From the IMG/VR virus record IMGVR_UViG_3300028835_001449, positions 6,859 to 70,858 of that record: a stretch of 64,000 nt of DNA; one strand, given 5' to 3'. The notes under the pieces were generated by a model that saw only the letters and a list, made by a program, of their open reading frames with translations, had not been told where the DNA came from and made no database searches. The translations under genes and the position numbers were made by a program. The stretch is from a virus. Shown piece by piece: positions 1 through 64,000 of the stretch. Numbering within the stretch: position 1 is the first letter of the stretch; every line of letters begins with the position of its first letter.

Positions 1-160
1 GAACGAATTGTCTCTCCGCTTCCGGCACGTCTTCATTGATGAGTGCCCAAATGAAGGGCGTTCCGTTCTGCATCTGAAAAGACAGCACTGTCGCTCCCTG
101 GGGCATGCGGATGCTTGAGACGTCTCCCATGGGCACTTCGTACTTGTAAATCGTTTTCAT
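1..160 (-). CDS. Small hypothetical phage protein, truncated at window edge (MKTIYKYEVPMGDVSSIRMPQGATVLS...)
   Basis: Manually translated; ATG at 160 preceded by AGGAGG; frame open to position 1. Confidence 0.7.
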   Translation of the reverse strand, partial: MKTIYKYEVPMGDVSSIRMPQGATVLSFQMQNGTPFIWALINEDVPEAERQFV

Positions 161-182
161 TTTTTCCTCCTATTCTTTCCTC

Positions 183-210
183 TATATTGTCATTGGCCCG
201 ATTCTTTCAC
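183..210 (-). promoter_or_regulatory. Phage promoter class A (GTGAAA-N11-ATGACAATATA)
   Basis: Same bipartite motif with identical 11-nt spacing at 60734-60761 and 61680-61707; each copy lies just upstream of an RBS and start codon. Confidence 0.7.
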
Positions 211-1016
211 GTGAAGTCCATCTCTCCTTTTTCTCTGCGTCTGCCCTCCTTCATATACGTACCATAATCAGAAGCTTGCGGACGCTTCACATACGTTGGA
301 ACAAACGGATGCAACCGCTTCTGAACAGCCAAAGCCTCTGTCATTGCATCTCTATCGAACGCTATTACAACCTTTTCGGGTTTCAAAGCCATAACTGCTC
401 GAAGCTGGATTGCTGATGGGATTTTACCGTAAACGCAGATACCATTCGTGACGATAGCATCAAATATACCCTCTGTAATCCACACGACTTTCTCTTCCTG
501 TTCCTCTACCGATTCCAAGCCCCATAAGCACTGGCTCTTAGTAAGAATCGTATCACCTCTTCGGGGGAATAACCACGACGGACTCTTCATAATAACTGCA
601 CGTCCTGACCAGAAATAATTGACACCGGTTGGATGAGGGAAAATTGCACGATTGGAGAGTTCATAACACAAATGCACGTCTGCTTCCTTGATTTCCTCCT
701 CTGTCATTCCCCTATTCATTAAATATGTCCAAGCTTTCTGAGCCAGAATTGATTTTGCATAAATTAGCTTTATAAACGTCCGTGTTCTACCGGGTTGTTC
801 TGTTCGAGGAAAAGTTTCGGCAAACCCTATTCTAACTGATAGCTCTGGGAACCTGCCTAATAAATACGAAACTCTACCTGAATGTCCGCAAAGCCAACAC
901 TGAAACACCCCTTTCTCTGCGTTTACATATAAATGATTGTGCCCCTTGTTTCTATCATCGCAGTTCGGGAATGGACATGTGAGAATAATCTCTCCCGTCA
1001 TTAAAAAGCATCCCAA
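207..1016 (-). CDS. DNA primase (zinc-binding domain + TOPRIM)
   Basis: N-terminal CPFPNC...H...CWLC zinc finger; TOPRIM motifs ITEGIFDA and FDRDA. Confidence 0.85.
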   Translation of the reverse strand: MGCFLMTGEIILTCPFPNCDDRNKGHNHLYVNAEKGVFQCWLCGHSGRVSYLLGRFPELSVRIGFAETFPRTEQPGRTRTFIKLIYAKSILAQKAWTYLMNRGMTEEEIKEADVHLCYELSNRAIFPHPTGVNYFWSGRAVIMKSPSWLFPRRGDTILTKSQCLWGLESVEEQEEKVVWITEGIFDAIVTNGICVYGKIPSAIQLRAVMALKPEKVVIAFDRDAMTEALAVQKRLHPFVPTYVKRPQASDYGTYMKEGRRREKGEMDFT

Positions 1017-1267
1017 CTAACCTTGTAGCAGGATGGGCGTCTTTTTCTCCGACCGATAGCTTCGACGACAATGTCCTTTCCCATATCCATTACTTTCTTT
1101 GCTTCTCGCTGACCTGCCCCGACTTTTCTTAATACGTTAAAGACGTTGAGTGTTGACTGAAGTATGACTGTTGCCAACTCATCCTTTTCTTTTCCATTTA
1201 AAATAAGTGGCGGATGAATGAAAGACTGATTCAGAGCATCCATTACCTCATTTTTGACAGGATTCAT
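1001..1267 (-). CDS. Hypothetical protein
   Basis: ORF coupled between sigma-like gene and primase, GGAGG upstream. Confidence 0.6.
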   Translation of the reverse strand: MNPVKNEVMDALNQSFIHPPLILNGKEKDELATVILQSTLNVFNVLRKVGAGQREAKKVMDMGKDIVVEAIGRRKRRPSCYKVSWDAF

Positions 1268-1820
1268 ATTTCCCTCCTAATTCTTTTTCCCATGTTTTTC
1301 GAATCTGTTCAGGAGCTGCGTATACTCTCCGCTTAATGTTCTTAATCTTAAGCAGCCGAAGCTCTAACCAAACAGCTTTGAGTGTTTCCCCCCTGAGTAA
1401 CCCTTGCTGAACCCGACGTTCAACTCGACTCAATTGCTTATATACCCTTTCGGCTATCATTTTCAAATCTTTATGAACTTCCTCATCCTTCCAGTTTCTC
1501 TGAATGGGGATTAACTCCTCCTTTAATTCTAGTCCAATTCCACCACCACGCTTCTGTTTATAACCCCACCAATATGCTGAGTTCATGGGAACGTGCAACG
1601 GACTTGTATTCTTACACTTATACTGCAGGAGTCTGCGTTTAGCGATTGTAAAAATCGTTGCCTCAGTCATCCTTGTTTTAGCTTTTTGCATGGCTTCCAT
1701 AACCCCAAGATAGGCTTCATTTATAAGTTCATCCCTAAACTGTTGTGAGATAGGGTCATACATTTGTTTTGAGGCCACGATTTGAATAATGATCATGATA
1801 CGCTTTTTTGGAATGCTCAT
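1248..1820 (-). CDS. Sigma-70-family-like phage transcription factor
   Basis: Region-2-like DELINEAYLGVMEA...FTIAKRRLLQY and region-4-like LSRVERRV...GETLKAV; GGAGG RBS. Confidence 0.6.
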   Translation of the reverse strand: MSIPKKRIMIIIQIVASKQMYDPISQQFRDELINEAYLGVMEAMQKAKTRMTEATIFTIAKRRLLQYKCKNTSPLHVPMNSAYWWGYKQKRGGGIGLELKEELIPIQRNWKDEEVHKDLKMIAERVYKQLSRVERRVQQGLLRGETLKAVWLELRLLKIKNIKRRVYAAPEQIRKTWEKELGGKYESCQK

Positions 1821-1888
1821 CTTGTTAACCTCCCAATGAGGACTTAAATTTTTCTTCCTATCTATATTTTATTTTTTTTACAGTTTTG

Positions 1889-2173
1889 TCAAGTTTTATT
1901 TTTAAATTTTTTTTTACGACAGCCTACTCGAGTAGGATAACGAGTAAATGACCCTGTCTTCGGGTTAAGACTCCATATCACACGCTTCCTCGTCGCCGTA
2001 CAATTTAAGTATTCATTCAAGCGTCTTACCATCTCCCTATCCGCTTTTTCCGAAAACTCCATAGCCTTCTTATACATCCGAGCGGGAATACCGACCTCCA
2101 AATGGAGTGCGGTCAATCCCGCAAGGATTATCCTACACATTTCGCTATAACCGTTCTCGGTTATTGTTACCAT
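1889..2173 (-). CDS. Hypothetical protein
   Basis: Co-oriented ORF with RBS. Confidence 0.5.
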   Translation of the reverse strand: MVTITENGYSEMCRIILAGLTALHLEVGIPARMYKKAMEFSEKADREMVRRLNEYLNCTATRKRVIWSLNPKTGSFTRYPTRVGCRKKKFKNKT

Positions 2174-2368
2174 TTAAAATGACTTCCTTTGGCAATGTGT
2201 TTTACAGTTAAATGTTCTTAACACGGCTCCGGTTTTACCATCCCGTTCGATTCCGGAATACTGAGACAAGCACCCGATACAATGCTTATACGTCGCTTTC
2301 TTGGCTGGCAGTCGTCCCCTACGCTTCTTTGCCATCGACCTTCCCACACTCTTTGCATTTCATTTGTC

Positions 2369-2686
2369 TCATCTCAATATCTCCTTCATATTTTTATTCA
2401 GAGTAAGCAGTATGCTGGGCATCACTTTCATAGCTCTATGCTTCACATACTTGATGAATCCATCTGGTTTAAATCTTCCCTTTCCATCCAGTCTACAAAG
2501 AGCATTCCACTTCTGATTCAACTCTCGCAATATGCTTACTACTGCTCCTTCTGTGGTAGCATGTCTTACCACGATCATGTCTTTGATCTCACCAATGAAC
2601 ATATTTACCAAATTTGTTGTTGCTTGCATATCTCCAACCTCTTGAAAATCTTTCTCGAACTTTTCTAAATATTCTTCGGCTTTCAT
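2369..2686 (-). CDS. Hypothetical protein
   Basis: ORF with AGGAGG RBS. Confidence 0.65.
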   Translation of the reverse strand: MKAEEYLEKFEKDFQEVGDMQATTNLVNMFIGEIKDMIVVRHATTEGAVVSILRELNQKWNALCRLDGKGRFKPDGFIKYVKHRAMKVMPSILLTLNKNMKEILR

Positions 2687-2696
2687 TCTTGCCTCC

Positions 2697-3143
2697 TTAA
2701 CTGATTTTGTATGTGACTCTTTGAAGTCCTAACTGCCTTATCGTTTGGCGAGCTTTCTTATCAGCTTCGAGTTTCGTATCTACATCCACACCGAACTCTG
2801 CCACTTTGTGACCGATAGAAGAAGTAACGACGACATTGAACTTGATTCTTCTGCCCACATTCGTTTTTGGCTTGCTCGGCCTCAGAAGCGATTTTATGCA
2901 GTTGCTCGGAAGCTTTTCCGCAGGTTTGATTTCCTCAATACGATCAGGCGGGTAGAAATCATGGCCAACTGCCTTGATTAATCGCTCGTGCAATATATCT
3001 TCAATCCAGAGAATCTCCCTTGCGTCGGTAACCGGGATATCATTTGCATCCAGCGTTTCGCCCCTTTCCAATATACGGCAATACCGTATGTTCAATTCCT
3101 CGGTCGAGAGTAATTTAATTTCCTTTTTTAATAATTTGTTCAT
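2697..3143 (-). CDS. Hypothetical protein
   Basis: ORF with GGAG RBS, coupled to upstream gene. Confidence 0.6.
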   Translation of the reverse strand: MNKLLKKEIKLLSTEELNIRYCRILERGETLDANDIPVTDAREILWIEDILHERLIKAVGHDFYPPDRIEEIKPAEKLPSNCIKSLLRPSKPKTNVGRRIKFNVVVTSSIGHKVAEFGVDVDTKLEADKKARQTIRQLGLQRVTYKIS

Positions 3144-3352
3144 TTGCTTTCTCCTGCGTAAAAAATACCGAGCCTTCCTAGCCTGTGTCGTAGTTCCTTA
3201 GCTATGTTCGAAGCTTCCCGAATATCAGCCATAGGCACACCTGCATCCTGTGGCCTACGTGCGCTCTCTGCATGCAGGCAATTCATTCTAAAGACCAACT
3301 CCAGCGCGGTAGCTTTACGTATTTGTTTTTTTGTTAAAATTTTTCTTTTCAT
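3140..3352 (-). CDS. Hypothetical protein
   Basis: ORF with AAGGAG RBS and 4-nt overlap with next gene. Confidence 0.55.
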   Translation of the reverse strand: MKRKILTKKQIRKATALELVFRMNCLHAESARRPQDAGVPMADIREASNIAKELRHRLGRLGIFYAGESK

Positions 3353-3511
3353 ATTCGTCTCCTTATTTAAAGTATTGCTTTCGCCTTTTTTTCTCTTGGC
3401 GACGCCTGACCTTAGTGCGCTCTTTCAGCCCCAGCTTCAACAACTGGAGCTCCTGAGGGGTAATGGTAACCATCATTGTTTCATCTTTTTCTTTTTTCAT
3501 GTTGCCACCTT

Positions 3512-4087
3512 TTAGTGAATTATAAACACTGGCCGGGATCCTGTTACACAGTAATTACAATCCTGGCCGCAAGTTACATCCTTTCCCTTGGTTGCCGGGC
3601 ATGGGAAAGCTTTGTTATTCTTAACTAATTTCTTACAATAATCAGTTGGTCCATAGTTTAGATATCCATCAATAAAAGATTCTATTAGATTGAAGTTTTT
3701 AAGCTTGTTTATTTTATTAAAGTTTAGAATATTGTTTACCTTGGTATAGGCATAAAACTTTTTATCCGGGAAAAGAAGTATTATCCTTTCCCATAGATCA
3801 ATATACTCTTGACTAAAGAAATCCCCGCTGCTGTGGATTCTGATTATATTCTTTTTAGTGCCCTTCAATTGTAGGACTAACAAATCAAATAAATACTCTG
3901 GATCATTCCGGGCAATGCTAAGGTTATAATCCCAGGATATCTTTACATTAGGATATTGCCTATAAGCTTTCCTCGCGTAACAAGTCTTGTAGCATTCTTT
4001 ACAATTTAAGCAAGATTTACCGGGCGGCAAATTAAAGATTAATATATCTCTTGAGAGTTTTTTGTTCCCGGCTTGTAATGGTTTCAT
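3512..4087 (-). CDS. Gp88-like (radical-SAM-related, Cys-rich) phage protein
   Basis: CLNCKECYKTCYA, IRIHSSGDF, FYAYTK and C-terminal CP..C..C..C motifs; likely start at 4087 via ATGA overlap; AT-rich. Confidence 0.65.
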   Translation of the reverse strand: MKPLQAGNKKLSRDILIFNLPPGKSCLNCKECYKTCYARKAYRQYPNVKISWDYNLSIARNDPEYLFDLLVLQLKGTKKNIIRIHSSGDFFSQEYIDLWERIILLFPDKKFYAYTKVNNILNFNKINKLKNFNLIESFIDGYLNYGPTDYCKKLVKNNKAFPCPATKGKDVTCGQDCNYCVTGSRPVFIIH

Positions 4088-4278
4088 TTTATTTTTAAAA
4101 TCCACTTCCAAATAACCTTATTTGTTCCCCTTATTAAATCTTTTCCCGTATCTACATTATAGATTGCTCTCTGTAATCCAGGGCCAGGAACAAATAAATC
4201 AATATTTCCAAATTCTTTCTTTAATTTATCCTCATGCCTGTCCCAAGTTTCAAAAAGGTCTTTTGTTTGTATTCTCAT
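4084..4278 (-). CDS. Hypothetical protein
   Basis: ORF directly downstream of a sigma70-like promoter. Confidence 0.5.
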   Translation of the reverse strand: MRIQTKDLFETWDRHEDKLKKEFGNIDLFVPGPGLQRAIYNVDTGKDLIRGTNKVIWKWILKIK

Positions 4279-4287
4279 TGCACTATT

Positions 4288-4316
4288 AATATACTGCCTG
4301 ACACCCCTGTAAACAA
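4288..4316 (-). promoter_or_regulatory. Sigma70-like promoter (TTGTTT-N17-TATATT) for the small-gene/early cluster
   Basis: Read on minus strand in the intergenic gap; 17-nt spacer. Confidence 0.45.
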
Positions 4317-4458
4317 TAGCCTTTGGGGGGGAAATTTCTCTAGTCCCAAAAGGCTATGCGTACTAACCCCCCTCTCACCCTTTCACTCTTCCTGATGGTC
4401 CCACTTTACCCCTAATTTTAAAATAAGGTTATTTTAGAGTTAAGGCGATTGGCAGTTA

Positions 4459-5016
4459 TTACACGCCTAAATACGTGAGGATTCCGTTGCCCACAGCTTG
4501 CGTCAGGACAGCCTGATGAGGAAGCAAGGCCAGCCACTTCGCTTCTTCGTAGTCAGAGATAAACCCCATCTCGACCAAGATTGCAGGCATGTTCGTGTTT
4601 CTAAGAACATAATACTTACCCTGTTTAATACCTCGATCCCATACGACTATTTCGCGACCAACATCCTTAAGCAACGAGTACTGAACGGCATGGGCGAGCC
4701 TCTCACCTTTCCTTGAAGTATGATAGTGATATGTCTCAATCTCAATGCCGTACTTGCCACGCATCTCACGAGCATTGCAGTGAAGGCTGACGAAGTAATC
4801 TGCCGGCCAGTCGTTTGCAACCTTGCATCTGTCTTTGAGAGAGACAGCTATGTCCTTCGTCCGGGTCAACTGAATGTTCTGATTACGAGCCTTCAGATAT
4901 CGACCCAAGCACAGACCGATAGTGAGGACGACGTCCTTCTCTTTCAAATTGACCCGAAGATTGACAGCGCCGGCCGCCGTGCCACCGTGGCCGGGATCGA
5001 GGATTATTCTCGACAT
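4459..5016 (-). CDS. N-acetylmuramoyl-L-alanine amidase (Amidase_3; endolysin)
   Basis: ILDPGHGG, EKD, SLKDR, FVSLHCNA, YVLRNTNMPAILVEMGFIS zinc-amidase motifs. Confidence 0.92.
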   Translation of the reverse strand: MSRIILDPGHGGTAAGAVNLRVNLKEKDVVLTIGLCLGRYLKARNQNIQLTRTKDIAVSLKDRCKVANDWPADYFVSLHCNAREMRGKYGIEIETYHYHTSRKGERLAHAVQYSLLKDVGREIVVWDRGIKQGKYYVLRNTNMPAILVEMGFISDYEEAKWLALLPHQAVLTQAVGNGILTYLGV

Positions 5017-5018
5017 TG

Positions 5019-5393
5019 TTAAGGAGTGTCGTATAGATAACCGAAAACATCGATTGTCGCAGTTCTGGCTTCGCCTTCATCCGTCTCAACATCGATTTTG
5101 AATATTTCGGCTCCAACTCCTCTAACAGCATCGTCATTTGCTGGAATGACAATATAATTCTCTGTGGCAGTTAAAGCATATATTTGTGGAGTGCCAATAA
5201 CATCGAGTGCAAGAGCATCAAACCCAAAAGTCAGTTCTGCTGTAGCAACCGCTCCATCGGGTTCTCGCATCACAACCCTTGTTATAATACAATTCTTTCC
5301 CGCGGGAACAACAAACAAATTTGATACGGCTGGAACTTCCAAATCAACAACGACCGAAGCCAATAGGGTTTCTGTTTTTGTTCTTAAGTCCAA
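5019..5393 (-). CDS. Putative tail-associated structural protein (beta-rich)
   Basis: End of tail operon; acidic beta-strand-rich composition. Confidence 0.5.
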   Translation of the reverse strand: MDLRTKTETLLASVVVDLEVPAVSNLFVVPAGKNCIITRVVMREPDGAVATAELTFGFDALALDVIGTPQIYALTATENYIVIPANDDAVRGVGAEIFKIDVETDEGEARTATIDVFGYLYDTP

Positions 5394-5402
5394 TTTTTCC
5401 TC

Positions 5403-5687
5403 CTATACTACAGACATGGTTACGGGTTCATTGTCAAAACACACTATTTCATTGTCCATGCAAACCATAACCTCCGCCTGCAAAATTTCAAAGAATACCG
5501 TGGAACCTCCTACCGATACAGCGTGATAACGCCTATTATCCTGAGAGTCCGAAAGAACCATACCCGGAACGGCACCAGATACTGCAACTTTCGGACCGGC
5601 CTGACGGAATGCATTTTTCACTCGATTAAACTGAGGAAACGGAACGTAAGTTCCAGATACGAGATCATCACCCTGTTCTAATGTCAT
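5403..5687 (-). CDS. Putative tail-associated protein
   Basis: Position in tail operon, GGAGG RBS. Confidence 0.5.
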   Translation of the reverse strand: MTLEQGDDLVSGTYVPFPQFNRVKNAFRQAGPKVAVSGAVPGMVLSDSQDNRRYHAVSVGGSTVFFEILQAEVMVCMDNEIVCFDNEPVTMSVV

Positions 5688-5708
5688 TGTTACCTCCTAT
5701 TCTCCAAA

Positions 5709-8441
5709 TTACTCGGGACCTGCAATCTTCCCGTCCTCACCATCTGCGAATTTGCTGGTGGCTTCATCACAGGCATAAGCAAACATGCGATCGGATTCGG
5801 TTGCGACAGACCAATTAGTAGCAATGCCGTCCTCCTCATCACCAGCAATGATATACTGCCGGAGCATGTACTGCAAGTCAACAGCCACAACTTTAATCCT
5901 GCCGTTAGAAAAATTATATGATAGCGACTCAATGTAATAATATCGCGCTCTTTCTCCCGTTTTTGACGTGCTTATTCCCCACGGGTCCTGAAACTTGAAA
6001 GTTGTGTGCAGATCAAGCATGGGAATCCATTGTAACGGAAGATCGAACTCTATCTTCTTATTTCCGTAAGCACGCCTGTAAAGCTCCTCTTGAACCCTTC
6101 GATCTACGAGACTCTCCGATGTCGTCCATGAAAAGACCCACCTCTGTCTCGGCTCAAGTCTCGCTCCCAAGTCATCAATACTGCGCTGGTGTTTTACTTC
6201 CTTTGCTCCCAATGACCATCGTGCAGTTGGAAAATAATCCCATTCAACTCTGGCAAAGTTCACAGCTTGAGGAAGATTCATGGATCGAATTGCAGGACCA
6301 GCCAGATCGATTTGAGAAAAAACGACCAGATTGGAGGCATAGTTGGTGATGTCCATCCTCTCACCCCTAATCCGCCCGTCCAAAGCAGGAAACGTCTTCG
6401 TACCGAATGAAAAAGGCAACCCCTGCATGGCAGCATCAACGTCCATCTCGTCCTCCAGAATGAACTTTCCTGCCGTCTCTTCTCCCATGTCCTCAAAAAG
6501 GGTTGCTAAATCCTCAAACGTCTTCAAATTCATGCGTTCGAGAGGAACCTCGGCGATGAATGCTAGAAAGTAAGCTAAGATATACGCGGGATTCTGGATG
6601 TAGCCGTTCGATGAATTCCAACCCGGCTGCATATATCCCTCGGCGTTGAATGTGATTTTATTCTCTAACTGATTGCTGACAAAATCGATGAACGTGTGAC
6701 CGTTGTCATACGCTATCACCCAGTCAGTACCTTTCGTTTTCAGGACACCGTCCGAGTAGACATGAGTAATATCGTGCAAAATCCCTCGAGAGGCAAGATA
6801 CTTATAACTGCCTGTATCCACATAGACAGCCTCAATCGCCCCTTTCATTTCGCCCGTTGTGTTCGTACACAGCCCAAGTATCTCGGGCATCGGTTTTCCA
6901 ATCGCTGACTCGTGTATGTGTTCAAACTCCTCTTCCGTACAGATGTCTTTCGGCACCTTCGACGAGAAGAATTTCTGAGTGACGTCCTTCAATGAAACCT
7001 CAATTTTAGGTCCTTTCAGCGTGTAGTCATGGATATACAGCTTTGCCAGAGACATCTTCCACCCTTCCGGTCGACCGGGGAAGGCAAGATGAACTTCCAC
7101 CGGCTGATTCCTCCAGATGGGATAATCAGCAAGAATCTTCGAGAACCCCATATCGCTGTTGTCGAGCGTAAGAGTTAAATCGGAGACAGAGAACATGCCC
7201 GTAAAGTCGTCTATAGCCCTTGTCAGTCCTCCCATCTGAGTAATCAGCCCCTCATAGAAAGCACTCGGTGCTCTTATATCGACGACAGAAAAGTGCTTCG
7301 TTAACTCATTTCCCAGCTTATCTGCGAACGTCCAAATGCTCAGTGGAAGAGGTTGTTCCTCGGCCCTGAAGTCGGCTGCCTCGACATACGGACCTATATA
7401 GAACGTGAACTGTTTTGCCTCATAGCATCTGCCCTCATCATCACAACGGAAATCACCTGCGTAAGATGTTGCACTGTAGGCGGCAGCGCCTTTTCTAAGT
7501 CTGATCTTGTACGAACCGGGAGTGAGCCCAAGAGCCGCCAGTTTTGCCTTCGGAATCGTAATTTTTGTATCACTGTTAATTATAAAATCATTCGCAGGGG
7601 CCGCCTCAGTTAGCGTGAAAGTGCCCTGCCCCATCAGACCAATGAAGTCGATATACCAGACCCATGATTTCCAGTTATCCGAACTCCATCCTTGATCATT
7701 TATCTCGGCATTGCTTTGGTTAAAGCCCAATCCGTATAGAATAAGTTCAACTCCGTCAACATCACACCACCAAGTTGACATATCGGAGACAACAGCGTTG
7801 AAATACTGAACCCTTATAGACGTGGGCGTCATTCCATAATAAATCTTCTCACCTACCTCGAGCCCTGGGTCCATATTCTCCACAGCAAAATAAAACCCAT
7901 TCTTAAAAAGACTGTCCTGATAGACCGGGACCAATTTTCCCGCTTCATTCTCAACCCCAAAAACAGAGGTCATGCTCAATGGAAGGAGAGCGTGAGTAAT
8001 CTCATCTATGTTCGAGGAGTGTGCCGAGTTCGGAGGGTGCGTATCCCATTGATTCACCCCATCATAGAATCTCCCACTCGCCTTGTCCTTGTCCCACACC
8101 TTTGACGGGTCGGCTGGATCGTCAAGTATCCAAGGATACAGGTCGGAGTGGTCTATCGGGGGGTCCGCAACCTCCGCAATCCTAAATATAGTAACATCTG
8201 TCTCTGCCCTACAAGCTTGGTCCATACTCGTCATGAGTTTGAACTTATCATCCAATCGTCCTCTAAATATCGCATGGTGTTTTATCTTTCGCTCGGGCGT
8301 CTGTCTAATGTAATCCCATCCCACCCTGCAAGTGTACCAATGCGTGGTTGTCCACTTGGAAGGAGCGTTGTACGGCTGTGCTCCATCAGCTTCGAGCGTA
8401 GCCTGATAAAATCTGTTCCACTCACGAAAAGGTAGAGTCAT
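5709..8441 (-). CDS. Large tail tip / hub-like protein (910 aa)
   Basis: Size and position downstream of tape measure and distal tail genes; Ig-like segment in the N-terminal half. Confidence 0.6.
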   Translation of the reverse strand: MTLPFREWNRFYQATLEADGAQPYNAPSKWTTTHWYTCRVGWDYIRQTPERKIKHHAIFRGRLDDKFKLMTSMDQACRAETDVTIFRIAEVADPPIDHSDLYPWILDDPADPSKVWDKDKASGRFYDGVNQWDTHPPNSAHSSNIDEITHALLPLSMTSVFGVENEAGKLVPVYQDSLFKNGFYFAVENMDPGLEVGEKIYYGMTPTSIRVQYFNAVVSDMSTWWCDVDGVELILYGLGFNQSNAEINDQGWSSDNWKSWVWYIDFIGLMGQGTFTLTEAAPANDFIINSDTKITIPKAKLAALGLTPGSYKIRLRKGAAAYSATSYAGDFRCDDEGRCYEAKQFTFYIGPYVEAADFRAEEQPLPLSIWTFADKLGNELTKHFSVVDIRAPSAFYEGLITQMGGLTRAIDDFTGMFSVSDLTLTLDNSDMGFSKILADYPIWRNQPVEVHLAFPGRPEGWKMSLAKLYIHDYTLKGPKIEVSLKDVTQKFFSSKVPKDICTEEEFEHIHESAIGKPMPEILGLCTNTTGEMKGAIEAVYVDTGSYKYLASRGILHDITHVYSDGVLKTKGTDWVIAYDNGHTFIDFVSNQLENKITFNAEGYMQPGWNSSNGYIQNPAYILAYFLAFIAEVPLERMNLKTFEDLATLFEDMGEETAGKFILEDEMDVDAAMQGLPFSFGTKTFPALDGRIRGERMDITNYASNLVVFSQIDLAGPAIRSMNLPQAVNFARVEWDYFPTARWSLGAKEVKHQRSIDDLGARLEPRQRWVFSWTTSESLVDRRVQEELYRRAYGNKKIEFDLPLQWIPMLDLHTTFKFQDPWGISTSKTGERARYYYIESLSYNFSNGRIKVVAVDLQYMLRQYIIAGDEEDGIATNWSVATESDRMFAYACDEATSKFADGEDGKIAGPE

Positions 8442-8465
8442 GCGATACTCCTAAAGTTGATAACA

Positions 8466-8729
8466 TTATGTTCCATCATACAGCTCTATCCAAACGCCTG
8501 CGACTTTCGTATACACTTTAATCTTCCCCCACGCCCCGGCACTTTTGTACCACACAGTATGAATATCTCCCCAACTGTCAGCCACCTTCGTGTGAATTTG
8601 CTGCTCTGGTGGAGGAGCAGCCACGCCTCCGATATGAGCAAAATACCCATACTCACAGTCAGCAGGATTATTCTCGCCCTCATGCCAGAAACTTCCGTAT
8701 TCGCAATCACCTGGACTTTGTCCTGCCAT
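8466..8729 (-). CDS. Small tail fibre-associated protein
   Basis: Repeated VWYKSAGAW / VYTKVAGVW motifs and duplicated DCEYG[SY]F. Confidence 0.55.
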   Translation of the reverse strand: MAGQSPGDCEYGSFWHEGENNPADCEYGYFAHIGGVAAPPPEQQIHTKVADSWGDIHTVWYKSAGAWGKIKVYTKVAGVWIELYDGT

Positions 8730-8735
8730 TTTCCC

Positions 8736-9173
8736 TCACTCGATTGAATCAAAGTAGCACCACCCTTTTTCTCCATCACCGAGCCCAGTCCCGATAATTG
8801 GAATTGGATTCGCCACAACGATTTTGTATATCTTCTTCTCGGCTACGAAAACCAACTGAAGAGCCTCCCAATCCCCAACGCCAGCCGGTGTGTCTGAAGC
8901 CTTAACGCAATTTCCCAGATCAACGACATAGAAGATTGGGTTCGAGCCTGCGAGCGGATATACAAACGCATCAATCGTGGTCTCCTCTGCTAGAGCGGCG
9001 TAGAATATCTCCTTGAACCCTCCCGGACCGACACATAGGCTGTGCGAGCCAGCTTGAACGTAGTCAGTTGAGAGCCATACATTGCTCGACTTCACAATCC
9101 CCTTCGGCCCCTCTCCGGCAATCTGCTGAAGGTCGAAGACATCAGACAAATCGTACCCGGAATAATCAGCCAT
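8736..9173 (-). CDS. Tail fibre/receptor-binding module (carbohydrate-binding-like)
   Basis: Position; GSHSL...W..L...Y.I...YFD pattern reminiscent of jelly-roll domains. Confidence 0.4.
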   Translation of the reverse strand: MADYSGYDLSDVFDLQQIAGEGPKGIVKSSNVWLSTDYVQAGSHSLCVGPGGFKEIFYAALAEETTIDAFVYPLAGSNPIFYVVDLGNCVKASDTPAGVGDWEALQLVFVAEKKIYKIVVANPIPIIGTGLGDGEKGWCYFDSIE

Positions 9174-9956
9174 TTACTGCAACCTCAAAGCTGACCAATA
9201 CTTTGTCGAATACGTGCCCCCGAGTATAAGCCAATCGGCGTCTTCACACGTGATGACCTCGCCGTTTTTGAATCCCTGAGAAAGCGTGTAAAGATGACAA
9301 ACCCCATCAAGATACCCCTGGCATACTTTGTTGGTATAGTCATAAACAACAGTGTCTTCAAAAACATATGTCCCTCTACACGTGCGCGCAAACTTGTATG
9401 TAGAAGAGTATCCCCAGGGGTCAATACGCGCATTGACATTCCCAAGATGATCCCATAGAGTTCGCCAGGGAGCACTCGAAGTGGTGTCGAAGAACCCAAG
9501 AGGGTTATAGAAACTTGACGTGTTATCGCCCCCGCCAATATAGAAAGGCATATTCTTTGTCGTATCAAACCGGATCGGTTGGCCGATGTAGTATCCCATA
9601 GCATTCCACGAACATCCGAGCAACACTCTATGGTCTGATACACACACATGAACGCCATTAACTGAATGAATTCTGAATTTGTCCGCAGTGCCTCCTATGC
9701 TGTCCCCCACTCCCGCATGTCCAACTTCATCCCAGTCTTCCCAAATCTCTAAGATTGAAAAGTCGGCTTGATTGTCATTAACATACACATAAAAATCGAC
9801 ATTGTTCGGGATGTCGTTGCATCTGTATGTCTTTGCGTTTGCGCCAGCGGCGGCGTCAAAAACACTCCACTTCGCATTGCTGACGACAATGCCGTCCCAC
9901 AAATCAGCCAGTCTGTCTCCGGCCGCCAACCCGATTCTCGCAAATTCATATGCCAT
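9174..9956 (-). CDS. Tail protein, paralog of 9966..10784
   Basis: Shared WSV[FY]DA....N.K.YRC.D...VDFY..V.DNQAD...WD.VGH. Confidence 0.6.
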   Translation of the reverse strand: MAYEFARIGLAAGDRLADLWDGIVVSNAKWSVFDAAAGANAKTYRCNDIPNNVDFYVYVNDNQADFSILEIWEDWDEVGHAGVGDSIGGTADKFRIHSVNGVHVCVSDHRVLLGCSWNAMGYYIGQPIRFDTTKNMPFYIGGGDNTSSFYNPLGFFDTTSSAPWRTLWDHLGNVNARIDPWGYSSTYKFARTCRGTYVFEDTVVYDYTNKVCQGYLDGVCHLYTLSQGFKNGEVITCEDADWLILGGTYSTKYWSALRLQ

Positions 9957-9965
9957 TACAGCCTC

Positions 9966-10784
9966 CTATTCCTGCTTGATGAGGCATGAGTATCTGGTCC
10001 CATCAGTTCCCTCGACATAACGCCAGACATCACCGCCAATCGTTACAGTATCATCATTATTAAATGGCGCATTCGAGTACCCACTCACAACGTTTCTCAA
10101 CCTCCCAAGAAGCAAAAGAACATCAGCATCGTATATCCAAGTCGGGCGCAAATGAACTCCGCCGTCAGCACACGGCCAATACTTGTATGTTGTAGCATGT
10201 CCCCACTGCCGTATGGGACACATTCCATTCCCTCTTACCCCCATCATCGCCCTTCCAACAACAATCGTCGTAGAATTAGGTATCCAACCGAGCGGGTTGT
10301 ATCCCAAGCCGTAAGCTGTTGAACTCACAATCATGACTGGGTGCTGAATCCTTGGTCTCTGAAAAGCACTCGGATATTCAAGCATCCCAACATAGTTTGC
10401 TTCCCATTCGATCTTATCAATGTAAATGAATCTATGATCGTGACTGCTGAAATAATAATCACCCTGCTTAGAAATGTATGGGACATTTGCGCCTCCAGCT
10501 CCGTAAATAACTTTGCAACCCGTGTCGTACGCATATGAATGCCCGACATTATCCCAGCTGTCATACATTAAAACTTTAGCATAATCGGCTTGGTTGTCTT
10601 GGACATGCAGATAAAAATCAACAACAGGGTCAGCAGTCGGATCGTAACATCGGTAAACTTTTTCGTTTGCGGGCATCCCAGCATCATACACGCTCCACGT
10701 TCCGTGCACTGCCACAAGAAGAGTATCAAGCACGTCGATAAACTTCCCCGCTGAAGCGTCGTGGGTATCACTTGTCCAAGCCAT
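9966..10784 (-). CDS. Tail protein, paralog of 9174..9956
   Basis: Visible alignment with neighbour; tail operon context. Confidence 0.6.
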   Translation of the reverse strand: MAWTSDTHDASAGKFIDVLDTLLVAVHGTWSVYDAGMPANEKVYRCYDPTADPVVDFYLHVQDNQADYAKVLMYDSWDNVGHSYAYDTGCKVIYGAGGANVPYISKQGDYYFSSHDHRFIYIDKIEWEANYVGMLEYPSAFQRPRIQHPVMIVSSTAYGLGYNPLGWIPNSTTIVVGRAMMGVRGNGMCPIRQWGHATTYKYWPCADGGVHLRPTWIYDADVLLLLGRLRNVVSGYSNAPFNNDDTVTIGGDVWRYVEGTDGTRYSCLIKQE

Positions 10785-10793
10785 TTTTACCTC

Positions 10794-11357
10794 TTAATAC
10801 TCAAACCACAAATCACCATTGTTTCCATCTCCGCCAACCGGGGCAACGTCCGACACATACAACGCAGGCCCGAACTCTATACCCGCATCCGCTGCCTTTA
10901 CTTTTAGCACCTTGCCGGCTTTTCCAGTGAGGGCATCAACGTTATCCAAATCCTCAATGTCTGCTCCAAACTCTATACCAGCACCCGCCGCCTTTACTTT
11001 CGGTAACTTCCCACCCTGACCGACAAGTGTATCAACATTCTCCAAATTCTCAATGTCTGCCCCAAACTCAAGGGCATCAGGAGTGGCGTTTACTTTAACT
11101 ATTTTGTTCCCCGACCCCGCATAATCTGCAGGCGTATCGGTCAAACCGAGAAATGCTATAACTGCCGCCAGAAACTCAAGAGCGTTCTCTGCATCGTTCA
11201 CTGTGGCGACTTTACCCTTTTCGCCGACATATGATCCCGGAGTATCGGGCAAATCAAGAAATAATGGAATACCGGCGATGCGACGGATGTGGGTCAATCG
11301 TCGATTGATGTTGCCAAGTTGTTTTTCGATCTTCTTTAGATCGTCTGCTACACTCAT
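10794..11357 (-). CDS. Tail fibre shaft protein with internal repeats
   Basis: Repeats FL.L.DTP..Y.G...K...VN....ALEF and GADIE.L.NVD.L.G..GK..KVKAA.AGIEF; C-terminal APVGGDGNNGDLWF. Confidence 0.65.
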   Translation of the reverse strand: MSVADDLKKIEKQLGNINRRLTHIRRIAGIPLFLDLPDTPGSYVGEKGKVATVNDAENALEFLAAVIAFLGLTDTPADYAGSGNKIVKVNATPDALEFGADIENLENVDTLVGQGGKLPKVKAAGAGIEFGADIEDLDNVDALTGKAGKVLKVKAADAGIEFGPALYVSDVAPVGGDGNNGDLWFEY

Positions 11358-12193
11358 AAGAGTGTTATCCCCCTTGCTTCCTCTTCAAGCTCCAATGTGA
11401 AGGAGTTTATGTCAAGAAAATTCCTTTTCGCGTCCAGATCATTCAGGCAGAGCACATACCAGCAGTCATCTAGAGCGGCATCTGGAATAAAAACGAACGG
11501 ATATTCACCGCCAAGAGCCTCAAAGAAGTCCTCCACCTCTCCAATAATATCGGCATCAACGACGTTATTGAATGTCAGCATGAAGTATTTCTGCTTTGCC
11601 AATTTCTTCCGATGCCTCTGGCCGTAGAGTGTCCTGCTCTCTGCCTTGATATATCTCAACGCTTCGGTGTATCCCCAATCGTAGTTTCGTGTGAAACTGC
11701 CATGCACAGCATGAACCAGCTCCCCAAATTCGTAATTATAGGGATTGTCCGGGTCGGTAATATCGAGCCTCCAATATTGAAATGTTTCCGTTGTGCCAAG
11801 AGCATTAAGTGAAAGCCAGATGTTTCGCGTAAGCGTATCTCCTTCTCCTAATACGTCTATTGGACCGTAAGCTGGATCACCCCAATTCGGCCCATTATCC
11901 CCGCTCAGAGTCAGCACAAACGGCGCAGCCACACTCGTTCCGACCAGATTATGATTCAACAACGCCAGCATGGTTGCCGGAGTCGTTTCATTCTGCAAGT
12001 CCCACATAACCCACTGAGCATCCCCAAGAGCCGCATTAGCACATCGATACGGCAAAGACTGACTCTTGTTATACAAATACTCGAGCTGATAAAGCGAGTC
12101 CTCCGAGCTACAGTACCCTCCAACAACCGGGTCGGCATCTACAGGCATAGTCACTGAAGTGATTAGATTTCCTGTTGCGTATCGTATGGTCAT
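11354..12193 (-). CDS. Putative distal tail protein
   Basis: Immediately downstream of tape measure; ends FTLELEE. Confidence 0.55.
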   Translation of the reverse strand: MTIRYATGNLITSVTMPVDADPVVGGYCSSEDSLYQLEYLYNKSQSLPYRCANAALGDAQWVMWDLQNETTPATMLALLNHNLVGTSVAAPFVLTLSGDNGPNWGDPAYGPIDVLGEGDTLTRNIWLSLNALGTTETFQYWRLDITDPDNPYNYEFGELVHAVHGSFTRNYDWGYTEALRYIKAESRTLYGQRHRKKLAKQKYFMLTFNNVVDADIIGEVEDFFEALGGEYPFVFIPDAALDDCWYVLCLNDLDAKRNFLDINSFTLELEEEARGITLL

Positions 12194-12194
12194 T

Positions 12195-15100
12195 TTAGTC
12201 CACCCTTATACTTTGTCTCATTTCCGTCCGTTTGCCGCCTTTATTTGTTTCAAGAATGCTAATGAACTTTGGGAATACTTCATTAGTGACAAGCTCTTCC
12301 ATGCCCTCAGCATCAACAGCGCTCAGTTGCGGAGCAAAGATGATTTGAGGCTGTGCCGCCTCCGGCGCCCTCTCAGCTCCCTCGGGTCTGCGAACCATTG
12401 CTCCCACCTCCGTCGGTACTGTAGCTGGAACCCCCGGAGCGGGTGCTGGAGTTGCTGGTCGACGAGCTGTCATCGCTTCGATCATAGCCTTGATTCTCGT
12501 CTCACCGAAAGCTTTGGCCATTTCACCCTCCGGAGTTGCAATGCCCACGGGAATTGTTAAATCTTTAGCCTCGGCAAGAGCTTTGGCCATCTCTTCCTTT
12601 GGAATTGCTAATTCTGGAGCTTCGATCTTCTCGAGCATGGATTGAGCCATGCTCGCTCCCTCTTCGATTGCCCCAAAAGTTTTCTCTGCTTGCGCTTGAG
12701 TTTTCGCCATCACCCCTGTCAAGCTATGCGGACCGAACTCCTTCCCTACATCTCTAACACCACGCTTTCCTCTACGACCGAAGTTATCGAATCCGCCTCC
12801 CAGTCTTTCAAGTCCTCGAGCAATTCTATCGAGACCTGATATCAACTTCTCTTGCCAGGTTGCTTCTTCTGCAGAGAGAACTCCCGCAGCTTCAGCTTGG
12901 TCAAGAAGTGCTTGCGTTGGCTTGTCGAGCTCCAACCCATGTTCTCGAGCCAGGTATGCTAGACGTTGCAGGGTCGGAGCCATCTGCATGAGAGCTTCAT
13001 TTCCCGATAGTCCGGCTGTCTTGAGTTGCTCAAAGTAAGAACCCGCCTGTTGAGCGGCATCCGTCAAAACCTCCTGATTCAAGGCTCCCACATTGGCCAG
13101 GGCATTAAGCACGTCAAGATTCCCGGTTACCGCACTGAACAGATCCTCATTGGCCGTAACAATGTCTTTCATTCGGAGAAGTTGGGAAATAGCGGCTCCT
13201 CCCGTTTGCCCCATTTCAGTATGTTTCTCGGCTATCGTCTCCAACGCAGGACCGAGAGCCGTCATCGCTTCTGCGTATGTTGCCCCGCTCTTAATCATCG
13301 CATTGAATGTGGCGAGCGTCTGTTTCTCAACACGTTCGAGCTGGAACCGAGCATCGCCCATACCGACGGTGATAGCGTCTGCCATCGCTTTAAGCCCTTG
13401 TGCAGCGCCTCCCCCCGTCTCCTCGACAATCCCTAACTGAGCATTGATATAATCTGTAACTTCTTTAACCTCGACTCCAGACTTCTGGACCTTCTTAATG
13501 AATTTGATCATGGCTTTGGAGCCTTCCTCTCCGAACAGCCGTGCACCTTCAACAAGCTTGGTGAACGACTCTCCGAGTCCTCGAGCGGCGTCTGTAGCCG
13601 AGATTTGCCCCCTCCGGTACGCCCCAAGTGTGGTCAGCGCACCCTGCCAGAGTTCGTTTATGTTTCTCTGACTTATTCCAACGTCGTCTATAATCTTAGA
13701 GAAAAGCTTTGCTTTAGCCGCCGTCGTTCCGATATCCTTTGCTAACGTGGCGATTTCCTCGGCAAGGGAGCGTGAGACTTTCCCATACGTGCGTAAGCTA
13801 CTCACAGTGCTGTCGATCGTACTCTGCCACTCTTTCTCCGCCTTCTCGGCCGCTTCCTTCTCCTTCTGAGCCTTAGACTTTATTCCAAAGAGCTTCCCAA
13901 GACCCGATAGAGCAGACGAAACGATACCTCCAACAATTCCACCAATGGGTCCTGCTATCGCACCGAACGATTTCAAAGCACTCTTAGCCAAATTTCCAAT
14001 CGTAGAACCAACACCTGCCGAAAGAATATTAAAAGAATTCTCAATCAAATCTCCAAAAGTTGTCGTGCCGGCAATCATCTCAGCAATACCTTTCGTCCAG
14101 TAATTTGTTATGTCATCTGTGACCGCCTGCCAATCCATAGAGAGTCCCCAGAACTCATTCGAAACCTTTCTGCGGCTATCGGCTTCAGCCTGTTCTATTT
14201 TAGGATACATACCCTCAAGTTCACTGACTCTTGGGTTGATATACTTTTCTTTGTAAACTTCCAAAGCAGCCTCGGCTACCTTCTTATGAGAGGCAATTTC
14301 CGTAACCCCCGACTTTCTCACCTCGGTCATACGCTTTCTGGCACCGCTTTGAATCTCATTAAGCTCCTCAATAGTGGTTGCCTTTTGAGCCTCTCGCTTC
14401 ATCCTTTCAATCTCAATTATTACGTCAAGCTCATTCATTCGAATAGCTGTAGCCAGATTAAACCTTCTCAACTCGTCAGCATAATATTCCTCAATTGTTT
14501 CCTTCTTCTTTTTATACATATCAGTATAGGACTTAATTTCGTCAGCAATCCGTCTCCTTACCATTTCCCAACGGCGAGCATCAGCTTCCAAAGCCCTATC
14601 CAATGCGTTCCTTGCCGAACCTTTATCATAAACATCAGCGACGGATTTATCTATTTCATACAAAACATCAGCGGTTCCACGCGCCATAGCCTCAAAACTC
14701 TCATCAAATCCCCTAAACAGCTTTTTATTCCAATCCCCGTATGTATTCGCCATCTCGTCAATTTTCTCAACTGCGGCAACGACGGCCTCAGTAGTTTTAT
14801 TCACCCTTTCCCGTAGCAGATTCATTCCTTCAGTGGACTTCAAGGAGGTTTCGTACATTTTCAAAAGTCCCTCTGGCATCTCGTCTCCGAAAACCTTTTT
14901 GGCTAACTTTGCCGCCTCATATAATTCGACTATCTTATCGTTCAAAAGTAATATAACTTCATCGACGTTACCACCTTTCTCCTCTACTTTCTTTAACACC
15001 TCTTGCAAAGCATTAAACTGTGTCTGAACCCCCTCCACAGTTGGAATGGCTGTCGTATAGCCCTTGACCATTGCCTTCCAGGCCTCTTCCTTTTCCCTCA

Positions 15101-16991
15101 AAGCCCTCGCCGTATCTGCTATTACCTTACGCTCAGCTTTCAGCTTTGTAAGAATATCAGTAAGAAATTTAGGAACAACCCGCTCCGCTTTTTCATATTC
15201 TTTAATATAAAATTGGATGCTCTCTATCATAGCATCGACTTTGTACTTCCCTTCTTTGTATAATTTTAACTGCGCTTCCATAGCCTGCTGAACTTCGGGA
15301 GCCATTTCCTTTAACTCGCCTTTGAGTATTTTTATCGTCCTTATATATGCTTCTTGTAATTCGACAGATTCCTTGCCCTGTTTTAAAGCTCTGAACATCT
15401 GTGAATAATTCCCTTTATATGCCCTTGTCATTGCCATCATTTCCCGAGTTGTCAGCCCTGCTTCTTTGGCTACCAGAGACCACCGCACAGCTTGAGTTTG
15501 AGCCTGCTCATTCACTCGTTTTTCGGACTCAATAACCTCGTTCTGGGCATCTCTAACTTTTTTAGTCCAATGAAGCGTAAGTAGAAGAGCGCCTACCAAA
15601 ATACCCAAACCTACAGTCGTAACTGCACTTGCAGCCTTCAATCCCTTTACTGCTTTAGTTAAAAACGTAACAAACTTCGATGCAACTTGGAACTTCTTAA
15701 ACTGACCAACAGCCCAAAGCACCTTGGCTGACATCATCAAAGCGGGTCCGAGAATAGCAAGGAACGCACCGAGTCCAATGACTACGGCTTTTATCGGTCC
15801 GGGAGCGTCTGCGAACTTCTCTATTAGCTTTATTACATTCAAAAGCACTGGCTTGAGAGCCACAATGAGTTTTCCAAGAGCTGGAGCCAGAGCATCGCCC
15901 AGCGTTCGCATAAGAACAGCTCCCATTGACTTCAACTGCTGGAAGCTAAACCCGGTCTCCCAAACGCCTTTCTCTATCTCTTTAAACGCCTTATCCAAAG
16001 CTCCCAATCTTTCCTCCATTGCGCCCAATTTCTTGGCAAAGATGTCAGCCTGACTACCTGTCAAAGCGAACCATCCGATTAACGCTTCTGCTCGAGGCAG
16101 GAGTTTTGCCACGGATTCTGCTGTGCCGTCAGTTTTCCCCTCTAATGCTTTCATGGCTCCAACAAGACCTAACTCTTTTACCATCGCCGCAGAAGTCGCA
16201 AACCCCAACTTCCCTATTAATTCCGTCATCGTGTCTGTGGGTTTCATCATGCCTCGAAGGATTCCTGCAAACTGTGTACTTACCTCCGCCGCTCCCCCTG
16301 TAACACCTGTTAATGTTGCAAAAATGGCAAACATCTCTTCCTGCTTAACATTTAACTTGGCGGAAATGGGTACAACTCGACCAATGCTTTTAGCCAATTC
16401 AGGAAAGGTTGTTTGTCCCAGTTTTACAGTTATGAAAGCCAAGTCTGCAGCTTTTTGAATTGCCTCGGCTGTCGTGTCGTTATAGCCTTTGGTAACCGCA
16501 GAAGTAAGATTGATGGCATCGGTTGTTGTGGCCATACCGGCAGCGGCCGCCTTAACATTGATTTCTAATATCTTTGAAGTCTCTGCCGTGTCTCCAAATG
16601 CCGAAATGACCTGATAGGCTCCATCGGCGATGTCCTTGGCACTCGTACCAAATGCCATAGACATTTCATTGATATCGGTCTTTAACTCTTTAACTCGTTT
16701 GATATTGCCTGGAATCAGGGTGCCGATATTTGCCATGGACTTATTAAAGTCCATAGACATTTTGAGGGCGGCAACACCGATTCCCACTAACGGCAGAGTT
16801 AGTCCGACAGTCAGACCTCTACCTGCTTTTTTGAGTTTCTTTGAGATTGCGTCGAGGTTTCGACCGGACTTCTTGACAGATTTGTCAAGGGTTTTGAACG
16901 CTTGTGTCCCTTTGGTAGAGAACTGCTGGATTACACGCGTTCCCTTATCATCAACACGCAGTACGAGGACAATATCCTGACCACCGGGCAT
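12195..16991 (-). CDS. Tail tape measure protein (TP901-like N-terminal region), 1598 aa
   Basis: LTVGLTLPLVGIG...FNKSMANI..., hydrophobic segments, long Ala/Gly-rich helical body, position after chaperone genes. Confidence 0.95.
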   Translation of the reverse strand: MPGGQDIVLVLRVDDKGTRVIQQFSTKGTQAFKTLDKSVKKSGRNLDAISKKLKKAGRGLTVGLTLPLVGIGVAALKMSMDFNKSMANIGTLIPGNIKRVKELKTDINEMSMAFGTSAKDIADGAYQVISAFGDTAETSKILEINVKAAAAGMATTTDAINLTSAVTKGYNDTTAEAIQKAADLAFITVKLGQTTFPELAKSIGRVVPISAKLNVKQEEMFAIFATLTGVTGGAAEVSTQFAGILRGMMKPTDTMTELIGKLGFATSAAMVKELGLVGAMKALEGKTDGTAESVAKLLPRAEALIGWFALTGSQADIFAKKLGAMEERLGALDKAFKEIEKGVWETGFSFQQLKSMGAVLMRTLGDALAPALGKLIVALKPVLLNVIKLIEKFADAPGPIKAVVIGLGAFLAILGPALMMSAKVLWAVGQFKKFQVASKFVTFLTKAVKGLKAASAVTTVGLGILVGALLLTLHWTKKVRDAQNEVIESEKRVNEQAQTQAVRWSLVAKEAGLTTREMMAMTRAYKGNYSQMFRALKQGKESVELQEAYIRTIKILKGELKEMAPEVQQAMEAQLKLYKEGKYKVDAMIESIQFYIKEYEKAERVVPKFLTDILTKLKAERKVIADTARALREKEEAWKAMVKGYTTAIPTVEGVQTQFNALQEVLKKVEEKGGNVDEVILLLNDKIVELYEAAKLAKKVFGDEMPEGLLKMYETSLKSTEGMNLLRERVNKTTEAVVAAVEKIDEMANTYGDWNKKLFRGFDESFEAMARGTADVLYEIDKSVADVYDKGSARNALDRALEADARRWEMVRRRIADEIKSYTDMYKKKKETIEEYYADELRRFNLATAIRMNELDVIIEIERMKREAQKATTIEELNEIQSGARKRMTEVRKSGVTEIASHKKVAEAALEVYKEKYINPRVSELEGMYPKIEQAEADSRRKVSNEFWGLSMDWQAVTDDITNYWTKGIAEMIAGTTTFGDLIENSFNILSAGVGSTIGNLAKSALKSFGAIAGPIGGIVGGIVSSALSGLGKLFGIKSKAQKEKEAAEKAEKEWQSTIDSTVSSLRTYGKVSRSLAEEIATLAKDIGTTAAKAKLFSKIIDDVGISQRNINELWQGALTTLGAYRRGQISATDAARGLGESFTKLVEGARLFGEEGSKAMIKFIKKVQKSGVEVKEVTDYINAQLGIVEETGGGAAQGLKAMADAITVGMGDARFQLERVEKQTLATFNAMIKSGATYAEAMTALGPALETIAEKHTEMGQTGGAAISQLLRMKDIVTANEDLFSAVTGNLDVLNALANVGALNQEVLTDAAQQAGSYFEQLKTAGLSGNEALMQMAPTLQRLAYLAREHGLELDKPTQALLDQAEAAGVLSAEEATWQEKLISGLDRIARGLERLGGGFDNFGRRGKRGVRDVGKEFGPHSLTGVMAKTQAQAEKTFGAIEEGASMAQSMLEKIEAPELAIPKEEMAKALAEAKDLTIPVGIATPEGEMAKAFGETRIKAMIEAMTARRPATPAPAPGVPATVPTEVGAMVRRPEGAERAPEAAQPQIIFAPQLSAVDAEGMEELVTNEVFPKFISILETNKGGKRTEMRQSIRVD

Positions 16992-17012
16992 TTTATCCTC
17001 TAGTAGCGTATG

Positions 17013-17434
17013 CTATCTTCTAATTCTCGCACGTGACCTACCTCGCGCTTCTTCAACCTTCCGTTTCGCTTCGTCCTCTTTCCGTGCCTTCTCAAATTTG
17101 GCAAGGCGAAGAGGGTTGGCGACTCCTATCATAAATAGGATTTTACCGGCCAGCGAACGCTGGTCTATTCCACCGACCTCATATAGGTCACATAGGTCAC
17201 GGACTAGCCGTCCGTCGTATTTCAACAATCCCGTATTGGGGTCAACTGCCTGCGTGAGCAGAACGTTGTAAACGTCCCAAACGTCGATGTTAGCCGGGCA
17301 GAGAATGGGCACGCCCTTCGGGCAAAAGCCGAGCTCGTCAACGTTATCGCACTTCGGTCTGTGTTTCTCCTCTACCTCTTTGAAAAGCTTCTTGCAGTTC
17401 TCACAGTTAAGAGCTGTGGGGTCTTCTGCCCACG
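17013..17434 (-). CDS. Tail assembly chaperone, frameshifted extension (gpT-like)
   Basis: The -1 frame is open from the GGAAAAG site (17441-17447) through ORF 17013..17312. Confidence 0.7.
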
Positions 17435-17902
17435 CTACTGCTTTTCCAACTGTTCTACCTCTTTCTCCTTCTCCTCCTTAAACTTAACGAAGTACTCAGG
17501 AGAAGTGGCTACAGCCAAGCACCAATTCTCAAACTCTGCGGATTCCCAGATAATTGTTACCCTGTTCTTGTATTCTGGCGGGACCTCGTTCTTCCGATCC
17601 TTCTCTGTAACTTCGATGGGGAAAAGTTTCTGAAACCCCTCGAGGGTCAGTCCTTTCCAACTGAGCAGAACCTTCTCTGCCCAGTGATGAGCAACCTTCC
17701 CTCTGTCGAGATCGTCCTTGAACTTCCGCTCTTCCTTGTCGTAGATGTGCTTGGTGCACGACTCGACAATCTTAATCATGTGCTGTTTCGAGACATATGC
17801 AATCTCGACCATGAATCCCGGAATGGCATCGTACTCAACCCATACCGATACACCCTTCATCATAGTGCTGTCTATCAGCTTTTGTAAATTAACCGGACTC
17901 AT
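17435..17902 (-). CDS. Tail assembly chaperone (gpG-like)
   Basis: Between tail tube and tape measure; ends TTG GAA AAG CAG TAG. Confidence 0.8.
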   Translation of the reverse strand: MSPVNLQKLIDSTMMKGVSVWVEYDAIPGFMVEIAYVSKQHMIKIVESCTKHIYDKEERKFKDDLDRGKVAHHWAEKVLLSWKGLTLEGFQKLFPIEVTEKDRKNEVPPEYKNRVTIIWESAEFENWCLAVATSPEYFVKFKEEKEKEVEQLEKQ

Positions 17903-17957
17903 ACCGTGCCTCCTGAAAAAAATCTATTCGACTGCGCCGGGCACTATCCCGAACCGC

Positions 17958-19145
17958 TTAATCGAATGCAATTCTAAGTTCGTCGTCGCCTGCCGCTGAT
18001 CCAACCGCATCAAAAGGCAGCTCGATCATCACTTCCTCGTCGCCCGAAAGAACCGGAGCTTTGTACTCTATCTGCGGGCAAAAGACTCTCATTCTGTTGC
18101 CTGACACATCTCCCGCAGGAACGATAAGAGCATCCTTCTCCCGTTTATCCGCCTTGTAGAAATACCTCGATCCTGCTGGGGCGTAGTACATGGTCAGAGT
18201 GCCGTTGACATCCCTGAATGTGGGCGCACCGTATGCTGTTGCGTAGGCCAGGCCGTTCTTCTCGTCAATATAGTACTTGATGTTATTTGTGAGTGTAATG
18301 GTAGCTGTGAGGACGACACATTGACTCGTGTCGATGGTAACGACTCCCATCTTCCCGCAAATGGGTTTCTTCGTGTCAACTGCTCCGCTAGTCGGATACC
18401 AACCTTTAACTGTCGCTCCGCTTGTTTCCTCTTCCGCAAGTCCCGGGGAAATTGTGATGATGTCAGTTTCGTAGTCAATGGATGTGATCAGATACCCGGT
18501 TGCCGGTGTGTTATCACCGACTGAAATTCTGATGTTTGAATCCGAGAAACGTTTTGAGTGAGTGACGTGAAGTGTTGTGGCGTCTTTGGCTTCCGTCTGT
18601 GAGAGCGTTGACTCACCTGCCAAGAATTGCCGCATGAAACTCCCGCTCCAAGCCAGCGATGCTATCGCGTCTCCAGCGATGCTTATCTCGAGCGTTTCAA
18701 CCGTGCATCCCATCATGGCAAAAACCGTGGTTCCGACCTTTCTCCACAAGCTGAAGCTGGGGATGGTCAATGAGCTGTCAAGCACGTACAGGACACCTTG
18801 ACTCCAGTTGGCACAAGCGGCAGGAGAGTTTGTTAGACATTTCCGTCCCAACGCGGCTTCTAACAGAACATCAACTTCGGGCTTTGTTCCCACAACTCCG
18901 GATGGCTTGACGTACGTGGTAAAGCTCCACTCTCCGGGATTGACCCAACAACTGAGCGGACTCATTCTCGACCGCTGGCCTCTGATCTGTTCATCTTCCA
19001 GCAACTCACGTTCTTGACCCGTAGTTGCCACTCCGACGGCAAGTACTCTGTCAGTAACGTCGGGTCTGACCATCACTCCTTCTTGCCCGACGGCTTCCTT
19101 CTTGACGAAGAGCTGTTCCTCGTTTGCCTTTGCGTATGTTCTCAT
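17958..19145 (-). CDS. Major tail tube protein (siphovirus type)
   Basis: LFVKKE...G, LLEAALG, PSFSL, MGCTVETLEIS, TLTNN, RDVNGTLT, IELPF..., DELRIAF; position before chaperones. Confidence 0.8.
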   Translation of the reverse strand: MRTYAKANEEQLFVKKEAVGQEGVMVRPDVTDRVLAVGVATTGQERELLEDEQIRGQRSRMSPLSCWVNPGEWSFTTYVKPSGVVGTKPEVDVLLEAALGRKCLTNSPAACANWSQGVLYVLDSSLTIPSFSLWRKVGTTVFAMMGCTVETLEISIAGDAIASLAWSGSFMRQFLAGESTLSQTEAKDATTLHVTHSKRFSDSNIRISVGDNTPATGYLITSIDYETDIITISPGLAEEETSGATVKGWYPTSGAVDTKKPICGKMGVVTIDTSQCVVLTATITLTNNIKYYIDEKNGLAYATAYGAPTFRDVNGTLTMYYAPAGSRYFYKADKREKDALIVPAGDVSGNRMRVFCPQIEYKAPVLSGDEEVMIELPFDAVGSAAGDDELRIAFD

Positions 19146-19164
19146 GTTATAACTCCTCCATCAA

Positions 19165-19437
19165 TTATTCACTTCTAACCTTCCAACCGACATCGATACC
19201 GTTTTTCTTACCTTCACTTATGGCAATTACGTAGCCGTCATAGACTCTTTTGGGTACCTCAACCCAAACACCCTTCGGACATGTGGCAACGCCCGGTATT
19301 GCTCTGGGCGCATTCGTAGACATTAAGAAGAATCGGGATGGGGGAGAGGGTGGGGGAGTGGGTGGTTTTGGTTTTTTTGGATAATACTTTTGATAAGAAA
19401 CTGACTTTATTGGCTTCTGCTTCCTTGCTCTAGGCAT
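19165..19437 (-). CDS. Small Pro-rich protein
   Basis: KPKPPTPPPSPPS; RBS; between terminator-like genes and tube. Confidence 0.55.
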   Translation of the reverse strand: MPRARKQKPIKSVSYQKYYPKKPKPPTPPPSPPSRFFLMSTNAPRAIPGVATCPKGVWVEVPKRVYDGYVIAISEGKKNGIDVGWKVRSE

Positions 19438-19843
19438 TGGCTATCTCCTTCTCATACAAAATTTCCAAGCTGAGAATAACCTCCCATAATGGAAACTCAC
19501 CGCCATACCGCACGCTCCTTACGTGACAACAGGTACACGTTCCGTTCAGAGTTATATCACCACCGATTGCATCTTTCAACTCTTTTGTCAATGTTTCTTT
19601 CTGTGTGTCCGAGTCCGGCTCATCTATATAATAGCAAGTCAAATCAACGAAAAACGAGTACATATCGAAGCCACCAACCTCGCCTCTCGTTGTCTCCTCG
19701 ACCGCTATAATCTCATTCAATGGAACTTCAGCTAATGTTCGCACGGTCATATCAAGCTTTGCATTGGCATTAACGACAGTATTAACACTGGCTGTGTTTA
19801 CCTGATTTGCTAACGCCGCTAATATCAATTGTGCTTGTGACAT
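19430..19843 (-). CDS. Tail terminator-like protein 2
   Basis: Likely start at 19843 (TAATG overlap); DAIGGDITLNGT...LSLEILY. Confidence 0.55.
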   Translation of the reverse strand: MSQAQLILAALANQVNTASVNTVVNANAKLDMTVRTLAEVPLNEIIAVEETTRGEVGGFDMYSFFVDLTCYYIDEPDSDTQKETLTKELKDAIGGDITLNGTCTCCHVRSVRYGGEFPLWEVILSLEILYEKEIANA

Positions 19844-20265
19844 TATACCCTGCTCAAATAACTTACCTCGAGTGTTAGGATGCCAACACAATGAGGCTCT
19901 AAGAATCCCTCATCCGTGACGACCCGAACTACCTTAGTATTATAGACCTTAGTACCCCGAGTCACATCATCGAGTATTTTATCGACTGTGGCACGAATGA
20001 GAGCATCTAACTTCGTACCCAAATCTCCCTCCTCACTATAATCAAAGACTACGACAACTATCGTATGAGTGACCTTGATAACATCCTGCAAGAACCTCAT
20101 CCTGTCCCGTCGCACATCGTTCAGGAAGCTTGATGGATACTCATAATTCTCATAGTCCTCCTGATGATGACGTTCGCAGTCCTTCATTGTCCTGCCGTTT
20201 ACGCTAACCGTCTTTATATCTGCAACGAGGTCAAGCAGAACATCTTCGGCGGTCGTATATCTCAT
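19843..20265 (-). CDS. Tail terminator-like protein 1
   Basis: DKILDDVTRGT...TDEG...ILTLEVSY; neck position. Confidence 0.6.
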   Translation of the reverse strand: MRYTTAEDVLLDLVADIKTVSVNGRTMKDCERHHQEDYENYEYPSSFLNDVRRDRMRFLQDVIKVTHTIVVVVFDYSEEGDLGTKLDALIRATVDKILDDVTRGTKVYNTKVVRVVTDEGFLEPHCVGILTLEVSYLSRV

Positions 20266-20753
20266 GACATTTTCCCCCGTTCAACCGCTTCCCGTGTCCT
20301 GCGTGCGACCTCGGATTTAAACAACTCAATCTTCCGTTCGAGATTTGCTCTCGTCTGACTGACGAATAGATAGGGTCGAGTCCCCGGATGATGAACAATC
20401 GTTGTGAAAATTGTCTGCCCGTTAATTTCAAACACAAGCAATGGGTTGCCCATGATGATGTGTGGTGATGTCCCGTGCTCGAGATACCACAGAAGCTCTG
20501 GATGATCCGATGCCGTGCCGATGATAATCTCATCAATCCATCCGTGCATATCCTTCTTCGCCATTCTCGTATACATATCGGCAAGATGGGTTCCGGGTTT
20601 ATCTGAGCGTGGCGTTGTCCGCTTCAACTGCTCCATTGCCTCACCTGTGAGAGACCATAATCCCGCTCCTGTATGTCGCTTGAACGACATGAGATTATTG
20701 GCAATCTTCTTAAAATGGCTTAGGTCTGGCTTCAGAGTTATTGCTTGTTCCAT
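20262..20753 (-). CDS. HK97 gp10-like tail completion protein
   Basis: TTPRS...THLAD, YLEHGTSPH, VHHPGTRPYLF. Confidence 0.8.
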   Translation of the reverse strand: MEQAITLKPDLSHFKKIANNLMSFKRHTGAGLWSLTGEAMEQLKRTTPRSDKPGTHLADMYTRMAKKDMHGWIDEIIIGTASDHPELLWYLEHGTSPHIIMGNPLLVFEINGQTIFTTIVHHPGTRPYLFVSQTRANLERKIELFKSEVARRTREAVERGKMS

Positions 20754-20760
20754 CTTACGC

Positions 20761-21456
20761 TTACGCCCAAAACGTCGGAGCCTTCTTCGACTCCACTGTC
20801 ATGGCATCATAAAACTTCTTCTCCAATGTCCGAGCATCCTTCAGCTCTGGGTCTGACAGCGTCCACGGAAACTGTCCTCCCGTATGGGAAATTGCACTCA
20901 ACCGTTTCTGTCTCCTCGCCCTCACTTTTAACGCCTGAGATATGGCGTACCACACGATAAACTTCTCGAACCTATCCTTACACAATGCCAAAGTCCAAGC
21001 CTTAATATAAATGTAATATACCCTATCGCCTGTTGTTGATGGCGGAGGAAGCAACCATAATTTTTCCGTTGCCTCGTTCCAATCCCAATCGGCTCGATCT
21101 GCTATCTGCTGAGCCTTCAACGCATCGACATACTGCGTTACCTGATCGAGCATAACATCATAACCCTCGGCTGGAAACTCAACGTCAAACTCACCGCCGA
21201 AAATGTCTGCCATTGTGGCTCGTCCACCTGCCCAACCGACAAATACCACCTCTATTGCATCTTCGTGGACAGAATAGTCCGGCTGATCACCTACTGTTTC
21301 TATATACGACGTCGCCCAGTTTGGAATGTACCTATCGAACTCTTCTAAAGCTTCGGCGATCCAATTCTCGATATTAGCGTCTGGAACAATATCAACTGGC
21401 GGCTTTCCCGCTTCTAGCCTTATCCTTGTTACTAGTGCGCTTGCGTCCAGTCCCAC
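20761..21456 (-). CDS. Head-tail adaptor / neck protein
   Basis: First neck gene; IAEALEEFDRY, LWLLPPP; AAGGAGG RBS. Confidence 0.65.
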   Translation of the reverse strand: MGLDASALVTRIRLEAGKPPVDIVPDANIENWIAEALEEFDRYIPNWATSYIETVGDQPDYSVHEDAIEVVFVGWAGGRATMADIFGGEFDVEFPAEGYDVMLDQVTQYVDALKAQQIADRADWDWNEATEKLWLLPPPSTTGDRVYYIYIKAWTLALCKDRFEKFIVWYAISQALKVRARRQKRLSAISHTGGQFPWTLSDPELKDARTLEKKFYDAMTVESKKAPTFWA

Positions 21457-21643
21457 GGCGTGACCTCCTTAACTTCGGATTCGGATTTTCGGCCAACCTA
21501 ATGCGAATAATTTCACCGACTTTACCGGGCAAAATATGTACTGGATTGCCCATGGCATCATAAAAGACTTGCTCCACCTTTGTTTTGTTTTTATACTTCT
21601 CTTTATAATACTCATAACCTTCTCGAGCAACTTGCTTTGCCAC
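21392..21643 (-). CDS. Small basic protein carrying the shared YxNx5QVxYDx4Px4PG motif
   Basis: GTG start with GGAGG, downstream of a class B promoter; YKNKTKVEQVFYDAMGNPVHILPGK. Confidence 0.7.
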   Translation of the reverse strand: MAKQVAREGYEYYKEKYKNKTKVEQVFYDAMGNPVHILPGKVGEIIRIRLAENPNPKLRRSRRGTGRKRTSNKDKARSGKAAS

Positions 21644-21663
21644 CTGACACCTCCTTCAAAAAT

Positions 21664-21692
21664 AATATCACACAAAGGATTGCAGTTTGCAA
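21664..21692 (-). promoter_or_regulatory. Phage promoter class B (TTGCAA-ACTGCAAT...-GATATT)
   Basis: Same motif and 17-nt spacing at 42815, 46798 and 50586. Confidence 0.7.
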
Positions 21693-21702
21693 CCCTAGCG
21701 TC

Positions 21703-22788
21703 CTAAATATAATTGAGACTCATGCCGTCTTTATTAATACATTTTTCAACTAATTCATTGACAATACACACTTCACACCTCGGACATGCCCTCGGAACGA
21801 TTCTAGTTAAAAGCTCACGATGACTCTTCGAACCCCACCGCTTTAAAAATGCTTCAAATGGATACCACTTGCCTAACGAGAACTCCTCGTCTCCACGCCG
21901 ATCAGGACATGGATGGAACTTGCCATCGGCGCCCAGCACGCCAATTAACGGCGTTGCATAACATTTCCTGAACCGAATCGCCCTATTCCATTCCCGCTCT
22001 ACTTTATGTACTATGCCGTAAATATGAAAAGTCTCATCCTCTAATTCTTTCCGGGCTTCTCTGAGATAATACTCGGACTGCTTTCTCATTCCCTGTGAAA
22101 ACCTATAACGTGAAAGGTATATCGGACGAATAAGAGCTATGTCTGCGCCCATTGTCTTCGCCAAATCACAGAATCCAAACTGTTCATTGAAAGTAGTATG
22201 ATGAATAAGAAAACACATTGTTATTTTGGGACGGCCATCATCTCCCCTGTTCTGAGCCAGCCAACGAATATTAGTCATTACCTTGTCAAAATAATCGAGT
22301 CCTGCCTTCTTAACTCTCAAATACGTTGTTGAAGTTGCGGCATCAACCGAAAACTCGACCCATTCAACATACTTCAGCACGGCCTTTCTAATACCATCCT
22401 TTTCCAAACACAAGCCATTTGTCTTTATTCCGACACGTATACTGTTCTTATCTAGCTCCTTCAAAAAATCTACAATCCGAGGGTGAAACAATGGTTCACC
22501 ACCAGAGAGTACAACATTCTTCACTCCCCACTCTTTTAAAAATACTGGAATTTCGAGCAACCGAACATCGGAGATTGACGTCAGATTTGACGACCTGTAA
22601 TCCTTATACTCGCACCATGAACAATGAACATTGCAGAGATTTGTAGGGTCAATTGTTAACGTGACTGGCGGTTGAAGGTTCTCTTCTGCGCCATTTACCC
22701 ACCTAACCGCGGCTTCGATCCGCTCTCTATGTGCCAAAGCCTTCATACTATTATAAGGATTATAAACATTTATCATTTCTTTCCACAT
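21703..22788 (-). CDS. Radical SAM enzyme with SPASM/Twitch domain
   Basis: CNVHCSWC; SGGEP; C-terminal CY...ADG...PC...CPRC. Confidence 0.9.
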   Translation of the reverse strand: MWKEMINVYNPYNSMKALAHRERIEAAVRWVNGAEENLQPPVTLTIDPTNLCNVHCSWCEYKDYRSSNLTSISDVRLLEIPVFLKEWGVKNVVLSGGEPLFHPRIVDFLKELDKNSIRVGIKTNGLCLEKDGIRKAVLKYVEWVEFSVDAATSTTYLRVKKAGLDYFDKVMTNIRWLAQNRGDDGRPKITMCFLIHHTTFNEQFGFCDLAKTMGADIALIRPIYLSRYRFSQGMRKQSEYYLREARKELEDETFHIYGIVHKVEREWNRAIRFRKCYATPLIGVLGADGKFHPCPDRRGDEEFSLGKWYPFEAFLKRWGSKSHRELLTRIVPRACPRCEVCIVNELVEKCINKDGMSLNYI

Positions 22789-22886
22789 TGCCTATACCTC
22801 CAATATTCGTCAAACCCGTAAACTCAGGGTCAATTATATGACTATCGTTCGCCTATGCTCCTCTCCTGCCCAAATTCACGCTATTT

Positions 22887-23837
22887 TTACCACCTCTCGA
22901 TGGCTGGAGCATAGTTTTCCTTGAACCATCGAATAGTCCACGAAAGTCCTTCTTCCAATGCTGTGTCCGGAGTCCAGTGAAGGACGTCTTTCATCCTGGT
23001 AATATCAAAAACCTTCGCCTTCGCACCTTCGGGCTTTGACGTATCCCACTTGACCTCACCTTCATACTCTACTAGCTTTTTTATATAATACACAAGCAGC
23101 TTGATTGCTGTGCCGATGCCTGTTCCTATATTTAATGGTATTGGTTCATCATACTTTTCTGTTGCTCGAAGAATACCTTCTGCAGCGTCATCAACAAACA
23201 AGAACTCACGAACAGGATTTCCAGTTCCCCAAACTGGCACAGTTAATGAGTTATTCTTTTGGGCTTCAACGAACTTTCGAATAAGCGCTGCTACGACGTG
23301 TGACCGCTCTGTATTATATGAATCCCATGGACCATAAAGATTTGCTAACATAACATGAATTCCATTGAACCCGAACTGTTGCCTGTAAGCATTGCATTGA
23401 ATAACCATCATCTTCTTCACTGCTCCGTAGCACGCAACTGAACCGTGACACGGACCCTTCCATAAATCCTTCTCCTGCATTGAGCCTGAAACCTCGCCTG
23501 GATATGAGCAAGCTGTTCCTACGCCTACGAACTTCTTTACATTAGCCTTCGCACATGCATCAATAACATTTGTCTGCATTGACATATTCGTAAAATAAAT
23601 ATCTGCTGGTATCTTCATATTAATCTCGATTCCTCCATAAAGTGCGGCTGAATGGATGACAATCTCGGGATGAAAAACTTCAATCATTTCCTCTGCTCTA
23701 TTCTTATCCATCAAATCATAATCGGCGCTCCTTGGAATAGCTACGTGTGCACCCCTATCCTCCAATTTCTTGACAATAACCCTGCCTAAAAAGCCAGAGC
23801 CACCTGTTACCAAAACCTTTTTGTCTTTTAATTTCAT
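22887..23837 (-). CDS. fcl: GDP-L-fucose synthase-like epimerase/reductase
   Basis: TGGSGFLG, YGGIEIN, GTACSYP, YGAVK, NLYGP, SHVVAALIRK, VWGTGNPVREFLFVDD; likely start at 23837. Confidence 0.85.
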   Translation of the reverse strand: MKLKDKKVLVTGGSGFLGRVIVKKLEDRGAHVAIPRSADYDLMDKNRAEEMIEVFHPEIVIHSAALYGGIEINMKIPADIYFTNMSMQTNVIDACAKANVKKFVGVGTACSYPGEVSGSMQEKDLWKGPCHGSVACYGAVKKMMVIQCNAYRQQFGFNGIHVMLANLYGPWDSYNTERSHVVAALIRKFVEAQKNNSLTVPVWGTGNPVREFLFVDDAAEGILRATEKYDEPIPLNIGTGIGTAIKLLVYYIKKLVEYEGEVKWDTSKPEGAKAKVFDITRMKDVLHWTPDTALEEGLSWTIRWFKENYAPAIERW

Positions 23838-23974
23838 GTCTGCCTCACAAAGCTCCATACCCCGAGCACTACAAGCACAAGTAATATCCATCGTGCGGTG
23901 TCGGGATAGAGCATTCCAAAGAATCCGCACAGCACTAAAATAACTATGCTTACCTCATTTTCGGTTATCTTCAT
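23834..23974 (-). CDS. Small two-TM membrane protein (46 aa, absent from ORF track)
   Basis: MKITENEVSIVILVLCGFFGMLYPDTARWILLVLVVLGVWSFVRQT; GAGG RBS; ATGA overlap with fcl. Confidence 0.55.
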   Translation of the reverse strand: MKITENEVSIVILVLCGFFGMLYPDTARWILLVLVVLGVWSFVRQT

Positions 23975-23984
23975 ACTGCCTCGG

Positions 23985-24170
23985 CTATTCACAGTTGATG
24001 ATGCGGACATCCGAACACTTCTCTTTCAAGCCCGGGAACTGCTTGTAGAACGCCTTGTACAAATTCTTCAGCTTCCTGTCATCCGCTTCCGATGCCGGCA
24101 TCCGCCTCACCGGCTTGGCGGGCACCCTCGTTGTTATCATTACCTTAATGTTCGATGTTGTTGTTGTCAT
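23985..24170 (-). CDS. Hypothetical protein
   Basis: GGAGG RBS, co-oriented. Confidence 0.5.
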   Translation of the reverse strand: MTTTTSNIKVMITTRVPAKPVRRMPASEADDRKLKNLYKAFYKQFPGLKEKCSDVRIINCE

Positions 24171-24178
24171 TCTTCCTC

Positions 24179-25120
24179 CTACACATTTGAATATTGAGGC
24201 TTTGGTTCGAAAGACTGAAACAGATCGATAAGCTGTGAAACTCCCGTTTCCAAACTCACAGTCGTTTCGAATCCCAGAGCTTCTATTTTCTCGGAGCTGA
24301 CTTCGTAGTCCCGTTGATCTTCGTCCCTTCCAAAGTCGGCGTAGTGCAAATAATACTTCACTTTCTTCTTGATAAACTCCGCCACCTGACGCTTCGTTAA
24401 ATTCAGGTCTACCGAGCCGATGTTAAAAACCTCACCTTGCATTTTTTCAATGTTCTGAATCGCAAAAAGGATCGCCCTGGCCATGTCCAGCACGTGCACA
24501 AACGCTCGTCGATAATCCGCCTCGTAGACAACCAGATTCTTCTCTTTCACAGCCTTGTAGCAGAAGTCATTCACCATCAAATCAAGCCTCATCCTCGGAG
24601 ACACTCCGTATCCAGTAGCAAATCTAAGGACAATAGAGTTCTCTCTCTCCCTGACCGCCTCCTCAGCTAAAACTTTTGTATCACCATAGACAGTGAGAGG
24701 ATCTAACGGCAAAGCTTCTACACAAACCTCTGTTTTCTTCCCATAGCACGAGTCCGTCGAAGCCAGTATGATTGGAGCTTCCTTATTCGCCGTACCACAC
24801 ACAGTCCGTGTGCCACCAACATTGACTTCGAGAGCTTCCCGTTCGAACTTCTTACAAATCGGGAACCCAACGAGAGCCGCTAAATGCACAATGATAGCGC
24901 AATCCTCAACACGTTTCTCAAGGGCGCCGGAATCTCTGACATCCCCCTTCACAAACTCAAAGTTTTTATGCAGGAAGCACGCTAAAAGCCCGTCAACTCC
25001 CCACATCAGACTGTCGTACACTCGCACTTTGTGTCCTGCTTGCAGAAGCATAGGCACAAGCACGGAGCCGACAAACCCCGCTCCACCAGTTACTAAAATT
25101 CTCATTTGCTTCTCTCCCAT
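24179..25120 (-). CDS. NAD-dependent NDP-sugar epimerase/dehydratase
   Basis: TGGAGFVG, HLAALVG, YGDTK, RMRLDLMVNDF, DQRDYEVS. Confidence 0.9.
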   Translation of the reverse strand: MGEKQMRILVTGGAGFVGSVLVPMLLQAGHKVRVYDSLMWGVDGLLACFLHKNFEFVKGDVRDSGALEKRVEDCAIIVHLAALVGFPICKKFEREALEVNVGGTRTVCGTANKEAPIILASTDSCYGKKTEVCVEALPLDPLTVYGDTKVLAEEAVRERENSIVLRFATGYGVSPRMRLDLMVNDFCYKAVKEKNLVVYEADYRRAFVHVLDMARAILFAIQNIEKMQGEVFNIGSVDLNLTKRQVAEFIKKKVKYYLHYADFGRDEDQRDYEVSSEKIEALGFETTVSLETGVSQLIDLFQSFEPKPQYSNV

Positions 25121-26025
25121 TCAATGATTTTATCTAAAGCATTTTCAAGACGCCCAAACCCAAACCTCATTAACTTAAACAATTCACTCAAGTTCGCCAC
25201 CCGACCACGCACATCTTCAAACCCTTCAGGGTACACCTGATCATATGGCACAAGCACAATGTCCGACTTGCTCTTTGCCCCCGCCTTGATCAGCTCAGCC
25301 AGCTCCAAAATGGAGATGCCACAGTTGCTTCCAACATCGAGGGTCTTGCCTTTGCTCTCAGGAATGGATCCAAGGCGATCGAGCACCCGCACAGTATCTT
25401 CCACCGGGCAGAAGCTTCGTGTCTGCCGCCCATCTCCGTAAACTGTTATCGGTTCACCCATCGTTGCCTGTCGTACAAACCTCGGCACTACCATCCCGTA
25501 TGACCCTGCCTGTCTGGTACCGATCGTATTAAAAATTCTGACAATGCTCACATCGAGACCATACTTCTTAGCATAGGACAAAGTCAAAGCTTCTGCTGTC
25601 AGCTTACTGAGAGCGTAGTTCCAACGGGTGAAGTTGAACGGCCTCCCTGCCTCCAAACTGTAGACCTCCGAGCTTGAAGCTATTACCACCTTTTGATGGG
25701 GAGCCAAATTCTCCAAAACGTAGCCCGTCCCGAATACATTTACTTTCATAACTTGATAGGGGTCTTCCATGACCTTCAGCATCCCCACAACGGCGGCCAA
25801 ATGGTAGATACGATCCGCCCATTTCACAAGGTCTTCCAACTCTGGGGAGAAGATGTCTTCCTCAATGAATTTAAAATTGTGATGGTTCATAGCTTGCAGT
25901 AAATTAGCTTTTGTGCCCGTGCTCAGATCATCAATAACGGACACAACATCGCCTTTAGCCAGATGATAATCCGTCAGATGTGATCCAATGAATCCAGCAC
26001 CGCCAGTTATCAGAACTTTCATCAT
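25102..26025 (-). CDS. NAD-dependent NDP-sugar epimerase/dehydratase (second)
   Basis: TGGAGFIGSH, ASSSEVY, YALSK, GMVVPRF, YGDGRQTRSF; start approximate. Confidence 0.9.
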   Translation of the reverse strand: MMKVLITGGAGFIGSHLTDYHLAKGDVVSVIDDLSTGTKANLLQAMNHHNFKFIEEDIFSPELEDLVKWADRIYHLAAVVGMLKVMEDPYQVMKVNVFGTGYVLENLAPHQKVVIASSSEVYSLEAGRPFNFTRWNYALSKLTAEALTLSYAKKYGLDVSIVRIFNTIGTRQAGSYGMVVPRFVRQATMGEPITVYGDGRQTRSFCPVEDTVRVLDRLGSIPESKGKTLDVGSNCGISILELAELIKAGAKSKSDIVLVPYDQVYPEGFEDVRGRVANLSELFKLMRFGFGRLENALDKIIEWERSK

Positions 26026-26768
26026 CCCTCCTCCGAATATCCCATGAACGACATTATCTCCCCCGCCCATGACCAGAACTTTTTATTCATGGCCGGTGAG
26101 AACTCATCCTTCCAGCCACCAGACAAGCCTCTCAATCCGAGTTTGCGAGGATCAACTCCTTCTGAAGCACGACGCTTCAACAATCGGCTATACCTTGTCC
26201 TCTCCACAGCCTGCTTAATAATTCGCAAACTCGTTTTTAATTTTGTAAACTTAACAACCTTCCTCGTTATAGCAAGGGGGTCTGCCAACAAGTCCTCGTA
26301 CTTTACCATTAATGATTCAACACCTATCCATCCTCGAAGCCAAAAAGTAACGTGCACTTTCCACGACCCAAAAGGCATCATCCCGGGGATGAACTTATCA
26401 ATGAGAAATTGCTTGAAGGACATTGACGAATGAACCGTACCCTGCCATAAGCCAAAATGATAACATGAGAGAGCAACATCCCTCCCATCCCTATAGCTAT
26501 AGACTGCGTTTGGATATTTGAGGTAATACGATATCATATCGAAATGACATTTCACAAAGACGGGGTTGTACGAGTACGACTGGGCCACAATATCAGACCA
26601 ACCCCGCTGATGAGCATCTGGTATAAACTTATCAATATCAAGATACCCACAGTCGACTTCCGGGTGCTGAATGTTTGCGAGGAGAAGTCTCAGCCACGTG
26701 TTCCCCGAGCGGGGATAAGACACCAGCCAAATGAACTTCTCCACTACTTTCTCCTTATGAGTATCCAC
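26022..26768 (-). CDS. PAPS-dependent sulfotransferase (Sulfotransfer_1 type)
   Basis: 5'-PSB SYPRSGNTW, 3'-PB YRDGRDVALS, KYEDL, RG..GGWKDEFS. Confidence 0.9.
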   Translation of the reverse strand: MDTHKEKVVEKFIWLVSYPRSGNTWLRLLLANIQHPEVDCGYLDIDKFIPDAHQRGWSDIVAQSYSYNPVFVKCHFDMISYYLKYPNAVYSYRDGRDVALSCYHFGLWQGTVHSSMSFKQFLIDKFIPGMMPFGSWKVHVTFWLRGWIGVESLMVKYEDLLADPLAITRKVVKFTKLKTSLRIIKQAVERTRYSRLLKRRASEGVDPRKLGLRGLSGGWKDEFSPAMNKKFWSWAGEIMSFMGYSEEG

Positions 26769-27352
26769 GTCTGTCTGCCCGGATGATAAACAGGCAAAAT
26801 TCTCATGGTCAAGTTATGTTTTTCAATGATTGCCCTCATAGTGACAGGCCGATAAAATGCCCCCGACTGATTCCATTCCTTCCCTCCATAATCTACCTTA
26901 CCCTCAGAATAAGTCGCAAGAAAAATCGTTTCTGGCTTCATAGCTTTGTACGCAGACTCCAAAGATTTGTCAATTTGCTGTTTCGGCATATGTGCAAACA
27001 CAGATTGAGCCATGATGTAGTCGAAATTTCTTTTAAAGATAAACATATCGCAGGCATCCGAAATTTCTAAGTAAGGTGTCTTCTCTCTAACGAGTTCTGT
27101 CAAACAGTTATGCTTTATTCCCTCAGTCACAAGGTCACGTTTTGGTTCTATCCCATAGTAGTTGCCACGATCAAGATACTGAATCGCAAAGCGTCCGAAT
27201 CTCAAACTTCCACACCCGAAATCCAATAGACTGTGATAATGTCTCATTCCCAACGTGAAAAGATGAAAGAACTGCAACGCTCCCTGAGTGTCGTACCATT
27301 CTATCGGTCCAACGTATCTCCTCCAATCGATCACTACTTTCTCCTTGCTCAT
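26744..27352 (-). CDS. Class I SAM-dependent methyltransferase
   Basis: LLDFGCGSLRFG, FDYIMAQSVFAH. Confidence 0.88.
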   Translation of the reverse strand: MSKEKVVIDWRRYVGPIEWYDTQGALQFFHLFTLGMRHYHSLLDFGCGSLRFGRFAIQYLDRGNYYGIEPKRDLVTEGIKHNCLTELVREKTPYLEISDACDMFIFKRNFDYIMAQSVFAHMPKQQIDKSLESAYKAMKPETIFLATYSEGKVDYGGKEWNQSGAFYRPVTMRAIIEKHNLTMRILPVYHPGRQTWILIRRK

Positions 27353-27912
27353 TTCTTCACCACCGCCCCTATTCCCATGTATGATGGCTTGAATGAGAAT
27401 ACCACCTTCATATATCTCCCCTCGTCTCTCATTATCTCACCGAATAGGATTCTGACCTCGTGATTCGCCTCGTGATGCATTACGTCGTGAAAGGCAACGA
27501 TGTGTTCGGTCAGTGGTTCGTACATCTCATAGTCTCTCTTAACTGATTGATAGTGATGATCCGCGTCTATGAAAAGAAGATTGATCAGCCTGCCTCCCAA
27601 CTTCCTCTTCAATTTATTTAATGTTTCCTCGCTATGCGTATCGCCATGTATGTCTGGATTGTACTTGAGAGCATTGTCAATTCCAATGTGCTCTGCTCCC
27701 AAGAACTCCTCATAAAACTTTTTCTGACAATTATTTGCCACGCCCAACTCCACCACGATCGGATGTTCAACGCCTCTATTCTTAAAATAAGCTTCCGCAA
27801 ACTCAAGAAAGCTCTGCCACTCCTCCGGCTGTTGCCAAAGTTTTGCTTTGCTCACTGAAATTTTAAGTCGTTCGATGTTCATTCTACCAATCTCAAAATA
27901 GCTGTGGATCAC
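27349..27912 (-). CDS. SAM-dependent methyltransferase (Methyltransf_24-like)
   Basis: VVELGV, LLFIDADHHYQSVKRD, VAFHD. Confidence 0.85.
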   Translation of the reverse strand: MIHSYFEIGRMNIERLKISVSKAKLWQQPEEWQSFLEFAEAYFKNRGVEHPIVVELGVANNCQKKFYEEFLGAEHIGIDNALKYNPDIHGDTHSEETLNKLKRKLGGRLINLLFIDADHHYQSVKRDYEMYEPLTEHIVAFHDVMHHEANHEVRILFGEIMRDEGRYMKVVFSFKPSYMGIGAVVKK

Positions 27913-29173
27913 AAAGATGTTTCTCGCACTCCCTCCTTATCTCCTCCTCCGTAATAAAATGATGCTGAACAGTCAGCTTCCGCTCAAGATTGTAGCGACT
28001 CTGCCGCTCCCTCCGCCCCTTGATACGCCTTTTTATAGCCATATCCACATCAGCCATCGCCCAGTGAGCTCCCAAAAACTTCTCTGCGGAAACTACAACC
28101 CTTTCATTTGGCTTATACGAATGGCAACCCGGAGACCACTCTATCCCGACTTCCGGCCGAACTATAATCGGCTTGGTGTACATCTTATTTATACCCGCCG
28201 TCACGTTCGGATCCCCGTGACGTCTCTGAAGCACCGCAGGTTTGGATGAATCCAAATCTTTATCAGTTTCATGCCTATACACCTGCCACATCTGAGCGTG
28301 CAGCAAATTGGCTTTCTCCCTCATGAGGACGGGCATTGCATGTCCCTTAGCAGGAAATATGAACTCGTCCGCGTCTACAGCAAATACCCAATCACCCTTC
28401 ATTTTGCAAACGACTTCGTTCACCTTTCGAACCTTCAGATCATCGTTCATCATGTCGGGAAACGTAAAATCCTCAATCTCAACGTTTGCATACTGCCCGC
28501 ATACCGCTCTCGTATTATCGCTCGAATCTGTGTCCAATAACAAATGAACTCTATCAACCCATCCGTAATGGTTAAGAAAAAGTGGGGCCAAGAAAGCTTC
28601 GTTGTACCACATAGTCACCACCCCAAACTCCATCCGTTTCTCTACCCATGCCAATAGATAGTGACTGCCATCTGGTTGAAGAAGCAACTCATCTACAGCC
28701 TTTCGCACACCGGGATGCGCCATTCCCACCTTACCTACCGACACCGGTGAATGATAATCATGGAACACCATCAATCCTCCTCTCTTCAACTTGGGCCAAG
28801 AAAGAAGAATATCGCGTTTCACACTTTCATAGTCATGCGCCCCATCAATGAACACAAGATCGCAGTTAACTTTTAACCCCGGCAAGACATCCTCGGACTT
28901 TCCGACGTGATACACGATATTAGGCCAGCCTTTAATATTGCCTTCAAAAGCATTTAATGTGGTGAATTCCAGAGCTTGAATTTCGCTGCCTTTCGTGCCC
29001 TTAAACGTATCGACCGCATATACCTTTTTTGCCACCTCGGCCATTGCTAGAGTCGACCTCCCATGATAGCTGCCTATTTCGAGGCAAACTTTATCCTTGC
29101 CCAATTCCTGTAATTTCAAACACTCAGGAGTATAGACATACCCATGCACACCTCGAAATGGTTTTCTACTCAT
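27893..29173 (-). CDS. Fusion: Methyltransf_24-like + GT-A (GT2-like) glycosyltransferase
   Basis: LEIGSYHGRS, FIDGAHDYESV, FHDY; then YNEA..L..FL.HY, DTDSSDNT, VDADEF. Confidence 0.85.
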   Translation of the reverse strand: MSRKPFRGVHGYVYTPECLKLQELGKDKVCLEIGSYHGRSTLAMAEVAKKVYAVDTFKGTKGSEIQALEFTTLNAFEGNIKGWPNIVYHVGKSEDVLPGLKVNCDLVFIDGAHDYESVKRDILLSWPKLKRGGLMVFHDYHSPVSVGKVGMAHPGVRKAVDELLLQPDGSHYLLAWVEKRMEFGVVTMWYNEAFLAPLFLNHYGWVDRVHLLLDTDSSDNTRAVCGQYANVEIEDFTFPDMMNDDLKVRKVNEVVCKMKGDWVFAVDADEFIFPAKGHAMPVLMREKANLLHAQMWQVYRHETDKDLDSSKPAVLQRRHGDPNVTAGINKMYTKPIIVRPEVGIEWSPGCHSYKPNERVVVSAEKFLGAHWAMADVDMAIKRRIKGRRERQSRYNLERKLTVQHHFITEEEIRRECEKHLCDPQLF

Positions 29174-30045
29174 TTGGGTTGTTTCCTCCTATAACCCTCC
29201 TTTCGATCCTCTCTAATGTCTCCTCGATAATTCCCCGGGTCCCACGTCGACTTTGTCGCCTCCATCTCTTCGATGGTCAACTTGCGCCCGAACAGAATAA
29301 CGTCATTGTCAGACAATTTCGGCAACTTATGCGCCTTGAACAAAGCAAGGTTCCCGGGCGAGAACTTCTCCTTCTTCGTCTTGATGTACTCTCGCTCGAG
29401 CGGAATAGCCATGCCACAATGTTTACAATACCTATCAACTTGGTCTTGAAATTCAGGGGGCGTTTTCTTCCACCAACCTGGGTCGATCGGATATCCTCCT
29501 GCCCCGTCAAGAATTGAGTCAATAGCATAAGCCACTTCACAGAAGAAAGCGCCTTTTGGACCAATAGACGGACACCACGTTTTCTGCACCCAACACTCGT
29601 CTATCAGTTTTTTTCTGTACTCCTCATCACCCACGACATCCTGAATTGCAATGGTCAAAGGTTGATGCTTGCACGTTTTCTCCTGATGTGGAGTGTGCTC
29701 ATTATATGCAACCATCCCAAAGGTCTCATTAATCAGGGTTCGATACTTCTCATATCTGGGACCTCCCGAAGTCCACAGCCCATACTTCTCCTTCTTGTGC
29801 TTCTTTTGCAACAGATAACAAGCTTCCTCGAACTGTGGATGCACAACTGGTTCACCTCCTATTATTCCTATTCTGCCTTCGAAGCCATCAAGTGATTGAA
29901 CCGCTCTATCAAGAGTCTCCAAGTCCATAAAGAATCTCTGGTCTTCTCGGATGTGTCGGTTGAACCGGGAGCAGTACAGACAATCCCGCCAGCAGACATT
30001 GGTGAACTCGATCTGGCAAAACCACGCTTGTGAAATAGGCTTCAT
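29170..30045 (-). CDS. Radical SAM enzyme
   Basis: TNVCWRDCLYC, IGGEP; extra Cys motifs CWVQ..WC, FFCE, CKHC. Confidence 0.85.
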   Translation of the reverse strand: MKPISQAWFCQIEFTNVCWRDCLYCSRFNRHIREDQRFFMDLETLDRAVQSLDGFEGRIGIIGGEPVVHPQFEEACYLLQKKHKKEKYGLWTSGGPRYEKYRTLINETFGMVAYNEHTPHQEKTCKHQPLTIAIQDVVGDEEYRKKLIDECWVQKTWCPSIGPKGAFFCEVAYAIDSILDGAGGYPIDPGWWKKTPPEFQDQVDRYCKHCGMAIPLEREYIKTKKEKFSPGNLALFKAHKLPKLSDNDVILFGRKLTIEEMEATKSTWDPGNYRGDIREDRKEGYRRKQPK

Positions 30046-30704
30046 TTTTTCTCTCCCAGAAGCTCGAAGCTCTCACCCCAATACAGACCCTTCCCTCGTC
30101 TGCGGCGATACATCGGCCTATCGTGCTTCTTTGCTAACCGTGACAATTCCGTCGTGCGCCCTTTCTGGGCGAATACATGCTCCACTACGGCGCCTGTGGC
30201 AAAATGAAACCGGTCGATCTTTTTGGCAAACTTCCCCAACTCAGAATCACCGCCAAAGTGAAGATACTCAGGACAAAAGACTTGTCTATCCGGGAATCTG
30301 TTAATGAACTTTCTTCCCATCAACCCAAACGCTGTCGGAGGACCCCCGCTGTTTAACCCTATCACCCCATCACCATCCGGGAAATGCTTCTTCAGAGCAA
30401 TCACTGCCTCAGAGATACAACTGGGAGCAAACGTAAGGTCGTCCGATCCATAGAGGACTGCATCCACGTCACCCATCTCCAAAAGTGCCCGGTTCATAGA
30501 GAAAACATAGTCCATCCTTTTCTCATTAAAAAGCATAGTCACAGGCTCCGCAAGGAGCTTGTTAAAAAGTCTCCTATTTCCATCGACCACCACGAAGATA
30601 GAAACGTCCTTGTAATCACACTCCACGATAGACTTGATGCACCTCCTCAATGACTCCAGTCTATCGTAGGTTGAGATTAACACCTCTACGTGCATCTTAT
30701 CCAT
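30042..30704 (-). CDS. GT2-family glycosyltransferase
   Basis: VLISTYDR...L, VVVDG, GSDD, GGDSEL, VEH. Confidence 0.8.
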   Translation of the reverse strand: MDKMHVEVLISTYDRLESLRRCIKSIVECDYKDVSIFVVVDGNRRLFNKLLAEPVTMLFNEKRMDYVFSMNRALLEMGDVDAVLYGSDDLTFAPSCISEAVIALKKHFPDGDGVIGLNSGGPPTAFGLMGRKFINRFPDRQVFCPEYLHFGGDSELGKFAKKIDRFHFATGAVVEHVFAQKGRTTELSRLAKKHDRPMYRRRRGKGLYWGESFELLGEKK

Positions 30705-31098
30705 CCCTTATCCTGCTTTTAATATCGGACGAGCTGTGCTTCGGATAATACGGGAACACTATCACTCGGATTCCCATGTCTCTTATAAACTTCACATATT
30801 TGTCGTCAACGTGTTCGTGATCCCCACTCTCTACCAAGATGTCTGGCTGAATATGTGCTATGTTTTTCATCGGATCATACTCATCCTGTGCCACTACAAC
30901 ATCGACCATTTCCAGGGACCGAACCAAATCAAACCTCTCGTCGAAACTTATCGCGGGCTTTTTCTTTTTCTCCATCACTGCACCATCAGTCAGGACACCG
31001 ACAACCAGCTTATCGCCCAACGCCTTCGCATTCTTCAAATGCTCAATATGACCTTTGTGCAGAATGTCACCGCAAACGTAGGCATAAACTACAATCAT
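30697..31098 (-). CDS. Cytidylyl/adenylyltransferase (HxGH family)
   Basis: GDILHKGH, LVVGVLTD, ER..LV, HSSSDIK. Confidence 0.88.
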   Translation of the reverse strand: MIVVYAYVCGDILHKGHIEHLKNAKALGDKLVVGVLTDGAVMEKKKKPAISFDERFDLVRSLEMVDVVVAQDEYDPMKNIAHIQPDILVESGDHEHVDDKYVKFIRDMGIRVIVFPYYPKHSSSDIKSRIRDG

Positions 31099-31514
31099 CG
31101 CTTCCCCCGCTTCATCCTATCCCAAACAAACTCATTGAAGACGTAACATACGTGCTTGATCCCGATATAGGTCAGAGTGATAGCGGTCATCTGCTTCCAG
31201 CTTCCAGTGACAAGATAAGAAATCGTCCCAAGAATCACGTTCCCGCAAAGCGTCTCGTAAGTGAGCATCTTGAGAATCGATCGGGTCGTTAGATTCTGGA
31301 TCCTTTTAACTTTCAGCCACAGCCTTTCGTGAAAATAGAAGACGACAAGGAACACCCCGTGGTGAATGACTGTTATAAGTCCAGTTTGGATCCACTTCCT
31401 CGTGTAGGCGTAAGTCACAATCGCCAAAATCACGACACCCATGATACGCCAAATCACACTCTTCGATGCTGATCTAGCTCGAGTCTCCATCATCTCCTTT
31501 GCGCCTCCCTCCAA
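31095..31514 (-). CDS. DUF2061-like membrane protein (tandem)
   Basis: ETRARSASKSVIWR...YFHERLW repeated as RSILKMLTY...FNEFVW. Confidence 0.7.
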   Translation of the reverse strand: MEGGAKEMMETRARSASKSVIWRIMGVVILAIVTYAYTRKWIQTGLITVIHHGVFLVVFYFHERLWLKVKRIQNLTTRSILKMLTYETLCGNVILGTISYLVTGSWKQMTAITLTYIGIKHVCYVFNEFVWDRMKRGKR

Positions 31515-32224
31515 TCGAATCGTTTATAAATGCTCACATCGTTGCCCACGTTGTGAAACCAGCACCGAAAGACTCTTACATCGATAGTCTTGAACCCCAA
31601 ACGTTTTGCGACCATCAATCGGTGAGTACCCTGATGCATGTGCCTGCAGTTTTTACACCACCAGATGGGCCACCACTTCCAAATCTTGAACTCACGTATC
31701 AACCGCTCAACTGTCGGCTCTGTCATACGTCCCTTCTTCTCCACTTTGGGAAAGAATCGATTTACGAAGAGCGGAAAGTCGAGAGGGAGCTCAACGATCG
31801 TGTGTTCGTCATAATCGTGAGGTTGACGCTTTCCGTCCCACACAACTCTTGGCATTCGTCTCGCCACAATTATTTCCTTCGAACCCCCACCACGAGAAGT
31901 GCTCTCAATAGTGTACGTCAGATCGTTAAGTGCACGTTCGGCTTTCAATGGTGTCTGAGTGGTTAAACCCCCGATCACAGACGGCTTCGGTCCGTAGGTG
32001 AAAAAGTAGTGTCGATACGTCCAGTCAAAATTCAGTTTTATTATTAACTTATCCCTGCTCAAAAATGCGAGCTTTCGCACCAGATCACTGGCTGCCTTCG
32101 GGTGGATACGTGGAAGGCGATCCAAACATTGCACAGTATCGTACGTTTTCTCATCCTCTTTCTTCGGATCGAGCCTCATCAACGGATCGACCCGTCTTGC
32201 GTCAAAAACCTTCTCAGATGTCAT
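31490..32224 (-). CDS. Protein with C-terminal ParB/Srx-like domain
   Basis: HQGTHRLMVAKRLGFKTIDV matches the ParB/Srx xGxHR motif. Confidence 0.5.
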   Translation of the reverse strand: MTSEKVFDARRVDPLMRLDPKKEDEKTYDTVQCLDRLPRIHPKAASDLVRKLAFLSRDKLIIKLNFDWTYRHYFFTYGPKPSVIGGLTTQTPLKAERALNDLTYTIESTSRGGGSKEIIVARRMPRVVWDGKRQPHDYDEHTIVELPLDFPLFVNRFFPKVEKKGRMTEPTVERLIREFKIWKWWPIWWCKNCRHMHQGTHRLMVAKRLGFKTIDVRVFRCWFHNVGNDVSIYKRFDWREAQRR

Positions 32225-33461
32225 CGTACTGTTCCTTCAACCTTGTAAGATAGCCGCGTTCCAAGTCTTCATCGTGGATTTGAGTGCCAGGTGTTTCGTC
32301 TCTACTTTGAGAAAAGTCATACAGCTCGGTTGATACTCTCCCTCGAACATCTCTATTGTACAGAAACTTGTAATCCCTATGCCTGAGCCCTCGAATGAAG
32401 ACGTTGAGGGAGGGTAGCTTCTTCCAATACTCCTCTTTTTTATCGAGAACCCGCCACTGACGAGTGAACTCAAAGAAGGCCGTTCTGTCTTTATCTCTTG
32501 AGAATAGGTTGATACCATCTCCGTCTCGTTGCTCATTCAAAATCGTCGGTGCAATGTCAACTACGGGCGAAACTAAATCGTCGATTTCCTCTAACCCGGA
32601 GGGCCGGCCAGGCCAATAAACAAAGAAAGGTATGGACATAATCTCCTCGTAACAGTTTATCGCGTGCCCGCACCAGTTATGTTCCCAAAGAGCTTCACCA
32701 TGATCACTCAAAAAGAAGATCGCCGTATCCTCATGCAGTTTCTCATCCACAAACCATTTGAGAAAGTGTTTTAGCTTCTTATCATACTGCTTTAACTGCG
32801 CTCTGCAAAGTTTGAAAAGTTTTTCTTGAGGATACTGATCCCGGTGAAGATGGACGTACTTCAAAAAAGACATCCTTCCGCCTCCCGGAATCCGCTGACG
32901 CCACTCCCTTGAAATTCTTCCATCACGGGGCCACACACCGTAAGGCTCGTGACCGCTGTCAAAATCCCAAGTGAAATAGCAGAACGGTTTTTCCAGCGGT
33001 TCAGTCCGCAACACGTCTAACTGAAAAAAGTTAGACTCATCCCAGAAAATCGATTTGTCAAAGAGATGATATGCAGACTTTGCAAGATACCTCCAGACAT
33101 ACTCCCCGCCGAAAAACTTATTCACGTATCCCTTCTTTTTAAGCTTCGTTATCAAAAAATCATCATCCGAGCACTTGACCGCCCGCAAAGACTCGTGTTC
33201 TTTCAGCAAACGATGGAGATGTTTAACATAAGTGATGTCGTACAGCCCGTTATGATAGGGCAGCAACCCCGTATAGAGAGACATCTGAACGGGAAGCGTC
33301 CACGTAGCAACCGAGTAAGCGTTCATAAATTTCATTCCACCGTACTTAGACAAAAACCGATGAAAGCAGGGCATCAAAGTCGGATCGTTAGCGAGGTCAG
33401 CCCTGAGAGCATCGGTCGTCACTATGATATAGTTCATTTTTTCTTCCAAGCTTCTATCCAC
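32214..33461 (-). CDS. Sulfatase/alkaline-phosphatase-superfamily hydrolase or transferase
   Basis: TDALRAD, ATWTLP..SLYTG, GHEPY, LSDHGE, WCGH, DIAPTIL. Confidence 0.85.
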   Translation of the reverse strand: MDRSLEEKMNYIIVTTDALRADLANDPTLMPCFHRFLSKYGGMKFMNAYSVATWTLPVQMSLYTGLLPYHNGLYDITYVKHLHRLLKEHESLRAVKCSDDDFLITKLKKKGYVNKFFGGEYVWRYLAKSAYHLFDKSIFWDESNFFQLDVLRTEPLEKPFCYFTWDFDSGHEPYGVWPRDGRISREWRQRIPGGGRMSFLKYVHLHRDQYPQEKLFKLCRAQLKQYDKKLKHFLKWFVDEKLHEDTAIFFLSDHGEALWEHNWCGHAINCYEEIMSIPFFVYWPGRPSGLEEIDDLVSPVVDIAPTILNEQRDGDGINLFSRDKDRTAFFEFTRQWRVLDKKEEYWKKLPSLNVFIRGLRHRDYKFLYNRDVRGRVSTELYDFSQSRDETPGTQIHDEDLERGYLTRLKEQYDDI

Positions 33462-34279
33462 GGGGCTAGGTCTTCCATCGTTGGATGTGGAGGCAAAGAT
33501 ACGCTCAGTCTCTCCAACTCCTGACTCACCTCCCCTTCCCCTTTTAACCAGAGCGGGTGTTTATCCTTCTTGAATCTCTCCCACTCATAAGGTTTGTACC
33601 CACGCCCCGCCGCTTGGCTCCCTCCTCTTTCGACCATACACTTCGCCTTGAAAAGCCTCCGCTCGTACGGCGCAAAATCGTGGAAGTGATAAAAGAACAC
33701 GTCACTAAGAACAGTCCGCTCGGGGCTGGGTGACGTCTTCCAGTTTGACTTCCCCGGAATGCCAACTGAGGACTTTCTTATCACTGCAATTCCGGGGACA
33801 AGTCTGAACGCACGACAATTGAGAGGCCCGCCTGAAACGCGCGTCCCCTTTAAACACCTATAAAAAGTAACTCCGTGATAACTAAAAGACATAATGCGAT
33901 GATCGGCATTGTTGTTCCTGATGTGTTCGAGCAACCGTCGCAGATATTTGGAGTCAAAAATCTCATCTGAGTCATGCAAAATGCACCAGTTATCAAAACT
34001 CTTCTCCATCTTGTCAATACAAGCTTGCCTGTGGTCCCTTTCACCGTATGCTATGTACATACTTCCGTCAGGTCTTCCGATAGGCCGTGGGTAGGCTCCC
34101 TTGAACAACTTCACCTTCTCCCCCACAGCCGTAGCGATCTCAGCAGTTCTGTCAGTGGACGGACCGTGAGCAGAGCCGTCAACCACTATGATCTCGTCTA
34201 CAAGGTCATAGACGCTTTTCAGACAGGCTCCAATCAAACATTCCTCGTTGTACGTAGTCGTCTCGACATAGATTTTCAT
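33434..34279 (-). CDS. GT2-like glycosyltransferase
   Basis: TYNEE..I..CL.S...VDEIIVVDG..STDRT, HDSDE, FYH. Confidence 0.82.
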   Translation of the reverse strand: MKIYVETTTYNEECLIGACLKSVYDLVDEIIVVDGSAHGPSTDRTAEIATAVGEKVKLFKGAYPRPIGRPDGSMYIAYGERDHRQACIDKMEKSFDNWCILHDSDEIFDSKYLRRLLEHIRNNNADHRIMSFSYHGVTFYRCLKGTRVSGGPLNCRAFRLVPGIAVIRKSSVGIPGKSNWKTSPSPERTVLSDVFFYHFHDFAPYERRLFKAKCMVERGGSQAAGRGYKPYEWERFKKDKHPLWLKGEGEVSQELERLSVSLPPHPTMEDLAPWIEAWKKK

Positions 34280-35487
34280 TAGAACTCTCCAAATGTTTCC
34301 TTTAGCATGGCTAGATACTTTGTTTCGTAAACCTTATTATGAAGACGGGATCTATCATCCTCCACATGGGTGTTAGACAGATCGTAAAGCTCCGTCGTTG
34401 CCTCGTCTTTGATTGTCTTCTTAAAAATGAACTTGAAATTCTGATGCCTGACTCCCCGCACGCATCTCGTCCTCGGATACCGGGGATCGGCAAGGGCTTT
34501 CGCCTTGTTACCAGCTGGATCCTTCACCCTGGTAAATTCAAAAAACACAGCTCTGTCCTTCTGCCGGTTAAAAAGATTAACACCATCGCCAAACCTGTCC
34601 TGCCCCAATATCGTTGGAGCAATGTCCACGATGGATACAATATCAGTAACAGTGTGAAGGCCCTTCACTTCAGGAGTGCAAACTACCAGAGGCACCCGCA
34701 CAATCTCCTCGTAGACATTCTGTACGTGTCCGACCCAATTATGATCCCACAAACAGGTCCCATGATCGCTCGTAAGGATAACTGTCGTGTTCTCATGAAG
34801 CTTTACTGCTACCAACCAGTTAAGGAACGTCCCCAGTTTCTCGTCATACTGCTTCACCTGCTCACAGCAACATTCATAAAGTCTCTCCTTACTCCATTCT
34901 GCTCGGTTCCTCCACAAATGAAGGTAAGTGATGGGCTGATGGGTTTCCTTCCACCTCATCCATGAGCTGAGCGTTGTACGGGGATACCTGCCAAAAGGAT
35001 CGTGCCCTCCATCATGATCGTAAATATGATAGAAAAAGGGTGACGGGTGAGGCTCTTTCAAAAACTTTGACGGCTGAAAATATCGGAAGTCCCAACGAAC
35101 ATACCTGGCAAAATGATGGTTTGCAGTATTAGCTAACGATTTGGATACTTGGTCAACTGAGAAAAGCACGGTGCGATAGCCAGACATTTTAAGTCTCCAA
35201 GGAAGAAAATCAGCATCCTGACACTTGCTTGCCCTCCAGTACCTCGGGTCCTTTTTCATCGCCTGCTCGGGTGTTGAATAAGTAATGTCATCAACACCAT
35301 TATTTGATGGCAATCTCCCTGTGTAAAGAGACATTAAAGCAGCAAGCGTCCACGTCGTCGTAGTATAGGCATTCGTGAACTCCATTCCCCCAAACTGATT
35401 AAGAAATTTATAGACATTGGGCATTAATAATGGGTCGAGAGCAAAGTCTGCCCTCATCCCATCCGTCATGATAACTATGTAATTCAT
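34279..35487 (-). CDS. Second sulfatase-superfamily enzyme (paralog of 32214..33461)
   Basis: TDGMRAD, TTWTLAA..SLYTG, GHDPF, TSDHG, WVGH, DIAPTIL; likely start MNYIV at 35487. Confidence 0.85.
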   Translation of the reverse strand: MNYIVIMTDGMRADFALDPLLMPNVYKFLNQFGGMEFTNAYTTTTWTLAALMSLYTGRLPSNNGVDDITYSTPEQAMKKDPRYWRASKCQDADFLPWRLKMSGYRTVLFSVDQVSKSLANTANHHFARYVRWDFRYFQPSKFLKEPHPSPFFYHIYDHDGGHDPFGRYPRTTLSSWMRWKETHQPITYLHLWRNRAEWSKERLYECCCEQVKQYDEKLGTFLNWLVAVKLHENTTVILTSDHGTCLWDHNWVGHVQNVYEEIVRVPLVVCTPEVKGLHTVTDIVSIVDIAPTILGQDRFGDGVNLFNRQKDRAVFFEFTRVKDPAGNKAKALADPRYPRTRCVRGVRHQNFKFIFKKTIKDEATTELYDLSNTHVEDDRSRLHNKVYETKYLAMLKETFGEF

Positions 35488-36302
35488 TTCGTCTTGTACC
35501 CCAATTCCTTGCAAAACCCACTCATCTCTGCCTTGATCACCACCCTCTTCTCCTCCTCAAGTGCGGAAAACCTGTTAACAGGTGTCACAATTTTCGTACT
35601 CGTAATCTTCCGGCCCATAGCTGGAAGCTTGCCTTTTGCCGCCCGGAAAAGAATATGGTTAATGGCAGTTAAAGATGCAGTAGCTTTGAAATGTGCGAGG
35701 ATAAGACCAAGAGTGTCCATTGGCCGAAGCAAAAACTCCTCGAATTTCACCTTCACCGATCTACCGTCAGGGAGTGCTTGAAGCAGTTCCTTCCGATGAT
35801 ACCGTTTTATCATATCACACAGTTGAGGTATCTCACCCGGGAAAATGTGCTTAGCCTGATCCCACGGATCATTATCTATGTGATGAAGAACTGAAGCTGT
35901 TAAATCGTAAGGATGGCGAAGCAAGATAATGAACTTGGCATCGGGAAACATTTCGGCAAGACGGTGATAATAAGGAGACAGAGATGGATGCTTCAGTACA
36001 GCCATTTTCTTGCCAAATCTCCCTGCCAATTCACGATAGAAATGCTTAATAAAGAAAGCGGTTGATCTATCATACAAAGCTTTGATTTCCGCTTTTGGAA
36101 TTTTAAGCGTCTCCTCATAATGCCTTTCGTAACGTGCTGTCTTAGCGATCAAGCGATAAAGATGATCAGGCTCCTCAAACCCGGTTTCGATTTCTTCGTG
36201 TCCTCGAAGAAGGGAGAGGAGCAATGTTGTGCCACTCCGGTTGAACCCAAGAATGAAGTGAACCGGGAACTCCCAGATTCTCTTCAACTCGTCTTCGGCC
36301 AT
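35484..36302 (-). CDS. Sulfotransferase (Sulfotransfer_3 type)
   Basis: GFNRSGTTLL, KHP, FPDAKFIILLRHPYD..AS, KFEEF; start approximate. Confidence 0.85.
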   Translation of the reverse strand: MAEDELKRIWEFPVHFILGFNRSGTTLLLSLLRGHEEIETGFEEPDHLYRLIAKTARYERHYEETLKIPKAEIKALYDRSTAFFIKHFYRELAGRFGKKMAVLKHPSLSPYYHRLAEMFPDAKFIILLRHPYDLTASVLHHIDNDPWDQAKHIFPGEIPQLCDMIKRYHRKELLQALPDGRSVKVKFEEFLLRPMDTLGLILAHFKATASLTAINHILFRAAKGKLPAMGRKITSTKIVTPVNRFSALEEEKRVVIKAEMSGFCKELGYKTK

Positions 36303-36481
36303 AATGTTTTCCTCTCCCGCTTCCAATGTCGGCACGCCGACATTGTTGGTCTTACCTTCTTCCGTCTCACCTTATGGTTCGTACAATACCACTCGCCGAA
36401 CTCAGCTCGCATCTTTTCAAGGCAAGTTGGAAGAACTAAGAACCAATGACAATTTTCGCACTTCTTTAAGCACTTCTTCAA
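36284..36481 (-). CDS. Small Cys-rich protein
   Basis: CENC...C...C..H...C; overlaps both neighbours. Confidence 0.4.
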   Translation of the reverse strand: MKKCLKKCENCHWFLVLPTCLEKMRAEFGEWYCTNHKVRRKKVRPTMSACRHWKRERKTLWPKTS

Positions 36482-39266
36482 CTGATAACCTCTTTAAACA
36501 ATCTGCATAATCAATATTCTCCTTCTCCCGATGAGGAGCATCGCCAAAACACAATGTCGAAAAATCACAAAAATCTTCCTCCAATGTTTGACAATGACCC
36601 TGAATCGGAATCATCGAAGGAAACATCTTAATAAATACCCTGCCATCACGATTACTGAATATTGTTAAGACCGGCTTGTCCAAAGCCCCTGCTACGTTTG
36701 ATATACCTGTGTCGGGGGCGATAACAAAATCACACTCGGAAATGAGTGCCGAAGCATGCCGGAATGAATAAGGATAAGCCCCAGACATTAACTTCTTTTT
36801 CTCATCAAGCACAATAATAGATAGACTCTCATCCTTCAATGCCCTAACTAACTCTTTCATATATGGCCATGTCTTCAGCTTGTTGCTTGCGGTCTGAGTA
36901 ATACAAACTTTCTGACCCTTCGGCAGAGTCTTCCACATATCTCTCGCCCACTGTGCTTCATGCGGAAGGACAAAATAATCTGGCTTTAGTCCATCCTTGA
37001 CACCCAACATATCGAGATAAATCTGCGTCCTCGGCCGCTGAATATGCCCAAAATTTTGCATCTCCTGAAGCTCTACCCTGAATTCTAAATCTGTCAAATC
37101 TATTGAATAGTCGCCAACTTGTCTCGAAATACTATCACTCACCTCATCAATATATGGATAAGATTGAAGAAGGGTCACGAACTCAGTTGGCACTACGTAA
37201 ATAACTGTGACTGCCTGTCCGAACTGCTTCTTTAACGCCCTTGCCACAACTGTTATGAAAATGATGTCGCCATAGCCGCCCATTGCGCGCCTGACAATTA
37301 CACGACACTTCTTCTCCCTCTCGATTATCTGATTTATCTCTTCGATAACGGTCATCCCTTTCACCCGAGTCTGCCATTCAATGCCCAAATTTCCAAGCCT
37401 CTGCTCTTCGTGAGGAAGAAATCCCCACTTCTCCTTATACCGCTTAATATTCCGTGCCCAGGTGACATCCTTGGTTCTCTTCGCCTCCACATTCATTGAT
37501 TCGACGGCGCCGAGAGCATGATAAAACAAAGCCTGACTTGAATGTAGAAACTTCTGACCAGCAAGTCGAATTCGAAGTGTGTAATCATTATCCTCGATGT
37601 ATCTTGGGGTGAAGCTCTCATCAAACTTACCCACTTTTTCAAGACACTCCCTTGACAAGAGCGTTGCTGAATACGAACCCGCAGGAATATCTACAATTTC
37701 CTTCGTCTCCCAATCCGCATCTGATACGCCTTCATCAACTGCCCAAGGAGGAACATTTTTAATGGGACTAGACATACATCCAAAACACCCAGTCTTATCT
37801 GCTACGTTAATCAAGACATCCAATGTATCATAGCGAAGAACGAGGTCATTATTTAACAAAATCATATACTTGTAATTGCCCTTCAAACACTCATCAATAC
37901 CGATATTCTGAGCGCTTGCGACACTCGACTGCTTGGACACAAACTTAATGCCCTTCTCTTTCAACCATTCCTGAGTGCCGTCCGTTGACACATTATCCAC
38001 AACAAACAGATCATAGTCATGCCAACACCGAATTGATGCTATTGCCTTCTTCGTAAAAGATAAGAGATTGAAAGTTAACATTACGAGCAGTACACGCCGT
38101 GTATCTGTCTTCACCCGTTCAATCTCCGCTAACACAGTACTTGGATCGAGTGCCTCTAAACACTTCGAATACCCACCATCTTCTTTTTCTTTTGTTGACC
38201 TGCCTGGAATGCAGTCGAGTTTATGCCAGCAGGGTTGCTTCTTTAATTTAACTGTGCATGGTGCCTGAATAACCGATGCCTTCTCATAATCCTCACAGAA
38301 AATGTGACCATCTGTCGGGCCGTAAATGCCAATAATCTTTTTGTCCAGTGCTCCTGCCAAGTGTGAGTGAAGCGAATCATTAGTGACGACAATATCACAC
38401 TGTTCTATTAACGCTGCCAGTTCTCTAATCGTATATTTAAAAGTAAAATCTTTTTCCCCCGTTTCATCAAGAATAATCACACCATAATCCCGTGTGCTAA
38501 GTTCCATAGCCACGTCAGCCATGAATGGATATGTCTTTGACCGAACGGATGCTCTCGTCTGAATTCCGACTAACGGGCGACGCAGCTTTCCAACAAACTT
38601 TTTTGCCCATTTTCGCTCGGCTGAAGACACGATGTATACCGGGCGTTTATCTATTGGATATAAGCCTAGCTGTGCTAAATAAATTGCCGTCCTGTTCTTT
38701 CTATGCCGTTTCTTTTCCCAATCCTTCGGTTCGCACTTCAACTTGACATTATCTGTGTTAAGCAGGACATCATAACCCTTTGGTGTTTTCCCCTCTTCGA
38801 TAATATAGATGTCACGAACGTATGGATTGAACTTCCAAAACGGCAGATATAACCTTGGAATCCGAATATCAACTATAGCTCGATCACCTAAAACATCCTT
38901 ATATGCCTTTGGAATTGCTGTCGCAAGTACATGATCTCCTCTATTCCCCACTGTCCGTTCAAGCAGAACAGTAACTTTGCCTTTCCTATCAAGCATCGCT
39001 TCTGCGTCCTTCTGGGCATTCCATAATTCGGGGCTGACAAAGTAAGCTGGAATATCCATCTTCTCCACGGTGTCCTTGAACTTTGTCTCACCGGGCATGA
39101 CTGTTATCGGATCGCGATTAGAGTCATAGTAAACCTGTGGAGCTTTGCTCGTATTTGCATATAATAACCGCTTATACGACCGATAAAAACCTGTACCTTT
39201 TGCTCCCAATTCCGTTCCTAACTTTTCCACATTACTTTCTCCAATGCTGAATTTACTGCTTCCCAA
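36417..39266 (-). CDS. Multidomain glycosyltransferase: shared N-terminal motif + GT9 + GT2 + GT9
   Basis: GNRGDHVL...NDSLHSHLAGA..K..IGIYGPT; VVDNVSTDGT, LLNND, YIEDND; GGYGDII...PDTGISNVAGA. Confidence 0.88.
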   Translation of the reverse strand: MGSSKFSIGESNVEKLGTELGAKGTGFYRSYKRLLYANTSKAPQVYYDSNRDPITVMPGETKFKDTVEKMDIPAYFVSPELWNAQKDAEAMLDRKGKVTVLLERTVGNRGDHVLATAIPKAYKDVLGDRAIVDIRIPRLYLPFWKFNPYVRDIYIIEEGKTPKGYDVLLNTDNVKLKCEPKDWEKKRHRKNRTAIYLAQLGLYPIDKRPVYIVSSAERKWAKKFVGKLRRPLVGIQTRASVRSKTYPFMADVAMELSTRDYGVIILDETGEKDFTFKYTIRELAALIEQCDIVVTNDSLHSHLAGALDKKIIGIYGPTDGHIFCEDYEKASVIQAPCTVKLKKQPCWHKLDCIPGRSTKEKEDGGYSKCLEALDPSTVLAEIERVKTDTRRVLLVMLTFNLLSFTKKAIASIRCWHDYDLFVVDNVSTDGTQEWLKEKGIKFVSKQSSVASAQNIGIDECLKGNYKYMILLNNDLVLRYDTLDVLINVADKTGCFGCMSSPIKNVPPWAVDEGVSDADWETKEIVDIPAGSYSATLLSRECLEKVGKFDESFTPRYIEDNDYTLRIRLAGQKFLHSSQALFYHALGAVESMNVEAKRTKDVTWARNIKRYKEKWGFLPHEEQRLGNLGIEWQTRVKGMTVIEEINQIIEREKKCRVIVRRAMGGYGDIIFITVVARALKKQFGQAVTVIYVVPTEFVTLLQSYPYIDEVSDSISRQVGDYSIDLTDLEFRVELQEMQNFGHIQRPRTQIYLDMLGVKDGLKPDYFVLPHEAQWARDMWKTLPKGQKVCITQTASNKLKTWPYMKELVRALKDESLSIIVLDEKKKLMSGAYPYSFRHASALISECDFVIAPDTGISNVAGALDKPVLTIFSNRDGRVFIKMFPSMIPIQGHCQTLEEDFCDFSTLCFGDAPHREKENIDYADCLKRLSVEEVLKEVRKLSLVLSSSNLP

Positions 39267-40192
39267 ACCTTTGCCTTCGGCACTCTCATGCAGTCGATAT
39301 TCATATGACAGGTATCAGCCTTTTCAAAACATGGAGTGCATCCCACCATTTCACTCATTGACACTTCAGATACCCCGTCGGGGAAGAGCGGATGATAACA
39401 CAGCCGTTCCTTCCCACGGGTCGGACCTGACAGGAAAACAACGGGGGTACGATAGAAATGTGCAATCCAAAGCGGCGCCGTGTCCATAGTTATAACTGCT
39501 CGTGCCTGCCTAATCTTATCCAATAACTCTTGCTCTGGAATATGTTGATTATGATTGATATGACAAACCTTGTTAAACCGTGAAACCAGTTTTTTCTCAA
39601 TGTATGATGCTGTTTCATCTTCCAAAGCTTTCTTACGTGTATTGCCCGCAGAACAGAAGACCACACCATGCTTACCCGGTGAAATTTCTTCCTCGTTCCA
39701 CACGGGCAACTCCCCCGATTTAAGTCCAAGAAATTCCCGATAGATGTCAACCCTGTGCTTTACTGAGTATTTTGGGTCTTGATGGTCCCGTTCTAAAATG
39801 TCATTGAGTATAATCCCCACATCATAGTGCTTGGGGTTTGTGTAAATCCTGTAGGAAATGGCATTAAAGACATCTCCTGATAGCTCTCTTAGAATAATGC
39901 TCGTCATGAAACGCCCACTTGTGACTAATACTACCTTTGACCCCGAGTATTTATCCTTGAACTCCCGCATAACAGGAATGAGCATAAGGATATCCCCCAA
40001 AGCATAGCTTCGAACAATTACATACGTTAAATTTGGTTTTAAATAGGGCGTTATCTTATCAATACGATGAACATTTGGAATTGATGGCGGTGACGGCTGG
40101 ATATCTACAATAAAATGTGGCGGAACCTCAATGGGTTCTCTGTTCTCATTATAAAACACCTGCAGACCGTTACCGTTGTAAATCACCAGCAC
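39218..40192 (-). CDS. GT9 (heptosyltransferase-like) glycosyltransferase with shared N-terminal motif
   Basis: RSYALGDILM, MDTAPLWIA, LSGPT, CTPC...C...CM. Confidence 0.85.
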   Translation of the reverse strand: MLVIYNGNGLQVFYNENREPIEVPPHFIVDIQPSPPSIPNVHRIDKITPYLKPNLTYVIVRSYALGDILMLIPVMREFKDKYSGSKVVLVTSGRFMTSIILRELSGDVFNAISYRIYTNPKHYDVGIILNDILERDHQDPKYSVKHRVDIYREFLGLKSGELPVWNEEEISPGKHGVVFCSAGNTRKKALEDETASYIEKKLVSRFNKVCHINHNQHIPEQELLDKIRQARAVITMDTAPLWIAHFYRTPVVFLSGPTRGKERLCYHPLFPDGVSEVSMSEMVGCTPCFEKADTCHMNIDCMRVPKAKVWEAVNSALEKVMWKS

Positions 40193-40205
40193 CTCGGTTA
40201 AATAG

Positions 40206-40239
40206 CAGAGAGGACTCCCTGCGAAAGAAGTCCTCTCGC
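40206..40239 (-). terminator. Hairpin downstream of major capsid gene (weak intrinsic terminator)
   Basis: GAGAGGACT...AGTCCTCTC inverted repeat, poor U-tract on minus strand. Confidence 0.6.
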
Positions 40240-40275
40240 TTATTTTTAAAAGCCTGAACTCAAACTCGGTTAAAC

Positions 40276-41493
40276 TTACGAGCTGGATATGTTGATAGTT
40301 GCCAAGCCGTCTTTGATAAGAGTTCCGTATGCAAATCGACTCATCAATCCCTTGCGGGGGATGAAGTCATTAGGGTCAACAATCTTCGGGGTCATATAGA
40401 GTGGAATGTACGGAGAGAAGAATCCAACTGCATCTGTCCAAGTCGAACCTTTATAACCCATCAGCATAGTTCCTGGATTAGCCCAATACGGATCTTTGTA
40501 AACGTTGAACCTGTTATTGAGTGTTCCTTCTAAAACTCTGCCAATCGAACCTGTGGTTGTGTCTGGTGATTCGGTGTATTTGAACTCTTCGAGCTTTTCG
40601 AGCCTGACAATGTCATCGGGATGACCGATGATCCAAGTTCCTGGTCTGTAGCGTTTCTTGAAAATGAGATTTGAGCAGTCACACACTGCTTCATACAGAG
40701 TTTTCTTATAGGCTGTTCGATCAATGGTTTTGACATCCTGAGTGAGCCATCCACTTGGGTTCCAGGTAACGGTTCCGGCACCTGTACCACTTCCACTTCC
40801 AGTTCCACCTGCACCTGCTAAGAGAGCGGCAATAACAAGACCATCGATTTCTCGAATGATCTGATCCTGCAGAGCTTTCATAAGTTCTGTTTCTGCACTG
40901 AGCCTGTGATATGCCATTAAGTCTTGCTCTAACTCAATGGTCCATTTCGCTTTCAGAGCCTTTTCAATTGCACTGATGGTTTCGTCGGTTATCTCCAGAT
41001 CGAGTTCTTTTACGGCAGCTCCGGCTTTGGTTTCGACTCTGGTGGCATAGTCTTTGTCACGAACATCGGCAACGGAATCCGCAGCACTTCCACCTGATGG
41101 TGCTGTGGTATACGTGAAGTCGAGATAGAAAATTTTAGCATCGGGTTGAGAAATGGGCTGAATTGACACTAAATCCATGGCAATCAGCTTGGCAAAGATT
41201 TTTCTGACAAGGGGCATAGCAATGGTAACGAACGAAGAGATGTCACCCGTCCATGTGGTTGCTTCGTCGATCATGGCATTGGCTTGGTTTTCCAAGCACC
41301 GAGCTAGAACATAATCCTTGCTATCGAGGTCTTTCTCCCTGATAGCATTCTGATCGAGGTCTTCTGTCAACGCTTCATAACTGTCACCGAAGAATTTTAC
41401 GGGGTCCTCCTTGAGCAATGCGAGTTCGGGGTTCTCATCCATCTGAGATTCATACCGGGCTTTGAATCTGTCTGTGGCTGTTGATCGCTTCAT
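40276..41493 (-). CDS. Major capsid protein, T4 gp23-like
   Basis: PLVRKIF..LIAMDLVSIQP...IFYL, LKAKWTIELEQDL..YH...AETEL...IIREID, FSPYIPL, DF.PRKGLMSRFA. Confidence 0.93.
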   Translation of the reverse strand: MKRSTATDRFKARYESQMDENPELALLKEDPVKFFGDSYEALTEDLDQNAIREKDLDSKDYVLARCLENQANAMIDEATTWTGDISSFVTIAMPLVRKIFAKLIAMDLVSIQPISQPDAKIFYLDFTYTTAPSGGSAADSVADVRDKDYATRVETKAGAAVKELDLEITDETISAIEKALKAKWTIELEQDLMAYHRLSAETELMKALQDQIIREIDGLVIAALLAGAGGTGSGSGTGAGTVTWNPSGWLTQDVKTIDRTAYKKTLYEAVCDCSNLIFKKRYRPGTWIIGHPDDIVRLEKLEEFKYTESPDTTTGSIGRVLEGTLNNRFNVYKDPYWANPGTMLMGYKGSTWTDAVGFFSPYIPLYMTPKIVDPNDFIPRKGLMSRFAYGTLIKDGLATINISSS

Positions 41494-42794
41494 TATTTTT
41501 CCTCCTTCTTCTTGGATTTGATACCGGCGCGAGCTTTAACCCGCTCCTTAATGCCATCACCTTCGGCTACTTCCTCTTCGGTTTCATGTTCACCTTTACC
41601 TTTACCCTTTGGTTCACCATTCTCCTTCTCAAGAGCTGTGATGAGTTCGGTATAAGTTTTGAGACCCTCATCGACGTCCTCAATGGTTTTGCAGTCCTTC
41701 AACTTATCCCTCAACACATCCTTGAGAGGATGCTTCTCGGTTTTCACTAACAAATGAGCCTGGGCTTCATCCTTTGCCTTTTCTTTTTCGAGTTCGGCGA
41801 GTTTGTCTTCCTTTGTTTTTAAGGCCGCCTTGTTTGCTTCAGCCTCCCGCTCGAGTTCTACTACCTTCAATTTTGCAGCTGCGAGGATTTCATCTTCTGT
41901 CTCACCTTCAGATTCTGCTTTAAGATATTCTCCGCTTCGAAGCAAGTCAACAATGGATTCAATGGTTGCAAGATGACGCTCTATTTCGGCATCCTTTTCT
42001 GTCACTTCGGCTTCAAGGTCAGTAATACGAGTTTCGCATGCTGTCTTTTCTCCTTCGAGCTTGGTTATCGCTTTCTGCTCATCAGTCGACTCTGCCTCTT
42101 TTTCAACCTCTTTCTTGATGGTTTTGCGCTCTTCTTCGATGATTTCCTTTAAGGCATCGGGATTTTCCTTCCTCAGCTCATCGGCAGTTAAATCTTTTAA
42201 TTCTTTCTTCATTGGAGTCTCCTCCGTATCTAAATTTTGTTCCAGTGCCTGCTCAATGACCTTTGTTACACGGGCATTTCGCACACTAGGATCGATTACA
42301 AAATCGATCGAATCAAACCTATACCCTAGTTGTATTACCGAAACATCACCTACACCTTTTATCTTAGTTGATTTTGACTGTCCTTTACCTCTAGACGAGA
42401 AGCCTGGCCTTCCGCCAGCTCTCAATATTTCCTGAATAATTTCACCCTGTGGGGTGTTAAAAACGAGCATTTCCCCCATCAACTTGTTTGACTCTGCATC
42501 CTTCCACCACAATTTCCTGAGAAGATGGGATGAATCACCTAACTTTCCTCTCCATTCTGGATGATCTACCTCGCCAAATACACGACCACTTGCCATCTTC
42601 TGCTTTGCCGCTCTCATAGCTTCGGCGAGAACGGCTTTTGGATACTTTCGCTTATTTTGATTTACAATCTCAGCTTCTTGAACAACCCCCTGTACACGCA
42701 TACGTTTTTCGCCTGACTCTTCATCTTCCTCCTCGTCGAACGTCAAGTCAGACCAATAAATATCACGTATCTCTATAATCTTCTCACCGTCCAT
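41493..42794 (-). CDS. Prohead protease (T4 gp21-like) fused to coiled-coil scaffold region
   Basis: QGVVQEAEIVNQNKRKYP, GEVDHP, NTPQG, GFSSRGKG, DFVIDPS; charged coiled-coil C-terminal half. Confidence 0.88.
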   Translation of the reverse strand: MDGEKIIEIRDIYWSDLTFDEEEDEESGEKRMRVQGVVQEAEIVNQNKRKYPKAVLAEAMRAAKQKMASGRVFGEVDHPEWRGKLGDSSHLLRKLWWKDAESNKLMGEMLVFNTPQGEIIQEILRAGGRPGFSSRGKGQSKSTKIKGVGDVSVIQLGYRFDSIDFVIDPSVRNARVTKVIEQALEQNLDTEETPMKKELKDLTADELRKENPDALKEIIEEERKTIKKEVEKEAESTDEQKAITKLEGEKTACETRITDLEAEVTEKDAEIERHLATIESIVDLLRSGEYLKAESEGETEDEILAAAKLKVVELEREAEANKAALKTKEDKLAELEKEKAKDEAQAHLLVKTEKHPLKDVLRDKLKDCKTIEDVDEGLKTYTELITALEKENGEPKGKGKGEHETEEEVAEGDGIKERVKARAGIKSKKKEEK

Positions 42795-42814
42795 GCGTGA
42801 GCCTCCTTTCTGTT

Positions 42815-42843
42815 AGATTTCCAGAACACATTGCAGTTGTCAA
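42815..42843 (-). promoter_or_regulatory. Phage promoter class B (TTGACA-ACTGCAAT...-AAATCT)
   Basis: Upstream of protease/MCP; motif shared with three other sites. Confidence 0.7.
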
Positions 42844-42875
42844 CCTTTTCCTAAATAAACCGTCAACCTCCTACC

Positions 42876-42943
42876 TTACGGTATCTCCAAAGTCGGCGTT
42901 ATAGAAAGCCCCTTCGGCGGGGTTGTGTGGACCGCAGCTACAT
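42876..42943 (-). pseudogene. Deletion remnant of a paralog of 43470..43916
   Basis: GGAGG-ATG-TAG, with out-of-frame VAAVHTTPPKGLSITPTLEIP* matching VVAVHTTPPKGLTVSAIFI*. Confidence 0.7.
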
Positions 42944-42955
42944 TTTAGCCTCCTT

Positions 42956-43465
42956 TTAAATAATCATCATGACTGGACCCTTGTATGTTTTGGGATCGGG
43001 AACTTCGAGTTCCATCAAGGTTATCCTAATCTCCTCGCCTGCTCCAATTATGTTGTACGCAAAATGAACCTCAAGTGCGGAATAATCTGTAATCAACTCA
43101 GCCTCCTCTCCTCCCAATACGGATCTGATGTCAAACGAGTAGTCTATCCTAGGCATCGCCTTCTTACTGTATAACTGCTTAATCAATGTTTCTCCTTGAT
43201 ACAGCCATCCATCAAGACTTTCACCTTTTCCTGAACCGATCGCCCTCGCCCACATTGTAAATATATGGTCAGGACTAGATCTTACACGTGGCTCTTCGAC
43301 CTCGCTTAGACCAAGTTTTATCAAACCATTTCCTTCAACACATTTAATATACGAAGCATCGTCGTCTCTGATTTCATCGTCCACGGCTTCGTGGTGAGTA
43401 GGCGCACCGATCACTGCCCACCCAGCACTGTCTATCGTACTGTTAGGTCGTGCTATTTGACTCAT
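42956..43465 (-). CDS. Putative head decoration/fibre domain protein
   Basis: ARPNS...W...H.AVDD...DDD.SYI; head-region context. Confidence 0.5.
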   Translation of the reverse strand: MSQIARPNSTIDSAGWAVIGAPTHHEAVDDEIRDDDASYIKCVEGNGLIKLGLSEVEEPRVRSSPDHIFTMWARAIGSGKGESLDGWLYQGETLIKQLYSKKAMPRIDYSFDIRSVLGGEEAELITDYSALEVHFAYNIIGAGEEIRITLMELEVPDPKTYKGPVMMII

Positions 43466-43469
43466 CTTA

Positions 43470-43916
43470 CTATATGAAAATCGCAGATACGGTCAGCCCT
43501 TTGGGCGGTGTCGTATGCACAGCAACAACGTCGGCACGGATTGTATCTCCTGTCAGGATTTCAGACTGGGCCGGGTCTATCTCACAGTTATCTGCCCACC
43601 ATACGTCGCCTATCTGTATGTTCGTTATGAACATGTAATAATTACTCCCTTCCCTTCTCTTTGCCAGTCGAACATCTGTAGAGCCAGTTATCCCTTTGCT
43701 GTTGCCCACTGATGCTATAGCGGCAACCAGATTCATGCCGTTCATGGCGGTGGGGACGACAAACATCGTCGGCCCGGGATTGGCCATATTTACGGATACA
43801 TCCCTCTCAAATAAACAGATACCGAATCCTCTGTCACTTCCAATTCCTACGTGGCTATGTAAGTCTGTTAATCCTCCACCAACCAAATCGGCATGTCCAA
43901 AAAGGACCTTGCCCAT
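43470..43916 (-). CDS. Putative head fibre protein
   Basis: LVGGGLTDLHSH fibre-like motif followed by a beta-sandwich-like domain. Confidence 0.5.
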   Translation of the reverse strand: MGKVLFGHADLVGGGLTDLHSHVGIGSDRGFGICLFERDVSVNMANPGPTMFVVPTAMNGMNLVAAIASVGNSKGITGSTDVRLAKRREGSNYYMFITNIQIGDVWWADNCEIDPAQSEILTGDTIRADVVAVHTTPPKGLTVSAIFI

Positions 43917-43931
43917 CGAGCCTCACTAAAA

Positions 43932-44429
43932 TTAAGACTCAGGTGTGTCTTCGTAGTCTGCTTCCATCTTGCCATCTGCTTTTCGAACGATGTAATTGAC
44001 TCTGTGTTCACCTACGACCGGCTCGGACTTGACTAACTTCAAGTCAACTGGACTCAGTGCAGCTTCACGAGTGATCGGAACGGCGGCGGTATTGATCTGC
44101 CCCACTACCTCATCGTCAGTCGGGCTTACTTCTGCGCCCTCTTCGATTCCAGTCAACTTGGTATCTTTGGTGTCGGTAAAAGCGTTTGGCTCTGCTTCAT
44201 AAGCTGTTTTGATCTCTGCTCCACTCTGATCTACTTGCGCGCCATCCTCGATACCATCAAGCTTGGTCTCTTTTACCGTTGTGATCTTCTGGAAGTCGGC
44301 GCTCTCTTTAAGTGCGGGGTCTTCAATCGCATCCACACGGGTAATAGGAACGGCGGCGGTGTTAACCTTTCCAACGATCTCATCATCCGTATAAGACTGC
44401 GCATTTGGGTCTAGTGTCATTTTACCCAT
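43932..44429 (-). CDS. Putative head fibre protein with internal repeats
   Basis: TDDE[IV]VG..NTAAVPITR x2; TKL.GIE.GA.V x2. Confidence 0.6.
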   Translation of the reverse strand: MGKMTLDPNAQSYTDDEIVGKVNTAAVPITRVDAIEDPALKESADFQKITTVKETKLDGIEDGAQVDQSGAEIKTAYEAEPNAFTDTKDTKLTGIEEGAEVSPTDDEVVGQINTAAVPITREAALSPVDLKLVKSEPVVGEHRVNYIVRKADGKMEADYEDTPES

Positions 44430-44463
44430 TTTAAAGCCTCCTTATAAAATTTTGTCAACCAAC

Positions 44464-44703
44464 CTACACCGGCGTATCGTCAAATACCACCTCAAACCGC
44501 CTCGTCTCTGGATTCCAATAGAAATTTTTTACCGCTTGCATACCGATCGGGGGATAGGACTTCACTGTGGGAGCCCCATTGGGAGGAACTTCGTCCTCCA
44601 TGCTCAGCCATTTTGTCTCGCCCGGTTGCAACGTATGTGGATTCATCCACTGATCATAATAGACCTGTGGACTCAGCGTATCGTTATTATACTCTTTTAG
44701 CAG
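44464..44703 (-). CDS. 79-aa protein with shared N-terminal motif; CTG start
   Basis: GGAGG-6nt-CTG at 44703, in frame with ORF 44464..44646; gives MLKEYNNDTLSPQVYYDQWMNPHTLQPGET. Confidence 0.72.
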   Translation of the reverse strand: MLKEYNNDTLSPQVYYDQWMNPHTLQPGETKWLSMEDEVPPNGAPTVKSYPPIGMQAVKNFYWNPETRRFEVVFDDTPV

Positions 44704-44723
44704 TTTTAACCTCCAAGCGTCTG

Positions 44724-45443
44724 CTAATCTAAAAGTGACTTCACAGCAATTGCCACCACAACGAGCAAAACGCCTCCACCTGCTCCCTTAAATAAAGAGG
44801 CTGTCCGGGCACGCTTGCTCGCTTTCAACGCAATCGCACAATTCGTCTGCACAATCTCACTATCCGTCAACCTTTTTGCCCAGGCCGCATTATTCTCGTC
44901 CCAAGACTTCTTAACACTTATCTTGAATTCCTCCATCTCCTGCCTCAACCCGGCTGTTGTTTCCAACTCCGTCTCGTACAGAGCCTTGTACTTACCCCTA
45001 TCCTTGAACACGGCCAGCGTCAGCTCTGCGCCCTTCCGGGTCGATAAAAAGAAGCCCGAGTTTGTCAGCGTGAACTCATTGCCGACAACCTTGTTCAGCT
45101 CAAACACGACCTCATCATCGCCCGCTTCGGCAATCGCTTCTAAGGACTCCTCATACTTTTCTTCGATTGCCTCTTTTTCGGCATTTGCTTTTGCCACAAT
45201 CTCATCTGCTACACGAGTAACGCCTTCGAGCTTTTCATTGAACTTGGTATTGATATCTGCTTTCTCCTTCTTCCACGCCCCCTTATCGGTATCATACTTC
45301 TCCTGAAGAGCCTTAGCCCTGCCCTCCATCACGTACGCTTTGGTGCTGATGTTGTTCAGAATGAAATAGCCAATGATGAGTATGATCACAACGACAGCAA
45401 TTTCAAAGATCGTACGTTTGATATTCTTTGTCATTGCCTTCAC
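44724..45443 (-). CDS. Membrane-anchored coiled-coil protein (spanin-like)
   Basis: N-terminal TM, long coiled coil, C-terminal hydrophobic helix; adjacent to small TM genes. Confidence 0.5.
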   Translation of the reverse strand: MKAMTKNIKRTIFEIAVVVIILIIGYFILNNISTKAYVMEGRAKALQEKYDTDKGAWKKEKADINTKFNEKLEGVTRVADEIVAKANAEKEAIEEKYEESLEAIAEAGDDEVVFELNKVVGNEFTLTNSGFFLSTRKGAELTLAVFKDRGKYKALYETELETTAGLRQEMEEFKISVKKSWDENNAAWAKRLTDSEIVQTNCAIALKASKRARTASLFKGAGGGVLLVVVAIAVKSLLD

Positions 45444-45446
45444 CTC

Positions 45447-45818
45447 CTATTTGGATTTCCTCTTACTTTCAATCTTACCAAACCTCTTCTCACATTTGAG
45501 CACTTGGTCGGCATACTTCTGAGGAATTTCTGCTAGCTTGTCTGTCACTTCCTTTAACTCTTTCCGCTGTGTTTCCTTGTTCGCAACAAAAAAGTCCACC
45601 TGCGTCTTCACGATGCCCAGATCAACCTTGCACTGCCCCATATCAGTACTCACGCCATCAAGTTTCTCCTCAATTCTCTTCAGTGGGTCATCAGCTTCCG
45701 ACCCCGGATTCTTCCTCATCCTGTTCAATATCCAACGAACGAAATTAAACACCTCTTTCAGAATCAACAACGCTATTCCTGTTCCGATTACTGCGGCTAC
45801 CGTCCTGCTAATTTCCAT
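45447..45818 (-). CDS. Single-TM coiled-coil protein (holin/antiholin-like)
   Basis: N-terminal TM then charged coiled coil. Confidence 0.45.
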   Translation of the reverse strand: MEISRTVAAVIGTGIALLILKEVFNFVRWILNRMRKNPGSEADDPLKRIEEKLDGVSTDMGQCKVDLGIVKTQVDFFVANKETQRKELKEVTDKLAEIPQKYADQVLKCEKRFGKIESKRKSK

Positions 45819-46036
45819 TACTTCTTCCCCAAGACATCAGTAAATGTCAGGCAACCATCTATAATGCCAACCAACCCAACGCATAGTATCGAGAACTTGA
45901 ACCAATCTCCCGATGTGTCGTTTGTAATTTTTGCAAGTGCATACGCAATTATCGTGAGCACTAACGCCAGAACCCCCATCTTAATCCTTCGGTTTCTCTC
46001 TTCATTGTTTTTCATCTTTCCTCCTTTGGAAATCAT
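45818..46036 (-). CDS. Two-TM protein (holin candidate)
   Basis: Two hydrophobic helices, charged termini. Confidence 0.5.
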   Translation of the reverse strand: MISKGGKMKNNEERNRRIKMGVLALVLTIIAYALAKITNDTSGDWFKFSILCVGLVGIIDGCLTFTDVLGKK

Positions 46037-46097
46037 TCTCTATCAATGAGCTCATGCCAAATCATGCACAGAGCCGCAACCGCTCTGCCCTCCTCGA

Positions 46098-46778
46098 TTA
46101 TTCCATATCTGTCATCTCCTTCCATTTCAATCTGAGACTCCCCTCATTGTTATCGGCATAAGACATCGCCCTCACCAAATACTTCGTATTCTGCTTTAGA
46201 ACAACCCCGACGCGCTGAGACTCATCTGCCGCTTTTGCCGCTACTTCAGTTGCTATACAACACGCAGCGTCGGCCTTGTCCACTGTGGCTCCCTTCGTGA
46301 TAGTAAGCCCTGATTCGCCACTGCTCAAATTTCTATTTCTATTTACGGGCACTACGGCAACTCCTCCCGACACATCAAACTTAGAAGGATCGCCTCCATC
46401 TTCAAACAATTCCCAATACGCAGGAGTATTCGCGTCACAAAAGATACTTAGGTGAGCCCATTTGAGAGTGTCTGGCACTATGATGTAAAATGTTAATGGA
46501 GCGTCCATATCAAATTCATCGAGGGCGGTTCTCTGACTTACCATAAACGCATTTCCTTCGTGTACCGCATTTTGCATGATACTCGCTGTAATCAAAGCAA
46601 AAGAGGATGCAGCGAGTCTCGGATATTGATACGTCGCCCCTGTATACCCACGAGGGGCTCCGCCTCCTGGATCTGTCTCATATGTTATAGTCTCACCCGG
46701 TTCCGCCATATGTGGAATGCCATACTGATCATATCTGACCTGCCGAATACTCGTATTATTCCTGTAAGAAACTGTCAT
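46098..46778 (-). CDS. Putative virion protein with shared N-terminal motif + beta-rich domain
   Basis: YRNNTSIRQVRYDQYGIPHMAEPGE; HEGNAF, PVNRNR, VLKQNTKYLVR. Confidence 0.65.
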   Translation of the reverse strand: MTVSYRNNTSIRQVRYDQYGIPHMAEPGETITYETDPGGGAPRGYTGATYQYPRLAASSFALITASIMQNAVHEGNAFMVSQRTALDEFDMDAPLTFYIIVPDTLKWAHLSIFCDANTPAYWELFEDGGDPSKFDVSGGVAVVPVNRNRNLSSGESGLTITKGATVDKADAACCIATEVAAKAADESQRVGVVLKQNTKYLVRAMSYADNNEGSLRLKWKEMTDME

Positions 46779-46797
46779 CTAACACCTCCTTTACTAA

Positions 46798-46826
46798 ATA
46801 GTGTCCTAAAACATTGCAGTTGCCAA
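46798..46826 (-). promoter_or_regulatory. Phage promoter class B (TTGGCA-ACTGCAAT...-CACTAT)
   Basis: Motif and spacing conserved. Confidence 0.68.
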
Positions 46827-46832
46827 GCACCG

Positions 46833-47090
46833 TTATTTTAACGCCACCTTCATGGCTGCTTCGGGTTCTCCCATTATTACCGACTCCCCTGGCGTTCTGA
46901 ACACAGTTCCATCCGCTCGTTCAATATAAATTCCACTGTCGGGGACAATACTTTGAACCGTTCCCACTGTAAGTCGTTTGCCCTCAATTAACCATACCTC
47001 CATACCGACTCTCACGCAGGGACCCATTGCCCTATACTGCTGGATGTATTCTGGCGGCACCCTTACTTCTCTTAGAATGGGCATAACCAT
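46833..47090 (-). CDS. Hypothetical small beta protein
   Basis: Coupled ORF. Confidence 0.5.
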   Translation of the reverse strand: MVMPILREVRVPPEYIQQYRAMGPCVRVGMEVWLIEGKRLTVGTVQSIVPDSGIYIERADGTVFRTPGESVIMGEPEAAMKVALK

Positions 47091-48166
47091 ATTCCTTTTA
47101 CTAAGTCTAATCCCTTTGCCTTCAGGCTCTCGGCTATCTTTATAACTTCTTTAACGCTGTACCGAGGAATGACCCGCACGTTATATGACTTGGCCAACTT
47201 TATTAACTCGGCATTGACTAACTTTCTCTGAGCTATGAATATTGCCTGTTCCTCTCCCGCTGACAACGCTACCTTCGCTCTTAGCGTATACATCTGGGCA
47301 TACAAATCGTCGAACATTTTATGAACACCGCCGGACACAGCCTGTCCCGTCCGAGTCTGAACGAGGCATGCCGAAGCCTCTAACCCTGTTCTCGAAATCC
47401 CAGGTCCTGTTGCTCCTAACCCATCGAACCCACCTGGAGCTTCTACACCTCTTCCAGGTTTTACTGATACTAACGTACAATAACAATTATGCCTGCACGC
47501 AGTATCTCCCGCACGAGGAACTGTGGGAAGTGTCTTTGACGTATATGGAGACCTCGCTGCTATATCTTCACAGTCTCCACAATGAGGACCGAAAGGCATA
47601 CCCATTTCCCAATGGATGAGAAACGCTGTGCCCGTGCCTACTGTAAAGCCATTCCAGTACTGGGCATCGAGAGATTTAGCGTAATTGCCCGCTCGGACAC
47701 TTGGTGCTAACCTGCTCTTCTTCGCGCTAAGCTGGTCAAGAAACCTGCTGAAGTACCGTTCTTCAGTCTGTCTTGCCATCAACCCGAACTTCCGATCTAC
47801 GGCGGTTAACCCTATATCCTTGTAAAATGGATTGCCCGCTCGCATTGCTCCAAGCCTAAACGCACCTCTATATGTCTCGGTCGCTATGGTTCGGAATTGA
47901 GCTATGGTTGCAGAACGTGATAATCTGCCTGCATCGAAGTTTGCAATGAGGGATTTAAGTTGTTTCTCGAATCCCGTCCGCATCTTTGCATACGAGCTAA
48001 TTGATTTACGATATGCTCCTAAATCAAACCCTCCGACTGAAGCGTATGCTTGGGTGAATATGTCTCGCTCGATATCAGTTACCATCCCCGCGCCCATTAC
48101 TGACTTACGAGACTCAAGCCAGATTTCTCTATCTAACTGGCTTTCGGATATTGTCTGAGTATCCAC
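47072..48166 (-). CDS. Head morphogenesis (MuF/gp7-like) protein
   Basis: W.....HCGDC...SPY....LPTVP..G.T.C..NCYC; downstream of portal. Confidence 0.6.
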   Translation of the reverse strand: MDTQTISESQLDREIWLESRKSVMGAGMVTDIERDIFTQAYASVGGFDLGAYRKSISSYAKMRTGFEKQLKSLIANFDAGRLSRSATIAQFRTIATETYRGAFRLGAMRAGNPFYKDIGLTAVDRKFGLMARQTEERYFSRFLDQLSAKKSRLAPSVRAGNYAKSLDAQYWNGFTVGTGTAFLIHWEMGMPFGPHCGDCEDIAARSPYTSKTLPTVPRAGDTACRHNCYCTLVSVKPGRGVEAPGGFDGLGATGPGISRTGLEASACLVQTRTGQAVSGGVHKMFDDLYAQMYTLRAKVALSAGEEQAIFIAQRKLVNAELIKLAKSYNVRVIPRYSVKEVIKIAESLKAKGLDLVKGIWLCPF

Positions 48167-48873
48167 CTGCCACTCTCCGATTTCATGTATTTTGACTCAA
48201 ACTTATACCAAGCCCACACTCTCGGATCGGGCTTGTCTTCTTTCAACGCTTGAAGATAAAACTCCCGCCATTCTAAAGCGAGCGAAAGTCTGTAATTAAA
48301 TGTACGTCGCATAACAACACTGAGCTTATGAAGATGCATCCAGTTCTCCGGCATGACAATGAACTTGTGTGCCTTAATCCACACTCGGATCTTCGGTACG
48401 GTCCACTTCGTTTTAAGAAAGAGCAACGCCTGAACCTGCATCTTCTTGAGCTTCCGATGGAATCCATAGACAACTTGAATTCCCAATGTGACCTTTCCAA
48501 ACGGTTGCTGTCTGAACCTCTGAAACTGACCCGGCGACTTCTGCCTCACACGGTAATACTTGGCTGTCTTGGATCCGGGGTCAATCCCGGGCTCTGCTAA
48601 CATTGATTCCTTACCGGGTCCAGGTCGTGCCTTCCGTCTCATCGTTCCACCACATTTCTCGCACTTAATCGTATTGCAATGCTCACTTGTTTTTGTTGTC
48701 CACCCGCACTCGATACACTCGCAGGTATAGACCACTTCTTTCTTTGTCATTATCTCCCTCCCTTTGGCTCGATACCCTGCGTACGCTTTTTCTGCTGATG
48801 CCTTTGATTTATACATACAGGGACCCGAGCCGATACGATACTTGCCATTTGAACAAAGATAAACCGGGCTCAT
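48133..48873 (-). CDS. Multidomain protein with zinc ribbon and ChaB-like C-terminus
   Basis: CECIECG...CNTIKCEKCG; RVWAWYKFESKYMKSESGRW. Confidence 0.5.
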   Translation of the reverse strand: MSPVYLCSNGKYRIGSGPCMYKSKASAEKAYAGYRAKGREIMTKKEVVYTCECIECGWTTKTSEHCNTIKCEKCGGTMRRKARPGPGKESMLAEPGIDPGSKTAKYYRVRQKSPGQFQRFRQQPFGKVTLGIQVVYGFHRKLKKMQVQALLFLKTKWTVPKIRVWIKAHKFIVMPENWMHLHKLSVVMRRTFNYRLSLALEWREFYLQALKEDKPDPRVWAWYKFESKYMKSESGRWILRQYPKAS

Positions 48874-48883
48874 GATACCCTCC

Positions 48884-50524
48884 TTAATAAACCTCGTATC
48901 TCCGCGTGCCGACGTTACTTTTAATTGCAGTCTCTGCTGCCTTGATAATAGCTCGAAGATGCGTGTCGGCTTGAACCTTCACGAGTATGGCCTCGAGTTC
49001 ACTATCGGAAATCTCACCTATGAATTCACTTTCTCCGGGCTTCTTCGTCTGCTTGTCCTTATCTGTTGCTTTATCCTTATCTGGATGAAGGGATGGAGAC
49101 TTTGGTTTTTCGGGTGGTGGTTTATCCTTTGAAATTGGTTTGACGGGTGGTGTGGTTGTTGGTTCTCCGCCTTCAACTCCTAACAAAGCGATTAGCTCAT
49201 CTGCTTCTACCGTAGTTAGATCGAGCATCTTTCTAACTATCCACTCTACCGGCAGTTGCAATCCTATCTCACCGTAAATCTTAGTTGTCTCTGCTCGGAG
49301 CTTTGCTATAGTCCACTTAGCTTCCTCGTCTGCCTCACCCAATGCCGGAAACCGAATCTGCATGTCAAGAGCCTCCGGATCAATCCCATTGCATATGAAC
49401 TCTACCCGATAAATCTTTTTTAATCCGCGAGCTAAAGCAAATCTCTGACGCTTAATTGCTCGGGTAAAAGCTATGTTCTGCTGGACAAGTGTCGCTTTTG
49501 CGTTGACATCTCTTTCATATCCGAGAAACGCTTTCGGCACTTTTGTTGCGGCAAAAAGCTTGTTATGAAAATGTTCGATGTCTTTTATATCCCCGAGATG
49601 ACGCTCGCCTCCAATCTTCTCGAACTTATCACCACTGCCTTTCCTTACTGGAATATAGAGATCTTCATTCTCTGCCAGGGGATTGAACTTCGTCTTGAGC
49701 TTGCCTTCTGTGTCGAAATACCGCTTCCTTCTATTTATTAACTTAACACGCCGTAAATATCTCGTTGCTTCCCGCTCTGTCATCCCTGAACAATCAACAT
49801 AGTAAACGCCCTGCTGATTTGCCCTTGTCATTCGGGTTATAACCATTGAATCTTCAAGCATCTTCTGTACCCTGAACGTGCGTCTGAGCTTTGAAAAGAT
49901 AGAGTAATTGACTCCGTAGTCTTCCTCGCCTATTTTAAAATGAACGATTTCCCACGGTGCAAACTGAGCTATTTGTTTATCTGTGCTTGATTCTTTCTGA
50001 TAATATGGAATATCTCTATCTATCTTGCCAGCTTCATCATAGTTAATGAACATCTCCTTGCAGGGAAGATGTATGAGCTTAATTATCATCAACTTTGATG
50101 CCACGAGTTCATAAAACGCATCTCCGTACTTACCCGTGTTCCGAGCGATAAACCAAACCCGTTCCTTTAATTCGAGCCGGTTATCCAATGCCTTGACAAT
50201 TTTACGTTCTCGTTCTTTACCTCCGCCTGGCAGTTCAAGCATGAAGACTTCACCTGCTTCCGACCCGCTTTGCGTTACCCAATCAGCGTACAGATCAACT
50301 GCGGACGACAGCTCTACCATCTCCATATCCATACGATCATAATCGGAATATTTAGACAGACGAGCACGGCCAAGGTCGAAGATTTCGGCATCTGCTATAC
50401 GGAAGGTTTGTCGTTCTGTTGTTAAAAGATTAGCGAGCCATTCAGGCGTTGCCTTCTTGAACATGCCGGTGATTTTGTCAATGAGTCCCCGTTTTGCTGT
50501 GTCTGAACCTTGAGCTCCGCGCAT
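48884..50524 (-). CDS. Portal protein, T4 gp20-like
   Basis: EIVHF, SIF..RR....MLEDSMVI.R..RA...VYYVD, EDLYIPVR, LGDIKDIEHF.NKLFAA.KVP. Confidence 0.92.
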   Translation of the reverse strand: MRGAQGSDTAKRGLIDKITGMFKKATPEWLANLLTTERQTFRIADAEIFDLGRARLSKYSDYDRMDMEMVELSSAVDLYADWVTQSGSEAGEVFMLELPGGGKERERKIVKALDNRLELKERVWFIARNTGKYGDAFYELVASKLMIIKLIHLPCKEMFINYDEAGKIDRDIPYYQKESSTDKQIAQFAPWEIVHFKIGEEDYGVNYSIFSKLRRTFRVQKMLEDSMVITRMTRANQQGVYYVDCSGMTEREATRYLRRVKLINRRKRYFDTEGKLKTKFNPLAENEDLYIPVRKGSGDKFEKIGGERHLGDIKDIEHFHNKLFAATKVPKAFLGYERDVNAKATLVQQNIAFTRAIKRQRFALARGLKKIYRVEFICNGIDPEALDMQIRFPALGEADEEAKWTIAKLRAETTKIYGEIGLQLPVEWIVRKMLDLTTVEADELIALLGVEGGEPTTTPPVKPISKDKPPPEKPKSPSLHPDKDKATDKDKQTKKPGESEFIGEISDSELEAILVKVQADTHLRAIIKAAETAIKSNVGTRRYEVY

Positions 50525-50585
50525 TTATACCTCCTACAACGCTTCCATATGACACCTGCACCCTCGCTCTATAAACTTTGAGATA

Positions 50586-50614
50586 ACCATACTTTGAGTA
50601 ATTGCGGTTGTCAA
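50586..50614 (-). promoter_or_regulatory. Phage promoter class B (TTGACA-ACCGCAAT...-TATGGT)
   Basis: Upstream of portal; motif conserved. Confidence 0.7.
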
Positions 50615-51084
50615 CCTGTGCAGGGCTTTTTCGCCGGCTTTACTGATAACCTTTTTCGACTCATGGCAGACGCCCAATACGTTGCCGTCAGATTATCACC
50701 TGTGCTAACACTAACACGAGCGACTTCCAATCCTTTTGGAGCTCCACACTTGAGGGCTGTTTGAATCCACTCAAAAAAATATCGAGCGAGTTGCTCTGGT
50801 GTTGGATTTATCTCATCAAATGGCTCTAAATCATTTATCGTCTTGTATGCAAAATCAGAATAAGCGCTGCCCACAACCTTATTCAAATCTCTGGACAGTC
50901 CAACTACGCCATCATCTCCAAGATTCTTTCGCTGGAACACAACCACAATCTCAAACGTATGTCCATGCATACTTGACTCTGGAGAGGTCCTCCCCTTGTG
51001 ATAATAATGGGCTGCTGAAAACCGTTTCGTTACCGTAACCTCATACATTCTTTCCTCCTTGGTATATCCCTTAACCGTCGACAA
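50611..51084 (-). CDS. queD: QueD/PTPS-family T-fold protein (catalytic Cys absent)
   Basis: FSAAH, HGH.F, NPTPE; true start may be MYEV at ~51048. Confidence 0.75.
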   Translation of the reverse strand: MSTVKGYTKEERMYEVTVTKRFSAAHYYHKGRTSPESSMHGHTFEIVVVFQRKNLGDDGVVGLSRDLNKVVGSAYSDFAYKTINDLEPFDEINPTPEQLARYFFEWIQTALKCGAPKGLEVARVSVSTGDNLTATYWASAMSRKRLSVKPAKKPCTG

Positions 51085-51248
51085 CCAAACTGTCGCCGTA
51101 GGGCATTGAGTCGACTCTGACTCATACCAAGACGACTAGCCAGGTTATACATATAAATTCCTGGGTCTTTATCTAATATCTCCTCACTCCTCATAGCGAG
51201 TCGCCGAAGCTCTTTATTACTCCGGCTCACTCTTACTTCCTTCGTCAT
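51030..51248 (-). CDS. Small HTH-like protein
   Basis: PGIYMYNLASRLGMSQSRL. Confidence 0.5.
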   Translation of the reverse strand: MTKEVRVSRSNKELRRLAMRSEEILDKDPGIYMYNLASRLGMSQSRLNALRRQFGCRRLRDIPRRKECMRLR

Positions 51249-51423
51249 GCTTAACGGCTTTAACCCACTGCTTCACTGTGTTGAACGCTACATGCTTCCG
51301 CTTGGCCACAGCCGCCATAGTCATACCATGATTTTCCATCAACCGCATACAATCCTTGCCTTCGAAGATTTGCTCATCCTTCGTTCGTGGACGGCTCATC
51401 GGATGGTACCTCCTTGAATACAC
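51217..51423 (-). CDS. Small HTH-like protein
   Basis: GMTMAAVAKRKHVAFNTVKQWV. Confidence 0.55.
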   Translation of the reverse strand: MYSRRYHPMSRPRTKDEQIFEGKDCMRLMENHGMTMAAVAKRKHVAFNTVKQWVKAVKHDEGSKSEPE

Positions 51424-51571
51424 GTGGTTTGTTAAGCTGCTTCTTTACCAAAGCATTCGCCTCATCGGCTGTCTTACAAAACCGTTCCATACCACCGACC
51501 GTTACTATAAATCCGCCCTCGATAGGTTTAATATTGATGTCGTCTGCCATAATGCCTCCTTTGCCTTCCAA
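51374..51571 (-). CDS. Hypothetical protein
   Basis: GGAGG-MADDINIKPIEGGFIV. Confidence 0.5.
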   Translation of the reverse strand: MEGKGGIMADDINIKPIEGGFIVTVGGMERFCKTADEANALVKKQLNKPRVFKEVPSDEPSTNEG

Positions 51572-51744
51572 ATAAGCTTACGACCATGAATACCACCACC
51601 CTCGGCACTTTTTACCATGCCTGCCCGTTCGAGAGCCCTTAACTCTTTTCTCGTCAGTCCTTCACCCGAATAAATGGTCTCCTCTGCCTTAAAAACTGCA
51701 AGGGCCCTGTTCATTAATTCATCGGTTATTTTAAACTTTGACAT
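51505..51744 (-). CDS. Hypothetical protein
   Basis: TAATG-coupled to terminase. Confidence 0.5.
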   Translation of the reverse strand: MSKFKITDELMNRALAVFKAEETIYSGEGLTRKELRALERAGMVKSAEGGGIHGRKLIWKAKEALWQTTSILNLSRADL

Positions 51745-53804
51745 TAATCTTCCTCATCCTCTACTATTATAGTCTGCTCAAAGTCGTCATCCTCTTCATC
51801 TTCCTTTCTTGCGGGTTTATCTCTCAACCATTCCAATGCATCCTTTGCGACCTTCTCTTCAGTTGACAACCCTTCATCTACCATACCCTTAGTTGGAGCC
51901 GTACGTATGTCGAGCGGTGCGTTTGTAATTGCATTCCATACGGCGCCTGCGAGACCATCAGCTACATCCTTCGACCCGCTCGGAATATGATCTACCTTTG
52001 ATGTCCGTGGGTCATACTGCAATTGTCGCAGTTCTCTGAACATGGGCTTATACCCGTATGAGTGAAGCCTTTCCTCATTGATAACTTCCTTTAATACATT
52101 ATACTGATCCGCCGTCCTGTCAACCGACAAATGACCCACTACGTCCTCGCCGAACCTCTGCATGAGTGTCTGCTGTGATTGTTTGGACTGAAACTGATCA
52201 TAAGTTATCTTTGCCATCGAAAACCCTGCTTTGTCCACGAGCTTGAATACAAGTTCCTGTACCTCGGATATTTGAATCTCTCCCGTTATCGGCGGAATGA
52301 TTCTCAATACCAAATCAACATAAATAACTGGTGCTTGAACTGCTTCTACATATATGCCGTCAACATCCTCGAACCTGCGATGCACGGGCTTTCTCCCTCC
52401 AATATGAACGACGGCGAGCCCTGTTGGGGCTGATACCAAGCCTAAATCGATATGCATATACCTAACTACACCCGGATGAAGAAAATGTCTCTTCTGAGTT
52501 AATCGTCTGCCTGCTTTCTCCTCTGCTGCCGTCGGTGGTAAAAAGAACTTATGCCATAATAATGCTTTTGAAATCTCGTGAGATGGTACACCCTCTGAAT
52601 ACTCTGGCAGAAACGGCATTGGAATTGTCGCGTCTACCATCTTTTCAAGCTTCTCATCCGACGGAAAGAAGCGGGATACTGACCTTACATTCACACCTAT
52701 TATATCTCTCACCGCTCCCTCCAAATCACGCTCGAAGTCAGACTTATACTCTGCTGGCACTTCTTTCACAACACCGATTCTCCCCCACTGCTCTTTTTCC
52801 TCATCTGTCTTGCACAGCTTCGGAGCATGATCATTATCGCCCACAAATACATATACTTTCTGCCCCGTAAACCTTGATGCTGGCTTTGTCTCCCATGTTG
52901 CATGCTCTATAACCATTGTGTTCGGATCATTCTCTTTTGCTATCTTTTCTAAGAAATCATCGGGATACTCTGGCGATGAATTCAATATAAGCATACCCGG
53001 AATTTTACCCCATCTCAAATACCGTGATTCCATACGCCTCCATACCGCATCATGTAACTTCTTCGCTTGATCCCACTCCCGATCCGCGAGGTTCCTGATC
53101 CTGACGCTCGTTGTTGATACCTGCATACAGTTCGCTTCTTCGATTATACCGCCAAATAGATGTTCACCCAACGGTCCTAACTCTGATGACGACCCTGGTA
53201 TTAATGATACCTGTCGCTGTGGCCATACTAAATAGCTCGACAAATCGAAATCCCTTCTCGACTTCGTGAGGAACCACTGACTTGAATCTATCATATCACG
53301 CAGGGTTGTGAAGAATATCCGCTTTGCATGTGTTGCCGACGTAGCTAAGTTCATAAATGAGATATGTGTCGCTGGACTCAGTCCATAAAACGTCTGCGGA
53401 TTACGTAAACATAGAAGCTCATATAACTCTCTGGCTGTGAGCAATGCTGATAGATATGTCTTACCCCATCCGATCGATCCCTTTAATACAACCCTGATTG
53501 GTCTGGGACGTGCCTCCATGACTCGCAGGAAATCTTGCCTGACTACATCCCATAGTGTGTCTGAGAGATGCCCCATGTATGCATAGTCGCTCAGCCATTT
53601 AACGCACGACACCGGTTCAAATGCGTATTTATCCCTGATGTATAATGATGGATTTCTATACTTTGAATTGCCTGTTCTGACCGATGCAGAGATAAGCAAC
53701 CGCATTATCTCCTGCGGGGACAAGTTCAGCTCTCTGGATGCAGCTTGAACCATGTCCAACTCGTCAAATGTCTGCATTTTCATTGGTGATTTTGATGCCG
53801 TCAA
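51744..53804 (-). CDS. terL: Terminase large subunit
   Basis: Walker A GSIGWGKT, Walker B GIIEEAN, LNSS, nuclease HIDLG, YDQFQS, VDH...SKDVADG; upstream of portal. Confidence 0.9.
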   Translation of the reverse strand: MTASKSPMKMQTFDELDMVQAASRELNLSPQEIMRLLISASVRTGNSKYRNPSLYIRDKYAFEPVSCVKWLSDYAYMGHLSDTLWDVVRQDFLRVMEARPRPIRVVLKGSIGWGKTYLSALLTARELYELLCLRNPQTFYGLSPATHISFMNLATSATHAKRIFFTTLRDMIDSSQWFLTKSRRDFDLSSYLVWPQRQVSLIPGSSSELGPLGEHLFGGIIEEANCMQVSTTSVRIRNLADREWDQAKKLHDAVWRRMESRYLRWGKIPGMLILNSSPEYPDDFLEKIAKENDPNTMVIEHATWETKPASRFTGQKVYVFVGDNDHAPKLCKTDEEKEQWGRIGVVKEVPAEYKSDFERDLEGAVRDIIGVNVRSVSRFFPSDEKLEKMVDATIPMPFLPEYSEGVPSHEISKALLWHKFFLPPTAAEEKAGRRLTQKRHFLHPGVVRYMHIDLGLVSAPTGLAVVHIGGRKPVHRRFEDVDGIYVEAVQAPVIYVDLVLRIIPPITGEIQISEVQELVFKLVDKAGFSMAKITYDQFQSKQSQQTLMQRFGEDVVGHLSVDRTADQYNVLKEVINEERLHSYGYKPMFRELRQLQYDPRTSKVDHIPSGSKDVADGLAGAVWNAITNAPLDIRTAPTKGMVDEGLSTEEKVAKDALEWLRDKPARKEDEEDDDFEQTIIVEDEED

Positions 53805-54217
53805 TTATCCTTGCCTTTGCCTCTTACTGGGAGTATAAACACACCCGGTTTTCGAGTTAGTCCGTGAATGATTATCGGTGCTATTACATCCATCATTGAC
53901 TTCACCTCTTTGTCGAAATCCTCTTTCTTTCTCATCGCTCTATATTCCTTCTTCATTATTTCGGGAACACCCATGCACGTTGAAAGGATTGCATCTACCG
54001 TCTTTATCTGAAGATCAAGCACATACGATTCCTTTTGCTGAAGCCTCCCTGCTTTCTTTAATTGATTACGAGATTCTTCCATCACATCTCTATATAATAC
54101 TGTTCTAAACCCTATCGAACCCAATAGCTCTTGTAACTCACTAAAGGCATCCGCTTTCTTCTTCATCTGAGCTTTCCTTGCCTGCATCGGCATCCCTGTC
54201 TGCTTGTTCTTGCTCAC
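53801..54217 (-). CDS. Hypothetical protein (possible terminase small subunit or accessory)
   Basis: Strong RBS, 4-nt overlap with terL. Confidence 0.55.
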   Translation of the reverse strand: MSKNKQTGMPMQARKAQMKKKADAFSELQELLGSIGFRTVLYRDVMEESRNQLKKAGRLQQKESYVLDLQIKTVDAILSTCMGVPEIMKKEYRAMRKKEDFDKEVKSMMDVIAPIIIHGLTRKPGVFILPVRGKGKDN

Positions 54218-54378
54218 GTTTTTCCTCCTTGGTCAATGCCATATCATCCATCCTATCTTCTAACGCCATCTTCGCCACTAACCTATCGTCATCGAGCTCT
54301 TCATCGGGTGTTAATAATAGTTTCTTTGCGCCCTTGCCGATTCTATGACGAATCTTAGTGACTTTTCTGGCGAATCCT

Positions 54379-55122
54379 TTAGGCCGTTCTTTTATTATCC
54401 TTCTCCTTCGCTAGTTCACCTGGTTCTTTTGAATGTCGGCGGAAGAATTCCATAACATCATCGATTTTCTTAGCATCTATTTCATCTAATCGCATCCTGT
54501 CCGGTGTCTGAATCTCTGGGAGCTGATCAAGATGCTTGCCCAACGCTTGATCAAGCTCTATTATTTCCTTCGCTTCTTTGAAGTTCTTTATCTCCACGCC
54601 TTTTGCTTCAACCTCGGTTTTGAGCTGTTGCATTTGAATTAGTAAATTCTCTTTGATTTGCTCATTTGTAGTGGCGGAATACTCCTCTTCAAGCTTGATG
54701 ATTCGATTAATCAAACGTGTTGATGCCGATACCTTACGACCAAATGCTGACAACCCCTGTTGTAACATGCCCCGATAATAAACTAAATTCTTCTGCGACC
54801 TGATTATTCTGTCCCTCATATCCTCTTCTCGAGCCTGACGTTCTGTTATTTCTTTCCGTTTTACCCACTCTTTCCATCCTTCTTTCGTAGCCCACCTTTT
54901 GATCTTCGTGTAAAAAGATTCAAATTTTTTGGGGTAATCTGTACTATCTACAGGACAGTCGGGAACTAAATACGGGAATCTTTGGATAGCTGTTTCGCGT
55001 AAAGTTCTGCCCTCACCCAGATAATAATAGGTTTCAAACGACTCTACGTGGAATGGATATTGACTTAAGTCTGCCTCTGATACTTCGGGAGATTCTCCCG
55101 TGGTTGAAGAGGACTCTACCAT
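54379..55122 (-). CDS. Terminase small subunit-like protein
   Basis: FETYYYLGEGRTLRETA...W...GW HTH-like N-terminus plus coiled coil; upstream of terL. Confidence 0.5.
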   Translation of the reverse strand: MVESSSTTGESPEVSEADLSQYPFHVESFETYYYLGEGRTLRETAIQRFPYLVPDCPVDSTDYPKKFESFYTKIKRWATKEGWKEWVKRKEITERQAREEDMRDRIIRSQKNLVYYRGMLQQGLSAFGRKVSASTRLINRIIKLEEEYSATTNEQIKENLLIQMQQLKTEVEAKGVEIKNFKEAKEIIELDQALGKHLDQLPEIQTPDRMRLDEIDAKKIDDVMEFFRRHSKEPGELAKEKDNKRTA

Positions 55123-55152
55123 TCGTCAGTCTCCTTTATCGGTCTGAGTCCG

Positions 55153-55182
55153 ATTCTAAGTGACGAGCTTAACGTGTGTCAA
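55153..55182 (-). promoter_or_regulatory. Sigma70-type promoter (TTGACA-N18-TAGAAT) for packaging operon
   Basis: Near-consensus boxes upstream of 55122. Confidence 0.6.
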
Positions 55183-55320
55183 GCGCTTTTTGTTACTTTT
55201 GACAGGAATTTACTATCTTTTGATATAAATGGGAACAAATTCTACCCTGAAAAAGTAGAATTACGAATGCAGTTGGATTGGGAAGAAATAAAAATTGATG
55301 AAAAAGTAACAAAAAGATAA

Positions 55321-55390
55321 GGGTGCCGCCGATTATGGGCGTTACTCGTTCCGGCGACGATTCAAGAACTTTCACACGCCGACGGCACCC
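55321..55390. other. GC-rich structured intergenic element
   Basis: GGGTGCCG...CGGCACCC outer stem and GGCGT/ACGCC inner stem. Confidence 0.45.
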
Positions 55391-55422
55391 AGAGGACAAA
55401 TCACCGTCTCATTGACAGTTGA

Positions 55423-55851
55423 TTACTTTGGTTTCTTCTTTTGAAGCTTCCTCGTCGCTTCTAAAATGGGCAGATTCGCTTCTGTCGGGACATATATGAT
55501 TTCACTTGACCCGTCATGAAGCCCCTGAATCCAGAGATACCGTAAGTACGCTTCATTCTTTTTCAAACTCTCGCCGATAATTTTGTTGGCCTCGGCTACG
55601 CCCTTTGCCCTCTCTACTTCCGCTACCGCCAACAACGTTGCTGACTCTTTCTTGGCTTCCGCTTCCTGGATCGCAATTTGACGATTCCACTCTGCCTGCT
55701 TCAGCTGAGCCTTCCCTTTAAGCTCTTTCTGCCAGACATTGTACGTGGGACATCCCCACATACCGAGAGTAATTGTTATTATCAGAGCAACAATTCCTAC
55801 AATTACCCATCGTGTGACGCTAGACTTTTTTTGTTGTTCATTGCCTAACAT
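55423..55851 (-). CDS. SPFH/band-7-related membrane protein
   Basis: TM then P.YNVW, AEVERAKGVAEANKIIGESL, YLRYLWI, IYVPTEANLPILEA. Confidence 0.7.
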   Translation of the reverse strand: MLGNEQQKKSSVTRWVIVGIVALIITITLGMWGCPTYNVWQKELKGKAQLKQAEWNRQIAIQEAEAKKESATLLAVAEVERAKGVAEANKIIGESLKKNEAYLRYLWIQGLHDGSSEIIYVPTEANLPILEATRKLQKKKPK

Positions 55852-55940
55852 ACCTTCACCTCCTTGTCTTTATTATCGCCGGAGCCCACCTAGAGATTTG
55901 AACCCAAACATAGCAACCCGGGCAGGCTCCAACATTATTA

Positions 55941-56135
55941 TCAAGACGCCGCCCAAGCAATCCGTGTTCGGCCTCGGACGTCGGTAAAACGACGCTTTGG
56001 ACGGCGCCTAATGTGACGGGAGACAGGTTTGTGTATGGGCACAAACCTTCTTACCTGTGCGTTTACACAAGCGTTAATCAATCTTAAGGGGGAAGTTATG
56101 ACCAAGACGATCTTCGCCTCCTCGTCACATTTCAT
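55941..56135 (-). CDS. Hypothetical protein
   Basis: ATGA-coupled ORF. Confidence 0.35.
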   Translation of the reverse strand: MKCDEEAKIVLVITSPLRLINACVNAQVRRFVPIHKPVSRHIRRRPKRRFTDVRGRTRIAWAAS

Positions 56136-56479
56136 TTCTTTTCATTATCTTCTGGCTCTACCTTTTCTCTGCTATCTCCAACACCGTACTGATGAGATTG
56201 TGTGTCTGGCGGGGTCATTGCCTGCTCATACCTATTAACAATCGGCATTATCTTATCCAGTTTTTCACTTATGGGCATAAGTTCATTCTTTATAACTATG
56301 CAGATTTGATTCATATAGTGTGTGAGCGTGAAGACATTTACTATTAATGTGATTGTCGTAACTGTGAGTATGAAAACCCAGATAAGGACTATAGGCAAGA
56401 TGACGGACTTTTTGACCTCTCTTTTTGCCATTTTCACCCTCCTTTTGAATCGAAGTTTAAATACGCGCCATTTACTCAT
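56132..56479 (-). CDS. Single-TM hypothetical protein
   Basis: Hydrophobic helix; coupled. Confidence 0.55.
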   Translation of the reverse strand: MSKWRVFKLRFKRRVKMAKREVKKSVILPIVLIWVFILTVTTITLIVNVFTLTHYMNQICIVIKNELMPISEKLDKIMPIVNRYEQAMTPPDTQSHQYGVGDSREKVEPEDNEKK

Positions 56480-56688
56480 CGGCTAAACATACCTAATACT
56501 TTACCGATCCAGAAAACCGAAAAGGCATAACCTATAAACATTATCGATAAAATAAACCGCCCTGTTGGCTCCCACTCTGGTCTAAACATTACTATTGGTG
56601 TCCATGCCACGACCAACATGATGGCACAAGACGCCATAATTGTCCACATAAGTAGCCGAGTCAAAGTACGAGTTGTCTTATCTTTCAT
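56476..56688 (-). CDS. Two-TM hypothetical protein
   Basis: Two hydrophobic helices; ATGA coupling. Confidence 0.55.
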   Translation of the reverse strand: MKDKTTRTLTRLLMWTIMASCAIMLVVAWTPIVMFRPEWEPTGRFILSIMFIGYAFSVFWIGKVLGMFSR

Positions 56689-56888
56689 GGCTTCTTCCTC
56701 TTATACGTATTCGCTTTGGCTATTACTTCTATCGGAACCTGCATCAATGTGATTGTCGCCTCGGCTTCGTCCTGCTTCATGCCCATCCGCCATTCAATGC
56801 CTATGACATGCTCTAACATCTCACCTGTTTCTACATTGATGACCTTCGTGTTCATCGCCTTACCGTCACTTACTATTTTTACTTTCAT
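56685..56888 (-). CDS. Small beta protein (KIVSDG...TKVI..ETGE type)
   Basis: AGGAGG RBS; follows JAB gene. Confidence 0.6.
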   Translation of the reverse strand: MKVKIVSDGKAMNTKVINVETGEMLEHVIGIEWRMGMKQDEAEATITLMQVPIEVIAKANTYKRKKP

Positions 56889-56902
56889 AAACCTTCGCCT
56901 CC

Positions 56903-58117
56903 TTACTTACTCGGACTAATAGGAGAAAAGACCAGACACTTTCCACGCACTTCGGGATCGTCCCTGTCTATGCCCTTCTCACAAATTCCCGACCCACTAG
57001 CGCAATCAAATTCACAATTAACACACTGCACAAGAGCATCTTCCTCGCCTCCAACGTCCTCTGTTTCTTCCACTGGAAATTCATCGTCTGGACGTTCGGC
57101 CATGTCTCTTTGAATATGCTTCCCAAGTCCTCCAAACAACCTGCCTTCATCGTGTAATGAATGTTCCCTGTCGAACGGTTTCCCTATCGTAAAAGGTTCG
57201 ACCACATGACGACGATGGCCCACTTTCTCCTCAAATTCAGCTTTGAGACCTTCCCTTTTCTTCTTTGCCATAACATACTCAACTTCAATAGGAATCTCAT
57301 CCCACGTGCGAGTCATCGGAATCATAGACAGCAACTCAGCGTCAATGTGACTCTCGTCCTTGCTTTCATTAATCGATTTCATTATACGTCCTCTCGTGCT
57401 CGCATCTACCCCTACATCTACTCTGCCTCTCATTCGACCATCAACACACATCACGATACTTACTAACCATCCGCCTGTCTTCACCAAGCGTTTGATTGTA
57501 TCTTCGTCTATGCCCGACCAAAAATTTCCCATCTCAACATGACTATGAACCCAACCATGAATCCGCGCTGCCCTATCTAAATCATCAACGACAAACTTAT
57601 TCATTGCGTCATGATTAAAAGACGCACTCCCGGCATCTGCTGTTTGTTTAATAAGATGAACCTTGATGACATGAAACGTATTTATCTCTCGCTCAACTTC
57701 TGTGAGCATTTGAACCTCACGGGGTTTGGCCATCCTAGCCAAAAGCAACATCGTTTCATATGCTTCCCGTGTAAGCATGATTCTCCATCGGGTAGGGTCG
57801 ACAATTTCAGCTTCGGCTAAATCATCTTCCTTTTCCTCTTCCTCTACTTTCACTTTGATCTCTTCCTCCCCTTTCTCCTTTTTCAATGGCTCCAATTTAC
57901 CGAAATACCCACAATGATTATCCGGGTCAACGATTTGTCCATTCTTCGCCGCCTTGGGATTCCCACATCCTAAACACGCATCTCCTACCTTATCGATGCA
58001 TGAATATACGAAAGCACATATAACACACCGTTCTTTCTCTATCGCTTTCTCCTTTGCGGTCAACGCTTCGGCGACATTAATCCTCTCGAGCTTACCCTTT
58101 TTCTTTTTCTTGGCCAT
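56903..58117 (-). CDS. JAB/JAMM (MPN+) metalloprotease with Cys-rich flanking domains
   Basis: PREV (Glu) and GWVHSHVEMGNFWSGID = HxH-x7-S-x2-D. Confidence 0.88.
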   Translation of the reverse strand: MAKKKKKGKLERINVAEALTAKEKAIEKERCVICAFVYSCIDKVGDACLGCGNPKAAKNGQIVDPDNHCGYFGKLEPLKKEKGEEEIKVKVEEEEKEDDLAEAEIVDPTRWRIMLTREAYETMLLLARMAKPREVQMLTEVEREINTFHVIKVHLIKQTADAGSASFNHDAMNKFVVDDLDRAARIHGWVHSHVEMGNFWSGIDEDTIKRLVKTGGWLVSIVMCVDGRMRGRVDVGVDASTRGRIMKSINESKDESHIDAELLSMIPMTRTWDEIPIEVEYVMAKKKREGLKAEFEEKVGHRRHVVEPFTIGKPFDREHSLHDEGRLFGGLGKHIQRDMAERPDDEFPVEETEDVGGEEDALVQCVNCEFDCASGSGICEKGIDRDDPEVRGKCLVFSPISPSK

Positions 58118-58127
58118 TTATACCTCC

Positions 58128-58829
58128 TTACACTTCTAATTTCATTATTGACAAATCTTTCATACTTATTGCTATATCATGGGTCACTTCGCCATCTTTC
58201 AAAAACTTTCTGACCAAGTTGGTAATGACGGCGGCAACCTGATAACCGACATCTATTATTGACCGAGCGGTGCATGGTAGTTCCTTTATCTCGCCCGGAC
58301 TGAACAAACTTTTCTCATACCAATCATACTTCATCGAATCGTTCACTGGTTGAAGTGATAACACTCTTATTGTCTCTCCGCCCAACCGGGCATCTATGAA
58401 CAACTCTACCTCGGGGTCTGCTTTCATTGACTCCCAAAGCTCTTTTCTACCACACCTTGGGTCCTTTTCTGTGGACTCCATACTATCTACTGCGGCTATA
58501 ACTATGCCCTTGAGCTTGTCATCATCCCAATCCCAAAACTTATTCTTCGTCTTTATTTTCGTACCGGTCAACAATTCTGTCAGCCCTGCTAATGCCCGCA
58601 CTTTTGGATGACCGACTGCTGTAAGAATATGAAACTGATTGGGTACGTTATGATCTTCTACCTTATCTCCATCCCACACTCTAATGTTTTTCAACCCCAA
58701 CTTAGCAAGGGCGACGACTGTAAACGAGCCGATACCACCTGCCCCGACTACTTCGATACGTCTGCCGTTATATGTTTCGGGGTCAAAAATGTCTTTCTGC
58801 CTTTTATAATTTGGCTTTTTTTCGGTCAT
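58128..58829 (-). CDS. ThiF/E1-like ubiquitin-activating enzyme
   Basis: RQ, VGAGGIGS, WDGDKVEDHN..NQ, K, AVDS, IDAR, PCT candidate catalytic Cys. Confidence 0.9.
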   Translation of the reverse strand: MTEKKPNYKRQKDIFDPETYNGRRIEVVGAGGIGSFTVVALAKLGLKNIRVWDGDKVEDHNVPNQFHILTAVGHPKVRALAGLTELLTGTKIKTKNKFWDWDDDKLKGIVIAAVDSMESTEKDPRCGRKELWESMKADPEVELFIDARLGGETIRVLSLQPVNDSMKYDWYEKSLFSPGEIKELPCTARSIIDVGYQVAAVITNLVRKFLKDGEVTHDIAISMKDLSIMKLEV

Positions 58830-60451
58830 AATACCTCACTTGGCTGAGATTTTCTCCTTGGTGCCCGCTTTGTCGCTTCTGCTAAAGTTCGTCCCTGCCC
58901 AGATATAAGATTCGTTACTGTCGTGTACGAATCATCTGGATTATAAGAATTGCAAAAATTCCAAATTACTTGAACGAGTAATAACCAATTCCAATCAGCC
59001 TTGAGCTGATTGATTCCTTTTCTAATAGAACCCCAACAAACTGAACGTCCACCGTCGGTTATATGAGGATGCTGATACTTCGTTTTCATGCCCCATTTTG
59101 TATTCCTAATATTAATTGTTCTTGGGGCTGTCATGCCAATTTTTATTGTGAACCCTCCTATATTATAATACTTAGAATCGGATTTTATAGTCGCATCCGC
59201 TGTTGTGACAACAAGATTATTACGATCTACATCCAAACTTTTCACAAATTCAAAATTCACAATCTCGTTAAACTGATCCTCTATCTGTTTTTGCAATGCC
59301 AAGCGTCTATCACTTGTAGAAGTGTCGAGCAATTTTTTCTTTACTTCAAGTTCTCCTGCAAGCTTTACTGAATTACCGATTATACCTTCCATATGCTTAC
59401 CAACCGGGGCCATTTCCTCAAGCTTTTCTAACACTACATTCACGCTCTGTTCAAACACGGACTCATAATACACCATATTCTTCCCGAACAATCGTCCGTA
59501 CTGTCTGAACACTGTCTGCCGGGCTTTCTTCGCTTCTGGATTCCCATTTAAACTATCCTTTAACGCTTTATAAGATTCAGACAAAAACTTCTCTGCCTGA
59601 TAAATTCCAATGGATGACTGTACGAGGTTAATCGACTGATTATACCGTTCTGCAAGCTGATTAATTTCATCCTTCAACTTAAGTATCATATTATCCGAGC
59701 TTGATAATAGAACGTCTGCAGCTTTCTGAACGATAGATTTGTCGACTCTAACACTTCCTAAATATTGCCTGACTTCTTCCTCGGCTTTCTTAACCTTATC
59801 AGTCTGCGCAGATATTAATCGCTTCCGAGACTCTGACTCATCCAATTTCAAACTTCCGTCTTTTGCAATACCAATATCCCCATGAACAGGAACGGCGGAA
59901 GCTACGGGGGCCCTGAGCTGAAGCTTGTTTAACGCTTCCATCATTGCTTCTCGGGTCTTTGCTCCCTTTACTGCATCTGCGAGTCCTAACCTCGTGTCCC
60001 AATCGATTTTATCTCCTGGGGACGGCATTGCACCGGGTCGTCCAGGACCCAATATTGCCTCTTCAAAGAACTCAGCGATAACATCTCCTACCGGAGTACG
60101 TTCTTCGGCGACCTGAGATTCGGCATCCTCTGTGGATCTTGGAGCCTGGCTAACAAAATCGCCTACTATCCTGCCTACCAAACCTTTACTAGCACAAAGC
60201 TGCAGAAATCCATTCACACTATCCTTATGTACTATTACCTGTTTATTAGTTGCCGATGGAACGACTAACAGACCTTGACTCTTTGCTGCTCTGCCTAGCT
60301 TGGAGATTATTTGACCAGACTCTAACTGCAGAGCATCTATTCCACTGCCCTCTGCAACTGTTATGTTAGCCCATTCTTGTCTGTTCATTCCTGTTAACTC
60401 CCCAAGATATACATTCGGGACATGAAATATTGGGTCAAATTCATCCCGCAT
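58826..60451 (-). CDS. Coiled-coil protein with C-terminal E2/UBC-like domain
   Basis: GGFTIKI...HPHITDGGRSVCWG resembles the E2 HPN-x7-C motif; between Ubl and E1. Confidence 0.72.
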   Translation of the reverse strand: MRDEFDPIFHVPNVYLGELTGMNRQEWANITVAEGSGIDALQLESGQIISKLGRAAKSQGLLVVPSATNKQVIVHKDSVNGFLQLCASKGLVGRIVGDFVSQAPRSTEDAESQVAEERTPVGDVIAEFFEEAILGPGRPGAMPSPGDKIDWDTRLGLADAVKGAKTREAMMEALNKLQLRAPVASAVPVHGDIGIAKDGSLKLDESESRKRLISAQTDKVKKAEEEVRQYLGSVRVDKSIVQKAADVLLSSSDNMILKLKDEINQLAERYNQSINLVQSSIGIYQAEKFLSESYKALKDSLNGNPEAKKARQTVFRQYGRLFGKNMVYYESVFEQSVNVVLEKLEEMAPVGKHMEGIIGNSVKLAGELEVKKKLLDTSTSDRRLALQKQIEDQFNEIVNFEFVKSLDVDRNNLVVTTADATIKSDSKYYNIGGFTIKIGMTAPRTINIRNTKWGMKTKYQHPHITDGGRSVCWGSIRKGINQLKADWNWLLLVQVIWNFCNSYNPDDSYTTVTNLISGQGRTLAEATKRAPRRKSQPSEVL

Positions 60452-60716
60452 CGATGTTGTCTATGCTGACGATCATGTCACCATTTTTGACTATGGCATC
60501 GGTATCGACCTGCCGAGAATTTAAGAAATACTGAACATCATCCCCGCCCTGCAGAAATCCTCTATCGATGAGGTCTGCAATTGTTGCTTCCCTGTCATCA
60601 GGGAGCGTGACGATTTTAGGGGGACGCCCGAGAGCGGCCACTTTTACTGTTCCTCTGGATAACCCTACTTCGTCATTGGTAACTTCTGTTTCATCTCTTT
60701 CATTTTCATCGGTCAT
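60441..60716 (-). CDS. Ubiquitin-like (beta-grasp) protein ending in Gly
   Basis: TVKVAALG..PKIVTL...ATIADLI...YFLN..V..DAIVKNGDMIV..DNIDAG*. Confidence 0.78.
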   Translation of the reverse strand: MTDENERDETEVTNDEVGLSRGTVKVAALGRPPKIVTLPDDREATIADLIDRGFLQGGDDVQYFLNSRQVDTDAIVKNGDMIVSIDNIDAG

Positions 60717-60733
60717 TTTGTTCCTCCTACTAT

Positions 60734-60761
60734 TATATTGTCATAGGTTCAAAACGTTCAC
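60734..60761 (-). promoter_or_regulatory. Phage promoter class A (GTGAAC-N11-ATGACAATATA) driving the Ubl operon
   Basis: Motif conserved at three sites. Confidence 0.72.
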
Positions 60762-61084
60762 AGAACTTCTTTCCTCATTATTGAAAGAAAGCTCGCTACG
60801 TCTATCATATGATTACTCGAGCCTACCTGCTTAATCACTTCTGCTGCCTTCGCCTCGTATGGTATTTCCTGATTCTTCTCCCATTCAGCAAGAACCATTT
60901 CCTGGCCTACGACTATTGACTCTATTAAATGAGCGAGAGTTATCTCTTTCATAGTCTTACCGCCATCAAGAACGACTATCGCGCCCTTATACAGAGCGAG
61001 AAGATAACACGCCCTTTCATACGCTGTGTGTAATTGAGGCGTGCGCTCTAACACTCTTTTATACTCTACCGTCTTCTCACTCAC
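60758..61084 (-). CDS. Hypothetical protein
   Basis: Coupled ORF with RBS. Confidence 0.55.
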   Translation of the reverse strand: MSEKTVEYKRVLERTPQLHTAYERACYLLALYKGAIVVLDGGKTMKEITLAHLIESIVVGQEMVLAEWEKNQEIPYEAKAAEVIKQVGSSNHMIDVASFLSIMRKEVL

Positions 61085-61662
61085 GAATATCTCCTATGCT
61101 TCTCGACCTTCTTTTTGAATACTTCCCAAACATTGACCGAAGAATTTTTAAACACCTGTTTTTGAACCGTCTTCCTGAACAGATAAAAATCCCTATTCGT
61201 AAACGCTTTTCTCATGGTTAAATACTCTGGATTGGCTAACGCACACTTTGAATAACAATTTACGCCTGTCAACAATGGTAACGAATTAAACTTAATACCG
61301 CCTGCTTCTGACAACGGACAATTATTGCAGTCAAGTCCGAACGTCATTGAATAATTACACCAGGGATTTGATGCGGCCATGAGAAACAGCACTTCTAACG
61401 TCCACAAATGCGGTCTGGACGAAATCGACCTCATCCTTGCCACTCTATATGCTGCGATTCTACGCACAAGATCATACCACACAGACCTAGCGGTTTCGAC
61501 CTTCTGGGAATCTGGATTGAGTAATTGTTTCTTCAACGCTGCCTGATAAAAATAGATAAGAGAGCTGAGAGCTTCTCGGCCAGGGTTCGCACAAAATAAC
61601 TCTAACGCCTTATAAAGCTCGGACATCTCATCCGTGATACCAGTCTTCAATTCAAGTTCCAT
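61081..61662 (-). CDS. Hypothetical Cys-containing protein
   Basis: WC...CNNCPL...C..C; downstream of class A promoter. Confidence 0.6.
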   Translation of the reverse strand: MELELKTGITDEMSELYKALELFCANPGREALSSLIYFYQAALKKQLLNPDSQKVETARSVWYDLVRRIAAYRVARMRSISSRPHLWTLEVLFLMAASNPWCNYSMTFGLDCNNCPLSEAGGIKFNSLPLLTGVNCYSKCALANPEYLTMRKAFTNRDFYLFRKTVQKQVFKNSSVNVWEVFKKKVEKHRRYS

Positions 61663-61679
61663 TCGAGTTTCCTCTCTCT

Positions 61680-61707
61680 TATATTGTCATCCGAGCGGAA
61701 CGGTCAC
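61680..61707 (-). promoter_or_regulatory. Phage promoter class A (GTGACC-N11-ATGACAATATA)
   Basis: Motif conserved at three sites. Confidence 0.7.
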
Positions 61708-61711
61708 TTGT

Positions 61712-62332
61712 TTAATGTTTTACTTTTGGCTGACTCTGCTTAATGCCCTTGAACCGAAGACAAAGATCGGCAAATACTCCCTGAATTTCACTCTGTTCTT
61801 TCTCCCAAATTGACAATGGGACTGATATAACAACATCTACTTTTGACGGAGCCAATGGAGCTACTTCATCTCCCCTATCCATTGCGGCTAAATCTACTGA
61901 CTGAGCTTGTTCCTCGTGCATACGTATCATATCGTCTATCTGTTCTGGGTCCCATCCGACCACATTATCCCTTAACGCCTTGTTCGCATCGTCCATAAAC
62001 CACTCTATTGCAATTTCATAATCTAAGCTGCCTTTCTCACCGGTTCGATACTCCGTGAAAATCCAGGGGAGATACTCTTCCGGTTTCAAATCCACGAACC
62101 GGCACTCCATAGTCTTCAGTCCCAACCTCTTCGTCGCCTCTAACCTGCAGTAACCTCCAAGCAGCGTATTATCATGTTTTGCGACAACGGCCGCTTCGAC
62201 AAATGCATACTTCTTCAACGATTCCATTACGTCAAGTACCTGCTCTTCGGGGTGGATTTTTGGGTTTCTGAGTAACTTGAGCTTCTCTATTGGAAACTCT
62301 ACGATTTCCATCGAATGACGTCTCTCACTCAT
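61712..62332 (-). CDS. ParB-like N-terminal domain protein
   Basis: PIEKLK..NPKIH..EQV..V.ESL..Y.F...VV...LLGG.CRLEA..RLG. Confidence 0.75.
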   Translation of the reverse strand: MSERRHSMEIVEFPIEKLKLLRNPKIHPEEQVLDVMESLKKYAFVEAAVVAKHDNTLLGGYCRLEATKRLGLKTMECRFVDLKPEEYLPWIFTEYRTGEKGSLDYEIAIEWFMDDANKALRDNVVGWDPEQIDDMIRMHEEQAQSVDLAAMDRGDEVAPLAPSKVDVVISVPLSIWEKEQSEIQGVFADLCLRFKGIKQSQPKVKH

Positions 62333-62341
62333 TACAACCTC

Positions 62342-62914
62342 CTAAAATTTCATAGCGATGAGCTTGCAAAAATGAACAAACTCACTATGAGTTCGATTAG
62401 ATTTTGACACATTACACCTATGACAAATTATCTGCACATCCTCCAACCTCACAACAATATCACCCTCGGTTCTATCCAACGTTGGACGCTCCATAAGAGA
62501 TGTTTGCCGATTATATAATAACTTCCCTCCACAATACCCACACTCCATCGTCTGCTCCGCCAACATCTTCAACTCCTGATAAGAAAACAACAACCGAAAG
62601 CCACGACGCTTATGAGAATACATACTCGTATGTGCCCACCTCAAATGAGGATTCTTATCGGCCCACCTATTATGTGCAATTCTTTTCCGCTCAACCACGC
62701 CTGGACGTTGATGATAAAGTCGTCCCGCCTCTTTTATCTGCTCCTTATGTGCCTCATAATACCTCTTCCGAATAGCACGAATTTTATCGGGATTTCGTCT
62801 CTTCCATTCTCTCTCCAACCTGTTGCGACGAAGCCGTCGCTCCTCCTCGCTCAGTTCAGATAACCGGATTCTCATCCCAATTTCTTTGATAACAGATAGT
62901 GAAGCTTTGCCCAA
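62342..62914 (-). CDS. HNH endonuclease-like protein
   Basis: CGYCG...PTLDR...ICHRCNVSK; basic N-terminal helices. Confidence 0.75.
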   Translation of the reverse strand: MGKASLSVIKEIGMRIRLSELSEEERRLRRNRLEREWKRRNPDKIRAIRKRYYEAHKEQIKEAGRLYHQRPGVVERKRIAHNRWADKNPHLRWAHTSMYSHKRRGFRLLFSYQELKMLAEQTMECGYCGGKLLYNRQTSLMERPTLDRTEGDIVVRLEDVQIICHRCNVSKSNRTHSEFVHFCKLIAMKF

Positions 62915-62996
62915 AACAAAGACTTCTTCCTTCGGATCTGATCCTCTGCGATCCTTCTAAACACATCTCTGATCCGATAAAGCATCTCCTCGTTCT

Positions 62997-63194
62997 TCAT
63001 TTCTCCACCTCAAACTCGGGCTTCTTCTCAGTAAAGATAACCGACTTGCAGGAAGGACACTGCTTCCGTACAAACTCCTCAAGCTCTTTCTCTGGCACTC
63101 CATCGCCTGAAATTTCGAAGGAGACAGGATAAAATTTCCCTCTGGGAGACTCAAGCCATACAATTCCTGAGTTCAGTTTCTTGGCTGTTCTCAT
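62997..63194 (-). CDS. Hypothetical protein
   Basis: GGAGG RBS; CPSC. Confidence 0.5.
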   Translation of the reverse strand: MRTAKKLNSGIVWLESPRGKFYPVSFEISGDGVPEKELEEFVRKQCPSCKSVIFTEKKPEFEVEK

Positions 63195-63442
63195 AGTCCC
63201 TCGCCTCCTTTATTTCTCGCCGGTTGTTTCTTTGATAAAAGCAACCGCCTTATCAAAAGTTGGCTCGAAATGCTCGATTGGAAAAGACGCATATCCCTGC
63301 ACGGCTTCCGTACTACTTGTAATGTTGATAATCCAACCATTGCTAATCCTTTTAAGAGTTATCTCCACACTTAATCACCTCCTTCTTTAGTTTGATAATC
63401 AATCAGCGCTGGATTAGGTTTGTCAGGAATAGGAACAATTTC

Positions 63443-63649
63443 CTATTCCATCGCTTCAATCGATGCTATTATACCGCCAACAGTTGCCTCAAGAAGATTA
63501 AATCCAGTTTTCAACACACCGTCCTTTTTCATTCGTCTGCCTAAATGCGCTTTTAAAAGGTCTGCCTGTCTTAATGCCTCTTTTGCTTCAAGGAGAATCT
63601 GTGCATTTGCACCTACAATCCGTCTTTTATCCTTTTCCATTCTTATCAC
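63443..63649 (-). CDS. Hypothetical protein
   Basis: GGAGG RBS. Confidence 0.5.
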   Translation of the reverse strand: MIRMEKDKRRIVGANAQILLEAKEALRQADLLKAHLGRRMKKDGVLKTGFNLLEATVGGIIASIEAME

Positions 63650-63658
63650 CTCCTTTTA

Positions 63659-64000
63659 TCAAACTTCCCTCGCATCAATATATGATACGCCGTTTGCATC
63701 CTTATGCACCCTGATTGCAGTATCATACTCTAACCGCAAATCGGAGTCATGCGAAATTATGTAAATTCCTTTTGTCTTCGCCCTTTCTTTGAGCAGCGCT
63801 ACGAGCCGTTCTGTTCCTGTCGAATCTAAGGACTCAACGACCTCGTCAAAGATTTGAATATTCGTATCTACTCCTCGCTGCCATGCGATTAAATCATGCA
63901 ATGCCAGAAGGACTATAACATCTACCCTGCGCTTTTCACCACCCGACGCCGTCGTATAGCTCGCCCTATCTTTATATTGTACTGCTACCTCAAACTTATC
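63659..64000 (-). CDS. SbcC/Rad50 (T4 gp46-like) ATPase, C-terminal part (truncated at window edge)
   Basis: Manually extended frame gives SGGEKRRVD signature, Walker B IFDE, D-loop SLD, H-loop IISH. Confidence 0.85.
   Translation of the reverse strand, partial: DKFEVAVQYKDRASYTTASGGEKRRVDVIVLLALHDLIAWQRGVDTNIQIFDEVVESLDSTGTERLVALLKERAKTKGIYIISHDSDLRLEYDTAIRVHKDANGVSYIDAREV

Follow-up and report, generated by a model that had tools for sequence, protein, structure and literature searches.

The head module and its tagged genes

The window, a stretch of 64,000 nucleotides of viral DNA, contains five minus-strand genes whose products are otherwise unrelated but share one short sequence, here called the tag. 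The five (m1 to m5) and the head genes around them are listed in base-pair order.

20761-21456, minus: head-tail adaptor (Pfam PF24175 SU10_adaptor, E 9.3e-07)
21392-21643, minus: m1, 83-aa protein, GTG start; tag core 21521-21595
21679-21692: 14-mer TTGRCAACYGCAAT with two mismatches
21703-36335, minus: glycan-synthesis island, untagged (profile matches)
36417-39266, minus: m2, GT9-GT2-GT9 triple transferase; tag 39087-39161 (Pfam PF01075, E 2.3e-26, two stretches; PF00535, E 3.3e-08)
39218-40192, minus: m3, GT9-like transferase, first gene after the capsid gene; degenerate tag 40118-40183
40276-41493, minus: major capsid protein, gp23-like (Pfam PF07068, E 7.2e-55; PHROG 138)
41493-42794, minus: prohead protease (S77, gp21-like) with an acidic coiled-coil C-terminal half (Pfam PF03420, E 1e-17; PHROG 207, E 2e-34)
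42830-42843: further copy of the 14-mer
44464-44703, minus: m4, 79-aa protein; tag 44617-44691
46098-46778, minus: m5, 226-aa protein; tag 46692-46766, then a low-confidence linker and a jelly-roll body (AlphaFold2)
46813-46826, minus: perfect copy of the 14-mer upstream of m5
50601-50614: further copy of the 14-mer

The m1 gene lies directly upstream of the adaptor gene and has a homologue in P0019; its tag core is followed by a basic tail, and the whole protein has a pI of 10.5. The two genes that follow the gp23-like gene are both carriers, m3 and then m2, as an earlier note on this DNA had reported; the degenerate tag of m3 lacks both N-x-T and PGE. Judged from its homologues, m2 likely starts at the GTG at 39230, which would give a protein of 937 aa. 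The same note had read m4 as an ORF with a CTG start, and this is probably correct: the frame offers no ATG, GTG, or TTG further upstream, the CTG sits 6 nt past GGAGG, and the homologue P0029, which is 84% identical, begins MLKEF (P0045 and P0060 are also homologues). Both m4 and m5 are placed between the portal and protease genes, and membrane proteins are encoded between them. The 14-mer is perfect upstream of the portal, m5, and protease genes. The suggestion that two carriers follow class B promoters is borne out in part, in that this candidate element stands before m5 and, with two mismatches, before m1; with two mismatches allowed there are six matches in total, a number equalled in 2 of 100 shuffles.

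The island encodes two radical-SAM enzymes, three enzymes of epimerase/dehydratase type, two sulfotransferases, and two sulfatase-like proteins, together with methyltransferases, GT2 enzymes, and an rfaE-domain-II-like adenylyltransferase of the heptose-1-phosphate type. Among the enzymes of the window, only the transferases adjoining the capsid gene are tagged; none of the island GT2, sugar-nucleotide, or sulfo- and methyl-transfer enzymes is. The capsid protein itself has a likely maturation site with a conserved [LIM]-x-E.

Sequence and predicted fold of the tag

A six-frame translation scan gave four matches to the strict pattern and five to a looser core, i.e., four strict copies and one degenerate copy in the window, all on the minus strand. 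In 200 nucleotide and 200 residue shuffles there were no strict matches, and the mean for the loose core was 0.005-0.02, which bears out the observation that five otherwise unrelated proteins start with one motif. The remaining 6.9 kb of the 70.9-kb contig contained no additional copy. Synonymous positions differ among the five DNA segments, and the likeness is therefore held by selection on the protein and not due to recent duplication.

AlphaFold2, given a deep alignment, predicts a four-stranded beta-meander for the tag of ~34 residues (m4 model, pLDDT 80-85). A low-confidence stretch follows the tag in both modelled carriers, covering residues 44-51 of m4 (pLDDT < 50) and residues 32-52 of m5 (< 50, with a body at > 90). 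The tag is absent from 25 of the 27 aligned members of the m5 jelly-roll family, and it is thus portable. On these models, the motif forms the central part of a portable module of ~34 residues that folds by itself and is N-terminal in most carriers.

The motif had not been recognised as a named family, and the databases agree: m1, m4, and m5 matched no family in Pfam, PHROGs, or NCBIfam, and none of 22 tag segments scanned against curated profiles at E <= 10 matched a common family. The motif resembles the RHS/YD repeat (x-Y-D-x-x-G-N-P), but none of the 22 segments matched the RHS repeat profile at E <= 10, and this identity was rejected.

Distribution of the tag

The tag is a conserved, portable, N-terminal module, restricted to one phage lineage and found in head and neck gene modules. 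Its profile matched 60 of 1.84 billion proteins, and 53 of these are genuine carriers; the other seven are repeat proteins in which only half of the motif is matched, at several places. Two proteins with repeated YDENGNPI units were judged false matches. The tag lies within the first 39 residues in 50 of the 53 carriers and is internal in three. With this one profile, it was detected on at least eight unrelated bodies, including GT9, GT9-GT2-GT9, and GT4 transferases, small basic or helical proteins, and jelly-roll proteins; as the earlier note expected, the matches (53/60) sit at the N-termini of glycosyltransferases and small proteins and are no catalytic sub-domains. Carrier P0009 has two tags in tandem, and tandem copies are common among binding modules. 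In carrier P0035, the tag is preceded by a signal-peptide-like N-terminus, which fits poorly with docking during a cytoplasmic capsid assembly.

Where contexts could be read, carriers lie in head and neck modules beside gp23-like capsid, protease, or adaptor genes, again as anticipated. The exception is the complete genome G005, in which two tagged LamG-like proteins follow tail-fibre-like genes; the target of the tag may therefore not be the capsid. All carriers come from a single clade of uncultured phages whose capsid protein is gp23-like, and no cultured phage was found with the tag or with a relative of m2. Among 33 capsid-anchored IMG/VR loci, a tag is present in the seven whose capsid protein shares 39-67% identity with that of the window, whereas the 26 with a capsid protein <= 37% identical have no tag at E <= 0.01.

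Within the clade, the conserved gene order is protease, major capsid protein, GT9 with a tag-like N-terminus, glycan genes, small tagged protein, and adaptor. Genomes G001-G005 and loci L015 and L019 all have a small tagged protein in the slot before the adaptor. Of 45 metagenome loci, 38 were confirmed, and in 18 metagenome loci a small tagged ORF stands immediately upstream of an adaptor homologue. Even without a mechanism, the tag marks a clade of uncultured phages with ~100-kb genomes that give 10-18 kb of their head module to glycan chemistry, including sulfation.

The tagged transferases and the N-x-T loop

By profile and by matches to solved enzymes, m2 and m3 are assigned to glycosyltransferase family 9. 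Alone, m3 scores 16.7 bits against Pfam GT9, under the 22-bit cut-off; its family profile matches WaaF (1PSW, E 7.5e-10), 3TOV (5e-9), and TibC (4RAP, 2.4e-5). The alignment of WaaF to the phage GT9 profile begins only at profile position 60, and the tag and linker are thus an extension of the catalytic fold, in line with the claim that GT9 domains do not need them. For TibC, the alignment to the m3 profile starts at position 50 of the profile, corresponding to residue 90 of the TibC chain. A cluster of four cysteines follows the GPT motif in all three GT9 modules of the window (m3 and both in m2), and those of m3 (C285, C288, C295, and C301) are invariant in 10 m3 relatives.

TibC is a protein O-heptosyltransferase that uses a four-cysteine iron finger (Cys339/342/358/370) in substrate recognition and has an N-terminal barrel of two four-stranded sheets spanning 97 residues (PMC4358343). 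TibC and AAH (the BAHT enzymes) act on protein and combine a GT9-like core with an N-terminal module rich in beta strands and a metal finger of four cysteines (PMC4358343). The phage enzymes are similar in their GT9-like core and predicted beta-stranded N-terminal module, and their four-cysteine clusters, in the corresponding region, are candidate counterparts of the finger. They differ in that the cysteine spacing in m3 and m2 is not that of TibC and the finger region did not align; in addition, the phage module is a single predicted four-stranded sheet of ~34 residues, not a 97-residue barrel, and occurs on non-enzymes too. Because the m3 family scores WaaF above TibC, the link to protein-modifying GT9 enzymes is one of architecture alone.

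The tag also has an acceptor-type sequon, N-x-[ST], at a fixed position in an exposed loop that AlphaFold2 places between the first two strands. Nearly all non-transferase carriers retain it (53 of 57), whereas transferase carriers do so far less often (12 of 22; Fisher p 2e-4, uncorrected for relatedness and with transferase labels assigned partly by eye). Tagged transferases might recognise their substrates via the tag, the exposed loop being the glycosylation site or lying beside it. A transferase tag would then pair with a substrate tag, two four-stranded sheets packing as they do in the TibC N-terminal barrel, and the tagged proteins would be phage glycoproteins, whether or not the tag also docked them on the capsid. 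We consider this rather unlikely, although it is the main rival to the docking reading preferred below, and several observations agree with it: the contrast in sequon retention, the invariant cysteines, the heptose-1-phosphate type adenylyltransferase of the island, and the fact that in G002-G004 what is conserved at a minimum is one tagged GT9 together with one small tagged protein. In addition, TibC has its iron finger for substrate recognition and, where m3 has tag and linker, its two-sheet barrel (PMC4358343). Against this, WaaF outscores TibC, and there is no evident need for one N-terminal glycan on lectin-like, peptidase, and helical cargo alike. Two contigs also argue against it, although both are short. 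L023 has the major capsid protein gene, a tagged 64-aa ORF, and the adaptor gene with no transferase between; L048 encodes a transferase-like protein, NeuA, and NeuB, with no small tagged ORF before the adaptor, within 19 kb. The tag-like N-terminus of the L048 protein was identified by eye only and is missed by the profile, but should it be a genuine tag, each type of carrier can occur without the other, a point in favour of a third-party target.

Proposed docking at a common target

The reading that we prefer, tentatively but as a real possibility, is that the tag is such a portable docking module, bringing transferases and cargo to a common target on the virion, probably the capsid. All carriers would be led to a single virion-associated site, most likely the outer surface of the capsid or prohead. 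Variable cargo (basic tails, helical proteins, jelly-roll or lectin-like domains, and a peptidase) would be displayed there, and the protein-acting transferases (GT9, GT9-GT2-GT9, GT4, and others) would be concentrated at the same place, with the untagged island enzymes only making or modifying sugars. What we infer is that the tag binds a partner, that this partner is the capsid, and that the virion is glycosylated. Note that docking alone leaves the N-x-T pattern unexplained, i.e., strongly conserved in non-enzymes (53/57) and often lost in transferases (kept in 12/22).

A different destination is conceivable, in that the tag may route its carriers to the scaffolding core; like the T4 internal proteins, they would then be enclosed in the head and leave it together with the DNA on ejection. 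The capsid protein and protease are of T4 type, m4 and m5 lie between the portal and protease genes, where T4 has its prohead-core genes, and carriers of the m1 type have very basic tails, as do DNA-associated internal proteins. The T4 internal proteins are themselves diverse and have in common only a conserved targeting sequence (PMC3012670). We nevertheless give this very little credence. The tag is a predicted folded module of ~34 residues and not a short peptide; it has no conserved [LIM]-x-E, and the position after PG can be E, Q, K, F, or G; three of the 53 carriers have the tag internally, and one has two in tandem. Jelly-roll or lectin-like cargo is a poor fit inside a head, as are transferases whose sugar donors are made only late in infection.

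It is also improbable, in our judgment, that the partner of the tag lies outside the virion (for example, a host factor, chaperone, or the cell envelope) or that the tag does no more than make its carriers oligomerise. The signal-peptide-like leader of P0035 and the membrane proteins encoded between m5 and m4 would suit such a partner. However, the carriers are confined to the head, neck, and tail-fibre modules of one phage lineage, and a host-directed role would not predict a fixed slot between the capsid-side genes and the adaptor.

Docking and substrate recognition could finally be combined, the tag being both address and acceptor. TibC-like GT9 enzymes would capture tagged proteins by tag-to-tag pairing in a two-sheet beta-sandwich and add a heptose-based glycan, further sulfated and methylated, on the N-x-T loop; the glycan-bearing tag, or the tag itself, would then fix the protein on the capsid. 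This is quite improbable, but if it were true, a phage would possess protein glycosylation and virion display directed by a genetically encoded tag of 34 residues.

Comparison with known systems

The T4 capsid-targeting sequence (CTS) is a peptide of ~10 residues removed by the prohead protease after Glu. On the internal proteins IPI-III, a shared N-terminal CTS gives a common destination in head assembly (PMC3012670). The tag is similar in being an N-terminal element common to dissimilar proteins, in a phage whose head genes are of gp23 and gp21 type. Unlike the CTS, it is sometimes internal or tandem and is also found on glycosyltransferases; a T4-type CTS with a prohead-protease site ([LI]-x-E) was rejected on the four-strand predicted fold and the lack of a conserved [LIM]-x-E.

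In the virion glycosylation cassettes of mycobacteriophages, glycosyltransferase genes adjoin the capsid gene, suggesting a glycosylated virion, and the same adjacency is seen here. The island of the window is far larger (~15 kb), with sulfotransferases and radical-SAM enzymes, and we know of no tag described in those cassettes as common to enzymes and structural proteins. Nor, to our knowledge, has the tag been described in print, the literature having been searched on related concepts and not on the motif itself. If the tag is a docking or glycosylation handle, this would be the first known phage in which a single short folded module labels both the enzymes that modify proteins and an exchangeable range of structural or cargo proteins. 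The targeting of glycosylation to a phage's own virion would then become testable, and the 34-residue tag could be used for capsid display or directed glycosylation.

Decoration genes often sit near the capsid gene, and so do the small tagged genes. In T5 pb10 and T4 Hoc, a small capsid-binding domain is joined to variable display domains (PMC5292684, PMC10385173), and the build of the carriers is likewise modular. The tag has no detectable sequence or fold likeness to decoration proteins of the pb10/Hoc type, and it differs from them in that one tag serves many bodies per genome, enzymes included, with a binding to the capsid that is only presumed. Gene position and modular build are what speaks for the carriers as putative capsid decoration proteins with a separate capsid-binding domain.

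A shared N-terminal tag

Of a phage contig 70.9 kb long, the window covers 64 kb, and almost every gene in it is encoded on the minus strand. The earlier note reported that five otherwise unrelated proteins in the window begin with the same motif, Y-x-N-x5-Q-V-x-Y-D-x4-P-x4-P-G-[EK]; it proves to be the core of a tag of ~34 residues. All five copies were recovered, and four of them fit the pattern and its spacing exactly; the degenerate m3 copy is missing two residues before the Q and has also lost PGE.

Motif copies and head genes in the window
~21521-21595, minus strand: motif of m1, an 83-aa protein
~39087-39161, minus strand: motif of m2, a GT9-GT2-GT9 transferase
~40118-40183, minus strand: motif of m3, a GT9 transferase
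~44617-44691, minus strand: motif of m4, a 79-aa protein
~46692-46766, minus strand: motif of m5, a 226-aa protein
48884-50524: portal
41493-42794: prohead protease, S77/gp21-type, with an acidic coiled-coil tail
40276-41493: major capsid protein (MCP), gp23-type
20761-21456: head-tail adaptor, SU10-type

The strict motif was matched in 0/200 nucleotide shuffles and 0/200 residue shuffles, and the remainder of the contig holds no further copy. The DNA of the five segments is identical only where the residues force identity, so the conservation is old and acts at the protein level; because synonymous sites differ, a DNA-level or regulatory cause of the shared segment was rejected. No standard start codon precedes the motif in m4, but with a CTG placed 6 nt downstream of GGAGG, and MLKEF as the first residues of a homologue that is 84% identical, the CTG start proposed earlier is reasonable. 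For m2, homologues point to the GTG at 39230 as the probable start, giving 937 aa.

Head genes and glycan island

Between the MCP gene and the adaptor lie m3 and m2, both GT9-type transferases, followed by a ~15-kb island of untagged glycan genes. The island encodes GT2 enzymes and methyltransferases, three epimerase/dehydratase-type enzymes, and two each of sulfotransferases, sulfatase-like proteins, and radical-SAM enzymes, together with an rfaE-domain-II-like heptose-1-phosphate adenylyltransferase; a GDP-fucose-synthase-like enzyme is encoded there. This content suggests that its product is a sulfated, methylated, heptose-containing glycan. The island (21703-36335) sits inside the head module, with the capsid-adjacent transferases on one side and neck genes on the other.

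Identity of the capsid protein to that of the nearest cultured phages is only ~34%, and megablast with 11 kb of the window found no DNA-level relative in the phage collection. By tblastn against cultured phages, m2 gave only two weak matches, in its GT2 region, and m4 gave four chance-level matches at E <= 10; the best-looking of these, in Marinobacter phage PS3 (E 5), lacked the motif when its sequence was read.

Several further features of this region were recorded. The 14-mer TTGRCAACYGCAAT occurs at 50601-50614, 46813-46826, and 42830-42843, preceding the start codons of m5 and the protease by ~35-40 nt and that of the portal by ~77 nt, and ahead of m1 there is a copy with two mismatches (21679-21692). 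The 14-mer is a possible late promoter or operator of the phage. With two mismatches allowed it has six matches in total, a number equalled in 2/100 shuffles. A 13-bp terminator-like stem-loop at 40208-40237, between the MCP stop and the m3 start, may lower transferase expression relative to that of the capsid protein. Between m5 and m4 (44724-46036), within the portal-to-protease region, three proteins of 72, 123, and 239 aa have hydrophobic segments resembling membrane spans, the largest with one at both ends and a coiled-coil middle; their weak PHROG matches are spanin-like and tape-measure-like. Just downstream of m4, an acidic 165-aa protein (43935-44429) carries an internal repeat (DDEIVG.VNTAAVPITR) and weakly matches tail-fibre PHROGs, and an m4-like gene also adjoins its homologue in metagenome locus L063. 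Residues ~229-241 of the MCP form a Gly/Ser/Thr-rich insertion (GTGSGSGTG-like), present among six aligned MCPs only in the window phage and in the complete genome G005, which could form a loop at the surface and offer a candidate site for O-glycosylation.

Distribution of the tag

Degenerate DNA patterns located the tag in seven further IMG/VR contigs. A profile built from 15 tags and searched against 1.84 billion representative proteins at E <= 0.001 gave 60 matches, 53 of them genuine; the other seven (P0016, P0039, P0041, P0050, P0052, P0056, and P0058) are repeat proteins in which half of the motif matched several times, and they were set aside. The tag falls within the first 39 residues of 50/53 genuine carriers and is internal in three. 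P0009 carries its tag twice in tandem, ahead of an HExxH peptidase-like body, and P0035 has a hydrophobic leader resembling a signal peptide ahead of its tag.

Cargo is diverse. It comprises m1-like proteins with basic tails, a helical family of 110-120 aa, m4-like proteins, an m5-like jelly-roll protein, beta-rich proteins of 286-291 aa, GT9 and GT9-GT2-GT9 enzymes, and one GT4 enzyme (by Pfam). By eye, tag-like N-termini are also found on a GT2-GT4 giant, a GT2-GT9 enzyme, and a TagF-like protein. The tag, which the earlier note did not recognise as a named family, is unmatched in Pfam, PHROGs, and NCBIfam; a likeness to YD repeats was unsupported by the profile scan. An ESM Atlas search with m4 returned unnamed viral clusters, its top score of 0.85 lying below the tool's trust level.

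Among 33 IMG/VR loci retrieved by way of the capsid protein, the tag (E <= 0.01) occurs in seven, exactly those with an MCP 39-67% identical to that of the window; none of the 26 loci with an MCP identity of 37% or less has a tag at this threshold. A recurring order of protease, MCP, GT9 with a tag-like N-terminus, 0 to ~12 glycan genes, small tagged protein, and adaptor is found in G001-G005, L015, and L019. G005, at 100.8 kb with terminal repeats, has five tags, and its two tagged beta-rich proteins come after tail-fibre-like genes. The pairing of transferase and small tagged protein is broken at two loci. In L023 a tagged 64-aa ORF, and no transferase, stands between the MCP and the adaptor, and in L048 the order is MCP, TagF-like protein, NeuA-like protein, NeuB, and adaptor, with no small tagged ORF; the tag-like N-terminus of the TagF-like protein was seen by eye only and was undetected by the tag profile. 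From its genes, L048 looks like a nonulosonic-acid version of the recurring layout; its segment 9330-11966 belongs to a contig that was assigned to a Deltaproteobacteria MAG by binning.

A pattern scan of metagenome contigs yielded 45 loci; the profile confirmed the tag in 38, leaving seven without a confirmed tag. For eighteen small tagged ORFs the next gene downstream is an adaptor homologue, and others follow a protease homologue or stand alongside m4- or m5-like genes. The tag is thus mostly N-terminal, on transferases and small proteins, and in the IMG/VR and metagenome loci read for gene order it lies mainly among head and neck genes, the outcome that the earlier note had predicted for its sequence test. 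The idea that m1 is a radical-SAM/RiPP leader was dropped because the radical-SAM gene upstream is not constant: besides the window, only G001, G005, L015, and some metagenome loci, few in number, have it ahead of the m1-type gene, the upstream gene in G002-G004 being GT9-like or an FkbM-type methyltransferase.

Fold and function of the tag

The tag is portable with respect to the body that it precedes. The m5 body family has 31 matches, and 27 rows were aligned: m5 (the query, P0061), P0032, and 25 of the 30 non-self matches (all but P0070, P0072, P0073, P0080, and P0084). In this alignment the tag is confined to m5 and P0032. In the untagged relatives P0062, P0064, P0065, P0067, and P0068 another conserved stretch stands at the N-terminus, [KR]-[IVW]-[KR]-[WF]-x-[WYL]-[DN] ... 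Y-[SD]-Y-[NE], which may be an alternative module of other phage lineages.

In the AF2 model of m5, the tag is a weak hairpin, the linker behind it (residues 32-52) has low confidence, and the jelly-roll body has a pLDDT above 90. The m4 model, from a 41-row alignment centred on the tag, gives the tag a pLDDT of 80-85 and predicts four strands (residues 2-6, 13-16, 22-25, and 30-34), with N7-x-T9 in the strand 1-2 loop and P-G-E in the strand 3-4 turn. Foldseek found no PDB match to the m5 model at E <= 0.001, and VIA-align wide found only generic jelly-rolls, the best being XepA (Z 8.5, rmsd 2.9, 105 residues aligned), a score within the tool's stated background. For m4, the best BFVD match was at E 0.17 and the best VIA-align wide Z was 3.0. 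These searches gave the predicted models no convincing fold relatives, which does not imply that the folds are novel.

The tag is a real, conserved, and apparently undescribed module, and its function is a well-posed and testable question. The docking role proposed in the earlier note is the best available reading: the tag would bring cargo domains and protein-acting transferases to a common virion-associated site, probably the capsid surface. We rate this reading as somewhat less likely than not, though likelier than any one of its rivals. It accounts for the place of the carriers in head modules, for a small carrier whose slot is like that of a decoration gene, for the low-confidence stretch that follows the tag in the m4 and m5 models, for cargo of many kinds and the tandem copy in P0009, for tagging confined to those transferases that adjoin the capsid gene, and for loci where one kind of carrier or the other is seemingly alone (one of these tags being assigned by eye only). 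A complex prediction pairing the tag (40 residues, 22 rows) with mature MCP residues 77-405 (10-row alignment) and with the full m3 GT9 (10 rows) scored 0.08 and 0.00 against a mark of 0.32, without controls, and speaks neither for nor against any of these readings. Binding of the tag to a partner outside the virion is judged improbable. Least probable of all, and in our view very unlikely, is that the tag is a T4-style internal targeting sequence, as it is predicted to be a folded module, is without the [LIM]-x-E site found at the point where the capsid protein probably matures, and carries cargo suited to the particle exterior.

What docking alone leaves unexplained is an asymmetry in the tags. 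N-x-[ST] occurs at a fixed position in 53/57 distinct non-transferase tags against 12/22 transferase tags (Fisher p 2e-4, ignoring shared ancestry, with transferase labels assigned partly by eye or length and P0001, P0031, and P0036 labelled without a scan); in m3-type tags it is P-[RH]-F-x-x-D, behind the core, that is kept instead. Mainly for this reason, some weight is kept for the rather unlikely alternative that the tag is the substrate handle of the transferases, modification falling on the N-x-T loop and tag-to-tag pairing being a possible route.

Comparison of the tagged transferases with WaaF and TibC

For the TRANSFERASES, the alignment of WaaF to the m3-family profile begins only at profile position 60, and the tag and linker are therefore an extension of the GT9 catalytic fold. 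TibC aligns from profile position 50, its residue 90. The published description (PMC4358343) gives TibC an N-terminal barrel (residues 1-97) built from two sheets of four strands each, and a four-cysteine iron finger (Cys339/342/358/370) that serves dimerisation and substrate recognition. All three GT9 modules of the window have a four-cysteine cluster past the GPT motif: both modules of m2 (36420-39230), and m3 (~39221-40192), among whose relatives C285, C288, C295, and C301 are invariant. These clusters recall the iron finger described there, but their cysteine spacing differs from that of TibC, and the m3-family profile scores WaaF better than TibC. What m2 and m3 appear to share with TibC is a likeness of build, which falls short of showing that they belong to its family.

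What the first reader, a model, noticed from the sequence alone, without database searches (positions are those of the whole stretch)
56903..60761. Complete phage-encoded ubiquitin-like conjugation operon (Ubl-E2-E1-JAB) with its own promoter
Seen: four tightly coupled genes behind a class A promoter. They are a beta-grasp Ubl ending ...NIDAG*, a 541-aa protein with C-terminal HPHI-x7-CWG (11-nt overlap with Ubl), a ThiF/E1 with GAGGIG and a PCT cysteine (ATGA overlap), and a JAMM protease with intact E...HSH-x7-S-x2-D. No ThiG, MoaE or cysteine-synthase partner lies nearby, which argues against a sulfur-carrier role. Established: E1/E2/Ubl/JAB sets occur in bacteria; the Bil antiphage system conjugates a Ubl to phage tail proteins, and CBASS Cap2/Cap3 use E1-E2 and JAB domains. 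Inference: this phage carries the whole writer-plus-eraser set to tag host or phage proteins, or to counter host Ubl-based defence. The Ubl already exposes a terminal Gly, so the JAB would act mainly as a deconjugase.
Basis: partly seen in the sequence, partly recalled or inferred. Interest (0 to 1): 0.88.

Follow-up and report, generated by a model that had tools for sequence, protein, structure and literature searches.

The report
Phage-encoded ubiquitin-like conjugation gene module
A tailed phage carries four tightly packed genes for a small ubiquitin-like tag, the two enzymes that would activate and attach it and a protease that would trim or remove it, and the same set recurs in many other uncultured phages, so phages may put ubiquitin-like tags on proteins themselves.

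Summary

- **Ubl:** 91 aa, ends in Gly, models as a beta-grasp.
- **E2L:** 541 aa. Its C-terminal about 150 aa model as a UBC/E2 fold with an invariant HPH...C motif.
- **E1:** 233 aa, single-domain ThiF-type, with an invariant Cys.
- **JAB:** intact JAMM motif.

The domain is UBC-like, and all four genes co-occur in 64 of 80 related viral loci, in at least four gene orders. No fifth gene family is shared by more than 10 loci.

The module is not Bil, CBASS, PRTRC or ThiF/ThiS by the family models tested. Pfam, NCBIfam, PHROGs and PADLOC do not name its E2L or Ubl. My searches found no paper describing it.

It is most likely a self-contained conjugation cascade in which the hypervariable N-terminal part of E2L chooses the targets. 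The targets, the biological role and the promoter remain inferred.

The parts
60732..60761 (-). Promoter-like element: GTGAAC, 18 nt, TATAAT, ending 15 nt before the Ubl start codon
   Evidence: Read. The same layout lies at 61707..61678, also ending 15 nt before an ATG. The pattern occurs 3 times against 0.57 expected. The generic sigma-70 scan does not list it and is not enriched. This is a consensus match only.
60441..60716 (-). Ubl: 91-aa ubiquitin-like beta-grasp protein with an acidic N-terminal tail, ending in Ala-Gly
   Evidence: ORF; GGAGGA lies before the ATG. AlphaFold2 on 42 sequences gives pLDDT 85.8. The best Foldseek matches in PDB are MoaD (E 1.9e-3), TtuB, ubiquitin, ThiS and SAMP1; none has E <= 0.001. 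Homologues occur in 68 of 80 viral loci. 61 of 69 have Gly within the last 4 residues.
58826..60451 (-). E2L: 541-aa protein made of an N-terminal region of unknown fold, a helical region with coiled-coil-like matches, and a C-terminal UBC/E2 domain
   Evidence: ORF. No Pfam, PADLOC, PHROG or NCBIfam family matches. Weak coiled-coil-family matches appear. The N-terminal 200 aa have no usable look-alike. Homologues occur in 69 of 80 viral loci.
58874..59320 (-). UBC/E2-fold domain of E2L (about residues 378-526)
   Evidence: AlphaFold2 on 34 sequences gives pLDDT 90.8 and pTM 0.83. The best Foldseek PDB match is UbcH7 (E 6.1e-4), and every listed row is an E2. VIA-align gives Z 7.8-6.8 over 117-129 aligned residues, and all 50 rows are E2s. 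3 of 34 family members hit Pfam UQ_con, best E 2.9e-5. 344 cluster representatives match at E <= 1e-3.
59030..59071 (-). Predicted E2 active site: H461-P462-H463 ... C472-W-G474
   Evidence: P462, H463, C472 and G474 are invariant and H461 nearly invariant in alignment A2. The family profile aligns this stretch onto the HPN...C stretch of UbcH7. 57 of 75 viral E2L ORFs match [HA]PH-x(4-14)-CxG.
58128..58829 (-). E1: 233-aa single-domain ThiF-type adenylating enzyme with invariant Cys186
   Evidence: Pfam ThiF 46 bits against a cut-off of 28.1. Invariant residues are R10, G29, G31, G32, G34, S35, D53, D55, N61, Q65, K76, D115, R128, R148 and C186. The profile matches E1-superfamily structures, but only over about the first 140 positions. 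270 relatives were found in the protein collection. 216 relatives lie in viral contigs.
56903..58117 (-). JAB: 404-aa JAB/MPN+ metallopeptidase flanked by Cys-rich stretches
   Evidence: ORF. Pfam Prok-JAB E 4.3e-4, 20.6 bits, under its cut-off of 25. The best PDB match is Rpn11, E 0.0037, over residues 107-235. E134, H191, H193, S201 and D204 are kept in 75-77 of 78 sequences. A C-terminal CxxC...C-x-[KA]-G motif is shared with four of seven close relatives, and L007 has a variant.
57413..57799 (-). MPN/JAMM catalytic core of JAB (residues 107-235)
   Evidence: This is the range aligned to Rpn11. It holds E134 and H191-S-H193...S201..D204.

Best explanation
The four genes encode a self-contained, phage-borne ubiquitin-like conjugation cascade.

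**Inferred steps, by analogy with E1/E2 chemistry.**
1. The short E1 binds ATP and adenylates the C-terminal Gly91 of the Ubl. It probably then takes the Ubl onto its invariant Cys186.
2. The Ubl passes to Cys472 in the UBC domain of E2L.
3. E2L transfers the Ubl to an amino group on a target that its own long, hypervariable N-terminal part recruits. E2L would thus be an E2 with a built-in adaptor, and no separate E3 is needed.
4. The JAB metallopeptidase removes the Ubl from targets. In relatives whose Ubl carries 1-3 residues after the Gly, it would also trim the precursor.

**Shown here.** The folds, the catalytic motifs and their conservation, the tight gene coupling, and the co-conservation of exactly these four families across diverse phage backbones.

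**Inferred.** Every chemical step, the adaptor role of the E2L N-terminus, and the targets.

**My odds.**
- About 0.75 that a Ubl is conjugated at all.
- About 0.4 that the main targets are host proteins (takeover or anti-defence). The rest is split between the phage's own proteins and competing phages.
For: 1. **Components are present with intact active sites.**
   - E1: Pfam ThiF above its cut-off, with an invariant Arg finger, GxGGxGS, Asp residues and Cys186.
   - E2L domain: a confident model (pLDDT 90.8). Its best matches among solved structures are all E2 enzymes. The invariant HPH...C aligns to HPN...C of UbcH7. 3 of 34 relatives hit Pfam UQ_con.
   - JAB: E...HxH...S..D kept in 75-77 of 78 sequences, with Rpn11 as best solved relative.
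   - Ubl: a beta-grasp model, with Gly at or near the C-terminus in 61 of 69 homologues.
2. **Co-conservation.** The 80 viral loci were fetched through the E1 alone.
   - Ubl is present in 68, E2L in 69, JAB in 74, and all four in 64.
   - Of the 16 incomplete loci, 8 have the E1 within 1.7 kb of an end of the locus.
   - The genes occur in four main orders, seen in 27, 14, 13 and 7 loci. This argues for selection on the set rather than inherited synteny.
   - No other gene family is shared by more than 10 of the 80 loci.
3. **Negative control.** 34 loci with generic ThiF/MoeB-like genes (L128-L161) have none of E2L, Ubl or JAB next to them.
4. **Adaptor idea.**
   - The UBC domain is conserved, while host proteins range from 114 to about 1,320 aa.
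   - Tandem E2L paralogues occur: five in L057, three in L084, and two each in L018, L040, L116, L119 and L122.
5. **Tight coupling in the window**.
Against: - No biochemical or expression data. No RNA-holding run was listed.
- The window's E2L itself matches no Pfam family, and sequence matches to E2s are weak (E 0.14 for the single sequence, 0.024 for the profile).
- Structural scores are moderate (TM 0.45-0.53; Z under 8, a range the tool warns can arise from common arrangements).
- JAB is under Pfam's cut-off.
- The Ubl looks most like the sulfur carriers MoaD, ThiS and TtuB. One relative's Ubl weakly hits a ThiS model.
- Cys186 could not be mapped onto a known E1 catalytic Cys, because profile alignments to solved E1s stop near position 140.
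- The E1 superfamily also holds enzymes that do not serve Ubls, such as TcdA, MccB and PaaA.
- An 18-locus subgroup lacks JAB, 15 of them from Methylomirabilota. Two of these loci were inspected and sit among housekeeping genes. The family is therefore not tied to phage biology.
- No target or E3 was identified.
Confidence: 0.55

Rival explanations
1. The same cascade serves as a defence or superinfection-exclusion system carried by the phage. It would tag proteins of competing phages, as the bacterial Bil system tags a phage tail fibre.
For: - Bil has the same four kinds of parts and conjugates its Ubl to the phage central tail fibre (abstract of 10.1101/2023.09.04.556158, listed).
- Related modules occur on a non-phage mobile element: L083 sits next to a TraG/TrwB-like coupling protein, a DNA methylase and DUF932.
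- They also occur in chromosomes.
- Viral and MAG E1s interleave on the tree, needing about 12 label changes.
Against: - PADLOC models match none of Ubl, E2L or JAB.
- Where neighbours were named, the module sits among replication, repair and packaging genes: SbcCD, helicases, primase, SSB and small terminase. In the window it lies upstream of the terminase and portal. No lysogeny module was looked for.
- The E1 is a 233-aa single domain, unlike the multidomain Bil E1 (passages read).
Confidence: 0.15
2. The cascade modifies the phage's own proteins, for example replication, packaging or virion proteins, as a maturation or timing step.
For: - In this clade the module lies between DNA-handling genes (ParB-like and HNH-like) and the packaging and head block. 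A small-terminase-like gene follows it in L003.
- Ubl plus JAB pairs are already linked to tail assembly in lambdoid and T1-like phages (Iyer et al. 2006, passages read).
Against: - No structural or replication gene is co-conserved with the module beyond 10 of 80 loci.
- The module sits in unrelated backbones and gene orders.
- It also exists in Methylomirabilota chromosomes without phage genes nearby.
Confidence: 0.15
3. No protein conjugation occurs. The E1 and Ubl act as a sulfur-carrier pair or in another adenylation-dependent pathway, and E2L and JAB have other roles.
For: - The Ubl's best structural matches include MoaD, TtuB and ThiS.
- The E1's best NCBIfam hit is a ThiF model.
- Related genes in isolated phages are annotated 'thiamine biosynthesis protein ThiF'.
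Against: - The ThiF and MoeB model scores are far under their cut-offs (49.8 against 159; 26.2 against 376.55).
- There is no ThiG or MoaE in the record, which is only 54% complete.
- The E1 has no room for a rhodanese or other extra domain at 233 aa.
- A UBC domain with an invariant Cys and a JAMM peptidase are co-conserved with the pair.
- 58 of 69 Ubls carry residues after their last Gly or lack a terminal Gly. This fits precursor processing, although JAB-processed sulfur carriers also exist.
Confidence: 0.05
4. The module is mainly an eraser or decoy against host Ubl-based immunity. JAB strips host-attached Ubls such as Bil-type tags, and the phage Ubl, E1 and E2L titrate or mis-load the host machinery.
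For: - JAB is the most often retained partner in viral loci (74 of 80).
- A 2025 paper proposes that multicopy JAMM-type enzymes of Borg elements counter host tagging (PMC12660748, passages read).
Against: - An eraser alone would not need a conserved E1 and E2 with intact catalytic residues.
- Nothing here links the host of this phage to a Bil-like system, and the host is unknown.
Confidence: 0.07

Closest known systems
BilABCD anti-phage systems (types I and II; operon classes 6d/6c of Iyer et al. 2006 as I map them, where the 6c = type II link comes from passages read and the 6d link is recalled)
   Same: Four separate genes for Ubl, E2, JAB deubiquitinase and E1. The Ubls have a conserved Gly followed by a short variable tail (compared). 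Multi-domain Ubls exist in both.
   Different: - The E1 here is a 233-aa single adenylation domain. Bil E1 has inactive and active adenylation domains plus a Cys insertion.
- The E2 here keeps a His-Pro-His before the Cys, as canonical E2s keep HPN. Bil-type E2s rely on a His after the Cys.
- The E2 here is the C-terminal part of a long variable protein.
- The module here sits in phage genomes.
- PADLOC models match none of Ubl, E2L or JAB.
Type II CBASS Cap2/Cap3 (operon class 6b)
   Same: E1 and E2 chemistry plus a JAB eraser. PADLOC 'E1-E2' (Cap2) models match the E1 Rossmann part, best E 2.6e-10.
   Different: - Cap2 is one E1-E2 fusion resembling Atg7 with Atg3/Atg10, and its substrate is the cGAS-like enzyme rather than a beta-grasp Ubl (passages read).
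- Here E1 and E2 are separate, the E2 resembles canonical UBC enzymes, and a dedicated Ubl is present.
Archaeal SAMP / UbaA / JAMM system and Thermus TtuB/TtuC (recalled; the SAMP, UbaA, TtuB and MoaD names appear)
   Same: A small MoaD/ThiS-like Ubl ending in Gly, a short MoeB/ThiF-like E1 and a JAMM peptidase.
   Different: Those systems work without an E2 (recalled). Here a UBC-fold E2 is co-conserved. The SAMP-activating E1 model scores 27.4 against a cut-off of 450.
Eukaryotic and Caldiarchaeum-type ubiquitin systems
   Same: - A UBC-fold E2 with a His-Pro-x motif before the catalytic Cys. Eukaryotic E2s are the best sequence and structure matches.
- Rpn11 is the best solved relative of the JAB.
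- Caldiarchaeum ubiquitin is among the Ubl's fold matches.
   Different: No large multidomain E1, no RING E3 found, and the Ubl is nearer to sulfur carriers. The third motif residue is His rather than Asn.
Lambda/T1 tail-assembly Ubl (TAPI) with JAB-NlpC/P60 (TAPK) (Iyer et al. 2006, passages read)
   Same: A phage-encoded Ubl with C-terminal Gly next to a JAB peptidase.
   Different: That pair has no E1 or E2 and sits in the tail module. Here a complete activating and conjugating set lies outside the tail genes.
E2/E3 hybrid enzymes such as UBE2O and BIRC6 (recalled, not tested here)
   Same: A UBC domain embedded in a large protein that would itself recruit substrates. This is the working analogy for E2L.
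   Different: No sequence relation was tested. The E2L N-terminal part has no recognised fold.

Membership tests
Prokaryotic E1 + E2 + JAB + Ubl conjugation operons (general kind; Iyer et al. 2006, section read) | E1-like adenylation domain | tested here: met
   Pfam ThiF 46 bits against a cut-off of 28.1. Nucleotide-binding and Arg/Asp residues are invariant. The profile matches E1-superfamily structures at E down to 3e-15.
Prokaryotic E1 + E2 + JAB + Ubl conjugation operons (general kind) | UBC-fold E2 with conserved catalytic Cys and nearby His | tested here: met
   The model has pLDDT 90.8. All listed Foldseek and VIA matches are E2s. H463 and C472 are invariant and align to HPN...C of UbcH7. 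The scores are moderate.
Prokaryotic E1 + E2 + JAB + Ubl conjugation operons (general kind) | JAB/MPN+ peptidase with JAMM motif, adjacent or fused to the E1 | tested here: met
   The motif is present and kept in 75-77 of 78 sequences. JAB is adjacent to the E1 in the window, with a 10-nt gap. The Pfam Prok-JAB score is under its cut-off (20.6 against 25).
Prokaryotic E1 + E2 + JAB + Ubl conjugation operons (general kind) | Small beta-grasp protein with C-terminal Gly | tested here: met
   The model is a beta-grasp. The protein ends in Ala-Gly. 61 of 69 homologues have Gly in the last four residues.
BilABCD (type I / type II) | Multidomain E1 (inactive plus active adenylation domains and a Cys-bearing insertion) | tested here: not met
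   The E1 is 233 aa with one adenylation domain. Relatives are 205-293 aa in most loci. The Bil architecture is taken from passages read.
BilABCD (type I / type II) | Match to defence-system protein models | tested here: inconclusive
   PADLOC gives no match for Ubl, E2L or JAB at E <= 0.1. I did not verify which Bil models that release holds.
Type II CBASS Cap2/Cap3 | E1 and E2 fused in one protein | tested here: not met
   They are separate ORFs, E2L 60451..58826 and E1 58829..58128. Cap2 models match only E1 residues 17-97.
Type II CBASS Cap2/Cap3 | CD-NTase (cGAS-like) substrate and effector genes in the operon | not tested
   No dedicated search was run. The neighbours that were examined are ParB-like, HNH-like and small unknown proteins.
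ThiF/ThiS and MoeB/MoaD sulfur-carrier pairs | E1 reaches the curated ThiF or MoeB model cut-off | tested here: not met
   ThiF NF006395 scores 49.8 against 159. TIGR02356 scores 33 against 275. MoeB TIGR02355 scores 26.2 against 376.55.
ThiF/ThiS and MoeB/MoaD sulfur-carrier pairs | Acceptor enzyme (ThiG or MoaE) encoded with the pair | tested here: not met
   ThiG and MoaE models give 0 matches in the 70,858-base record, while the control genomes match. The record is about 54% complete.
PRTRC (ParB-related, ThiF-related cassette) | ThiF-family member reaches the PRTRC_ThiF cut-off and PRTRC partner proteins are present | tested here: not met
   TIGR03736 scores 31.8 against 144.75. The ParB-like neighbour and the two ORFs between it and the Ubl match no NCBIfam model. 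A ParB-like gene two genes upstream is a superficial resemblance only.
Canonical UBC enzymes (Pfam UQ_con, PF00179) | Sequence match to the family model | tested here: inconclusive
   The window protein has no hit at E <= 1. 3 of 34 relatives hit, best E 2.9e-5. The fold and active-site alignment agree.
Archaeal SAMP system (UbaA E1) | E1 reaches the SAMP-activating E1 model cut-off | tested here: not met
   NF047750 scores 27.4 against 450.

The most novel reading that the evidence does not exclude
Tailed phages carry their own 'writer' of ubiquitin-like marks. A minimal E1 and a UBC-type E2 whose variable N-terminal part acts as a built-in E3 would tag host proteins during infection, disabling defences or redirecting host machinery. 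Tandem and giant E2L variants would then be a target repertoire shaped by an arms race. This would be a prokaryotic-virus counterpart of the way eukaryotic viruses exploit ubiquitination. It would also be a separate lineage of canonical-type (HPx...C) E2 enzymes outside eukaryotes and archaea.
Probability: 0.35. Interest if true: 0.9.

Novelty: new variant of a known kind. Interest (0 to 1): 0.8.

Why it matters
**Current picture.** In the papers I read, bacterial ubiquitin-like conjugation is presented as a host weapon against phages (Bil, CBASS Cap2/Cap3). This module would put the whole toolkit in the phage's hands, and it is not rare:
- 216 E1 relatives in viral contigs.
- 344 clusters of the E2L domain at 50% identity.

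**Gaps it exposes.**
- The E2L and Ubl families carry no name in Pfam, NCBIfam, PHROGs or PADLOC.
- The distant E1 relatives in isolated phages are labelled 'thiamine biosynthesis protein', which probably misreads them as metabolic genes.

**What it would offer if the cascade works.**
- A very small, separable E1-E2-Ubl-protease system to study and engineer.
- A natural experiment in substrate targeting by E2 fusion.
- A new angle on where canonical HPN-type E2 enzymes came from.
- The JAB-less chromosomal version in Methylomirabilota hints at a cellular role as well.

Tried and rejected
- **Close DNA relatives.** blastn of the region against 50,697 phage records found no match.
- **Single-sequence scans of viral contigs.** E2L and E1 each found no relative. 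An E1 alignment was needed.
- **Word-based protein search with E2L.** It found only the protein itself.
- **Complex prediction.** E1 + Ubl + UBC domain, with the UBC domain as the scored partner, returned no verdict: score 0.00, and the controls were not run. This is no evidence either way.
- **Expression.** No RNA holder was listed. The only full holder is run X1, which may be the source of the DNA.
- **E2L N-terminal 200 aa.** There was no usable feature hit, and the structural rows had TM 0.34-0.40 by query. The fold remains unknown.
- **E2L in isolated phages.**
  - tblastn of the UBC domain found no match.
  - hhalign of A2 against the proteins upstream of JAB in FpV4 and cr106_1 gave probability below 1%.
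  - hhalign of A3 against the FpV4 289-aa protein gave probability 2%.
  - My own HMMs found only JAB and E1 there.
- **Genome scan with alignment A2.** A1 was used instead.
- **Catalytic Cys.** Mapping Cys186 onto a known E1 catalytic Cys failed, because alignments to solved E1s end near position 140.
- **tRNAs.** None were found in the window. The host was not identified.
- **Rejected memberships.** PRTRC, Bil, CBASS and ThiF/MoeB (see the membership test).
- **Literature.** Seven answered full-text searches found no paper on a phage-encoded E1-E2-Ubl-JAB set. I also read passages of six papers and one full section. The jumbo-phage survey PMC7824862 has 0 occurrences of JAB, ThiF, E1-like, E2-like or Ubl. 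Supplementary tables could not be opened. Operon lists such as Supplementary Table 1 of PMC10557695 might include phage-borne examples.

Full report
**1. What is in the sequence**

The window is bases 6859-70858 of a 70,858-base virus record estimated to be 54% complete. Every sizeable ORF lies on the minus strand.

PHROG matches identify a tailed phage:
- portal, E 7.6e-42
- head maturation protease, E 2.1e-34
- major head protein, E 1.5e-57
- tape-measure protein, E 4.1e-54
- a weak large-terminase match, E 3e-10

The finding's four ORFs are exactly as described:
- Ubl 60716..60441, 91 aa, ending NIDAG
- E2L 60451..58826, 541 aa
- E1 58829..58128, 233 aa
- JAB 58117..56903, 404 aa

The junctions are tight:
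- Ubl and E2L overlap by 11 nt.
- E2L and E1 overlap as ATGA.
- E1 and JAB are 10 nt apart, with a GGAGG between them.

The packing continues downstream. A 67-aa ORF with its own GGAGG starts 15 nt after the JAB stop. The next terminator-like site on this strand outside a gene is at 55419..55403.

The promoter evidence is as follows:
- GTGAAC, 18 nt and TATAAT lie at 60761..60732.
- The same layout recurs at 61707..61678, at the same distance from an ATG.
- The pattern occurs 3 times against 0.57 expected, and 2 of 100 shuffles reach 3.
- The generic sigma-70 scan is not enriched.

The promoter is therefore plausible but unproven, and the 'operon' is probably part of a longer transcript.

**2. 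The four proteins**

*E1.*
- It passes Pfam ThiF (46 bits, cut-off 28.1, residues 24-103).
- Across 35 family members the invariant residues are R10, G29, G31, G32, G34, S35, D53, D55, N61, Q65, K76, D115, R128, R148 and C186.
- A family profile matches many E1-superfamily structures at E 3e-15 to 1e-7. These include TcdA, PaaA, Uba5, Uba6, ThiF, MccB, MoeB, Uba1, the NEDD8 and SUMO E1s and BubCD. Only about the first 140 positions align.
- So it belongs to the superfamily without clear affinity to one branch, and Cys186 cannot be equated with a known catalytic Cys by sequence.

*E2L.*
- It has no family in Pfam, PADLOC, PHROGs or NCBIfam.
- An exhaustive HMMER search with residues 370-541 found 344 cluster representatives at E <= 1e-3. 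The matched domain usually lies at the C-terminal end of proteins 114-743 aa long.
- In an alignment of 34 of these, G432, P462, H463, C472 and G474 are invariant and H461 nearly so.
- The profile aligns helix 1, the strands and HPH...C onto UbcH7 and its HPN...C (E 0.024).
- 3 of 34 members hit Pfam UQ_con, best E 2.9e-5. The window protein itself does not.
- AlphaFold2 on this alignment gives pLDDT 90.8 and pTM 0.83, with one long helix, a strand meander and C-terminal helices.
- The best Foldseek match in PDB is UbcH7 (E 6.1e-4, TM 0.45/0.49), and every listed row is an E2.
- VIA-align gives Z 7.8-6.8 with 117-129 aligned residues, and all 50 rows are E2 enzymes. The tool warns that Z under 8 can be unspecific, so the case rests on fold, motif and sequence evidence together.
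- In the viral structure library the best matches are uncharacterised phage proteins of 373-1,146 aa, including crAss-like ones. E2 enzymes of giant viruses and African swine fever virus come next.

*JAB.*
- It has the full JAMM motif, kept in 75-77 of 78 sequences.
- Pfam Prok-JAB is below its cut-off (20.6 against 25).
- The best solved relative is Rpn11 (E 0.0037, residues 107-235).
- A Cys-rich C-terminal motif (CxxC...C-x-[KA]-G) is shared with four of seven close relatives, and L007 has a variant. An N-terminal Cys-rich stretch is shared only with L007.

*Ubl.*
- It has no family hit.
- With 42 sequences it models (pLDDT 85.8) as a beta-grasp behind a roughly 20-residue acidic tail.
- Foldseek lists MoaD (E 1.9e-3), TtuB, ubiquitin, ThiS, SAMP1, SUMO and Caldiarchaeum ubiquitin, all at probability about 1.00 but with none at E <= 0.001.

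**3. Co-conservation**

An E1 alignment found 216 relatives in viral contigs, and I examined the best 80 loci. Iterated HMM searches on their ORFs gave the following:
- E1 in 80 loci, JAB in 74, E2L in 69 and Ubl in 68.
- All four in 64 of 80.
- Of the 16 incomplete loci, 8 have the E1 within 1.7 kb of an end of the locus.

The main gene orders are:

| Order | Loci |
|---|---|
| Ubl-E2L-JAB-E1 | 27 |
| E2L-JAB-E1-Ubl | 14 |
| Ubl-E2L-E1-JAB (the window's order) | 13 |
| JAB-E1-Ubl-E2L | 7 |

Clustering all other ORFs found no further family in more than 10 of 80 loci. Where neighbours could be named, they are SbcC/SbcD-like nucleases, helicases, primase, SSB, dUTPase and a small-terminase-like protein. 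The set behaves as a four-gene cassette that sits in different phage backbones.

Of 69 Ubl homologues, 61 have a Gly in the last four residues and only 11 end in it. Typical ends are ...KGGR...AGC and ...KGA. The eight exceptions are four long multi-domain forms and four ending in ...K(S/N)(A/N)N(R).

E2L varies greatly in the examined viral and MAG loci:
- sizes from 152 to 1,320 aa
- five tandem copies in L057
- three copies in L084
- two copies each in L018, L040, L116, L119 and L122
- 1,149-1,320-aa forms in seven loci

**4. Outside phages**

In one-genome-per-species contigs the same E1 alignment found 212 relatives, and the best 80 were kept.
- The 46 loci with a family-type E1 (L082-L127) are all metagenome-assembled genomes from many bacterial and archaeal phyla.
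- 45 of them have E2L, 41 have Ubl and 27 have JAB.
- The remaining 34 loci (L128-L161) include all the isolate genomes. They hold generic ThiF/MoeB-like genes with none of the partners, which serves as a useful negative control.

Eighteen loci lack JAB, and 15 of them come from Methylomirabilota. This state needs only 3 changes on the E1 tree. Two such loci lie among housekeeping genes: an MFS transporter, a SurA-like isomerase and a spermidine-synthase/TPR protein.

One Bacteroidetes locus (L083) lies beside a TraG/TrwB-like coupling protein, a DNA methylase and DUF932.

On a quick E1 tree the family separates from the eight generic ThiF/MoeB rows (SH-aLRT 89). Viral and MAG labels interleave, needing about 12 changes. 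The tree was a short search without bootstraps and has several long branches.

**5. Isolated phages**

tblastn with the E1 found 34 records at about 26-29% identity:
- 29 Flavobacterium psychrophilum phages (FpV4 and relatives)
- four crAss-like records
- one other record

Where annotated, most are labelled 'thiamine biosynthesis protein (ThiF)'; cr106_1 is labelled hypothetical and one record 'ThiF family protein'.

In FpV4 and cr106_1 my HMMs find a JAB gene directly upstream of the E1. They find no E2L or Ubl, and hhalign does not support the candidates I picked by eye. Structural matches to crAss-like proteins keep the question open.

**6. What it most likely does**

The parts, their intact catalytic residues and their co-inheritance fit a Ubl conjugation cascade: E1 adenylates and loads the Ubl, the UBC domain of E2L carries it, and JAB trims and removes it.

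No E3-like gene is co-conserved. The UBC domain sits at the end of long, highly variable and sometimes multiplied proteins. I therefore propose that E2L recruits its own substrates, in the manner of E2/E3 hybrid enzymes (an analogy I recall and did not test).

The targets are unknown. I favour host proteins at about 0.4. The alternatives are the phage's own proteins, or competitors in a defence-like role. A pure sulfur-carrier role is unlikely (together with the conserved E2 and JAB).

**7. Comparison with known systems**

The kind of system is known: prokaryotic E1/E2/JAB/Ubl operons (Iyer et al. 2006, section read), Bil (passages) and CBASS Cap2/Cap3 (passages). This family differs from each in these respects:
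- a minimal standalone E1
- a canonical-type HPx...C E2 fused behind a variable region
- a MoaD/ThiS-like Ubl
- a strong association with phages

It fails the membership features of Bil, CBASS, PRTRC, ThiF/MoeB and SAMP that I could test (see the membership test).

None of my seven answered full-text searches found a description of a phage-encoded complete set. Supplementary tables were not available.

**8. Verdict**

This is a new variant of a known kind of system, of high interest.

Noticed in passing
L091, L093-L100, L107-L110, L112, L114, L115, L117, L125: A three-gene version (E2L-E1-Ubl, no JAB) occurs in 18 genome loci, 15 of them from Methylomirabilota (NC10) MAGs. The loci cluster on the E1 tree, needing 3 changes. 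In the two loci inspected the genes sit among housekeeping genes, which hints at a cellular, vertically kept role.
   Followed up: partly
L057:54-5363; L084:3380-6097; L041, L044, L047, L048, L052, L055, L062: There are tandem arrays of E2L paralogues: five in L057, of which two lack the usual Cys motif, and three in L084. Giant E2L proteins of 1,149-1,320 aa occur in seven loci, next to enlarged Ubls of 140-362 aa.
   Followed up: partly
L162 (Flavobacterium phage FpV4) 3686-5618; L163 (crAss-like phage cr106_1) 3222-5654: Isolated Flavobacterium psychrophilum phages and crAss-like phages have a JAB gene directly upstream of a distant E1 relative. That E1 is annotated as a thiamine biosynthesis protein in FpV4 and as hypothetical in cr106_1, where it carries about 175 extra N-terminal residues. 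The upstream 420-434-aa proteins are E2L candidates by eye and through BFVD structural matches to other crAss-like proteins. HMM and hhalign tests did not confirm them.
   Followed up: partly
L102:4760-11430; L061:67-7607: L102 carries two complete copies of the module (E2L-JAB-E1-Ubl) one after the other. L061 holds two partly duplicated sets.
   Followed up: no
window 61678-61707 (minus strand): A second copy of the GTGAMC-N18-TATAAK layout ends 15 nt before the ATG of the 193-aa ORF (61662..61081). This may be a recurrent phage promoter type.
   Followed up: partly
window 56903-57020 and 57900-58030 (JAB termini): The JAB protein carries Cys-rich stretches at both ends. The C-terminal CxxC...C-x-[KA]-G motif is shared with four of seven close relatives, and L007 has a variant. 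The N-terminal stretch is shared only with L007. Both may be small metal-binding modules.
   Followed up: partly
L083:2475-9996: In a 4.5-Mb Bacteroidetes chromosome the full module lies beside a TraG/TrwB-like coupling protein, a DNA methylase and a DUF932 phage/plasmid-like protein. This is an integrative-element-like setting rather than a phage.
   Followed up: partly
window 55423-56888 (minus strand): Directly downstream of JAB lie four small ORFs of 67, 70, 115 and 142 aa. At least three have hydrophobic, membrane-like stretches by eye. They are tightly packed with the module. phmmer found no homologue of the two that were searched (67 and 70 aa) in the related loci.
   Followed up: no
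window 36417-39266 (minus strand): A 949-aa protein inside the structural gene block matches glycosyltransferase families (phrog_29879, E 1.9e-11). This is unusual for that position.
   Followed up: no
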